DNA of 36,520 nt from a virus (lineage: Duplodnaviria > Caudoviricetes), in the IMG/VR virus record IMGVR_UViG_3300027690_000146, positions 1-36,520 of that record. The stretch is one strand, 5' to 3'. Positions 1 through 36,520 of the stretch are shown piece by piece. The notes beneath the pieces were generated by a model. The model was not told the DNA's origin. It ran no database searches and worked only from the letters and a program-made list of their open reading frames with translations. How positions within the stretch are numbered: position 1 is the stretch's first letter; each line of letters begins with the position of its first letter. A program made the translations under genes and the position numbers.

Positions 1-459
1 TCAGGCAAACATATTGAACCAGGCATAAACGTCATCAGTCCCGGAAACCTGCTTGCCGTAGACCTGGAGGCTGGTGGTGAAGTAAACATCAGTATTCGGC
101 CCGAGAATGTTTGAGCCAGCATAGGTATAGAAGAAGCCTGGGGTGTTGGCCTGGCCCACCACCGTTTTGGTTACGCCGTCAATAACCAGCTTGGTTAGCC
201 GAAAATGCTGGGATGCGTTTTGCTCCACAGAGATGGCCTTGAGGACGCCGCGGCCGGTCTCAGAGAACATCAGCTCCTCGGTGTCCTGGACCTGAAACGT
301 ATATTTGCGGAGGGTGACGGTAGCCTTTTCCGTCAGCAGCTCATAGAGCTTCTTGATGATGTCCGCCAGTGAATTGGCGGCCGGCGGGTTATCCACCGCG
401 GCCTGGTCAATCTTGCGGGTCTGCTTTTTCATCCAGTTTAAAAAGGGCATATCTATCAT
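1..459 (-). CDS. hypothetical protein, possible tail-fibre/receptor-binding associated
   Basis: 152 aa ORF with SD (GAGGAG) upstream, last gene of tail module in the window, beta-rich C-terminus; no recognised motif. Confidence 0.5.
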   Translation of the reverse strand: MIDMPFLNWMKKQTRKIDQAAVDNPPAANSLADIIKKLYELLTEKATVTLRKYTFQVQDTEELMFSETGRGVLKAISVEQNASQHFRLTKLVIDGVTKTVVGQANTPGFFYTYAGSNILGPNTDVYFTTSLQVYGKQVSGTDDVYAWFNMFA

Positions 460-496
460 TTTAAATGCTCCTCAAATGATGGTTCTGAGGCCCAGC

Positions 497-886
497 CTAG
501 GGCGTGGGCACCTGGATTGTGACGGTGCCGGGGTCACCATTGGCATTGTAAGAAAAGACCATCTCCCGGACCTCAGAGCCGTGGGTCAGAGTGATTTTGG
601 TGATGTTCCCGCTGGTGTATTCATAATCCACCGTTTTCCCGTCAGGGAGGGCCACCCTGGCCAGCTCTCCCGTCCCGTCCTCTGAATAGCTCCCTGATTC
701 CCCTGAGTCAAAGTAATAAAACGTGATGGTTTTGGGGGTGGAATTTGAGCAGAGGGCCAGGAATGCGGCCACGCCCTCCATGGCCTTTTTCACAATGTCC
801 AGGTCCCGGTCCTGGATGTTGTTGAGGCTTTCGGAGGTGACCATCATGCTGGGAGCATAATTGGTATGGCGTTCATAGATTTCCAT
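497..886 (-). CDS. short tail-fibre-like protein
   Basis: 129 aa; N-terminus 'MMVTSESLNNIQD' resembles baseplate-attachment N-termini of tail fibres; C-terminus has YD-like hairpins; SD AAGGAG. Confidence 0.5.
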   Translation of the reverse strand: MEIYERHTNYAPSMMVTSESLNNIQDRDLDIVKKAMEGVAAFLALCSNSTPKTITFYYFDSGESGSYSEDGTGELARVALPDGKTVDYEYTSGNITKITLTHGSEVREMVFSYNANGDPGTVTIQVPTP

Positions 887-897
887 GGATCAGCTCC

Positions 898-1107
898 TTA
901 TTCATGCCGCTCCAGGGAGACACAGGCCCACATCACCGCCTCCTCAATTTTGGTCAGGGCCAGGGCCTGCTCCCGGCTCTGGGGACAGAAGCGGGAGACA
1001 AATGACGCCATCTGGCGCCCGAAGTCCCGGATGAATTCATGCTTGGCCGCCTGGAATCCATCCTTTGGCGGATGATGTTTGAAATTGTTGTCAAGGTCAT
1101 AATCCAT
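898..1107 (-). CDS. Acb2/Tad1-like helical-hairpin protein (candidate anti-defence nucleotide sponge)
   Basis: ATG at 1107 with SD AAGGAGG; 69 aa 'NNFKHHPP...CPQSREQALALTKIEEAVMWA' matches the Acb2/Tad1 hairpin pattern as I recall it. Confidence 0.65.
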   Translation of the reverse strand: MDYDLDNNFKHHPPKDGFQAAKHEFIRDFGRQMASFVSRFCPQSREQALALTKIEEAVMWACVSLERHE

Positions 1108-1124
1108 AAATATCCTCCTTAATG

Positions 1125-1682
1125 TTATACACAGAGCCAATCTCGGTCTGTAAGGGAATTGGGATGGTCACACTTGAAACACTCCCTCCTAAATACACCC
1201 AGGGTGTGGGCGGGTTTGAGCTTCTTTATGAGGCGGTCCACATCATAGACAGTGATGCCGGCCGGCATCTCCTCCACCGGTGTCACCACAGAGAAAACGG
1301 CCCATTCATCCTGGCCCTCCGTCTGGTAATGCTCCACCACCTCCACGTCCGTCAGCCCCAGTGTTTCCATGGCCAGGATCATTCCCGGAATGGTGCCGCC
1401 CATCCTATAAATCTCATAAGCATTGGCCAGGCGGGTCCGGTATGTCTCCCAGTCTTCTGATTCCAATTTGAGGAAGCCAATATCCTGGCCACGCCGGCGG
1501 AGCGCCCAATAGCTGGCCAGGCTGACGTAAGCCTGGCGCCGTACCCAATAGATGTCCGCCCGGACCTTTTCGCAGAGCTGGGAGATGGTCATCCAAAACA
1601 GATAAATGCTATTGTTGGCCAGATTCCAGGTCAGCTTGAATGGGCGGAAGCATAAATCCCAGAGGTATTCCAGGAAGGTCAT
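1125..1682 (-). CDS. baseplate wedge/tail protein (P2 gpI / Mu gp48-like)
   Basis: Follows baseplate J; 'E..ETYRTRL..AY..Y..GGT..G' and 'LIKKLKPAHT' motifs. Confidence 0.8.
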   Translation of the reverse strand: MTFLEYLWDLCFRPFKLTWNLANNSIYLFWMTISQLCEKVRADIYWVRRQAYVSLASYWALRRRGQDIGFLKLESEDWETYRTRLANAYEIYRMGGTIPGMILAMETLGLTDVEVVEHYQTEGQDEWAVFSVVTPVEEMPAGITVYDVDRLIKKLKPAHTLGVFRRECFKCDHPNSLTDRDWLCV

Positions 1683-1685
1683 CCC

Positions 1686-2858
1686 TTATTCCTCCTCCTC
1701 CGCCACGGTGACGGTGATGGTGCCCTTGGCAGCCATCTCTCCCTTTTCAATCTCAATCAGGGAGAAGCCACAGGCCAGCCTTTTGATGTCCTCAATATGG
1801 CGCCCCAGGGCCAGAATGATCCGGTCCTGGGTGACGTCCTGGCCCAGCTTGAAGCGCAAATCCTCCACCTCCCAGGTGTCATCCCGGATGAAAAGGGCGT
1901 TGATGATGCTCTCCGCGTCTGCCTGGATGGTGGCCTGGCCGGTGGTGCCGGTCACAACATAAATGGTGATGGTAGCGTTTACGGTGACCGGGGTGGGCGC
2001 CAGCACCAGGGCATCAGAGCAGATGGGCTTTTTGTCATCAATATTGGCCTGGACCTCATCAATGAGGGCCTGAGTAGGAATGCCATTGGTCCCGGTGATG
2101 TAAATGTCCACCGTGCCGGGGCCGCGGGGCCAGGTGTCATCCACCAGGACGTCCACCACGCCATTGATTTCCTTGGCATAGCCCACGTAAGCCAATTTTG
2201 TGCTCCCCCTGGCCAGCTCCTCCCATTTGAGCCTATAACGCTCCCTCAGCTCTGTGTCTGTCTCCTGGTCCGTCCCCTCATCCGTCAGCCAGCCGGCCCG
2301 GTTTTCCACGCCGTCTACTCCGCTAATGGTGGTGATGAGGCGGATGATGGTCAGGGTGCCCACGTTATATTCCGCGCCGGCGCTCTCCGCCTCCACCGGG
2401 ACCGCCACCTCCGCCTGGCCGGATTCCAGAACGGTCTCCTCCGTCACCAGAAAACGATATTCCCGCCCCTGGGAATCCGTGGCGGTGGACATAATAGCGC
2501 CGGCCGGGATGACCACGTTACTGGCCTCCGGTGTCTCCCGGTAAAAACAGACGTTGCCGGCCGTTTTGGTGGCGGGTTTGCGGGTGATGCCAATCTCCCC
2601 CGCCTTCAGGTCCAGCCATCCGCCGGTGGCCGTCTGGGCAAAATGTTGATAACAGACATTGGCCAGAAGGATATAGAAGGAATGGACCGCCCTGGTGAAA
2701 ATCTCCAAAATGGTCCTGAAAATCCCGCCGGGATTGTAATTGGTAATTTGCGGGAGGTTGGTCTGGGCATCCGCAAAAAGGGCATCCCGGATGTCATCCT
2801 CATCCTGCCACAGGAATTCCGTTTGCTCATCAATTTGGTCCATGATGGGGTCAGCCAT
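1686..2858 (-). CDS. baseplate J / Mu gp47 family protein
   Basis: 390 aa; 'TATGGWLDLKA..IGITRKPATK', 'GTDQETDTELRERY', 'RGPGTVDIYI' motifs. Confidence 0.92.
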   Translation of the reverse strand: MADPIMDQIDEQTEFLWQDEDDIRDALFADAQTNLPQITNYNPGGIFRTILEIFTRAVHSFYILLANVCYQHFAQTATGGWLDLKAGEIGITRKPATKTAGNVCFYRETPEASNVVIPAGAIMSTATDSQGREYRFLVTEETVLESGQAEVAVPVEAESAGAEYNVGTLTIIRLITTISGVDGVENRAGWLTDEGTDQETDTELRERYRLKWEELARGSTKLAYVGYAKEINGVVDVLVDDTWPRGPGTVDIYITGTNGIPTQALIDEVQANIDDKKPICSDALVLAPTPVTVNATITIYVVTGTTGQATIQADAESIINALFIRDDTWEVEDLRFKLGQDVTQDRIILALGRHIEDIKRLACGFSLIEIEKGEMAAKGTITVTVAEEEE

Positions 2859-2867
2859 TTATCCTCC

Positions 2868-3206
2868 TCAGAGCGCCCGCCACTGCCCATTGGCATAGAG
2901 ATGGGGGATGGAGCTGGATGTGTTGAAATACATGTCACCCTCCACCGGGCTTTCCGGTGCCACAGGCCCGCACCCACGCCAGCGGCAACAGACGCCAGGG
3001 TGCGGATTCGATGAGACTCCGTGATTATCGAAATCGTCTTTGACGCCATCTATGTCACTCTCGGCCTGGGTAACCCGCCCGTCTAGCGCAGAGAGGCCAG
3101 CGGCCGTGGCAAAGTCCTCCGCGCTCTGTCCGTCCAGCCGGTCCGCATCCAGGCCGGAGCCGGGGCCGTGGACCAGGCGCTCAGGGGTGATTTTTCTTTC
3201 AGCCAT
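2868..3206 (-). CDS. small tail-fibre-repeat protein
   Basis: 112 aa with 'GPGSGLDADRLDG' tail-fibre shaft motif and 'P..PVEGDMYFNTS' C-terminal motif; SD GAGG. Confidence 0.6.
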   Translation of the reverse strand: MAERKITPERLVHGPGSGLDADRLDGQSAEDFATAAGLSALDGRVTQAESDIDGVKDDFDNHGVSSNPHPGVCCRWRGCGPVAPESPVEGDMYFNTSSSIPHLYANGQWRAL

Positions 3207-3215
3207 TGCTGTCCT

Positions 3216-3899
3216 CTACTTTTTGAAATAACAGGCCGTCACCTGGGGCGTATAGCCCGCCACCGGCGCCGGGGCCGTGGTGAATGTGATTGTCCGGCCG
3301 GTCAGGGTGTAATCATCCGGGGCGTCCATGAGCTGGCCATCTAGAAACACCTGGACCGTATTGGCCACCGGCACATTGGCCAGGGTGAAGTCCTTGTTGA
3401 CGCCATCCACCACGCCGGCCGGCTCCTCCCCGTTGATGAAATTCTGGGCGCTCAAATAGTCCGGCATCCAAACCGTCCCGCTCATTTCCACCCCCGCATT
3501 GGTATTGATCCATAGCACCTGGGAGACCGTCTGGCCGCCCTCCACCCAGGTAAAGGTCAGGCCCATGGTCAGGATTTTCTCCGTCCAATCCAGGACCTCC
3601 ACCACCACGGAGCGCCGCAAAATCCGCGGCTCCAGATAGAGCTGGGCCTTGATGGCCTCCGCCAGCTCCGCCCGGCTCAGCGGCACATTGTCCCGGTGGA
3701 GGTAATTGTAATAATCCAGGCCATAGGTCAGATCATAGAACAGCCCGCCCAAAGGCGTGATGAGGCGGTGGCGGACACCTTGCAATAAGCACACCTCATC
3801 TCCACACAACACCAGGTCCCCGCCGGCACCCAGGACAAAATTGCCCTCATCCGTCAAGCGGATGTCCGTTCCCAGCTCTGGAAAATTAAATCCCCTCAT
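3216..3899 (-). CDS. baseplate wedge / sheath initiator (gp25/GPW, DUF2634-like) with C-terminal extra domain
   Basis: 'LGTDIRL...GDLVL...LLQGVRHRLITPLGGLFYDLTYG...L.LEPRI' plus C-terminal 'GVVDGVNKDFTL...VQVFLDG...DYTLTGRTITFTTAP'. Confidence 0.75.
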   Translation of the reverse strand: MRGFNFPELGTDIRLTDEGNFVLGAGGDLVLCGDEVCLLQGVRHRLITPLGGLFYDLTYGLDYYNYLHRDNVPLSRAELAEAIKAQLYLEPRILRRSVVVEVLDWTEKILTMGLTFTWVEGGQTVSQVLWINTNAGVEMSGTVWMPDYLSAQNFINGEEPAGVVDGVNKDFTLANVPVANTVQVFLDGQLMDAPDDYTLTGRTITFTTAPAPVAGYTPQVTACYFKK

Positions 3900-4537
3900 T
3901 CTGCCTTCACCTTGGTTGAGCCTTCCGTTATGATTCCGGTTTTGCCGTCCACCACCACCTGGTCACCCTTGCGGGCCACTTCCTTCCCGGTCTCCCCGGC
4001 CAGGTGGACCTCCGGCGATTCCACCACCACCTTGCTCCCGGTTTTCACCCGGATTTCTGAGCCGGTCAGGCTGACATAGGTGCCGGGGCCATGCTGGATC
4101 ATCACCTGGTCCTGGCGGAGGCGGACAAAGGTCTCCCCCGATAGGTAGAGCGCCACCTCCCCCTCATCCAGGCCAGGCGTCACCCGGCCCAAGGCGCCGG
4201 TGACCACCGGCCAGCTCCAATCCCCGCCCAGGAATGACACAATCACCAGCTCCCCCTTTGCCGGCAGGCCAAAAAGGCCCCGGCTGGCGCCGTTGGTTTT
4301 AGTGCAAATGGGCACCCGGACAATGGGCTGGACCTTTTTGGTGACGCCGGCGCCATCCGTCACCCGGATCTCCTCCTCATTGTTGCGGAGCGGGAGGACG
4401 TCACACAGGTATTGATTGGCCGCCGGATAGACCTTGAGCACCCGCGCCTTTATGGGAAAAGCATATTGCCGGCGGATGTCCAGGCCCGCCCAGCGGAGCA
4501 TCTCCTGGATGGCTGATTTTAGGCTTCCGTCCAGCAC
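3896..4537 (-). CDS. baseplate spike (gpV / Mu gp45-like)
   Basis: OB-fold-type 'GLFGLPAKGELVIVSFLGGD..PVV', beta-helix region, C-terminal 'VARKGDQV...GIITEGSTKVKA'. Confidence 0.85.
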   Translation of the reverse strand: MLDGSLKSAIQEMLRWAGLDIRRQYAFPIKARVLKVYPAANQYLCDVLPLRNNEEEIRVTDGAGVTKKVQPIVRVPICTKTNGASRGLFGLPAKGELVIVSFLGGDWSWPVVTGALGRVTPGLDEGEVALYLSGETFVRLRQDQVMIQHGPGTYVSLTGSEIRVKTGSKVVVESPEVHLAGETGKEVARKGDQVVVDGKTGIITEGSTKVKAE

Positions 4538-4540
4538 CGT

Positions 4541-5386
4541 TTAAACCTCCCTAAAAAACAGGACGGTCCGGGCCTTGAATCCGCGCTGAATGTGGCGGAC
4601 CTCCTCAATACGATAGCTCCCGGAGATTTTGGCCAGGGTGGAGTCCGCAATGGAGACCATCATGGAATGGTCAAAATATGGCCAGGGATGAATCACCACC
4701 CGGCCCAGCTCCCCGCCGGCCTTGGGCGCCTCCAGCTCAATGATGTTCACCTTATTGGCCAGGGCCAGGTCCTTCCGGCAATCATTCCGGCCATTGGTCT
4801 CATCCTCCCAGGGCGCCCAATGGAAGCGGCCCTCCCCGTCCGTCCACCAGCGGAGGGTATCGACATCCCGCCCCCACTGCTCCGCCAGGGCCGTTTTGGA
4901 TTTCAGGAGGGCCTCCTGGATGGTCTCCCCGGTGGCCACCCAATGGGGCCAGGCCACATCAAAGCGGGTGGACACCCGCGCCGGATTCATGCCGGCCTCC
5001 GCGGCCAGGCGTTTGATGATTTGGCTGGTGATTTCTCCGCGGGTATTGGTGACGGTCCGGGCGGTCAGGAGATTGGCGCCGGCATCCGTGGCCCAGACTC
5101 TGACCGTTTTGGCATCATTGACGTCCCGCACCTGGCCGGAGAAAACGGTGACCACGTCCTCCTCCAGGCCCCAGCTCAGGCTGACCTCATCCCCCGGCTG
5201 GATCAGGCCGGAATAGACGCCGGCCTCCGGCGCCTGGATGTTTCCAATTTGGAATTCCAAATATTTGGCCACCGCATCCCGCCGGCTGATGAGGGTGAAA
5301 TCAGGACATTTCTGCTCATAAGGCTGGCCGGCCACCGTCAGGGTGGCCTCCATCGCCGCGTAGAGTAAAGCGCTGGATTGGCTCAT
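4541..5386 (-). CDS. baseplate hub / late control D-like protein
   Basis: Position before spike; 'GDEVSLSWG...VFSGQV' and 'SGSYRIEEVRH...GFKARTVL' motifs. Confidence 0.75.
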   Translation of the reverse strand: MSQSSALLYAAMEATLTVAGQPYEQKCPDFTLISRRDAVAKYLEFQIGNIQAPEAGVYSGLIQPGDEVSLSWGLEEDVVTVFSGQVRDVNDAKTVRVWATDAGANLLTARTVTNTRGEITSQIIKRLAAEAGMNPARVSTRFDVAWPHWVATGETIQEALLKSKTALAEQWGRDVDTLRWWTDGEGRFHWAPWEDETNGRNDCRKDLALANKVNIIELEAPKAGGELGRVVIHPWPYFDHSMMVSIADSTLAKISGSYRIEEVRHIQRGFKARTVLFFREV

Positions 5387-5919
5387 GGTCCGGGCGCCTC
5401 CTCATCCGCGCCAGGGGTGCCCTGGCCGCTTGGGTATTCCGGCACCACCGCCAGGCTGGCGGCCTCCGTGGCGGCCGCGGCCTGATTGGCCTGGGTGACG
5501 TTGTTTTTTATCTGCTCCGCCAGCGGGATGAATTCCTCCAGCCAGATGGTGGCCTGGAGGGTGTCATCCTCATTGGTCTCCTCTGTCTCCAATTGCCGGA
5601 TGAGGACGGAGGAGATTTGACGGGCGTTTACATGGACGTTTGAAATGGAATGTATCTGGGGCTTGCTCTGTTCTGTCTTGCGGAATAGGGCATGGAGGGC
5701 GCCGGCCAGGTCATACGGGGAGCCGCCGTCCTCCGCCACCAGGCGGAGGATGATTTCAATATTGCCCTCATCATAGCCCGCGGGGAGCTTGAGGTGCCCG
5801 TCCAGGTCCTGGATGGGCAGCTCATCAATGATGATATTGGCGCCCACCCGGAGCCGCTGTAAATAGCCCGGCAAAGGCGCCCCGTCTATCTTGATGATTC
5901 CCGCGCTGATGTCCGGCAT
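5383..5919 (-). CDS. tail tube initiator / baseplate-associated protein
   Basis: 178 aa directly after tape measure, overlapping-stop coupling with next gene; synteny. Confidence 0.55.
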   Translation of the reverse strand: MPDISAGIIKIDGAPLPGYLQRLRVGANIIIDELPIQDLDGHLKLPAGYDEGNIEIILRLVAEDGGSPYDLAGALHALFRKTEQSKPQIHSISNVHVNARQISSVLIRQLETEETNEDDTLQATIWLEEFIPLAEQIKNNVTQANQAAAATEAASLAVVPEYPSGQGTPGADEEAPGP

Positions 5920-5927
5920 TTATCACC

Positions 5928-8837
5928 TCAGAACATGGCCACGTTGCGGCCGAATTCCCGCGCCAGCTCCCGGCCAAAATCAGTCTCCTCCCGGCCGGCC
6001 TCCCTGGTCAGGCGGCCCTGCTTGGCGCCCGGCGCCACACTCCCGCCCATCTGGATCATGATTCCCGCCAGGTGGCGGATGGCCTTCACCAGCTCCCGGC
6101 TGGCCGCCACCATCTCCGCATTCTCCGGCCGGAGGCCACCGGCCTCCCGCCGCTCCGTCCCGCCCGCCTCCGGCGCCCGGCTCTCCACCAGGCCCGGCTC
6201 CCGCGGGATGGCCCTGGCGGCCACCTCTATGGAGACCGGGGAGACAGACGCCGCGGCCGCTTTGGCCACCGGCTCCCGCGCCACCGCCGTGGTGACCACC
6301 TGGATGGGCGCCGCGGGGACATTGACCACGGCTGCCGGCGGTGCCAGATTCTCCGGCTCCCGCGCTACCGCCTTGGGGACCACCTGCATGGGCGCCGGCG
6401 GTGTCAGATTCACGGGCTCCCGCGTCACCGCCTTGGTGACCACCAGAATGGGTGCCGCGGGGACATTGACCACGGGTGCCGGTGGCATCAGGCTTGCCAC
6501 CTCCGGCCGCCCTCCGGCGGCCGCTGCGGCCTGGGCCTGACCTGCCGCCTGGATCATCCCCGGCCCAGCGGCTGGCGCTTTAGCTCCCGGCGCCCACTCC
6601 TCAAAGCCGGCCAGGAGAGCCAACTTGGCCTCATTGATAGCCCACCGCTTGGCCTTGCCCTTGCCCATGGCCTCATCAGTCTTTTGCTGGACCTTATTGA
6701 TGGCGTCCAGGGCTTGATTGGTCACTTGCTCCGTTTGCTGGGCCGCCTCCGCCATCCCCGTTTTAAAGGCGCCGCTGATGCTGTCTCCCAGGCCGGAAAA
6801 AAGCCCCTTGCCCTCCTCCACGTATAGGTTGCTAAAATCCAGGAGGGCGCCCGCGTCCTTCTGGATTGTTTCTTTCACCTTGTCCGCCGCCGATTTGATG
6901 CCGGACACCACCTGCTCCGGGGTCACTTCCCGGAGGAGCTGGATGGGCTCTTTGCCCAGGGCTTTCCGCGCCAGGTTAATAATCCGGATAAATTGGTTGA
7001 TTTGCTTGATGCCCATGTTGATGATGCCGGTGACGGTGCCAATGAGCACCTCCGCCATAAAGCGGGCAATATCGCTGATGGGCACTTTGACGCCCGTGAT
7101 TTTCTTGATGACTGTCTGAATGATAGTCAGGGCCAGATTACCCAGACGGGTGAAGGCCCCGCTTGCAAACGCCACCAGCTTCCCCCAGACCTCCGGCAAT
7201 TTGGCGGTGATGCTTTTGATTTTTTCCCACCAGGTAGCCAGGGTGATGGTCACCATGAGCATGGGGGACATCATCATCAGGGCGCCCTTGAGCCAGATGC
7301 TCATCCGGCCGATGATGGCCCGCGCCTCATCCCAGCGCCGGGTCATCACGTATACATGGAAGGCAAGGGCGGCCACGGTGCCCACCACCGCCACCAGAAT
7401 CCAGGTGATGGGATTGGCCAAAACAGAAGCGGTGAAACGCCAGGAGGCGGCCGCTGCTGAATTCATGGCCACCCGTATGGCGCCCAGGGTGGCCGGTACA
7501 TCCTTCCAGATCCGCGCCGGGTTCGCCAGGGTCAGCGCCCGGCCCAACATGCCGGAGGCGCCGGTCATGCCGGTCATGAGTTTGAGGCCGCCCCCCAGGG
7601 TAAACTGAAACGCTCCCAGCGCGATCCGCGCCAGGCCCAAGGTCAGGATGAAGCCTCCCAGGGCCACCGCGCCCTTGACTATATAGCTGGTCAGACGGGG
7701 GTGGGCATGCATCAGGTCCACCACAGAGCGGAGGACCGGCTTGATTTCTCCCAGCAACTCCGTCACCGTGGGCAATAGCTCATTTCCGATGGTGATGGTG
7801 ATTTCAGAGATTGAGCTTTTGAGCTGGTCCCACTTGAATTTTGCGGATTCCTTCATCTTCTGGAAGGCCGCCTCCATGGCGCCGCCGGCGCCCTTCATCC
7901 CCTCCGCAGTCTCCAGGAATAGCTCCATGTTATTGGCCAGGGCGGAAAATCCTTTGGCCGCCCGGACCTCCGGGATGACGTCCCGGATTTCCGCCAGGGT
8001 GGACGTCTTGCTCCCCAGGATGCGGACCGCCTCCACCAGGTCACCGGCGGCCACCGCCGCCTGAAGCTCCGCCCCGCCCATTTTCTGGAGGGCCTCCTCC
8101 GCAATGGAGGACGGCGCGGCAATGGCCTGGACGAGACCGCGGAGGGCGGTGACCGCCTCCGGGGTCCTGATGCCGGCCTTGGTCATCACCGCCAGGGCCG
8201 CTCCCACCTGCTCCACCGGGATTTTGGCCGCGGCGGCAATGCTGGTGACCTCCCCCATGTAAGCGCCCAGCTCTGGGAATGTGGTGACACCGAGCTGGAC
8301 TGTGCGGAAAAGCACATCATACACCCGGCCCAGCTCTGTCACCGGGAGCTGATAGGCGTTCAGAATATTGGCTCCCAGGGTGGCGGCCGTATTGACATCC
8401 GTCACCCCGGAGATGGCGGCCTTTGCGCTGAGGCTCAAAAAATCCAGGGCGCCGGCGGCCGGGATGCCGGCGGAGAGCACATTGTAAAGGGCGTGGCCCA
8501 TGGTATCGGGCACCTGGCCAAAGTCAGACGACAAGCGTAGCACACCGGCCGACAGGGCATGAAGGTCCGTGGTGGTGTCCTGGATCATGGTGGACACCTC
8601 CGCCATCCGATGCTCAAAACTGGCCGCCGCCGGCACAGTGGCCAGGAAGGGGGCGGCAATGGCGGCTCCCACGCCGGCCATAATGGCTCCGCCCTTCATG
8701 TTAGCCATGCCGGCTTCCAGCATCCGTGTGGAGGCGGAGAGCTTTTCCACCTCCCGGTTGATCTGGCCGATTTTCCCGGAGGCCGCATCATAGGCATTGA
8801 TGATGATGCCCAGCCTCATCAAAGGGCTTCTAGTCAT
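5928..8837 (-). CDS. tail tape measure protein (TP901-type core)
   Basis: 969 aa Ala-rich helical; 'AASFEHRMAEVST', 'LGVTTFPELG' core motifs; central hydrophobic segments; start may be ATG 8819. Confidence 0.92.
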   Translation of the reverse strand: MTRSPLMRLGIIINAYDAASGKIGQINREVEKLSASTRMLEAGMANMKGGAIMAGVGAAIAAPFLATVPAAASFEHRMAEVSTMIQDTTTDLHALSAGVLRLSSDFGQVPDTMGHALYNVLSAGIPAAGALDFLSLSAKAAISGVTDVNTAATLGANILNAYQLPVTELGRVYDVLFRTVQLGVTTFPELGAYMGEVTSIAAAAKIPVEQVGAALAVMTKAGIRTPEAVTALRGLVQAIAAPSSIAEEALQKMGGAELQAAVAAGDLVEAVRILGSKTSTLAEIRDVIPEVRAAKGFSALANNMELFLETAEGMKGAGGAMEAAFQKMKESAKFKWDQLKSSISEITITIGNELLPTVTELLGEIKPVLRSVVDLMHAHPRLTSYIVKGAVALGGFILTLGLARIALGAFQFTLGGGLKLMTGMTGASGMLGRALTLANPARIWKDVPATLGAIRVAMNSAAAASWRFTASVLANPITWILVAVVGTVAALAFHVYVMTRRWDEARAIIGRMSIWLKGALMMMSPMLMVTITLATWWEKIKSITAKLPEVWGKLVAFASGAFTRLGNLALTIIQTVIKKITGVKVPISDIARFMAEVLIGTVTGIINMGIKQINQFIRIINLARKALGKEPIQLLREVTPEQVVSGIKSAADKVKETIQKDAGALLDFSNLYVEEGKGLFSGLGDSISGAFKTGMAEAAQQTEQVTNQALDAINKVQQKTDEAMGKGKAKRWAINEAKLALLAGFEEWAPGAKAPAAGPGMIQAAGQAQAAAAAGGRPEVASLMPPAPVVNVPAAPILVVTKAVTREPVNLTPPAPMQVVPKAVAREPENLAPPAAVVNVPAAPIQVVTTAVAREPVAKAAAASVSPVSIEVAARAIPREPGLVESRAPEAGGTERREAGGLRPENAEMVAASRELVKAIRHLAGIMIQMGGSVAPGAKQGRLTREAGREETDFGRELAREFGRNVAMF
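6190..6485 (-). repeat. imperfect tandem repeats in tape measure C-terminus (PAP..VV.KAV.REP units)
   Basis: CCGCGGGGACATTGACCACGG at 6311-6331 and 6455-6475; four 'REP'-ending peptide units. Confidence 0.8.
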
Positions 8838-9016
8838 TTGCTCTCCCCGTTAAAGGCATCCGCAATGGCGTTTTGCATCATGATTTTTTGGCGCCGCTCC
8901 AGCCACAGGGCCTCCTGGAAGCGGGCTTTGAATTCCTCATCCGTCAGGGTGTCCGGGTCCACATGGAACAGGAAGCGGATGAGACATTCCGCCTGGCGGA
9001 AGATATTCCCGTCCAC
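8834..9016 (-). CDS. tail assembly chaperone, -1 frameshift extension (gpT/GT-like)
   Basis: Lies in the -1 frame relative to the upstream chaperone, open from the slippery site; directly before tape measure. Confidence 0.75.
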   Translation of the reverse strand: MDGNIFRQAECLIRFLFHVDPDTLTDEEFKARFQEALWLERRQKIMMQNAIADAFNGESK

Positions 9017-9021
9017 TTCCT

Positions 9022-9327
9022 TTAGAGCTTTTTTTCCAGCAGCTCCATCTCCCCGCCGGCCAAATGATTCAGCTTGATGAAAAGGATGCTCTCCAGCATG
9101 GGCGCCTCCTCCAGCATCTGGAGGTAAGCCTCCCGCTCAGGATGCACCAGACAGGCCATGGTGAAATTGCTGACGGCCAGACCCGGATTCTTCTGAGACT
9201 CTGTCATGTAGCGCTTGACATCTGCCCGCGTGGGCTTGCGGACATAGAGCGGCTCCGGCAATTGCTCCGCGGAGAGCTGGAAAATAGTTGTATTGGGATG
9301 CTGTCCTTTGATTTCCTCAGGGGTCAT
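9022..9327 (-). CDS. tail assembly chaperone (gpG-like)
   Basis: 101 aa between tube and tape measure; 'YVRKPTRA'; ends in EKKL; SD AAGGAGG. Confidence 0.8.
   Translation of the reverse strand: MTPEEIKGQHPNTTIFQLSAEQLPEPLYVRKPTRADVKRYMTESQKNPGLAVSNFTMACLVHPEREAYLQMLEEAPMLESILFIKLNHLAGGEMELLEKKL
9028..9034 (-). other. -1 programmed ribosomal frameshift slippery site A AAA AAG
   Basis: CTG GAA AAA AAG CTC TAA; the -1 frame reads KALKEVDGNIF into ORF 8834-9016. Confidence 0.8.
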
Positions 9328-9362
9328 TTGCTCCTCCTTAAATTAGGTAAGGGTGCCGCCAA

Positions 9363-9791
9363 TTAGGCGTCAATAACCGGCTCCACTCCATCCCACAGGA
9401 TTTTCTTGGCGCTGAAGTCGATTTTTACCGGGATTTTGGCGTCACCCTGGGAGCCGCTCAGGTCCTGATCCGTGATGACAGCCTCCACAATCGTATCCGA
9501 GAATGAGTCCCCGCCGTCATTGGCACCGTGGATGGAGATGGAGAAATCCGCCTTACCCAGGTAGTCACTCCCCAGAGCGCCCACCAGGGCGTCAAAATCC
9601 GGGCGGAGCAATTCCAGGCTCCCGCTGGCCTCATAATTGCCCCGGCCCCGGCCGCGGATGATGCGGCCCTTGCCGTAGACATTCTCCACTTTGGCGCTGT
9701 CCTTGTAGCTGATGGACTGGGCACCAATGGCCAGGCCGCCGGGAGTCATGATTTCAATGCTCTCCCAGTCATAATTTTTTCCGTTAATCAT
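9363..9791 (-). CDS. tail tube protein
   Basis: 'MINGKNYDWESIEI...ISYKD...VYGKG...GRGRGNYEASGSLEL', follows sheath. Confidence 0.88.
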   Translation of the reverse strand: MINGKNYDWESIEIMTPGGLAIGAQSISYKDSAKVENVYGKGRIIRGRGRGNYEASGSLELLRPDFDALVGALGSDYLGKADFSISIHGANDGGDSFSDTIVEAVITDQDLSGSQGDAKIPVKIDFSAKKILWDGVEPVIDA

Positions 9792-9832
9792 GGTTTCACT
9801 CCTCTAAAAGTAGGCGTTTAAACGGCCCCTAA

Positions 9833-11296
9833 TCAGGCGTTGCGGCGGGCGAATTCATCCGGGGAGACCAGGTCCGCCACCAGCTCAATGATCTTCATTT
9901 TGGGGTTGGTTGTGAAGTCCAGGCGGACACGGACGGTATTGTCCGCATAGACCTCATCCGGGGTGCTTAGGACGTGGGCCTTGAAATACATCAGCTCCTC
10001 CGCCACCAGCATGGGCGCCACCGCCCGCTCCAGCTCAGCCTGGAGATAGTCCAGGCCGCCCCGGCCAGCAAACGCATACTTGCCGCCGCTGGCCGCGTCC
10101 AGGTGGAGGCAATTGAGCGCCGCCGCCCGGCACAGGCGGAGGAGCTTGCCGGCCACCCGGATTTTCTCCACGTCATCGAACGGGTCTCCCGGAGCAGACA
10201 TCAGGCTGGCGTTGTTAATATAGAAGCCCGGCCGGCCCACGTATCTCCGGGGCGCACAGAAGCCCGCATTGACAGCCAGAACGGCATCCGCCTCCGTCAC
10301 ATTGGCAGGGCTGAGGGAGATGGCATTGACTAGCTTGCCGTGCTCATTCCGCAGGACGCCCACGGAATCACTGACCTTGCCCTTGTTCAGGATGCCGGCC
10401 ATGGAGCCGGCCACGCTCCGTGCCCGGTTGACGCCATCCACGGAAACGGACAGGGTGTCCAGCAGGCAGATGGCCATGTAGCGGCTGGAAAAATCCTGCA
10501 TCTCCGCGATATAGTTGGCCAGCTCATCATCCTTCATCTCATAGGGCACCGGGAAGTTGTCCAGGATGCCGAAGATGGGATTGTGATTGCTCCATTCCGC
10601 CGTGATTTTGGCATTGATGGCGGTGGCCATGGCCGCATCCGGCCACTCCACAATCACGAAGAATTCAAACAGGGCGCGATAGTCCGCCAGCACCGCATCA
10701 ATGGCCGCGGTGATTTCCCCGGCGCTCATGGTACGTGGGAAGGTTTGCACCTGGTAGAGCTGGCCGGGCGAAAACGAATTGATGGAATCATCGAACACAA
10801 TGTAGAGGTCGCCACATTCCTCGATCTGGAGGACCTTGCTGCCCACCACGCCACCCGGTGTTTCAGTTTTCCAGGTCTTTTTCCCGTCCAGGGAATATTT
10901 GAGGGTCACCGGGTCCAGGCCGCCGGTGACACACTGAATGTCAATGATATAGATGTCATCGACATAGGTGGGGTCACTATTCTCCAGGTCGATGGTGGGG
11001 GCACCTATTGTCTGAGTATTGATGACCATGGAACCATCCACATCTCCCGGGTGGGCGTACACCAGTGCTCTGGCCCGCTGGCCGGCACAGGCAAAAAAGT
11101 CCTGGAGGTGGCGGGCCAGGCGGCCGGAGCCGATGAGGTTGGTGATGTCGGAATAGCGGTCCATGGTTTTGACCACCGGCGGGTCACTGGCCCCGCTGGA
11201 GACACCAATGAAACAAGGGGTGCCATAGAGGGAAGACAATGCCGGAATGGAATCCCCGGTCAGCGCTTCCGTGACACCGCTGAAAACTCTGGTCAT
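9833..11296 (-). CDS. tail sheath protein (DUF2586-like)
   Basis: 487 aa before tube; C-terminal 'RRYVGRPGFYIN..LM..PGDPF..VE.IRV..K..R' sheath motif. Confidence 0.8.
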   Translation of the reverse strand: MTRVFSGVTEALTGDSIPALSSLYGTPCFIGVSSGASDPPVVKTMDRYSDITNLIGSGRLARHLQDFFACAGQRARALVYAHPGDVDGSMVINTQTIGAPTIDLENSDPTYVDDIYIIDIQCVTGGLDPVTLKYSLDGKKTWKTETPGGVVGSKVLQIEECGDLYIVFDDSINSFSPGQLYQVQTFPRTMSAGEITAAIDAVLADYRALFEFFVIVEWPDAAMATAINAKITAEWSNHNPIFGILDNFPVPYEMKDDELANYIAEMQDFSSRYMAICLLDTLSVSVDGVNRARSVAGSMAGILNKGKVSDSVGVLRNEHGKLVNAISLSPANVTEADAVLAVNAGFCAPRRYVGRPGFYINNASLMSAPGDPFDDVEKIRVAGKLLRLCRAAALNCLHLDAASGGKYAFAGRGGLDYLQAELERAVAPMLVAEELMYFKAHVLSTPDEVYADNTVRVRLDFTTNPKMKIIELVADLVSPDEFARRNA

Positions 11297-11336
11297 GATT
11301 ATTTCCTCCGTTTGGAATTGTTGCTCAGATCAGAAA

Positions 11337-11636
11337 TCACTTGCCGGGCTTCCGCCGCCGGGCCGGATTGCCGGCAAAGTCATCCACCATCAGGCGGAAA
11401 TCCTTCTCCGTCATCTCCTGGCCCGGCAGGATGCCGCCGGCCCGCACCAGGGCGCCGGCCACCAGGGCCGGGTCCGTTTTGAGCCGGGCCGCCCAGGCGC
11501 TGACAGTCCGCTTTTCCGGGGCCGGCTTGGCTTTCGCCTTCGGCTCCGGCTCCGGCGCGGGCGCCGGGGTGGCATCAGGCTCCACCACCGGGGCGGCCGC
11601 CGTCACCGTATTTTCATCCTTCTTTTTCTTCGTCAT
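11337..11636 (-). CDS. hypothetical protein (Pro/Lys-rich, Mu gp38-like position)
   Basis: 99 aa ORF with SD between tail terminator and sheath. Confidence 0.55.
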   Translation of the reverse strand: MTKKKKDENTVTAAAPVVEPDATPAPAPEPEPKAKAKPAPEKRTVSAWAARLKTDPALVAGALVRAGGILPGQEMTEKDFRLMVDDFAGNPARRRKPGK

Positions 11637-11640
11637 TAGA

Positions 11641-12183
11641 TCATCCCTCCTCAGGGTTTAATTCGTCCACACTCAGCGGGACATCCACATAAAAGGGAGC
11701 GGGCTGGGCCTGGATGTAAGGCCGCTCGAACAGGACAAATATCTGGCCGGTGACCAGGCCGGGGAGGAGGGCCTCCACGTCATCCCATTCCCCTTTGAGG
11801 ACGGTGACATCCACCAGGACCTCCCGCCCCAGCACCGGGTCCGTCACCACCAGGCGCCGCTCCATGGTCTCCACCAGGCGCTCCATCACCTGATCCACCC
11901 AATCCTCCGTGGCCCCATGGATGGAGACCTCCAGCACCAGGCGCCGCGTGTATCGGTTTTGATAGAGCCTCAGCTCCTCCACCGCCGGCTCCGTCTGATG
12001 CCCCAGGACCTCCAGGGCCGCCCGCCCGGTCAGCGGCTCATAAACATCCGTATTGACCAGGATGACGGCCGATTCCGGCACCTCATAGCGGCTCCCCTTT
12101 TTGAGCTGGAGGCGGATTTTTTTCTCCTCCAGCCCCAGGGTCACCAACTTGGTCCTGAGGAATCCTTTGCATGCGGAAATCAT
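11641..12183 (-). CDS. putative tail terminator / neck protein
   Basis: 180 aa, ATGA coupling to previous gene, synteny before sheath. Confidence 0.55.
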   Translation of the reverse strand: MISACKGFLRTKLVTLGLEEKKIRLQLKKGSRYEVPESAVILVNTDVYEPLTGRAALEVLGHQTEPAVEELRLYQNRYTRRLVLEVSIHGATEDWVDQVMERLVETMERRLVVTDPVLGREVLVDVTVLKGEWDDVEALLPGLVTGQIFVLFERPYIQAQPAPFYVDVPLSVDELNPEEG

Positions 12184-12800
12184 AACCTCACCTTGCGCTT
12201 GTAGTATGTGCGGAGGTCATCCTGGATGTTGTGGCGGTCCAGGGTGGAAATCCCCAGGAATGACCGCGCCGGCATCTCCACTTTTTTGGCCAGGCGATAA
12301 TGAAAAATGCTTTGGGCGCCCTTGCCGGATGGCCCCCGGCCGGCCTGGTTTTCCACCAGCCAGCCGAATTTAGAGCCTTTGGGCCAGATCAGCTCCAGCT
12401 CCCGCCCGAATTTCCGCGGCCCCAGGGCCTTCCGGGCCTCCCGGCTGATGGGAATGGCCAGGGCCTTAGCCTTATCAGGCTTGATGGTGCCGCCAAACTG
12501 GTGGATAGCGGCCTTGATTTTATTGGTGCCCACCGCAGCAAAGCTCTCCCCGAATTCCCCCGTTATTGAGCCGGCCAGGTCACCGGAGTCCCGGAGGGTC
12601 CGGCCGCCCCCCTCCAGCGCCCGCCGGGATGGCGGCCATTTGGTATTATCCGGGCCGTAACCGGAGCGGAAGCGCTGGCGGGTGGAGCTAAGGATGGTGC
12701 CCATTACCACCCGGTGAATGTCCCGGCCGGAGATGGTGGCCAGGCCATCCAGCACCTCCCTTAATTTACTCCAGTCTCCCGTCAATTGCACTCCGGCCAT
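12180..12800 (-). CDS. virion morphogenesis protein (Mu gpG / tail completion S family)
   Basis: 'RF..G.GPD..KWPPS..A...GRTLRDSGDL..SI', 'VGTNKIKAAIHQFGG', 'MPARSFLGIS'; start placed at ATG 12800. Confidence 0.9.
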   Translation of the reverse strand: MAGVQLTGDWSKLREVLDGLATISGRDIHRVVMGTILSSTRQRFRSGYGPDNTKWPPSRRALEGGGRTLRDSGDLAGSITGEFGESFAAVGTNKIKAAIHQFGGTIKPDKAKALAIPISREARKALGPRKFGRELELIWPKGSKFGWLVENQAGRGPSGKGAQSIFHYRLAKKVEMPARSFLGISTLDRHNIQDDLRTYYKRKVRL

Positions 12801-12813
12801 GGCCACTCCGTCC

Positions 12814-13242
12814 TCAGAATTTGTCCAGCTCATCCTCTGAAAAAATCTTGGTGCGGGTCCTGGTCAGCACCTGGCGCGGAGCCGGGTGTGGCTCCGCGCC
12901 GGTCCCGATTTGCAGGACGCCACCGGAGATGTCCCGGAGCATCCGCACCGCGTTTTTATATTTTTCCGTCACTGCTTTGTCCGCGGAGTCCTCCCGGAAT
13001 CCGCGGCGGGAAAACAACTTGTAAATTGCAATGTCGATGCTCAGGGTACGGATGATGGCTGGCACCGGATCAAAGGGGAGGTCATAGCGCTTCTGACAAT
13101 AGCCCTCAATCTCCGCGTCCGCGGCCTCAATGGCCGCCGCCACCCGGCCCTCATCCACCGTTCCGGTGCCCTGGTCATCCGTCACATAGATCAGGACGGC
13201 CTCATCCAGGGCGTCCCTGATGTCATCAACATGGCAATACAT
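12814..13242 (-). CDS. head-tail adaptor, Mu gp36 / DUF1320 family
   Basis: 'MYC..DDI...A.AEIEGY...RYDLP...P.II..L..DIAIYKL.RR...Y.NA...L..I..G'. Confidence 0.92.
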   Translation of the reverse strand: MYCHVDDIRDALDEAVLIYVTDDQGTGTVDEGRVAAAIEAADAEIEGYCQKRYDLPFDPVPAIIRTLSIDIAIYKLFSRRGFREDSADKAVTEKYKNAVRMLRDISGGVLQIGTGAEPHPAPRQVLTRTRTKIFSEDELDKF

Positions 13243-13251
13243 GGGGCCTCC

Positions 13252-14169
13252 TTATTGGGTCAGGACGGTGGCACAGACGGCGCCGCAATCGGCACAGACC
13301 AGCTTTTCATCCGTGGAGCTTTCCACCTGGATTTCCACGCCGCCACCCAGGCCGCGCTTGGGTTCCTCCCAGGAGCGCACACTCCAGACCTTCCCGCCGG
13401 CCGCGGCAAACTTCCACGCGAACGTCTTGCCAAAGGTCACATCCCGGAGGGCGTTGCGGGGATTGACGTAGGCCAGCACCACGTTATTGCCCCAGACGGA
13501 GGCGTAAACGGGGGTTTTACCCCTTTTGGCGGTGTTCATTTTGGACTTGGCAATGACCACCTTTTCCACCTCAAACAGCTCCTGGAGGTGTTCTGTGGTG
13601 ACCTTGCCAATGCCCACATACTTGATGGCCTCCACAATGTTGGAGTCCCACTTCATGACGTTGAAAACACCCTCAGGGATGACCATCACATTGGGCTGGA
13701 CGAAGCACAGCGCCTTGGTGGTCTCCACGTCCTGGATGATGGTGGCGCCCTCCGCATCCCATTTGGTGGTGGGCGTGTGGGAATTGGCCAGGGCCGCGCA
13801 TTTGTCGGCAATGCGCTTCTCCCGGCCCAGGGAAATCAGGTCCTGGAGAAACTCCACCGTGTCCATCTCCGGCCGGATGGGGGCGTCCGCGTTGGCCTTG
13901 TCCTCATTGGGCACAAAATCCTTGAGGGCATGGTTGGCGCAGGCATAGGAATCGGAGCTGACGCCCCAGTCCACTTCATTGGCCTCCGCTTTCGGCCCCA
14001 GCAGGGTGTCCGGGATAGTGAAGCGGTCCGGCTTGCTGTAGACCGGGAAGTCATCCGATTTGTTGTTGACCGGATAAACCGGAAAAAGTACGTCCCCCAC
14101 CAGGCCGGCCGGCCGGTATTGGATGGCCAGGTCCGTCAGGTAACGATTGACATGCAACTCTTTGGTCAT
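13252..14169 (-). CDS. major capsid protein
   Basis: 305 aa after protease and cement gene; 'LTDLAIQY...VGDVLFP..PV', 'PNVMVI', 'VTFGKTF'. Confidence 0.88.
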   Translation of the reverse strand: MTKELHVNRYLTDLAIQYRPAGLVGDVLFPVYPVNNKSDDFPVYSKPDRFTIPDTLLGPKAEANEVDWGVSSDSYACANHALKDFVPNEDKANADAPIRPEMDTVEFLQDLISLGREKRIADKCAALANSHTPTTKWDAEGATIIQDVETTKALCFVQPNVMVIPEGVFNVMKWDSNIVEAIKYVGIGKVTTEHLQELFEVEKVVIAKSKMNTAKRGKTPVYASVWGNNVVLAYVNPRNALRDVTFGKTFAWKFAAAGGKVWSVRSWEEPKRGLGGGVEIQVESSTDEKLVCADCGAVCATVLTQ

Positions 14170-14205
14170 GATTTATTTTCCTCCGTTAGAATTTCCTGGC
14201 CGTGA

Positions 14206-14946
14206 CTAGGTGGCGGCCACGTATACCGGCTGGATCATGATTTCCAGCTCATCTCCGTCCGCCGCCGCCGCGGTGATGGCCCCGCCCTCCGAGGTATAAG
14301 GCGGGGTTTCCCCGGAGGCCGCGGTCACTTTGCCGGTTGTCTTGACCACGATCCGCGCTCCGGCCGTGATTTCCCCGTCCGCGATGGCGGGGATGCGGCC
14401 GGCCACCCGGCAGATTACTTCCGCCCCGTCATCTGCATCCACCAGAGGCCAGACATAGGGGCCGCCATTGACGGAGCCGGACACCTGGGCCACCACGCCC
14501 GCACCGGTGACCTGGGCCGCCAATTTGGCCGTGATGGCCCCGGAGGCGGTGAAAACCAGGTCAATGTTGGTCTCCAGGTTGGCCGGGTGAAAGGTCTCGT
14601 CCAGTTCCACCGGGATGATTTCTCCGGCGGACAGGGCCGGGACGAGGGCCTTGCCCAGGCTGAAATAATCCTGGCTCCGGGAGGTGGGCAATTGCTTGCC
14701 CGTTCCGTCACCGGCGGAGACCACCCTGGCGCCGTAGGCGATGGCCCCGGCGGACACAATCTCCGCAATGCCCTTGAGGCGGGCGGTGACGGCCTGGCCA
14801 GTGGAGGCGTCCGAGATGGCCACCACACAGGGCGCACCCTCCGTGTCACTCACTTTCAGGGTGCCCGCGGTGGCGCCAGGCTGACAGATGTTCCGCTCCG
14901 CAATGGTGCCGGAGGCGGTGAATGTTTTGTCCAATAGGGAATTCAT
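14206..14946 (-). CDS. capsid cement/decoration protein, two tandem DUF2190-like domains
   Basis: Two copies of 'FTASG.I...G.I..GAR.V...G...G.A..A...G....V/I'. Confidence 0.75.
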   Translation of the reverse strand: MNSLLDKTFTASGTIAERNICQPGATAGTLKVSDTEGAPCVVAISDASTGQAVTARLKGIAEIVSAGAIAYGARVVSAGDGTGKQLPTSRSQDYFSLGKALVPALSAGEIIPVELDETFHPANLETNIDLVFTASGAITAKLAAQVTGAGVVAQVSGSVNGGPYVWPLVDADDGAEVICRVAGRIPAIADGEITAGARIVVKTTGKVTAASGETPPYTSEGGAITAAAADGDELEIMIQPVYVAAT

Positions 14947-14981
14947 GGTTTATTCCTCCATCATGGGTTTGGTTCTTCAGG

Positions 14982-15512
14982 TTATTCCTGGAGCTGGCCA
15001 TCCGCGGAGAGCTGGATCAGTGCCTCCCGATAGGTGATGTTCTTGGCTTTGGCGAATTCACGGACCTTCTCGGGGTCCAGGTCGCCAGCCGGTTTGGCCT
15101 TCTCCTTGGTGGCGATTTCCGAGAATTCCACCGCCGCCGGGAGCTTCTCCAGGAATTTCATCAGCCAGGCCAGCGCATTGGCCTTGCCGCCCTCGCCCTG
15201 GGAGAATTCCACCTCCTCCTGGTCATCCAGGCGGGCACAGAATTCCGCCAGCCCCAGTTCCATCATGCCGGGCGTCACCTTGTGGGCGTCCTGGAGCTTT
15301 TCCAGGCGGGCCGTGATGTCCTTTCGCCGGATGGCGTCCCGGAGCTTCAGGTTTTCCGATTCAATCCGCTCCCGCGCCTGTCTTTCCGCGGCAAAAGCGG
15401 CCTCCGTTTTCTGGCCCAGCTCCTCCCGGAGCTTTTTTTCCCGCTCCGAATAGCTGGCCTCCATCTCCGCCCGCTGCTTGTCCAGCAGGTCCTGCAATTC
15501 TTTTGCATCCAT
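14982..15512 (-). CDS. putative nested scaffold protein (Mu gpZ-like) from internal in-frame start
   Basis: Internal GGAGGTAAAGAG-ATG (MDAKELQ...) at the protease/coiled-coil boundary. Confidence 0.6.
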   Translation of the reverse strand: MDAKELQDLLDKQRAEMEASYSEREKKLREELGQKTEAAFAAERQARERIESENLKLRDAIRRKDITARLEKLQDAHKVTPGMMELGLAEFCARLDDQEEVEFSQGEGGKANALAWLMKFLEKLPAAVEFSEIATKEKAKPAGDLDPEKVREFAKAKNITYREALIQLSADGQLQE

Positions 15513-15950
15513 CTCTTTACCTCCGTCTGAAATGTTGGTAAATTCAATAATTACTTCCCCGGCATCCGTAGACAGGGCCACGTCTGCCAGGCCCTTCACC
15601 TGGGGCGGCATGGCTCCCAGCCAGCCCACACTCTCCAGGTACAACCGGCCCGGAATGATGTGCGGGCTGAGCCGGACACTCCGCTTTTTGAAGCGGCCCT
15701 CCCGGAGCCATTGCTGGAATTGAGGCGCCACCTGACGGAATTTGGCCAGGAGGAGCTGGCCCTCCCGCTTCAGCGCCTCCACCCAGCCCCAGGCCGGCTC
15801 CGTGGGCTTGGGGTGGCCGATGGTGGCCGGCGCTTCATGGAGCTGGGGATTGTATGTCTCCACGATTTCATCAATATCCTGCTCTGTGAAATCACCTTGT
15901 GGGTAGCTCCCAGACCTGAAAACTTCGATCCACTGGCCCTCAATTGTCAT
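14982..15950 (-). CDS. prohead protease/scaffold (Mu gpI-like)
   Basis: 'WIEVFRSG', 'HEAPATIGHP...PAWGWV..L', 'G.FKKRS', 'VGWLGAMPPQVKGL'; coiled-coil C-terminus. Confidence 0.9.
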   Translation of the reverse strand: MTIEGQWIEVFRSGSYPQGDFTEQDIDEIVETYNPQLHEAPATIGHPKPTEPAWGWVEALKREGQLLLAKFRQVAPQFQQWLREGRFKKRSVRLSPHIIPGRLYLESVGWLGAMPPQVKGLADVALSTDAGEVIIEFTNISDGGKEMDAKELQDLLDKQRAEMEASYSEREKKLREELGQKTEAAFAAERQARERIESENLKLRDAIRRKDITARLEKLQDAHKVTPGMMELGLAEFCARLDDQEEVEFSQGEGGKANALAWLMKFLEKLPAAVEFSEIATKEKAKPAGDLDPEKVREFAKAKNITYREALIQLSADGQLQE

Positions 15951-16135
15951 GTTCAAATCCCTCCGCCTAAAAATCCTCTTTCATTTCCGGCATTGCCCCG
16001 GCGCCAGACTACCGTTTAAACCCGTTTAAATTGACCCAGGATGGAAAATCTCCCCCCGGCCGCTCCATAGGCATGGGCCAGCCCGGAATAATTGCTTAGA
16101 ATCAAAATATTAATAATTGCGGAATAAATTGATTC

Positions 16136-16164
16136 TTTACAAAACCGAAAAAGAGAAGTAGAAT
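16136..16164 (+). promoter_or_regulatory. sigma70-type promoter for the convergent small gene
   Basis: TTTACA-17 bp-TAGAAT with AT-rich upstream region. Confidence 0.65.
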
Positions 16165-16192
16165 CAGGGTGAATATTTGCTGGGAGGCATCC

Positions 16193-16429
16193 TTGGAGAC
16201 CATCTGGGAACATGGTGTGACGCCGGAGGAGCTGGCCATCCTGTTTAATCAGGTTGTCACGCAGCAGGACCACCAGCTCATCACCCAGGGTGACCCGGAT
16301 TCTGAGAATGCCGCGCTGTATCGCCTTTATTCCATCCGCGGGGATGTGGCAAAGGCCCAGCATTACCTGGAGCAAATCCAGGATAAAGCCTTCCGCTTTG
16401 ATGTTTCCTATTCTGATCTTCTGGACTAG
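16193..16429 (+). CDS. small helical protein, candidate immunity protein of MuF C-terminal domain
   Basis: TTG start with SD GGGAGG (16182-16187); stop 2 nt from the MuF stop; own promoter. Confidence 0.6.
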   Translation: METIWEHGVTPEELAILFNQVVTQQDHQLITQGDPDSENAALYRLYSIRGDVAKAQHYLEQIQDKAFRFDVSYSDLLD

Positions 16430-16431
16430 CA

Positions 16432-18033
16432 TCATTCCGCCTTGTCCGCCTTCTGAACAGTCCTGATTTTCTCCAGGGTTGATTTGAACTTTTCAGGGCT
16501 GGTATTAAAAACGCCATCTATAGCCTGGCCCACTTGCTCAAAATCCCAGGCCACCCCTCCCTCCTTGACCACCTGCTTTTTATGCAGCAGCTCCCAGAGC
16601 TTTCCCGGCATCCCCGCTGCTCCGTCTGTATTGAGGGCAATGTCACTGATGTCCGGCAGAATAACCTTCTCCTCAATGCCCAGCTCTCCCAGAAGGTGGC
16701 GGAAATTTTTCAAATAATGTCCATATCCATATCCATCGCTGATGACCGTGGCCTGGTGGGCCGCTTTGCCGCCCAGGTCTGTCATGAAATTGTGGTACGT
16801 ATGGCGGGCCGTAAACTGGTTTAAACACTCCATGACAGCGCCGTCTGTGGAGTAATGCGAATACCACCCATAAGGCTTGGCTTTATTGTGGAGGATTTCA
16901 TGCCACAGGGCTTCCATTGTGTATTCCTCATTAAAGGTTAGCTCCGTCCCCCTTTTGATCTTCTTCAGGGCGCTCACCAGGTCCGCGCTGGGTCTGAACC
17001 CGCCCAGGTCCTCAAATCTCCGGTTTGAAACCATGATCCGCCCACGCTCTGAAAATGTGCTCATAAATGAGCGGGCGCTCTCCAGCTCAATTCGCTGAAA
17101 GCCCACGCCGGGCTTGAAATTCTCCGGGCGCAACTTGCCGTAAGCCTCCATCAGTGGCTGGAGGTCACCAAACTTTTTGACCGGAAATTCATGGACCAGG
17201 CCCTTTGGCTTCTCCGCCGCCGGCGCTTTGGCCTTCCGGGCGGAGGCCCTGGCCGGCTTGGCCGCTGGTGCCTTGGGCCGTGGCGCCTTCTCCCCCTCGT
17301 AATATTTGCGGAGGATGGGGCCATATTTCTCCATATTCGGTCCCCAGGCCGCCCGGCCGGGATTGTATTCAAAGCCAGGGTCCGCCACGTCATAGAACTT
17401 CTGACGGCCGGTGGCCGGGTTCACCGATTGGGTGACCCGCTTGCCCATCTGGCCGGCCTCCTCCTTGCTCAGGGCAATCACCATGCACCGGCACCGGAAG
17501 CCATTGGGCGGGTAATTCTCCGCCCAGAATGGATCATCCGCCGGGAATACCATTCCGTCCATGGCGGCATGGCTCTCCCGCGTCCGCTCATCATTCACCG
17601 CGTCATACATCCAGAGTGGGCGGACCTCCACGTTTTCCATTTGCTGGGCATAGCGGCCGGCGGAATACGCCATCTGGAGATTGGTGTGGAAGATGGTCTC
17701 CAGGCGCCAGGGCGTCCCCTCATAGATTTTCTCCACCTGGCCGCCCGGCCCGGCCACGAATTTTCTCCCCCACCAACCTTTCCGCTTCAGGAGCGGCTCC
17801 AGCTCCTCCCGGAATTGCTGGACGGTTTTGCCCTCCGTCAGGGCGCGGTCCACGGCGCCGCGGATGTCCTGAAGGATGTCCATTTTGAGCACCCGTGCCA
17901 CGGTGAAAGCCTGGGCATGCTGCTCCCGCCATACGTCCGTCCAGGCCCAGGAGATGGCATAGCCCTTCTCCTTGAAATGGGCAATGGCGGCCGCCGGGGC
18001 CAGGGGTTTGAGCTGGATGTTAGGCTCCGCCAC
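16432..18033 (-). CDS. head morphogenesis protein MuF (gp30) with C-terminal HEXXH extension
   Basis: 'HAQAFTVA', 'RLETIFHTN...AYSAG', 'AVNDERTRESH', 'YPPNGFRCRC', 'DPGFEYNPG'; then Lys/Ala/Pro linker and ~250 aa domain with HEILH; GTG start with GGAGG. Confidence 0.9.
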   Translation of the reverse strand: MAEPNIQLKPLAPAAAIAHFKEKGYAISWAWTDVWREQHAQAFTVARVLKMDILQDIRGAVDRALTEGKTVQQFREELEPLLKRKGWWGRKFVAGPGGQVEKIYEGTPWRLETIFHTNLQMAYSAGRYAQQMENVEVRPLWMYDAVNDERTRESHAAMDGMVFPADDPFWAENYPPNGFRCRCMVIALSKEEAGQMGKRVTQSVNPATGRQKFYDVADPGFEYNPGRAAWGPNMEKYGPILRKYYEGEKAPRPKAPAAKPARASARKAKAPAAEKPKGLVHEFPVKKFGDLQPLMEAYGKLRPENFKPGVGFQRIELESARSFMSTFSERGRIMVSNRRFEDLGGFRPSADLVSALKKIKRGTELTFNEEYTMEALWHEILHNKAKPYGWYSHYSTDGAVMECLNQFTARHTYHNFMTDLGGKAAHQATVISDGYGYGHYLKNFRHLLGELGIEEKVILPDISDIALNTDGAAGMPGKLWELLHKKQVVKEGGVAWDFEQVGQAIDGVFNTSPEKFKSTLEKIRTVQKADKAE

Positions 18034-19621
18034 CAGCACCTCCTCCGGCCGGCACCTGGCCGCTGACGGCCAGGCGCCCCCAGGTCTCCGCGGAAAAGCG
18101 GGCATTGCCCAGCAACTCCGCCAGCTCCGTCACATCCAGCTCCGGGTAGAGGACCAGGACGCGCTCCGCCAGCTCCTCCAGGCTGTCCGCCGCTTCCGCC
18201 TCCCGGAGGATGGCTTCCACGATTTTCTGGAGGATCAGGTCCGCCGCTGAGGCGGAGGTGTCCACCAGCTCCTCAATGGCTTGCTGCTCCGGGGTCCAGC
18301 AATCCCCGCCGGCGGCAAATTCCGCGCCGGCTTCCGCCTCCTTACTGGTGACCGGCAGGGCATCCGCCGGCGGCTCCCCCGCCGGCCGGCCGGCCGCCTG
18401 GCCGTCATCACCGGCCGCCGCCTGGTCCACCTCAAATTCCTCCTCCGGGATGTTGTAAATCCTGGAATAGTATTTTTTGCCAAACCGGACACCCTGCTCT
18501 GCCAGGGCCTTGTCCCGCTCCGCCCGCTCCGTTTGGAGGGCTTCCTCCTCCTGCCACCGGAAGAATGGCCGGACCACATCCGGGAAATTCAGGTCACAGG
18601 CCCAGTCAATAAGACGATTGAAAGCGCCGGCCACCAGCTTTTTGTCCCGCTCCACCAGGTCACCCCGGACCTCCATATGAGTCTCACTGGCCGCGTATGC
18701 TCCGCCTTTGCTGCTCATCTCTGTGGTCAGGGTCTGGCCCAGGACCGCCTTGCTGATTTCCGCATTGCACACGTCCACCAGGCGCTCATAAAGCTCCGCG
18801 CTGGCGCCCCGGCTGGCGTCTGAAATGATTTCCACACTGGAGTCATCCGGGATGACGGCCACCCCGTCCTGGACCATCTCCTCCATCCCATCCAGCAGGT
18901 CATTCCGCTCCGAATCGGGGGCGCCGCGGGGATGCTTGCCAATCACCCAGGGCATCCCGTATTTTTCCGTGAAGGCCACCCAGAATTTCAGTCCGCCTTT
19001 TTTGAAAGCCACCGGCCAGAAGCACCGGGAGAGCACCCGCTGACCATACGGGTTCTGGTAACTGGCCCGGCTCCGCACCAGCAGGAATTTATACGGCGGG
19101 AGCAATTCCCCCTCCACCATGTTCTCCTTGGTCAGGAAGCGGAGATTGTTTTCCTGGTCAAAGCCAAACCATTCCTGAGGCTTTCCCTTGAGGGTGGCCG
19201 GAATCCAGCGCCCTTCCGCCTTCTCCCAGATGACCTCCAGGGGCGCAAAGCCCAGGAGCACCGCCTCCAGCATCTCCTCCTGGATGGCCTCCATATCAAA
19301 GCCCTCAAAGAATTCCCGCGCCCAGTCCGCTGCCCGCCGGGCCTTGCGGGAGCTTTCGCCCTCCTCAATGTCCCACTCATTGGCGGTGACGCCGGACATC
19401 CGGCTCTGGACGGTGGAATCCACATGGGCGTCTGTCAATAGCTCCCGGTAAATGGTGATATCCTGGCCCTTTTTGCGGAGCACCGGGTCCGGGTCCGGGA
19501 GAATAAGGCCCCAGGAGGTCAGATTCCAGGCCCGTTCCCTGGTGGCCAGCTCCTTCCCGAGGGCTTTTTTATCGGCCACCTCTACAAATTGCCGGTCATT
19601 CACCCAGATTTTTTTGGGCAT
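18020..19621 (-). CDS. portal protein (Mu gp29 / DUF935)
   Basis: 'LPDPDPVL', 'NPYG..VL..CFW', 'F.EKYGMP', 'EISKAVLGQTLT', 'ETHMEVR.D'. Confidence 0.93.
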   Translation of the reverse strand: MPKKIWVNDRQFVEVADKKALGKELATRERAWNLTSWGLILPDPDPVLRKKGQDITIYRELLTDAHVDSTVQSRMSGVTANEWDIEEGESSRKARRAADWAREFFEGFDMEAIQEEMLEAVLLGFAPLEVIWEKAEGRWIPATLKGKPQEWFGFDQENNLRFLTKENMVEGELLPPYKFLLVRSRASYQNPYGQRVLSRCFWPVAFKKGGLKFWVAFTEKYGMPWVIGKHPRGAPDSERNDLLDGMEEMVQDGVAVIPDDSSVEIISDASRGASAELYERLVDVCNAEISKAVLGQTLTTEMSSKGGAYAASETHMEVRGDLVERDKKLVAGAFNRLIDWACDLNFPDVVRPFFRWQEEEALQTERAERDKALAEQGVRFGKKYYSRIYNIPEEEFEVDQAAAGDDGQAAGRPAGEPPADALPVTSKEAEAGAEFAAGGDCWTPEQQAIEELVDTSASAADLILQKIVEAILREAEAADSLEELAERVLVLYPELDVTELAELLGNARFSAETWGRLAVSGQVPAGGGAGGGA

Positions 19622-21102
19622 CAGTATCCCTCTGTTATGGCGTGGGCCTGGCGCCGGCGCCGGCTGGCCACCCGCACCGGGCCGCCTGCCTCACTCTTTG
19701 CGGCATACACCGCCAGGGCGCCGGCAATGGCCGCGTCCCCATGCCGTTTCCGCTTGTCCTTCTTGTCCTTCTTGCGGTTCCCCGCCTGGTCTCCGGCGGG
19801 GCTGTCCGGCACCTTGGGCACCCCCCGGACCATTTCAATGGCCCGGTAGTCCGCCAGGATCTCCGCGTCCTTGGGAATCGTAAAGTCCCGGTCCTCAATG
19901 ACCGCCTTGAGCTTGGGCATATTCTCCACATACCAGGACGGGGTCAGCATCACCGGCTGGATGATGCGCCCATATTTCTGGAGCACCACCTCCGCCAGAT
20001 AGCTCCCATTCCCGCGGGCGTCCAGGGCGGCCCCGTAAAAGCGCCGGAGATTGTCTGCCACAAAGAAAAATATCTGGGCTTGCTGTTCATGGGGCACATT
20101 GAAAAGCTCCAGGGTGAAAGGCGCCCGGAGCCTCAGATTGGGCATCTGGATCACGGGTTGAATGACGGTCAGGTTGCCGGAGCGGCCAAAATCCTCCCCG
20201 ATATACACCGGCAAATCCGGCATGGCCGCCAGGATGGGGAGGAGCTTGTCCTCACAGAAATCAAAGGTTTTATATTCCCGTTCCAGCTTGGGCGCCAGAG
20301 TGAATTCATCATTGCATTCCCACCGGATGACGGGGATGCTTTCGTCCATGCAAGCCTCAATGAGGAGGCGGGACAGATAGCGCCCGCCGGAGGCCCGCGG
20401 GATGAGGAAAAGCTCCTCATCCGCGTCCTCCCCGTATGTGTCAATGATGCCTTGACGCCAGGCCAGCTCCGCCTCCCGGCTCCAGGGCTGGCCCTTCCGC
20501 TGACAGATGCGCTCAAAAAGGCCCTCCGCCAGGGCATCATCCAGGCTGGTCCGGTGGAGGGAATAGGGCTTCTTCCCGGCGCGGACATCCTGGATCAGCT
20601 CATTAAACGGGTTTAAATCCCCGTTATGGGTGGAGATGATCCGCACCTTGCCGCCCCACATCAGGAAGGCCATGGCCGCCTTGAGCACCTGGCCCAGGCT
20701 GTCCAGGAAAGCCGCCTCATCAATAACGGCAATACCCTGCTTGGAGCGGAGATTCCGCGGGGCGGAGCTGAGTGCCTCCACTCGGTGGCCGGAATTGTAA
20801 TGGATGCGGAAAACCTGAATGTCCCGGTCCTCATCCTGGAAAACATCCTCCTCCACCGTGGAGGCGGCCAGGCTGTAAATTCTGGACCACTCCGCCACGT
20901 CATCAATGAATTGCCGTGTCATGTCCCGGTCATAACTGGTATAAAATGCATCCATTCCCTTCTTGCCGGCGGCCGTCAGGGCGCAATCACAAGCCTCCAC
21001 CCAGGAGGCGCCAACACGGCGCGATTTCTCCCAGATTTTGACGTCCGCTTTGTCCGCCATCCAGGACACTTGATAGGGGAGTAAAAGGCCGTCCTTATTC
21101 AA
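19621..21102 (-). CDS. terminase large subunit (Mu gp28-like)
   Basis: 'LLPYQ..W', 'EKSRRVGASW', 'VIDEAAF', 'ISTHNG..NPFN', 'GEDFGRSG', 'DARGNG', 'RHGDAAIA'; start placed at TTG 21102 (ORF open to 21129). Confidence 0.93.
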   Translation of the reverse strand: MNKDGLLLPYQVSWMADKADVKIWEKSRRVGASWVEACDCALTAAGKKGMDAFYTSYDRDMTRQFIDDVAEWSRIYSLAASTVEEDVFQDEDRDIQVFRIHYNSGHRVEALSSAPRNLRSKQGIAVIDEAAFLDSLGQVLKAAMAFLMWGGKVRIISTHNGDLNPFNELIQDVRAGKKPYSLHRTSLDDALAEGLFERICQRKGQPWSREAELAWRQGIIDTYGEDADEELFLIPRASGGRYLSRLLIEACMDESIPVIRWECNDEFTLAPKLEREYKTFDFCEDKLLPILAAMPDLPVYIGEDFGRSGNLTVIQPVIQMPNLRLRAPFTLELFNVPHEQQAQIFFFVADNLRRFYGAALDARGNGSYLAEVVLQKYGRIIQPVMLTPSWYVENMPKLKAVIEDRDFTIPKDAEILADYRAIEMVRGVPKVPDSPAGDQAGNRKKDKKDKRKRHGDAAIAGALAVYAAKSEAGGPVRVASRRRRQAHAITEGY

Positions 21103-21502
21103 TGCCCAGCACCTTCCGCTTGATTTCATCTATGGTCTCCGGGGTCAGGCCAGCCGCCCGCTCCCTGGCCGCTTCCCGCTCCTCAATTTCCTTGAGCCGT
21201 TCCGCGGCACCCGGCTTCATCACCGCCTCCAGCCGGGCCAGGGCATAAATCACCTGCGGGTCCGTGGTCTCCAGGGCTTTCATCAGGAGCTTGCGCTTGA
21301 TTTGCTGCATCAGCTCCCGGTCACTCTCCTCTGAGGTGTAAAAGGCTTCCCGCTTGACCGCCCAACCATGCTCCGCGCACCACCGTTGCAAGGTCCGCTC
21401 TGACACCTCCCCGTCCAGCTCCATGGCGATTTCCGCCAGGCTCAGGCCATCCACCACAAATTTCACCTTAGCGATTTGATAGAGCGCCCTTTTCTTGCTC
21501 AT
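21095..21502 (-). CDS. terminase small subunit (Mu gp27-like)
   Basis: N-terminal HTH 'VSERTLQRW...GW', C-terminal 'GLTPETIDEIKRKVLGI'; precedes large terminase. Confidence 0.8.
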   Translation of the reverse strand: MSKKRALYQIAKVKFVVDGLSLAEIAMELDGEVSERTLQRWCAEHGWAVKREAFYTSEESDRELMQQIKRKLLMKALETTDPQVIYALARLEAVMKPGAAERLKEIEEREAARERAAGLTPETIDEIKRKVLGIE

Positions 21503-21506
21503 GGCG

Positions 21507-21767
21507 TCATCCGTCCAGGGCCTTTTCCAGCTCCTGGATTTCTGCCCGGATTTCCTCCGCCCGCCGGCGCTTGGTCACCAGCTCCGTCATCTGGGCGTGG
21601 GCGGTCTCCAGGTCCTCCAGCCGGATAATGAGAAAAGGCGTCATCCCATCCACCACGTCATTGATGGCCAGGAGGTCTCCCCGCGCTGAAATTTTCAGGG
21701 TCTCCAGCTCCCCCTTGAGCTGGGCCAGCCGGCCCCGTGCTCTCATGATGTTCCCTTTCAGAGTCAT
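21507..21767 (-). CDS. hypothetical coiled-coil protein
   Basis: 86 aa, ATGA-coupled, SD GAGGAGG. Confidence 0.65.
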   Translation of the reverse strand: MTLKGNIMRARGRLAQLKGELETLKISARGDLLAINDVVDGMTPFLIIRLEDLETAHAQMTELVTKRRRAEEIRAEIQELEKALDG

Positions 21768-22168
21768 CTACCCTCCTCGTTTGCAATGTCCGCCTTTTTG
21801 GCCAGGTCAGCCAGGGGGCAAGCGGAGAAGCCATGGCCATGATTTCTTACCAGGTTCTCCAGGTGACGCTTGATATTGGCCACGGACTCCAATGTCTGAC
21901 CGTTCACAAAAGCCGCTGTGTATATAGCGGTGGTGGCCTCTGAGGTTTTCTTTTCGTAACCGGCGGCGATGTCGGTAACTTTCTCCACCAGCTTTTTCAA
22001 GTCATCCTTCTCCGCCCGCTCTTTCCACCAAAGGAAAACCAGAACTCCTATCGGGCCAAATGCCTTGAACACCTCAAAAACTATGCTCAGGTCTCCCAGC
22101 TCCGTCAGCAGGTAAAAAGGCGGGTGGCCCGCCATGAGCAAGCCACCCGTCAGCATTAGCTCTACCAT
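21764..22168 (-). CDS. hypothetical membrane protein (holin-like)
   Basis: Hydrophobic 'FGPIGVLVFLWWK' followed by coiled coil; start uncertain. Confidence 0.55.
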   Translation of the reverse strand: MVELMLTGGLLMAGHPPFYLLTELGDLSIVFEVFKAFGPIGVLVFLWWKERAEKDDLKKLVEKVTDIAAGYEKKTSEATTAIYTAAFVNGQTLESVANIKRHLENLVRNHGHGFSACPLADLAKKADIANEEGR

Positions 22169-22180
22169 GCCGGCCTCCGC

Positions 22181-22387
22181 CTACTTCCCGCCGCCGGCCG
22201 GGCGGTGGGCCTTCCTCCGCTCCTCAAAGGCGTCCTCCGCGGAGCGGTCCAGGTAATACTTGCTGACATCCACCGTCACCCGCGGCTGGCGATTCTGCAC
22301 CGCGCCGGAGATGGCCGCCGCCAGAATCTGGACCAGCTCCAGGGCGTCCACCAGGTCAATGTCAAAAAAGCTTTTGTTGCCCATCAT
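22181..22387 (-). CDS. hypothetical protein
   Basis: 68 aa, ATGA-coupled with SD AGGAGG. Confidence 0.6.
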   Translation of the reverse strand: MMGNKSFFDIDLVDALELVQILAAAISGAVQNRQPRVTVDVSKYYLDRSAEDAFEERRKAHRPAGGGK

Positions 22388-22854
22388 TGCACCTCCTGAA
22401 TCAGCCTCAGATTTTCCTCCAGGGTGGTCCGCTCGGGCGCCTTTGATTTCCAGGCATCAATGAGGTCCATGGTCCGGGCCAGCACCCCGGCGAATTCTGC
22501 CAGGGCCAGGCTGAGCCCCCGCTGGTAGGCGGGCGCCTGATCCGGGAAATCACGGTATTTCTGCATCAGGTCCAGGGCTTTAACCAGCTCGTTATGGGTG
22601 GCCCTGTATCTCTCATCCACCGCTGTCCATTCCGTCCACAATGGGGAATGATCCACCCCCGGATGCTCCGCCAGCCAGGCCAGCTCCTCATCCGCCATCT
22701 GGTCCTGGATTTTGGGCCAGGCCATGGCGGAGGACTCCAGGACGGTCTGGGCATTCAGGATGAGGACATCCAGCTTGCTCTGGTCATCACAGGCGCTGAG
22801 CACCAGCAGCGCCGGAACAAGGGCCACAAGGACCAATACTTTCAAACGCTTCAT
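22384..22854 (-). CDS. lipoprotein in lysis cassette
   Basis: MKRLK + hydrophobic stretch + lipobox LSA-C; SD AGGAG. Confidence 0.75.
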   Translation of the reverse strand: MKRLKVLVLVALVPALLVLSACDDQSKLDVLILNAQTVLESSAMAWPKIQDQMADEELAWLAEHPGVDHSPLWTEWTAVDERYRATHNELVKALDLMQKYRDFPDQAPAYQRGLSLALAEFAGVLARTMDLIDAWKSKAPERTTLEENLRLIQEVQ

Positions 22855-22938
22855 GAGCTTCTCTCCTGTCTTGAAATTTCCCACCATCCCACCCCCGCCG
22901 CCCGCGGCCCCAGGCTTTCTCCGCCGGGCAAAGCAGAA

Positions 22939-23700
22939 TTATTCTTTGCGGACCAGGCGCCCGGCTTGGGGAATCCAGACCTCCCCGGTGGCGTCTGTAT
23001 GCAAATAATCAAAGCGGACAGGGGCGTCCGCCTCCAAAAGAATGGGGCCGATAAACCAGGTGATTTCCGGGATGTCATGAAAGAAAAAAGCCGCGCACCC
23101 ATGCGCCGGCAGGGTAATGGTCCGGGTCATGACCGGGGTGCCATCCTCTTGGTAGAAGGTCATCTTTACGTCCACCGGCCGGCCCAGGTGATTGCCCAGG
23201 GCCATGGAAGTGAACCAATCCGCCAGGTAGACAGCGCGGGGCACAAGGTCCCAGTATTCATAAGCAATGACAAAATCAAAAGGGGCCGCATCCACCACCT
23301 GGCCGTCCGCCCAAAGCTCAATCCAGCCACAATATTCACCGGGGGCCAGGGTCTCCTGGAGTGGGAGGTCAATGGTGCGGTCACAGCCTTTGATTTCATC
23401 CGCAAAAAAGATGTCGCACCAGTCTTTGGTCTGGCGGCCCACCGCCACTTGCCAGCCTTCACAATTGGAAGGCGGGTGGGGCTGGTCACCGCGATTGATG
23501 ACCAGGCGGAGGGCCGGGCCATCCATGGTCTGAATCTGGCGGGCCGTCACGTTCATTTCAGCATTGACGGACACCCAGAATAGGCCCAGCAGGAAAATGG
23601 CCAGCAGGGCGAACCAGACCACCAGGTGGCGGGTGGAGGAGCGCTCCGCGCTCTCCCCGCTTCTTTTCATGTTCCTCGCTGACCGCTGATATTCATTCAT
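22939..23700 (-). CDS. membrane-anchored/secreted beta-sandwich protein
   Basis: Start placed at ATG 23700 (SD GGAGG); TM 'LVVWFALLAIFLLGLFWVSV'; beta-rich C-terminal domains. Confidence 0.65.
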   Translation of the reverse strand: MNEYQRSARNMKRSGESAERSSTRHLVVWFALLAIFLLGLFWVSVNAEMNVTARQIQTMDGPALRLVINRGDQPHPPSNCEGWQVAVGRQTKDWCDIFFADEIKGCDRTIDLPLQETLAPGEYCGWIELWADGQVVDAAPFDFVIAYEYWDLVPRAVYLADWFTSMALGNHLGRPVDVKMTFYQEDGTPVMTRTITLPAHGCAAFFFHDIPEITWFIGPILLEADAPVRFDYLHTDATGEVWIPQAGRLVRKE

Positions 23701-24196
23701 GGTTTTCCTCCCTGTCCCGCCGGATAGCATCCTCCAGCGCCGGCCAGCGGGCGCACCCGGCAAAGTGTAAATCCCAGTAATTTCCCTGCCAAAAGGCCTG
23801 GCGGACAAATCCGGTGGAGCGCCCCGCCTGCCAGAAGTGGAGGGCGTCCCCGTCCATGAGGCCGACATGGCCAAAGGGCCGGCCGACGGAAAAGGTCCAC
23901 CACACAAAATCAAAACGGTGGGCCGCGGAATATGGGTGAAGGGCACCGTGGCAAAGAATGAATCTCATCTGGCGGGAGGTCATCCGCGGGAAGGGCAGGC
24001 CAGCCCGCTTGAAAACGTAATGCATGGCCCCGGAGCAATCGGCTCCGGCGGCATCCTCCGCACCCCAGACATACGGGGTGCCCATAAAAAGCTCCACCTC
24101 CCGGAGGAGGCGGTCCTCAATGGTCTCCCCGCCGGCCAGGGCCAGGCTGGCCAGGACCAGGGCGGCAATGAGGGCGGCCCACATTCCGCGCCTCAT
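23693..24196 (-). CDS. NlpC/P60 cell-wall peptidase (putative endolysin) with signal peptide
   Basis: 'GTPYVWG...DCSG' catalytic Cys, 'GHVG' His; N-terminal signal ending ALA. Confidence 0.9.
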   Translation of the reverse strand: MRRGMWAALIAALVLASLALAGGETIEDRLLREVELFMGTPYVWGAEDAAGADCSGAMHYVFKRAGLPFPRMTSRQMRFILCHGALHPYSAAHRFDFVWWTFSVGRPFGHVGLMDGDALHFWQAGRSTGFVRQAFWQGNYWDLHFAGCARWPALEDAIRRDREENHE

Positions 24197-24396
24197 TGGC
24201 GGAGCACCAGGGCCAGGGCCACGGCAAAGGCGCCAATCATGACGGCCACCGCCATATTGCCCTTCGTCAGCTCATCCCAGAAGTCCATCCGTGTGGCGCG
24301 ATTGCCCACCCAGAGGGCGCCGAACAGGATCAGCACCATCAGGAGACCATTGGCCAGGTTGGTCAGGATATACATCCAGAGTCCATCCAGATTCAT
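24193..24396 (-). CDS. DUF350-like two-TM membrane protein (putative holin)
   Basis: 'FWDELTKGNMAVAVMIGA' motif between two hydrophobic helices; first gene of late operon. Confidence 0.65.
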   Translation of the reverse strand: MNLDGLWMYILTNLANGLLMVLILFGALWVGNRATRMDFWDELTKGNMAVAVMIGAFAVALALVLRQ

Positions 24397-24418
24397 TCAG
24401 CCCTCCCCATATAGCGGA

Positions 24419-24442
24419 CCGGCCAGGCGGCCGGGCTTTTTT
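24419..24442 (+). terminator. intrinsic terminator-like hairpin, antisense to late operon
   Basis: CCGGCC-AGGC-GGCCGG followed by GCTTTTTT. Confidence 0.45.
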
Positions 24443-24453
24443 GCAGGTAAGAA

Positions 24454-24556
24454 GGCGGGAGGCTCTGGCGATAGGTAAGGAGGTCACGGTCATGGCGCCG
24501 CGGGCAAGGGGCAAACCCGCGTGATTGCCGCCCGCTCAATCAATAAGCCTCCCGCC
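24454..24556. promoter_or_regulatory. multi-stem structured leader upstream of lysis genes
   Basis: 11-bp closing stem GGCGGGAGGCT/AGCCTCCCGCC enclosing hairpins CGCGGG/CCCGCG and TGATTG/CAATCA. Confidence 0.5.
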
Positions 24557-24744
24557 GGATTGAAACGGGTAGCTTTACAATAGGATTATGAAGGAAATGG
24601 AGGATTCAAATGCGTCTAATGCAGCAAAAAAGTAGTTATTCTCATAATCGTTTCTACCATAAACGAATTTATACCGATTACAGTATGAGCCAAATACTGA
24701 GTACCATTAAATTTAAAATCTGTAGACGCAGCGGCCGATTACTC

Positions 24745-24773
24745 TTTGATTCGTGCATCAAAAGAGTTATAAT
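24745..24773 (+). promoter_or_regulatory. sigma70-type promoter of moron
   Basis: Perfect TATAAT at 24768-24773, TTGATT-like -35 16-17 bp upstream, overlapped by imperfect inverted repeat ACTCTTTGAT..ATCAAAAGAGT. Confidence 0.55.
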
Positions 24774-24852
24774 GTGCATAATTTCATGGAATTGCTTGTG
24801 AAATCAGATTGATCATCGACTTAGAGCAATATTCTGTTGGGGGTGAAGACTA

Positions 24853-25536
24853 ATGGATGAGCTTTTCGTGGTTTTTGTTGTTATTCTTCTGCCTGGTATC
24901 TTTGCAGTCCTAATTACTGATTTGATCACCGTACATTCCAAATGGGGTGCCTTCGAAATTGGTTTGTATTCTCTGATTCTTGGCATCTCGGCTTATGCCT
25001 TGTTACAATTGGTCTATTGGCTTGTTGATCTCATTATCTTTATCTTTATTTCAGGATCATTAAACTGGTCTCAACTTAAAATTTGGGAGGTGGCTCTCAA
25101 CAAAGGAAAAGGTCTTCAAGGATCAGAAGTCGTTTGGGCAACTTTTCTTACTGTGCCTGTGGCCCTTGCTGCGTCTTGGTTGGTTAACTATAAAATAATA
25201 AACAAGATAACTCAATACCTCAAGCTTACAAACAAATTTGGAGATGAAAACCTATATTCATATTATTTGAATGCCAAGGAAATTGACTGGGTGTATGTGC
25301 GCGAACGAGAAGCGAACCTCACATACCAAGGAAGGATAATGGCACTTTCAGAAAATGAGAATATGCAAGAACTCGTCCTGATAGAAGTTTCAGTCTTTCG
25401 CTACGAAGATTCAGAACATCTCTATGATGTTCCGAGCCTCTATTTATCTCGATCCCTGGGATCGCTCACAATTGAAGCAATACCATTAGACCTATTGAAG
25501 GAGAAGAATGATGAGCAAGAAGAGACCATTGAATGA
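24853..25536 (+). CDS. DUF6338-like multi-pass membrane protein (moron)
   Basis: 'ILLPG' N-terminal motif, about 3 TM helices, soluble 'WVYVR...YQG.I' C-terminal domain; low GC. Confidence 0.65.
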   Translation: MDELFVVFVVILLPGIFAVLITDLITVHSKWGAFEIGLYSLILGISAYALLQLVYWLVDLIIFIFISGSLNWSQLKIWEVALNKGKGLQGSEVVWATFLTVPVALAASWLVNYKIINKITQYLKLTNKFGDENLYSYYLNAKEIDWVYVREREANLTYQGRIMALSENENMQELVLIEVSVFRYEDSEHLYDVPSLYLSRSLGSLTIEAIPLDLLKEKNDEQEETIE

Positions 25537-25669
25537 AGGGCTAACTCGGGTTGTCCAGAAAGGATATAACAAACCGACTGGTCAGTCAGGGCTTCGACCG
25601 AGCAAGCCCCCTCCAGCACCCAAGCCATCATCTGAGAGTCCAAAGAAATCTTCGGATAGTCAAAGTTGA
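25508..25669 (+). CDS. 53 aa Pro/Ser/Lys-rich peptide (not in ORF track)
   Basis: SD AAGGAG at 25498-25503; MMSKKRPLNEGLTRVVQKGYNKPTGQSGLRPSKPPPAPKPSSESPKKSSDSQS; overlaps end of upstream gene. Confidence 0.55.
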   Translation: MMSKKRPLNEGLTRVVQKGYNKPTGQSGLRPSKPPPAPKPSSESPKKSSDSQS

Positions 25670-26003
25670 AGCATTAAGTTCCTTCGGCAGATAGCTAATA
25701 GCCATGTCCCTGCCTTCAGATACCATGGGCGTGACAGCCCTCAATGATGATTTTATTCGCTCTTTCTGCGAAATCTTGCAAATCTGTGAATATTTTTTCA
25801 TAACTGAGATTGTCAGACCAACACAAATGATTCAACTAACTATGACTGTTCTGAAATTTGGTGAGAAGAATATGAATTCACAGGTTGTATCTTAAGAAAT
25901 CATAAGATTAAGTTGCAAATTGCAACACCATAGCAGTGATTCGCTCCGATAAGGAATCTGCCAATTAAGAGATTCATAACTACTGCTTGATAGGAGAACA
26001 TTG

Positions 26004-28820
26004 ATGTCTCTGCCTTCATCGGTTTTAGAATTAGTCGAACGCTTCAGCCGAAATGTAGATGTTTATAAGCGCGATGACTACAAAGAAACAAGAGTACGAG
26101 TTGAATTTATCGATCCATTTTTTGAAGCCCTCGGATGGGATGTTCGCAATGTCAAAGGATGGGCTGAACAGTATAAGGATGTTGTGCATGAGGACGCCCT
26201 CAAAGTCAAAGGAACCACTCAGGCGCCGGATTATTGCTTTCGAATCGGCGGAACCCGCAAGTTTTTCGTGGAAGTGAAAAAACCTTCGGTCGTTATTCGC
26301 GATGATGTAGGCCCGGCCTACCAGCTTCGACGTTATGCGTGGAGCGCCAAACTACCGCTTAGTGTCCTCACAGATTTTGAGGAATTGGCCATTTACGATT
26401 GTCGCTTGAAACCCCAACCTTCAGATAGAGCGGGAGTGGGCAGAATACTCTACTTCACTTTCGACCAGTATTCTGAACGGTGGTCTGAAATCGAATCAAT
26501 TCTGGCCAAGCAAGCAGTGCTCAAGGGTTCATTTGATCAGTTTGTACAAGAAACAAAAGGCAAACGAGGCACTAGTGAGGTAGACGTTGAATTTTTAAAG
26601 GAGATTGAAGGCTGGCGTGATTCTCTGGCGCGAAATATCGCATTGCGAAACAAATCTCTCAATGTACATGAGTTGAATTTCGCTGTTCAAAGAACCATAG
26701 ACCGTATTATTTTCCTACGGATGTGCGAAGATCGGGGCATTGAAAAATATGGTCGCTTGCTGGCTCTTGTAAATAATCGAGAGATACATTCTCAGCTAAA
26801 AGATCTATATCATCAGGCGGATGAAAAATATAACGCCGGTCTTTTTGATCTTCAGTCTGATCCGTTGACAGCGATTCTTCAAGTGGATGACAGGATTCTG
26901 AAACCAATACTTTTTGGATTATATTATCCTCAGTGTCCTTATGAATTCTCAGTGTTGCCAACGGAGGTTCTCGGCCAGGTATATGAACAATTCCTTGGAA
27001 AAATCATTCGCTTAACTCCATCGCACCGGGCTGTTGTTGAAGAGAAATCCGAGGTCAAGAAAGCCGGTGGTGTTTATTACACTCCAGCTTATATCGTAGG
27101 TTACATCGTCAAAGAAACAGTAGGCCGATTGATCGAAGGCAACACTCCAAAACAAATTAACCGCCTCCATATCCTTGATCCTGCTTGTGGTTCGGGCTCC
27201 TTCTTGCTTGGTGCCTATCAATTTTTATTGAATTACCACATTGATTGGTATCTAAAGAATGATCCAGGAAAATATGCCAGAGGAAAACAACCCGCGATTT
27301 ACCAAGGACCTGGTGGTGACTGGCGACTCACAACTTCTGAAAAAAAACGTATCCTCCTCAACAATATTTTTGGTGTAGATATTGATCGCCAGGCCGTTGA
27401 AGTAACTAAACTGAGCCTACTTTTAAAGGTCTTGGAAGGAGAAACTGACGAAACACTCGGTCAACAGTTAAGGCTATGGCATGAGCCCGCGCTGCCCGAT
27501 TTGGAAGATAATATAAGATGCGGCAATTCTTTGATTAGTACAGATTTTTTTTCAGAGAGATTACTCCCGGACGAATCGGATCTTCGTCTCATTAATCCTT
27601 TCAATTGGACTTCTGAATTTCCTAGTATTATGGCAACAGGAGGATTTGATGCGGTCATAGGAAATCCGCCGTATGTTAGGCCTCATAATATTCCGCAAAC
27701 AACTAAAGAATACTTATGGAAGACCTATCTTGCTTTTGTGGCTAAATCAGATCTATATTCCTGTTTTATGGAAAAAGGATTGTCTTTAACCAAGCCTGGA
27801 GGTTATTTTAGCTTTATTGTCCCGCAGTCTTGGACTTCCCTGGAGAGTTTTTCAAATATCCGTGGCCATATTATCTCAAATTCACAGGTTCTCCAGCTTA
27901 CGCAGCTCCCCTCGAAAGTCTTTACGAATGCGACGGTTGAAACATGTATTTTCCTACTTAAGGCAATTGCCAATCCCCGGTATGATCATGAAATCACTGT
28001 GGAGAAACTAGACGAACAGGGCGAGACCTTCTTTGTAAGAAAATTATCTCAACAATCTATTAAAGATGCATATCTGAATAATTTTCAATTATATAGCCAA
28101 GAATCTAGTCAGAGTATATTAAAAAAAATGCAAAATCTTGGAAGGCCGCTAAGGGATTTCATTTCCTTTGTATATGGCTTTAAAACCGCCGACGATGCGA
28201 AGTTCATTCATTCTTCCCCGATTCACGAAGAAAGCAAGCCATTTATCAGAAGCGCATCCATTCAGAGATATTGGAATGCCCCTCCAGATGAATATGTCTG
28301 GTATGTGCCAGAGATAATGAAAGCAAACAAGTCAACTGCGCGACCTGGTGAAGAAGCTCGCTTTTTAGAAAAAAAAATATTAGTTGCCAGGATGGGCAAA
28401 TATCTCGTGGCGACTTATGATAGTGGGGGATTATTCGTTAAGGATGCCATGTTGTTACTATCGGACGACAAGAAGCACAATCTTCTTTATCTATTGGGTT
28501 TAATAAACTCTCAATTGCTTAATTTTTATTACCGGGAATATTTTATAACAATTGATGTATTGAAAAATGCCTTGTTGAGCCTGCCTATTCGCCCTATTGA
28601 CTTTGGCGATCCATCGGATTCCACTAGCTACACTACGATGATCTCCCTTGTTGAACGAATGTTGTCTTTGCATCGAAAACTAGAGTCCGCGTCCATATCT
28701 CATGAAAAATCTTTCTACAAGAGGCAAATAGAAAGCGTTGATGACCACATCGACTCGCTAGTTTATAAGTTGTATGATCTGAATGAAAATGAGATAAAAA
28801 TTGTGGAAGAGAACCAATGA
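26004..28820 (+). CDS. type IIG single-chain restriction endonuclease / N6-adenine methyltransferase
   Basis: N-terminal 'PDY...FFVEVKK' PD-(D/E)xK nuclease; 'GVYYTP', 'ILDPACGSGSFL' motif I, 'GNPPY' motif IV (gamma order); TaqI-C-like target recognition domain; ATG 26004 with SD GGAG. Confidence 0.9.
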   Translation: MSLPSSVLELVERFSRNVDVYKRDDYKETRVRVEFIDPFFEALGWDVRNVKGWAEQYKDVVHEDALKVKGTTQAPDYCFRIGGTRKFFVEVKKPSVVIRDDVGPAYQLRRYAWSAKLPLSVLTDFEELAIYDCRLKPQPSDRAGVGRILYFTFDQYSERWSEIESILAKQAVLKGSFDQFVQETKGKRGTSEVDVEFLKEIEGWRDSLARNIALRNKSLNVHELNFAVQRTIDRIIFLRMCEDRGIEKYGRLLALVNNREIHSQLKDLYHQADEKYNAGLFDLQSDPLTAILQVDDRILKPILFGLYYPQCPYEFSVLPTEVLGQVYEQFLGKIIRLTPSHRAVVEEKSEVKKAGGVYYTPAYIVGYIVKETVGRLIEGNTPKQINRLHILDPACGSGSFLLGAYQFLLNYHIDWYLKNDPGKYARGKQPAIYQGPGGDWRLTTSEKKRILLNNIFGVDIDRQAVEVTKLSLLLKVLEGETDETLGQQLRLWHEPALPDLEDNIRCGNSLISTDFFSERLLPDESDLRLINPFNWTSEFPSIMATGGFDAVIGNPPYVRPHNIPQTTKEYLWKTYLAFVAKSDLYSCFMEKGLSLTKPGGYFSFIVPQSWTSLESFSNIRGHIISNSQVLQLTQLPSKVFTNATVETCIFLLKAIANPRYDHEITVEKLDEQGETFFVRKLSQQSIKDAYLNNFQLYSQESSQSILKKMQNLGRPLRDFISFVYGFKTADDAKFIHSSPIHEESKPFIRSASIQRYWNAPPDEYVWYVPEIMKANKSTARPGEEARFLEKKILVARMGKYLVATYDSGGLFVKDAMLLLSDDKKHNLLYLLGLINSQLLNFYYREYFITIDVLKNALLSLPIRPIDFGDPSDSTSYTTMISLVERMLSLHRKLESASISHEKSFYKRQIESVDDHIDSLVYKLYDLNENEIKIVEENQ

Positions 28821-28844
28821 AGAATATAGTAGCCAAGAAGTAGA

Positions 28845-29081
28845 TCACATGTTTTCATAGAATATCATTTTGATCACTTGTCTTGGTATTTGATAGTTAC
28901 GCCCGATTCGCCTTGCGGGGATTATTCCGGATTCAATCCAACGACGTATAGTGGAAGGATTGATCCCTAGTTCTTCAGCAGCCTGAGTCGTTGATAGTGG
29001 TCTCCGCCAGAGTTCCCGTGGACTCACATTCTCCAGATCATCCCAGGTGACGATTGGCTCCCGGCTGAGAGTCATGATCAT
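28845..29081 (-). CDS. excisionase-like (HTH_17/MerR-type) DNA-binding protein
   Basis: 'LSTTQAAEELGINPSTIRRWIESGIIPARRIGRNYQIP'; SD GGAGG before ATG 29081. Confidence 0.85.
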   Translation of the reverse strand: MIMTLSREPIVTWDDLENVSPRELWRRPLSTTQAAEELGINPSTIRRWIESGIIPARRIGRNYQIPRQVIKMIFYENM

Positions 29082-29301
29082 GTTCCTCCGTATATGTAGT
29101 TTCAGCACTCGCTTGGTTTCTTAACACCTTTTGTAGTAGTGGATAGAGTAAATCGCGACGTAGCTTGGCTTCAAGAGCCATTTCACGCCGCCAGCAGTCG
29201 AGGCTGGCGGTCCAGCCCATCTGTCTGCCCAGCCAGAGGCCAAGGAGGAAGGGACAAGCCATAATCCCAAAGACCTTGAGCAATTCCAACCAGTCGTTCA
29301 T
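29038..29301 (-). CDS. hypothetical membrane protein
   Basis: 87 aa, ATGA-coupled to gemA, N-terminal hydrophobic segment. Confidence 0.55.
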   Translation of the reverse strand: MNDWLELLKVFGIMACPFLLGLWLGRQMGWTASLDCWRREMALEAKLRRDLLYPLLQKVLRNQASAETTYTEEHDHDSQPGANRHLG

Positions 29302-29759
29302 CGTAATACCTCACTGGCGACCTCCCCGGCCAGCCGGGCCTTCCGCATCCTCTCAAGCGCCGCCTTGATGGGGGTGACCTTGTCCGCCGGAATCCAGCGG
29401 ACATCCCCGATTCCAAAACGCGCCTGGAGGAAATTGCGGAAGGCCGCATCCGTTGGCGTCCGCGCCACATCCCGCCAGATAGCCTCCAGCATGCGGAGCT
29501 GACGGGGCGCCGCCATCTCCCCCGGCCGGCGGCCCAGGTCATCATATTTCCGGCGGGGCGCGGCCTGGGGCCGGGTGGAGTATCTGGGCTTGAAGCCCTT
29601 CTCCTCCAGGTAGCGGAGCACCAGGGCCAGCTCCCGCTCCTCCATCTCCGCGGTGGAGCGCTTGCGGGTCAAATCCCAGAGAATGTCCCGGTAAAGGTCA
29701 TCATCCAGGCCCAGCTCCTTCTTGCCGATATGGATCAGGGCTTTATAATTCCTGGACAT
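29298..29759 (-). CDS. gemA: GemA / Mu gp16 (DUF1018) regulatory protein
   Basis: 'LIHIGKKELGLDDDLYRDIL..LT.KRS..EM...EL..VL..L...GF' and 'QLRMLEAIW'. Confidence 0.9.
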   Translation of the reverse strand: MSRNYKALIHIGKKELGLDDDLYRDILWDLTRKRSTAEMEERELALVLRYLEEKGFKPRYSTRPQAAPRRKYDDLGRRPGEMAAPRQLRMLEAIWRDVARTPTDAAFRNFLQARFGIGDVRWIPADKVTPIKAALERMRKARLAGEVASEVLR

Positions 29760-30027
29760 TTGCCACCGCCTCCTGGCCGATTTGATAGGCAAACTTCCGG
29801 TCTCCCACCTGGCGGCAGGTGACGGGGATGCCGTTGGCCCGCAATTCCGCCACCGCGGAATTGACGGCGCAAACCCGCGCCGTCATCACAATCTCCCAGG
29901 TGGTGTGTTCCTGGCCGTCAGAAAGAACCCGGAGCACCCGCTGAAGGCGGGGGCTGTTTTGCAATCGGGCAGTATGGATTTTTCCCACCGTGTCCTCCAA
30001 TGATATGGATGGCCGGCGCCGCGTCAT
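29743..30027 (-). CDS. winged-helix DNA-binding protein
   Basis: 'SPRLQRVLRVLSDGQEHTTWEIV..A.VCAVNSAVAELRANG..VTC'; frame is open further upstream so start is uncertain. Confidence 0.7.
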   Translation of the reverse strand: MTRRRPSISLEDTVGKIHTARLQNSPRLQRVLRVLSDGQEHTTWEIVMTARVCAVNSAVAELRANGIPVTCRQVGDRKFAYQIGQEAVANVQEL

Positions 30028-30200
30028 TCCGCGGTCACCAGGGCCGTCACCCTGGACAGGTCCCCGCCGGCCATAAAGGTCACAAGAAAACGGCGGAGGC
30101 ACCGGGGTCATCGGCCGCTGATTTTTCGGGAAAAGCCAGTCCTGAAATCCCATCATAGCAGCTCTCCCGGCCTCCGCCGTCAAGATTGGTTGTATTCCAC

Positions 30201-30285
30201 AATGGCTCAGCATCATCAGCCCGCGGTCGCCACTCCGCGGAGACCGGCCGCCGGCGGTGCCGTCCCGCCTTTGGCCGGTTTCGCC
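30201..30285 (-). ncRNA. type II hammerhead ribozyme with loop I / 3'-tail pseudoknot
   Basis: GGC-GAAA-CCGGCC...GGCCGG-UC-UCCGCGG-AGUGGCGA-CCGCGGG-CUGAUGA-U-GCU-GA-GCCAUU; all core nucleotides, GUC cleavage triplet, three stems, AGUGGC/GCCAUU pseudoknot. Confidence 0.88.
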
Positions 30286-30288
30286 TTT

Positions 30289-30816
30289 TTATGGTTTGGA
30301 GGACCAACTTGGCGTCTGCTTCACAATCTCCTCTCTCTTTACCTCAAAGAAGAAATCCTCACTGATTTCCCTGGTGGCGTCCACCTGGGCCAGGACGTCA
30401 TCCGGCAAATCCCTCATGGCTTCCTTGTTCACGCTCTCCACCAGCCGAATAAATGGCAACAGGTCCAGCTTTTTGAGGAGGGCCAGGGTGGTTTTCTTGA
30501 TCCTGATCTTGGTGGATTTGCGGAAGCCCAGGACACCAAAATTCAGCTCCAGGGATTTGCGGCCCTTGGGCAGGATTTCCTCCCGGTGGGCCTTGCCGAA
30601 AGCCTCCAGCGCCAGCTCCAGCTCTTTCATTCGCGCCTTCTTGGGGGCGATTTGTTCCGCCGCAAAAACCTTCACCTTGTCGATTTCAATTTCCGCTTCC
30701 GCCTGGATGGCCTCCGCCTCCAGGTTCAGAATGCCCATCTCCAGGAGGGCCTCATCCGCCGCGGCCAGGTCCGGGAGGGTTATGATGTTGTCAGGTTTCT
30801 TTCTGAGCTTCCCCAT
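30289..30816 (-). CDS. gam: Gam-like host-nuclease inhibitor (DNA end protection)
   Basis: 175 aa coiled coil then 'KSLELNFGVLGFRKS' and 'IRLVESVNKEAM...EDFFFE'. Confidence 0.9.
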   Translation of the reverse strand: MGKLRKKPDNIITLPDLAAADEALLEMGILNLEAEAIQAEAEIEIDKVKVFAAEQIAPKKARMKELELALEAFGKAHREEILPKGRKSLELNFGVLGFRKSTKIRIKKTTLALLKKLDLLPFIRLVESVNKEAMRDLPDDVLAQVDATREISEDFFFEVKREEIVKQTPSWSSKP

Positions 30817-30829
30817 TGTATCCTCCCCG

Positions 30830-31078
30830 TTATTGCGCCAGGTCCAGCATCTGGACGCGCTTGCGGAGCTGGTGCAATTCCCGCTCCATCATGTCCAGCC
30901 CCAGCAGAATCCGCCACTGATCCTCTCCGGAGCGAACCATCTCCTCCAGGGAGGAGGTCCGGGAGAGCAAATCATCAATTTGTGAATCCATCATTTTTTT
31001 CTGGCTGTCCAGGAAACCGGAGCGATTCACCACCGCCGCGGCCGCAAGGACAGACGAAGTAGGCATCCCTTTAGGCAT
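30830..31078 (-). CDS. hypothetical protein
   Basis: 82 aa with SD GGAGG in early operon. Confidence 0.6.
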   Translation of the reverse strand: MPKGMPTSSVLAAAAVVNRSGFLDSQKKMMDSQIDDLLSRTSSLEEMVRSGEDQWRILLGLDMMERELHQLRKRVQMLDLAQ

Positions 31079-31093
31079 TGTTTTCCTCCATAA

Positions 31094-31303
31094 TTACGGT
31101 TTAATCTCGTGATACATACCAACATCCAGGCGGACCAGGCCGGCCCGTCGGAGATTGTCCAGGGCCTCCTCTGCTTCCGCCTGGGTGATATTCGGGTTTC
31201 CTTTGCGAATCCGTCTGATGAGGGACTCCTTGTCCGCCGGCAGGAAACACAGAATCAATTTCTCCAATAACGTGATTTTTCCCAGGAGCACATTCATGGC
31301 CAC
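31094..31303 (-). CDS. small winged-helix-like protein
   Basis: 'ITQAEAEEALDNLRRAGLV'; SD GGAGG (ATG 31297 possible). Confidence 0.55.
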   Translation of the reverse strand: MAMNVLLGKITLLEKLILCFLPADKESLIRRIRKGNPNITQAEAEEALDNLRRAGLVRLDVGMYHEIKP

Positions 31304-31308
31304 CTCCC

Positions 31309-31632
31309 TCAGATGGACCGATTGTCACAGGTGGGACACGTCAAATAGAGCCGGAGCCGCTCAGGATTGCCGGTGGCCAGCTTTCCATAGCGTTTGGCCG
31401 CCCGGCAATGCTGGCGGCACTCCACCACCGGGATTTCACCCAGAATCGGGCAAGCAACAGATGTATTGGCGCCGTAGGTCCTCATGACCTTTTCCTCAAT
31501 CCGCTGGGTGGAGGCGCCATATTTGCCATTGATGACCAGGGAGATGGTGGTTTTGCTGACGGCCAGCTCATCCGCCACTATGCCCAGGCCCCGCTTTCCC
31601 ACTTCCGCCTTCAGCATCTCCAGCCACATCAT
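31309..31632 (-). CDS. XRE-type HTH protein with Cys-rich C-terminus
   Basis: 'VADELAVSKTTISLVINGKY', 'V.CPILGEI...C...C', 'CPTC'; typical of Mu-like early regions. Confidence 0.8.
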   Translation of the reverse strand: MMWLEMLKAEVGKRGLGIVADELAVSKTTISLVINGKYGASTQRIEEKVMRTYGANTSVACPILGEIPVVECRQHCRAAKRYGKLATGNPERLRLYLTCPTCDNRSI

Positions 31633-32045
31633 TCATCACCCCCCTCGGTGGTCCGGTTCTCTGCCAGGCGCCGGGCCTTGTGATGCTGGCGCCGGAGCTG
31701 GTCCACCACCTTCTCCGGGTCCCCCAGGTGATATTGATCCGTATTGGGATCATAGACCAGGTCCACGGTTTTGGCCACCGGGTGGAGCGGGCCAGTGTCC
31801 TTCACCAGCCGGAAAAAGACGGTCCGGCCGCGATTGCCCACCGGCACCACCCGCGCCCGCCGGATGTAACCCGTCCGGGCCAGGCTGGCGATATAATCAC
31901 GGGCATTCTTGATGCCGGCTTCAGCGGTCTCCGCAATGTCCGCCGCGGTGAATTCCCCCGGCCATTTTCTGATGACTGTCCACATCCGCTCCCGGTCACT
32001 GTTGACGGCCACCCGGTTTGAATTCATCATTACTTGATGGTCCAT
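31629..32045 (-). CDS. winged-helix protein downstream of MuB-like gene
   Basis: 'RERMW.VIR...FTAADI', 'YIASLARTGYI', 'RLVKDTGP..P...VYDPN'. Confidence 0.75.
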   Translation of the reverse strand: MDHQVMMNSNRVAVNSDRERMWTVIRKWPGEFTAADIAETAEAGIKNARDYIASLARTGYIRRARVVPVGNRGRTVFFRLVKDTGPLHPVAKTVDLVYDPNTDQYHLGDPEKVVDQLRRQHHKARRLAENRTTEGGDE

Positions 32046-32725
32046 TCCCTCACCTCCGCCATGGTCACCTTATCCTGGCCGTTGGTCCGGGCCAGGCGTT
32101 CCAGCCGTTTCAGCAGGACAATGGATTTGCGGAAATTGCCGTCCGTCTGATTCCGCACCCAGCCAATCACATCGCCTTCCAGGGCCACGGAAATGATGTC
32201 TGTGGCGGCTAGGCGGATGTCCTTCTCCGCCAGGTTCTGGAATTCCAGGACGTGGAGAAAGCGGTCACTCAGGGCGGCAAAACGGTCCAGCTTCCGGCGG
32301 ACCTGATCCATGCCCACCAGGATGATGGGGGCGCTGGTGATGTCATGCACATCCCGGATGGTCTCCAGGACATCGGGGGAAATCAGGTCCGTCTCATCAA
32401 TGATGATGAGGCGTGGTTCGGCAGTGAGCGCCGCGGTAACTTCCCGGTACATATCCCGGAAGGCGCGGGCCGGGGCAAGCATCAGCTCCACACACATCTC
32501 CTCCATGAGCCAGGTGGGAGTCCACTTTCGTTTGGCCCGGAGATAGACACTTTTATTGCTGGTCCGGGCCGCATACCACAGGGCGGTCCGGGTTTTCCCC
32601 AGGCCCCGCTTGCCGTACACCAGGCCCATCCCCGGCACACCGGCGGTGACCTCCATCAGCTCCCTGGCAATTCCGGCAAAGTTTTGGACGTTTTGGGTTT
32701 TGATAAAAACAGAATTCAGCGCCAT
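32030..32725 (-). CDS. MuB-like AAA+ transposition ATPase
   Basis: Walker A GKRGLGKT, Walker B IIIDE, 'PIILVGM'; follows transposase. Confidence 0.92.
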   Translation of the reverse strand: MALNSVFIKTQNVQNFAGIARELMEVTAGVPGMGLVYGKRGLGKTRTALWYAARTSNKSVYLRAKRKWTPTWLMEEMCVELMLAPARAFRDMYREVTAALTAEPRLIIIDETDLISPDVLETIRDVHDITSAPIILVGMDQVRRKLDRFAALSDRFLHVLEFQNLAEKDIRLAATDIISVALEGDVIGWVRNQTDGNFRKSIVLLKRLERLARTNGQDKVTMAEVREWTIK

Positions 32726-32741
32726 GTAGACCTCCTATAAT

Positions 32742-34880
32742 TTAGAATTGCGCGTTGCAAACATCCACATAGTCAGGAAATTCCGCCTTGAACCAGGAGA
32801 GCCACTCCCGCTCCTCCCGGCTCAGCCCCTGGCGGCTGGCCTTATCGGCCAGGTGGTCAGCCCTTGTATAGGGATTGGTGAAAACTGGCTCCTCCGCTGG
32901 GGAGGGTGTCCGGTTGAATTCTACGATTTTGCCGGCGGCCGGCGGCTCCGGGAGGGTGGCCGCCAGGGCCACCATCTCCGGCTGGCGCCGGGCGGGCTGG
33001 TCGAAATGGGCCTCCACCGCTGGGAGGTCCACCCCTTCCAGTTGCCACGGATTGTCTCCCTGATCCAGCTCCGGCACCATCAACCGGTCCAGGAAGCCCA
33101 GGCCGGCATCCAGCTCCGCCTTGAGCGCCCGGCGGACCTCCGCCTCCTGGCGCCGCTGGAGCCGGATTTTCCGTTTGACGGATTCATAATCCGCGCCTTT
33201 GGCCAGGGGGTGCTCCGCGGCATCATGCCGGGCCATGGCAATGAATTGGTCATCCAGGGTGAACACAAACATGGCCCGGAGATTGGTGAGGGAGTATCTG
33301 ATTTTGACCAGGCCGGACAGGTGGAGCAGCTCCTCTGCAAAATAACGGATTCCGAATTTGGAGAACATGCAATTACTGATTCGGGCCGTGTCCTCCAGCA
33401 GCATGGCGGCCGCCAGGTGGGCCGGATTCACGCCCGGCCCGCGGCCGGCGGAGAACAGGGCCGCCGGGGTGGCGCCGTCCAGGCCGCGGTGGGACCGGCT
33501 GGCGTATTGCATGAAATAGCGGGCCAGTACATCATTGGCCTCCTCCACCGTCAGGATGGTCTCCCCCGGATAGAGTGCCCGGAGCTGATCCTCATTCCGC
33601 TTCATGAGCCAGGGCTTGTCCATGATATTCCGGCCGGTATAGCCGGCCATCATCCGCTCTGCCTGATTCAGGGTGCCGAAAAAACGCTCCACGGATTTGG
33701 CCCTGGCGTTATAGGGCCAGGCAAAATGGGCCTCAATTCCCAGACGGGCATAGAGGCCCTGGATGCCGGCCTGGGTCAGGTCCGCATCCCGGAGGCCGCC
33801 GGTGAATGCTTTGGCTTTAAAAGCCTTCCCGTTGTCTAAGATGACCGCTTTGGGGATTTTGCCGAGTGTAAGAATGCTATTGTAGAGGGCGGAGTGGATG
33901 CACTGGATGTTTTCCTGGGGCATGATTTCCCAGCCCAGGGGCATCCGGCTTCTCATATCGTAGAAAAGCACCATGGTCATCCGGGCGGGCTTGCCGGTGT
34001 ATGGATTGATAATTTGGAAATTAAGCCGGTGACCATCCGCCACGAGAATCTCCCCCACTTCTAGGGCAGATGAATCACGGCTGATGAAGTAGGCATTTTT
34101 ATCACGGAAAGCCTTGCCACCATCCCTGGCCATGGTCCAGACGGCGGCATTGCGGTCCCGATAGGATTGGCACCAGCGGACATATGTGCGGATGGACGGA
34201 TGAGGCCGCCCCTCCCGCTCCATGGCCTCCGCCACCTGGCGGGCCGCCTCCGTGAGGGTGGGCCGGTTGGGGTGGAGGAGGATGGCCTTGAGCATATTTT
34301 TCTCATCATGGCTGAGGCTCAGGTGCCCTTTGTTATGGGGCCGCCGGTATCCACAGATGGCCGGCCATCCGCCGGCCTGGTATTGCGCGGCCCAGGTGTA
34401 GAGGGTTTTGATAGACCGCACCCGGCCGGCTTTGGCCCGGATCAGGCGGAGGACGTTGCCGGCATTGTAGTCAGCCAGCCAGCGCTCCAGATGATCCATC
34501 ACCTGGACACCCGGCCGCCGGCGGGCATAGTCCTTCTCCATCAAAAATGCCTCCACCAGGTCCGCCCTGGCCAGGCCAATCTGGCGATATTTCCGCGGGA
34601 TTTCCGTCTCCGCTGGTGGAGGCGGGGGCGTTTTTTCTTCGATAAATTGGGGCGCGGGGAGGGTGGCGGGTGACGTGGAGGAGGGCAAGGTGTAGGTGGT
34701 TGAGTCCTTCAGGACTGATTCCCGGACATCCGTTGGCAGGTGGGCCGCGCTATATAAGCGCGTTTTGCCGCCGCGCCCCGTGGTTATCTCATAGGGCCAA
34801 TTTTCCGTGTTGGCCCTTTTCACCACCGCCCGCTTGCTCAGGCCGGTGGCCATGGCAATATCAGAGGCGGACATTCTCAT
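32742..34880 (-). CDS. MuA-like DDE transposase
   Basis: N-terminal Mu-type DNA-binding domain ('RA..ENW....GRGG...Y...LP'); catalytic 'VADGH', 'LDNGKAF', 'KSVERFF'. Confidence 0.93.
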   Translation of the reverse strand: MRMSASDIAMATGLSKRAVVKRANTENWPYEITTGRGGKTRLYSAAHLPTDVRESVLKDSTTYTLPSSTSPATLPAPQFIEEKTPPPPPAETEIPRKYRQIGLARADLVEAFLMEKDYARRRPGVQVMDHLERWLADYNAGNVLRLIRAKAGRVRSIKTLYTWAAQYQAGGWPAICGYRRPHNKGHLSLSHDEKNMLKAILLHPNRPTLTEAARQVAEAMEREGRPHPSIRTYVRWCQSYRDRNAAVWTMARDGGKAFRDKNAYFISRDSSALEVGEILVADGHRLNFQIINPYTGKPARMTMVLFYDMRSRMPLGWEIMPQENIQCIHSALYNSILTLGKIPKAVILDNGKAFKAKAFTGGLRDADLTQAGIQGLYARLGIEAHFAWPYNARAKSVERFFGTLNQAERMMAGYTGRNIMDKPWLMKRNEDQLRALYPGETILTVEEANDVLARYFMQYASRSHRGLDGATPAALFSAGRGPGVNPAHLAAAMLLEDTARISNCMFSKFGIRYFAEELLHLSGLVKIRYSLTNLRAMFVFTLDDQFIAMARHDAAEHPLAKGADYESVKRKIRLQRRQEAEVRRALKAELDAGLGFLDRLMVPELDQGDNPWQLEGVDLPAVEAHFDQPARRQPEMVALAATLPEPPAAGKIVEFNRTPSPAEEPVFTNPYTRADHLADKASRQGLSREEREWLSWFKAEFPDYVDVCNAQF

Positions 34881-35251
34881 GAGTCCACCTCCTCAAATAG
34901 AGGGAGCTGGCCGGTTTGAAATTTCCGCTTCAGGCGGGCGTTCCGCCGCTTCAGCTCCGCAATGGAGTTTTCATTTTTCAGGATTTCAAATAATAGCTGA
35001 TCCTTCTCGGAAATGGCCACCAGGCTCATCTCTTTCAGGAGAGCCTCAATCAATTTGTTATTGCCCACCGCCCGACAGAAGGCCGGGGTGAACTCCAGCG
35101 GGAAGCGGTGGAGCCTTTTGCTTTCCGCGGTCCAGGCGTTAAGCATGGCCACGGTGACCTCCTGGCCGGAGGCGTCACTCATCCGCTCCGCTATTTGCTC
35201 TCGGCTGAGGCGGGACTGACTGATGATTCCTGATAGAATGACTGGAAGCAT
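34877..35251 (-). CDS. phage regulatory protein, CII-like
   Basis: 'LSREQIAERMS...VT.AMLNAWTAESK..HRFPLEF..AFC.A.G'. Confidence 0.75.
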   Translation of the reverse strand: MLPVILSGIISQSRLSREQIAERMSDASGQEVTVAMLNAWTAESKRLHRFPLEFTPAFCRAVGNNKLIEALLKEMSLVAISEKDQLLFEILKNENSIAELKRRNARLKRKFQTGQLPLFEEVDS

Positions 35252-35268
35252 GCCCCTTCTCCTGTTGC

Positions 35269-35520
35269 CTAACTGGCCACCCGTTTCTTGACATCATCAA
35301 ATAGTGCTTCATATTCCAGCCCCAGGCGTTGGCAAAGGTGCCGCGCCAGGCGCTTATTCCGGCGCTGTCCCTTGATGACGTGGGAGAGATGCTGGGGTGT
35401 AACGCCGGCCGCCAGGGCAAATTCCCTCTGGCGGAGTCCCTGGTCAATGAGGGCTTTTTTGATTTCCCGCTCCCTGGTGGTGGAAAATAATTCCTGATCC
35501 TTAGACATTGCCTTTTCCAT
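35269..35520 (-). CDS. Ner/Cro-like HTH regulator
   Basis: XRE HTH 'IKKALIDQGL..REFALAAGVTPQHLSHVIKG.R'; first early gene, divergent from repressor; start may be ATG 35508. Confidence 0.82.
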   Translation of the reverse strand: MEKAMSKDQELFSTTREREIKKALIDQGLRQREFALAAGVTPQHLSHVIKGQRRNKRLARHLCQRLGLEYEALFDDVKKRVAS

Positions 35521-35545
35521 CTCCTGGCGTTATATTGATAGCATC

Positions 35546-35563
35546 GGGCTGATTTATCAGCCC
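35546..35563. promoter_or_regulatory. perfect 8-bp inverted repeat at early transcription start (candidate Ner operator)
   Basis: GGGCTGAT-TT-ATCAGCCC just downstream of the -10 box. Confidence 0.55.
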
Positions 35564-35568
35564 ACTCT

Positions 35569-35597
35569 AATTTAAATGAATATTGTGCTTGTGTCAA
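35569..35597 (-). promoter_or_regulatory. early promoter (Pe-like)
   Basis: TTGACA-17 bp-TAAATT upstream of the Ner-like gene. Confidence 0.75.
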
Positions 35598-35665
35598 GCA
35601 CAAATGTAGAGTCGTCCAGCAATATTATCTTTTTTGGGATATTGTTTTTTAAACCATAACGGCCT

Positions 35666-35792
35666 GGTTCCCACTTTCAATATTGTAAATTGCCATTAAT
35701 GGAAGCATATATGGTTTAATTTGAATAAGATGCGCGAAGTGAGAACCAGCGAAGAAAGTTCCCACTTTAGTTCCCACTTTGGTTCCCACTTT
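35666..35792. repeat. array of RGTTCCCACTTT 12-mers (operator / transposition enhancer-like)
   Basis: Copies at 35666-35677, tandem triplet 35757-35792, and an inverted variant GAAGTGAGAACC at 35736-35747. Confidence 0.8.
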
Positions 35793-35815
35793 CATTTAAA
35801 TTTTGGGAGGTGGTT

Positions 35816-36520
35816 ATGATGGGTAAGAGCAATGAAATTGGAGCGCGGCTCCGGGCCTTCCGGTCTGGGAGGGGATTGAACCAGCAGGATTTTGCTGCTA
35901 TGATGGAGGTCTCTTATTCCATGCTTCAGAAATATGAACAAGGACGGAGTCTCCCTGGCGCGGAATCACTGGCCAAATTAAATCAATATTTTGATTTAAA
36001 CATCAATTGGTTGCTGACTGGACAGGGGAGCATGACCGCCACTTCCGTGGCCAGGCCGGAGGGCCACTGGGGCCTCCCCCTGCTCTCAATGGCCGGCATA
36101 AACGCCGGCGCGGTGACAGAGGATGGCATCCGGGAGGGGGCCATCCAGGAACCGGATTATGGATATTTTCCTACTCATTATTTAGAGCGGTGCTTACCCA
36201 GGTTCTCCCCGGATCTGGTGAAATGGCTTTTCATGGCCCAGGCGCCGGACAATAAAATGACTCCCACTATTTTCCAGGATGAGGTGGTGATGGTTTGCGG
36301 CCAGCCCGGAATCTCCTTCCAGCAGGGCGGCATCTATCTCCTCCGCAATCCCTTTGAAAACCTGCCCGCCATCCGCCGCGTCTTCCTGACGGAAAAGGTT
36401 GTCTTGCTCCATTGTGATAATGTCCAGCATAAGATGACCAAAATTCCCATCCCGGATGACCAAGCCCTGGAGAACCTGATTGTGGGCCGGGTTTGCTGGA
36501 CAAGCAGAATACTTGTTTAA
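35816..36520 (+). CDS. phage repressor, XRE HTH + degenerate S24 domain
   Basis: 'IGARLRAFR..RGLNQQDFA...YEQGRSLP...INWLLTGQG'; C-terminal S24 fold motifs 'GGIY', 'L.CDN', 'IVGRVCW'; SD GGGAGG, ATG at 35816 or 35819. Confidence 0.88.
   Translation: MMGKSNEIGARLRAFRSGRGLNQQDFAAMMEVSYSMLQKYEQGRSLPGAESLAKLNQYFDLNINWLLTGQGSMTATSVARPEGHWGLPLLSMAGINAGAVTEDGIREGAIQEPDYGYFPTHYLERCLPRFSPDLVKWLFMAQAPDNKMTPTIFQDEVVMVCGQPGISFQQGGIYLLRNPFENLPAIRRVFLTEKVVLLHCDNVQHKMTKIPIPDDQALENLIVGRVCWTSRILV

Follow-up and report, generated by a model that had tools for sequence, protein, structure and literature searches.

Lineage-specific loss of TCG/CGA from the backbone of a Mu-like prophage

Gene content of the locus

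The window, meaning the whole 36,520-nucleotide stretch analyzed, covers approximately 73% of what is, judged by its gene content, a Mu-like transposable prophage, and the end of the record lies in the tail genes. A Mu DDE transposase, MuB ATPase, Gam, GemA, MuF, and a Mu portal were all identified by PHROGs and Pfam. The left phage backbone (positions 1..24640), with nearly all genes on the minus strand, was assigned baseplate, tail, head, portal, terminase, and lysis functions from the same two collections, and the right phage backbone (29320..36520) encodes GemA, Gam, MuB, the transposase, and repressors; both are depleted in TCG/CGA. Their minus-strand genes include the Mu-type portal (18020..19621; PF06074, E-value 6e-108), with seven TCG/CGA sites in 1602 nt, the terminase large subunit (19621..21129), which was used to polarize the purge, and the Mu-type DDE transposase (32742..34880; phrog_310, E-value 5e-98, PF02914, and PF09299). 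Between the two arms, an AT-rich island (24640..29320; 41% GC) shows no TCG/CGA depletion and serves as an internal control. On its plus strand it encodes a putative membrane protein (24853..25536) with a weak match to DUF6338 (Pfam E-value 6e-4, below the cut-off) and a Type IIG restriction-methyltransferase of 939 aa (26001..28820; PADLOC REase_MTase_IIG, E-value 9e-201) carrying the PD..EVK, DPACGSG, and NPPY motifs.

The transposase, MuB, Gam, GemA, MuF, Mu portal, and contractile tail are shared with Mu-like transposable phages, of which BcepMu and phiE255 have portals 42% identical to that of the window phage. The mom/hia5-position end of such phages, as placed in the cited passages of PMC3299994, lies outside this record. 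Locus scans that used the portal, the transposase, or the capsid as a single query found no close relative, and an atlas search with positions 16016-16435 returned no match above 0.86; among long matches, the transposase was at most 47% identical to protein representatives. Two clade-specific scans returned one sister phage only, a 12.8-kb sequence with a nucleotide identity of 76% to the window phage and a different, MmeI-family IIG gene in the slot of the island enzyme.

Size and extent of the TCG/CGA deficit

Under a shuffle of synonymous codons that preserves the protein sequence and codon usage, 1063 TCG/CGA sites were expected in the backbone genes and 183 were observed. At codon junctions, where a codon-preserving shuffle was applied, the observed and expected counts were 73/623 for CGA and 91/408 for TCG (z from -9 to -30), or 164/1031 when pooled (ratio 0.16). 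The Markov observed/expected ratio (O/E) was 0.32 for the whole window, 0.21 and 0.28 for the left and right backbone arms, and 1.00 for the island (24541-29030). The left arm holds 147 sites in 1-24540 (6.0 per kb) and the right arm 53 in 29301-36520 (7.3 per kb), compared with densities of 26.9 in the island and 35.6 in the host flank. The island limits, 24640-29320, are change points in TCG/CGA density, and the right-arm depletion runs approximately 1.2 kb past the window, ending near L001:11280. The non-coding backbone was likewise low (7/29 observed/expected), and the phage modules were unequal, with ratios of 0.12-0.33 (p 6e-4).

An initial annotation of this DNA had described an extreme TCG/CGA avoidance on both strands across 1..36520. 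Its counts were exact upon recount (two sites in 5941-7020, two in 18001-18900, and ten in 26001-26160), and the avoidance is real, but it is five- to six-fold rather than near-total; the backbone stretches quoted are among the emptiest, and the deficit occupies both backbone arms but not 24640-29320. The junction counts agree that both strands are affected. GC content and general CpG loss do not explain the deficit, as had been argued, and neither does codon usage: CpG O/E is 0.76-0.78 in the phage, and the loss persists under both the Markov and the codon-preserving nulls. The dicodon-preserving null that the initial annotation had suggested offers no test of a 3-mer, since each 3-mer sits within one dicodon.

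Host flank and junction

The contig runs on into genes for Hsp33, GH106, and an amidohydrolase, and the junction crosses short repeats (L001:11192-11355) at which the depth drops from 84 to 45-52. Such a junction is what a chimeric contig joining the phage to the wrong host might show; however, a chimera, or an artefact of codon usage, is hardly credible as the source of the pattern. The codon-preserving null leaves the deficit in place, the phage end adjoins a partial copy of a repeat found again in the flank, and the contrast is independent of the flank, being supplied by the sister and outgroups; a chimera would remove only the host-flank argument. That argument concerns composition: over 8.7 kb of flank, a small fraction of the host genome, TCG/CGA O/E is 0.88, which speaks against the composition of the flanking host DNA as the explanation and against amelioration to the present host. 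The phage also differs from the flank in words other than TCG/CGA, and the nearest relatives of the flank Hsp33 are just 39-46% identical.

Comparison with the sister phage and other Mu-like loci

The terminase gene of the window phage has five TCG/CGA sites against 44.5 expected (ratio 0.11), whereas the sister has 56 against 56.9 and nine outgroups show ratios of 0.94-1.19, a range that holds for all ten relatives. Sites found in the sister only numbered 160, compared with 19 found in the window phage only, and 17 of 177 sister sites were kept, the lowest retention among 32 words (p 6e-29). Because the sister retains the word and the nine terminase outgroups are normal, the purge occurred in the lineage of the window phage, a polarity based on a single close sister (12.8 kb). 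None of 297 other Mu-like loci (147, 69, and 81) shows the deficit, their minimum O/E being 0.64, and the window phage is an outlier among them. Other words have also fallen relative to the sister, including AAC (odds ratio 1.0 to 0.52), GCA (0.63 to 0.41), and GATC, which suggests several pressures. The background words CCC, CTA, ACT, and CCAA are already shared by the sister.

Position, flank, and substitution pattern

All 16 xTCGy contexts were low (0.01-0.42), and 153/810 sites (observed/expected) remained when TCGA was excluded. The flank effect is one-sided, involving the two bases 5' of TCG, and the loss is strongest when G or C follow CGA: the deficit is 10- to 25-fold in G/C flanks and 2- to 6-fold in A/T flanks. 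For example, VSTCG contexts stand near 0.05, and CTCGC (1/85), CGTCG (1/91), and GTCGT (1/43) are nearly emptied, in contrast to AATCG (35/43). In G/C flanks, the four testable free positions had odds ratios of 0.056, 0.041, 0.083 (the T position), and 0.105, with overlapping intervals, against 1.08, 0.55, 0.44, and 0.76 in the sister; when the flanks were pooled, the effect at T was weaker (0.21 vs 0.07-0.15), matching the value in Desulfobaccales.

At four-fold sites before GA, the observed base fractions were A.12, C.05, G.71, and T.12, and a selection model gave A.11, C.06, G.65, and T.17; the lost C was redistributed pro rata, mostly to G and not to T. Consistently, C in the sister was replaced by G in 30 of 37 changes. 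This pattern fits selection on the word, one of two forces that the initial annotation had put forward, and not cytosine deamination, the other. Removal by mutation alone, through context-specific cytosine methylation with deamination (C>T) or Vsr-type T>C repair, is very improbable, and this reading is largely refuted, both models having been rejected by the four-fold, two-fold, and flank-split position tests. At two-fold sites the loss does run from C to T (C fraction 0.07 before GA vs 0.39-0.57), and CTAG and CCAA are low in phage and flank, which we take to be a Vsr-like signature. However, T at four-fold sites was 0.12, against 0.30-0.40 predicted by a 13-fold C>T model, and in G/C flanks the T position suffered as much as the C positions, a loss that C>T change cannot produce. 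In very short patch (Vsr) repair, the T position alone is converted to C; here the C and G positions were depleted at least as much as T, and T>C repair cannot act where C alone is free. If every exit from C were accelerated to the same degree, the result would resemble selection, though at the C positions alone.

Parallel purge of palindromes and other sites

Ten 6-bp palindromes were purged alongside, with 5/217 sites left. GGATCC (0/33), GGGCCC (0/25), GCGCGC (0/18), and CAGCTG (0/15) are absent from the window phage and all retained in the sister, and further low words included CTCTTC (0/11), GCACG (5/37), CTGCG (9/55), and GATC (55/140). Defence pressure on this lineage is hence evident. 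Only particular sites were purged: for 6-bp palindromes overall, the O/E of 0.75 is unremarkable against 87 GC-rich Mu-like loci.

According to the cited passages of Rusinov et al. (2018; PMC6286503), dsDNA phages avoid restriction sites, elimination is rarer in temperate phages, Type I and IIG sites are not avoided, and Type III sites are avoided little. The present case resembles that avoidance in the silent both-strand loss of short words and in the elimination of approximately ten 6-bp palindromes; it differs in its asymmetric 3-bp word, in a loss that is graded and incomplete, and in the temperate lifestyle of the phage. Orthodox Type II avoidance of a 4-8 bp site describes the separate 6-bp palindromes but not TCG/CGA, for which 16/16 xTCGy contexts are depleted and 183/1063 sites remain, compared with 5/217 for the purged 6-mers.

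The three-letter deficit could instead be the sum of ordinary 4-6 bp restriction sites with a CGA core, some degenerate, met in successive hosts and added to a mild background bias. The many known-type words purged in this lineage (the ten palindromes, CTCTTC, GCACG, CTGCG, and GATC) and the near absence of CTCGC, CGTCG, and GTCGT beside a well-kept AATCG favor this account, which we nevertheless consider rather unlikely. All 16 contexts are low with a smooth gradient, and TCGA together with the six TCG palindromes accounts for few of the 880 missing sites; both TCGA by itself and the 6-bp palindromes containing TCG were rejected as the cause for having too few sites. The Type I, IIG, and III systems, which supply varied asymmetric sites, are those whose sites are avoided little or not at all in the cited passages (PMC6286503). 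No spaced partner stands out, bipartite CGA-N(3-9)-TGC showing no clear deficit: CGA-N6-TGC, the BcgI site, occurs 4 times vs 2.5 expected, and CGA-N7-TGC and CGA-N8-TGC occur 0 times each vs 2.5, numbers too small to judge.

TCG (or CGA) might alternatively be the PAM of a host CRISPR-Cas system, with fewer PAMs giving fewer protospacers. PAMs are 2-5 nt long, act on both strands, and carry a cost that rises with number; in the window phage, the loss concerns a short word, affects both strands, and has a one-sided flank effect in the two bases 5' of TCG. The published cases of PAM depletion in phages (Kupczok and Bollback, 2014, PMC4246573; Ortega-Sanz, 2025, PMC12174588) likewise involve, in the cited passages, words of 2-3 nt that are depleted at codon junctions when compared with a synonymous shuffle, and TCG is given as interference-positive for the S. 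solfataricus I-A2 system with PAM TCN (cited passage of PMC3737346). We regard a PAM as quite improbable, however, since a TCN PAM should lower TCC and TCA as well, and both are enriched in the phage; TCG without TCC/TCA is no PAM in the cited passages. TCG is also described there as uncleaved by the T. tenax Cascade (PMC4005679). Furthermore, the effect here is far larger, with a junction ratio of 0.16 against a strongest group median log-ratio of -0.59, log base not given, in the cited part of PMC4246573.

Search for a matching host signature

Alternatively, the phage may have adopted the composition of an earlier, unsampled host whose chromosome is devoid of TCG/CGA, through repair or mutation bias or self-avoidance, and may have moved recently to the present host. 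Milder genome-wide deficits do exist: the ratio SSSTCGSSS:SSSGCTSSS is 0.33-0.77 in 83 Desulfobaccales and reaches about 0.18 in Bacillota, and the phage is unlike its flank in other words too. The Desulfobaccales have the overall signature that best matches the phage (r 0.7-0.79), with TCG O/E of 0.47-0.96 in sampled pieces of low-ratio genomes, so that a host-wide force can act on TCG; they share the word, the direction of the flank effect, and a similar GC content. Still, this origin appears unlikely. The phage ratio of 3:71 (0.04, 95% interval 0.01-0.13) lies below the lowest (~0.18) of approximately 960 genomes from four phyla, none of which carries the TCG/CGA signature of the phage; the survey was made without Verrucomicrobiota, Chloroflexota, Nitrospirota, Planctomycetota, and Pseudomonadota. 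The Desulfobaccales deficit is about four times milder (odds ratio 0.56 vs 0.15 in the phage) and of a different pattern, centered on T (0.22) with little loss at C/G (0.50-0.62), and their portal-bearing prophage-like pieces stand at 0.75-0.91. Moreover, the background words CCC, CTA, ACT, and CCAA are found in common with the sister already.

Candidate enzymes

Searches including PHROGs, Pfam, and PADLOC found no responsible enzyme in the window, in agreement with the initial annotation. The resident Type IIG gene appears to be an unpurged passenger and is unlikely as the cause: its own gene is unpurged, the sister carries another IIG in this slot, and phages reportedly show no avoidance of IIG sites (cited passages of PMC6286503). 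The MuF C-terminal domain was considered as a DNA-modifying toxin on account of an HEXXH-type motif seen by eye and was set aside, with no nuclease or deaminase match in searches including Pfam and PADLOC. A broad adenine modifier encoded in the missing prophage end is unlikely as well, since the purged sites include some that contain A, contrary to what such protection would predict.

Discussion

The best reading, to which we give a probability of about 0.4, is graded selection by a host defence that reads CGA followed by two G or C bases, CGA(SS). After the split from its sister, the Mu-like prophage lost approximately five-sixths of its CGA/TCG by silent changes on both strands, probably under a DNA-reading defence of its long-term host that penalized every CGA copy, hardest with G or C after it. 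Each site would bear a small cost, as under a low-efficiency, nicking, or modification-dependent system whose danger grows with every added site, whereas classical Type II sites are purged all or none; a fully active cutter is excluded, because about 200 sites remain. The Type IIG island would have arrived later, and the present Acidobacteriota-like host may be immune to the defence or may be a recent one.

Taken further, and with more doubt, a sediment bacterium may harbor an undescribed anti-phage system that reads CGA/TCG in dsDNA, favors 3' flanks rich in G/C, and damages or tags foreign DNA in proportion to its sites, the phage genome being its footprint. A literature search, in which few subscription journals were covered, turned up no description of a phage depleted in TCG/CGA. 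Avoided motifs in phage genomes are usually interpreted as traces of restriction sites 4-8 bp long or, in weaker form, of PAMs; here a temperate phage, but not its sister, has lost a 3-bp word six-fold on both strands, which would point to a selective agent with a target shorter than those of classical restriction enzymes. The motif and its flank rule (CGA, then G/C) could be used for screening host methylomes, PAMs, and metagenomic defence libraries. Even if the true cause were several ordinary sites acting together or an extreme signature of a host, the deficit would still record the past hosts of an uncultured phage.

Identity of the prophage and its junction with the host

Judged from its gene content, the window is a Mu-like transposable prophage, encoding a transposase (32742-34880), MuB, Gam, GemA, a terminase, a Mu portal, MuF, and a contractile tail, with nearly all phage genes on the minus strand. 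The record is classified as a provirus of 73% completeness and is missing the tail-fibre end. Among the tail genes, a small gene (898-1140, minus strand) carries an Acb2/Tad1 hairpin domain (PF24729, E 6e-13) and likely encodes an anti-CBASS/Thoeris signal sponge. The MuF protein (16432-18105, minus strand) has a C-terminal extension with an HEXXH-type motif (WHEILH) spotted by eye and a match to phrog_35295. Four to five copies of GTTCCCACTTT, likely operator sites, lie between divergent repressors at 35665-35800 (9206-9346 of the parent contig L001).

Beyond the phage, L001 contains cellular genes. The one pointer to an Acidobacteriota-like host is a gene among them whose product shares 83% identity with a protein encoded in an Acidobacteria genome. 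The junction crosses short repeats, and the phage end adjoins part of a repeat found again in the flank, which favours a real insertion over an artefact. A short host repeat (GTGACAGAGCCTGGC core; L001:11192-11355 and 18430-18456) is present at the junction. Sequencing depth was 84 in the phage, about twice the 45-52 of the flank; the prophage may be present in two copies or be actively transposing. The flank (L001:11360-20031) also contains tandem paralogues of a dockerin-amidohydrolase gene, and no CTAG versus 168 CCAG/CTGG.

Depletion of TCG/CGA in the phage backbone

TCG/CGA was the most depleted of the 32 trinucleotide pairs in the window. Its density per kb was 6.0-7.3 in the backbone (1-24640 and 29320-36520), 26.9 in the AT-rich island between these arms, and 35.6 in the host flank, with change points at 24640, 29320, and, at the phage-host boundary, about L001:11280. 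Markov observed/expected (O/E) ratios were 0.21 and 0.28 in the arms, 1.00 in the island, and 0.88 in the flank, which has the same GC content. GC content does not explain the deficit, in agreement with the initial annotation. The deficit persisted under a shuffle preserving protein and codon usage (183 sites versus 1,063 expected in 42 backbone genes), and non-coding backbone held seven sites versus 29 expected. The manual counts of the initial annotation (5941-7020, 18001-18900, and 26001-26160) were exact on recount; the extreme avoidance it described is a real deficit, but its two backbone stretches were among the emptiest and not typical.

Origin of the loss on the phage branch

Mu-like loci were scored through portal and terminase relatives (147 of 160, at least 5 kb; 69 of 74; 81 of 82, at least 4 kb; some contigs repeated between sets), and their lowest O/E was 0.64 versus 0.23 in this phage. 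One close, syntenic sister, L319 (76% nucleotide identity over 5,289 aligned nt), had an O/E of 0.90. Only 17 of its 177 sites were kept here, the lowest retention among 32 words, with 160 sites sister-only and 19 own-only (p 6e-29). The terminase gene held five sites versus 44.5 expected, while ratios were 0.98 in the sister and 0.94-1.19 in nine outgroups; these normal ratios place the loss, by sequence comparison, on this phage's own branch.

Positions, flanks, and replacement bases

Third-base choice was analyzed with a conditional-logit model including codon and junction terms. Before splitting by flank, odds ratios for CGA were 0.074 at the C and 0.080 at the G, and those for TCG were 0.153 at the C and 0.21 at the T; this T seemed spared, at a value equal to that of Desulfobaccales. 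Surviving sites lie in A/T flanks: there the odds ratios were 0.16-0.45, and for C of CGA, G of CGA, C of TCG, and T of TCG, respectively, they split by flank as follows: A/T within that range, versus 0.056, 0.041, 0.105, and 0.083 in G/C flanks, and the effect was mainly 3' of CGA (0.05 for CGASS versus 0.32 for CGAWW). Four-fold sites before GA held A.12, C.05, G.71, and T.12, where pro rata removal of C predicts A.11, C.06, G.65, and T.17. Position, flank, and replacement were as selection against the word would give. Cytosine deamination, also raised initially, was contradicted: T would reach.30-.40 under a 13-fold C>T model, and of the 37 changes from C in the alignment to the sister, 30 were to G. 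T>C repair was likewise rejected on replacement and position. PAM avoidance, a rival explanation, appears improbable.

Comparison with host genomes

The flank did not share the deficit (O/E 0.88, from a small 8.7 kb sample with its junction through short repeats). SSSTCGSSS was compared with its mirror word, SSSGCTSSS, in about 960 distinct genomes, covering 301 Acidobacteriota (three flagged unpublished, counted in this tally only), 252 Desulfobacterota, 75 further Desulfobaccales, 201 Bacillota, and 132 from the phylum to which a genome titled Cyanobacteriota belongs. Ratios taken from the tables reached about 0.18 at the lowest, versus 3:71 in the phage (interval 0.01-0.13), and pieces of the lowest-ratio genomes had Markov O/E of 0.47-0.96. 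Desulfobaccales best matched the phage's overall signature (r 0.7-0.79); genome-wide loss does occur there, but it is milder and has a different position pattern. An unsampled host bearing this signature is a doubtful source. A Mu-like portal was matched in 65 of 83 Desulfobaccales genomes, mostly as a single copy 25-36% identical; these matches may represent a Mu-like or gene-transfer-agent cluster domesticated across the order.

Other depleted words and the proposed cause

Ten 6-bp palindromes, kept by the sister, were nearly absent (5 of 217 left), a pattern that Type II restriction commonly leaves. AAC, GCA, and GATC also fell, and the TCG/CGA deficit varied between modules (0.12-0.33); several pressures thus acted on this phage's words. 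Further backbone losses included GATC (55/140), GCACG (5/37), CTGCG (9/55), CTCTTC (0/11), and, by codon shuffle, GAACT (6/50), with GAATTC, GGCGCC, and GCCGGC in excess. TCC was likewise enriched. Elimination of Type II sites is described by Rusinov et al. (PMC6286503) as rarer in temperate phages.

The deficit could be a sum of ordinary sites with a CGA core, an unlikely account. TCG/CGA loss is graded, with about 200 copies left, whereas that of the palindromes is almost complete. From this gradation, each copy would carry a small cost, as expected if a long-term host had a reader of CGA(SS) that works at low efficiency, nicks, or depends on modification. Selection by such a reader is our tentative preference, at a probability of about 40%. 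As the initial annotation had stated, the enzyme is not evident in the window, which spans about three quarters of the genome and has no annotated DNA-modifying gene besides a Type IIG restriction-methyltransferase (26001-28820, inside the island). This resident enzyme is unlikely to be the cause. Its slot between early and lysis genes (24640-29320; L319:2100-6650 in the sister) holds an Eco57I/TaqI-C type here and an unrelated MmeI-family enzyme in the sister (22% identity), and may be a swappable defence cassette.

Motif avoidance in phages is already known, and a literature search excluding supplements returned no report of a six-fold loss of an asymmetric 3-bp word with its direction set by a sister phage.

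Follow-up and report, generated by a model that had tools for sequence, protein, structure and literature searches.

Type II hammerhead ribozymes carrying a pseudoknot, analysed by mutagenesis, were reported by Perreault et al. (2011; PMC3088659), together with their clusters in prophages, the cleavage of polycistronic RNA and a hypothesis of RNA processing. Hammerheads from such prophage clusters cleaved 2-kb polycistronic RNAs both in vitro and in E. coli; in another type II hammerhead, adding or removing bases around the pseudoknot lowered the rates by orders of magnitude (PMC3088659). In cells of Desulfovibrio vulgaris, three type II hammerheads near phage genes were found to cut (PMC8782182). 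According to later summaries of Roth 2014 and Weinberg 2015, bacterial hammerhead and twister ribozymes are associated most strongly with Mu-like phage genes, for an unknown reason, and other folded RNAs that do not cleave were found in the same Mu-like regions (PMC10085705, PMC6765202). A 2019 review raised, almost as the earlier note later worded it, the idea that the parts of such an mRNA differ in stability or translation (PMC6765202), and polycistron processing that would uncouple the two stands as a published hypothesis. No effect of a phage hammerhead on downstream expression is shown in the parts of PMC3088659, PMC8782182, PMC10085705 and PMC6765202 covered here, and the role of hammerheads for phages is still called an open question (PMC6765202, PMC10085705). 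The literature thus already covers type II hammerheads of prophages and their pseudoknot, their association with Mu-like genes, cleavage in Desulfovibrio cells and the proposal that polycistrons are processed, and the earlier note on the DNA studied here, made from its sequence, was right that pseudoknotted type II hammerheads of phages are in print.

A type II hammerhead ribozyme in the early operon of a Mu-like prophage

The DNA analysed here (the window, 36,520 nucleotides) is a provirus record estimated to be 73% complete. By its gene content the phage is a Mu-like transposable prophage: DDE transposase A, AAA ATPase B, Gam, GemA, a Mu-type portal and gpF all scored over the Pfam cut-off and lie in Mu order. 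The early genes run in the order repressor, small HTH gene, A, B, four small genes, gam, a small probable winged-helix gene and gemA, followed by an 87-aa gene and an HTH_17 gene, with the portal, gpF and tail genes next. The best named relatives of the B protein come from a Desulfovibrio sp. and a deltaproteobacterium (42-43% identity), which weakly suggests a Desulfobacterota-type host. Repeated AAAGTGGGAAC-type words at 35758-35788 and 35667-35675, between the early promoter candidate and the repressor start, are likely operator sites. AT-rich cargo on the opposite strand separates the early and late regions; it encodes a 939-aa type IIG restriction-modification enzyme (26001-28820, + strand; PADLOC E 9e-201) and a membrane-type protein of 227 aa that weakly matches DUF6338 (24853-25669, + strand). 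No RNA dataset containing the window DNA was listed among the public runs.

The earlier note had placed a complete type II hammerhead on the sense (minus) strand, 3 nt past the gam stop codon, and had proposed a search with the Rfam type II model as a check. When the whole window was searched with Rfam cmscan, RF02276 (Hammerhead_II) matched at 30286-30202 on the minus strand with 45.7 bits against a cut-off of 37 (E 2e-6), over the full model (positions 1-66). This was the only match of any Rfam family at gathering score in the window and a single copy in the whole record, and no match was found in 14 control genomes. Similarly, a sequence-only hammerhead descriptor occurred once in the window, against a mean of 0.02 in 100 shuffles. 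Each helix and core strand was then located by script, and every stem, core strand, the extra U, the pseudoknot and the cut site fell exactly where the note had put them (Table 1). Three A separate the end of the gam stop at 30289 from stem II. The core fits the consensus of CUGANGA, GAAA and NUH with the A15.1-U16.1 pair; stems I (7 bp) and III (7 bp plus 5) are closed by loops, while stem II (3 bp) is open, and loop I can form 6 pairs with the tail behind stem II, a duplex of about -6.3 kcal/mol. The consensus spacing, in which G10.1 directly follows A9, is interrupted by U30212. These results identify the element as a true type II hammerhead, a further member of the published family in its best-known setting.

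Table 1. Features of the early operon and of the ribozyme locus, in window coordinates
Feature	Position	Strand	Basis or remark
Sigma-70-like promoter candidate (10/12), upstream of first early gene	35569..35597	-	consensus scan only
Mu-type transposase A	34880-32742	-	PF02914, PF09299
AAA ATPase B	32725-32030	-	PF13401
gam (Mu Gam-like DNA end protection), 175 aa	30289..30816	-	PF07352 E 1.2e-26; phrog_491
Type II hammerhead ribozyme with loop I / 3' tail pseudoknot	30201..30286	-	Rfam, element coordinates, homologs, covariation
Stem II 5' arm GGC	30285-30283	-	script-located
GAAA core	30282-30279	-	script-located
Stem III CCGGCC / GGCCGG	30278-30273 / 30249-30244	-	plus A30279-U30243 pair
Stem III extension	30269-30265 / 30257-30253	-	script-located
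GUC	30244-30242	-	script-located
Predicted cleavage site	between C30242 and U30241	-	directly after GUC
Stem I	30241-30235 / 30226-30220	-	script-located
Pseudoknot AGUGGC / GCCAUU	30234-30229 / 30206-30201	-	script-located
CUGAUGA	30219-30213	-	script-located
Extra U between A9 and G10.1	30212	-	script-located
Stem II 3' arm GCU	30211-30209	-	script-located
Element A: predicted long hairpin, 12-bp closing stem, internal loops, U-tract end	30088..30182	-	fold z -2.95
Terminator-like site in element A	30104-30091	-	consensus scan; only minus-strand one from early promoter candidate to operon end
Element B: predicted three-way junction, 10-bp closing stem, two hairpins	30008..30074	-	fold z -3.5
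81-aa small protein, probably winged helix; GTG start behind GGAGGA	29743..29988	-	phrog_35777 E 3e-17; 36 homologs
gemA	29298..29759	-	PF06252 E 1.8e-21
HTH_17 / MerR-type helix-turn-helix gene, last of early operon	28845..29081	-	PF12728 E 2.1e-12

Structural conservation at homologous loci and covariation in related phages had been named as further tests, and both were found, the former in the three close relatives L004-L006 and other copies. Over 16 copies, 96.9% of the cells of stem I were paired, with two-sided changes in 7 of 8 pairs; the covariation score was reached by none of 500 shuffles, and slid registers were 24-59% paired (at most 58.6%). The pseudoknot core is nearly invariant among copies, so its pairs vary too little for covariation to prove it, and the pseudoknot is supported instead by its presence in the sequence and by the published mutagenesis. 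The folding energy of the ribozyme against shuffles (z -2.2 and z -1.4) is by itself weak evidence, and it is the covariance model and the homologs that support the ribozyme. In the pseudoknot-free minimum-energy fold, the 5' arm of stem II pairs with a pseudoknot strand, 3.9 kcal/mol below the active nested fold, a gap that is not unusual because the same gap ranges from 0 to 8 among 27 canonical copies.

The RF02276 model scores U30212 as a one-base insertion, and no base stands between A9 and G10.1 in any of 32 other copies (a count without the sub-threshold matches L299 and L301 and the pattern-only match L351), confirming it as a core variant private to the window copy. L301 was rejected as a second insertion copy: a U follows its CUGAUGA, but the match lies inside a reading frame and its stem III is unpaired by eye. 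L299 (1501-1557), a type II match of 34.7 bits that directly follows a stop codon and precedes a ribosome site, retains the pseudoknot signature and reads CUUAUGA instead of CUGAUGA, a possible core variant. The extra U is not an assembly slip, because a contig from a second assembly of the sole public run with this DNA shows no difference over 29814-32500; that run may be the window's own source and is therefore no independent sample. De la Pena and Flores reportedly described in 2001 an extra viroid hammerhead base between A9 and G10.1, and a U there is said to speed cleavage. Given that a viroid hammerhead with an extra core base suffers a moderate rate loss only (PMC3376415), we treated the extra U as a variant and not as a ground for exclusion. 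A literature search for an A9/G10.1 insertion or an 'extra U' in type II hammerheads gave no match, the type II alignment of the 2011 supplement lying outside that search.

The private insertion, together with the G-U pair at the end of stem II and the competing nested fold, might also mean that the window copy has lost some or all of its activity and is the decaying remnant of an active ribozyme. We regard this as unlikely, since the pseudoknot has 6 bp here versus 4 bp in the closest relatives, about 14% divergence has left stems I and III intact, and the extra viroid base lowers the rate only moderately.

The ribozyme slot in related prophages

To place the ribozyme among relatives, an alignment of the winged-helix protein and its 36 homologs served as the query, and the best 80 loci were taken from each of three collections. 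Descriptor script and Rfam identified type II hammerheads upstream of the winged-helix gene in L004, L005, L006, L025, L115, L117, L208 and L224, the Rfam scores of L004 and L006 lying just under the cut-off; the record of L036 carries one elsewhere (L249). L004-L006 share 85-87% identity with the window over the ribozyme, while the DNA 3' of it is unrelated. Because L168-L171 duplicate the window and L004-L006, and run X1 includes upstream sequence of the relatives, the habitats are not independent. The motif is optional, being present in 5 of 50 viral records picked via the neighbouring gene and in none of the 9 records with a completeness of 90% or more. Around two gam homologs of 39% identity, Rfam gave no match within 3 kb.

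A search not tied to the winged-helix gene gave a match in 7 of 150 Desulfobacterota genomes. A loose pattern matched in 84 of 401 genomes, mostly by chance, and of 15 paired-looking regions picked from these by eye, 14 yielded a total of 16 further copies. Among the 23 copies of both genome-wide searches (not counting L115's copy and two matches below threshold), 11 had Gam or DUF3164 upstream and/or GemA downstream within 1-3 kb, never in the reverse order; the other 12 had no Mu marker within that distance, and some of them adjoin CI-type repressor, SSB, methylase or Lar genes. Over 33 copies, the gene directly upstream was gam in four (the window, L004, L300 and L304), and the commonest neighbour in this position was an HU-like gene (about 10 copies, six Pfam-confirmed and the rest by eye). 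Taken together, these results show that the slot is conserved in Mu-like Desulfobacterota prophages, where a single type II hammerhead recurs between the Gam/DUF3164/HU and GemA blocks. This ordered slot, not stated in the parts of PMC10085705 and PMC6765202 covered here, is what the present analysis adds; associations with gam and with gemA may already be listed in the supplements of Roth 2014 and Weinberg 2015.

The earlier note had proposed that cleavage splits the early mRNA into a transposition part (A, B, gam) and a regulatory part. The broad boundary holds, as the ribozyme lies after Gam/DUF3164 and before GemA wherever Mu markers were found, but the division is too tidy: two of the three closest relatives (L005 and L006) have an extra gene, of 150 aa, between gam and the ribozyme, a D12 adenine methylase directly follows the ribozyme in L006, the gene directly upstream is most often HU, and some of the copies have no nearby Mu marker.

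In L005 (500-600 and 1030-1125) and L006 (725-822 and 1230-1322), the accessory gene is flanked by a direct repeat, about 13-17 nt long and derived from the 3' end of gam; the old gam tail is still joined to the ribozyme and gam has a new tail, so that the accessory gene looks like an insertion into the end of gam. Two type II hammerheads (L346 and L347, genome G229) lie about 1 kb apart behind an HU gene and flank a Lar-like gene and an adenine methylase, a layout present twice in that genome. Downstream of their early operons, related Mu-like phages have sRNA-Xcc1, isrK and C4 RNAs (L025:3688-3774 and L224:4934-5125), none of which scored at gathering level in the window.

GAAA begins at most 11 nt from the upstream stop codon in 22 of the 33 copies. 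Such spacing could let upstream translation gate cleavage: a ribosome terminating on gam would mask GAAA and the stem II arm, and it would open a helix that joins the ribozyme's tail to the final gam codons. In predicted folds of the window copy, the gam stop region does pair with 30202-30197, overlapping two pseudoknot pairs. However, the distance to any stop is larger in the remaining 11 copies (52 nt in L005 and L006), the copies do not share the stop-to-tail helix by sequence, and tight spacing is expected anyway in compact phage operons. We therefore consider such gating very unlikely.

Predicted folded RNA downstream of the ribozyme

Most relatives have a ribosome site and a start codon 15-40 nt past the core, whereas in the window the next convincing start is 225 nt past the ribozyme, and the gap contains about 200 nt of predicted folded RNA with a terminator-like U-tract. 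That start is the GTG of the winged-helix gene, for which Pfam HTH_39 was reached only by a homolog (P0026). An in-frame ATG at 30156 would lengthen the 81-aa protein by 56 residues that occur in no homolog, and because the homologs begin at the GTG-equivalent position, this 137-aa form was rejected, as was an ORF of 157 aa whose start lies within the ribozyme core. In all four contexts that were folded, cut or uncut, most of the ribosome site and GTG (29998-29986) is predicted to be paired.

The folded stretch was divided into elements A and B, both of them single-sequence predictions. As stable a fold was reached by 2 of 300 shuffles for A and by none of 300 for B, and when 55 windows of matching size were tiled across the operon, the best z was -3.0 at each size; the z-scores of both elements are inflated, because their borders were chosen after the fold had been seen. 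In Rfam 15, searched at E up to 10 over 28500-31500 and 29980-30200, no family came near its cut-off. Accordingly, a second ribozyme or known RNA behind the hammerhead was rejected, and so was element B as a C4 antisense RNA (RF01695), which reached 14 bits versus 45 (E 3.7) through its closing stem only. For antisense pairing of A or B with the rest of the operon, the longest matches were GC-rich words of 10-11 nt, with no convincing target.

An alternative function of the ribozyme would be to make the 5' end of a small RNA, with transcription stopping near 30085 at the U-tract of A and leaving a 5'-hydroxyl RNA of about 155 nt; the block from the winged-helix gene to gemA would then need read-through or element B. 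The terminator-like site in A, the only minus-strand one inside the operon, fits this proposal, as do the better-than-shuffled folds of A and B (z -2.95 and -3.5, inflated as noted) and the lack of a convincing ribosome site after the ribozyme, unlike most relatives. However, the local 5-bp terminator hairpin has a probability of 0.00 once the long stem forms, and a 70-aa gene occupies the position of A and B in the three closest relatives. Moreover, homologs of A or B were not found by nhmmer over 163, 247, 304 and a further 45 loci, blastn against phage and plasmid collections gave short chance matches only, and BLAST in 401 Desulfobacterota genomes gave E 0.001 or worse. Models R1 and R2, each built from one sequence and hence so weak that homologs are 'not found' rather than 'absent', returned over 150 genomes one match each, a plain terminator-like hairpin (L305) and an ordinary-looking stretch (L306). 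A further 98 sources, 16 loci and 10 loci held nothing convincing, and five pattern scans of viral contigs gave chance matches or no A/B homolog among the matches listed. On this evidence a small RNA of this kind is quite unlikely.

A three-way-junction RNA in L254 (1496-1581), intergenic and without an Rfam match, on an integrative element that also carries an int-alpA RNA, shares B's closing stem and, below significance, several words with A. It was rejected as unproven (E 0.027 with R2 and 1.1 with R1), and its likeness was discounted because L254 had been selected by that very stem.

More broadly, the hammerhead could be the front of a self-processing RNA cassette, comprising the RNA of about 155 nt, A and B as uncatalogued regulatory RNAs or as a new ribozyme class (new classes have come from this gene neighbourhood before) gating the gemA block, and a cut timed by ribosomes that finish gam, a combination that we hold to be rather improbable. 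Elements A and B would matter given homologs or transcript ends.

Proposed processing of the early transcript and comparison with known hammerheads

We favour, with a probability of roughly 0.6, the reading that the ribozyme cuts the early transcript between C30242 and U30241 as a constitutive mRNA-processing site, after which the two blocks would be independent. By analogy with tested family members, self-cleavage 47 nt past the gam stop would leave an upstream piece with a 2',3'-cyclic phosphate end behind the GC-rich stem III hairpin, and a downstream piece whose 5'-hydroxyl end is capped by stem I and the pseudoknot. Since both new ends would be structured and chemically unusual, we hypothesize that the A, B and gam block and the block of accessory genes, gemA and the activator decay independently. 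The two pieces would likewise be translated independently, and accessory genes gained or lost at this hotspot may therefore leave the dosage of A, B, gam and of the gemA block undisturbed. A 5'-hydroxyl end is protective against 5'-end-dependent RNase E and exposed to RNase J. The effect on downstream stability would thus depend on the nucleases of the host. Against constitutive processing stands the finding that most related phages are without the motif (5 of 50 related viral records carry it), and so does the extra U, present in none of 32 other copies.

Compared with known systems, the window copy resembles the RF02276 type II hammerheads (PMC3088659, as far as that paper is covered here) in the open stem II permutation, the CUGANGA/GAAA/GUC core, the short stem II, the pseudoknot between loop I and the 3' tail, and a site between phage genes for which polycistron processing was proposed. 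It differs from them in the extra U between A9 and G10.1, in the long two-part stem III, in being single with no cluster, and in the non-coding folded RNA of about 200 nt that replaces the ribosome site. Like the Desulfovibrio vulgaris trio (Olzog et al. 2021, PMC8782182), it is of the same type and adjoins phage-like and DNA-binding genes; that trio was shown to cut in cells, and cutting by the window copy is predicted. With the Mu-associated self-cleaving ribozymes (PMC10085705, PMC6765202), it shares the position next to Mu-like phage genes. The plus-strand hammerhead of chrysanthemum chlorotic mottle viroid (PMC3376415) also carries one extra core base that still allows cleavage there, but this is a replication ribozyme, held by loop-loop contacts and not by a pseudoknot, and its extra base is an A instead of a U.
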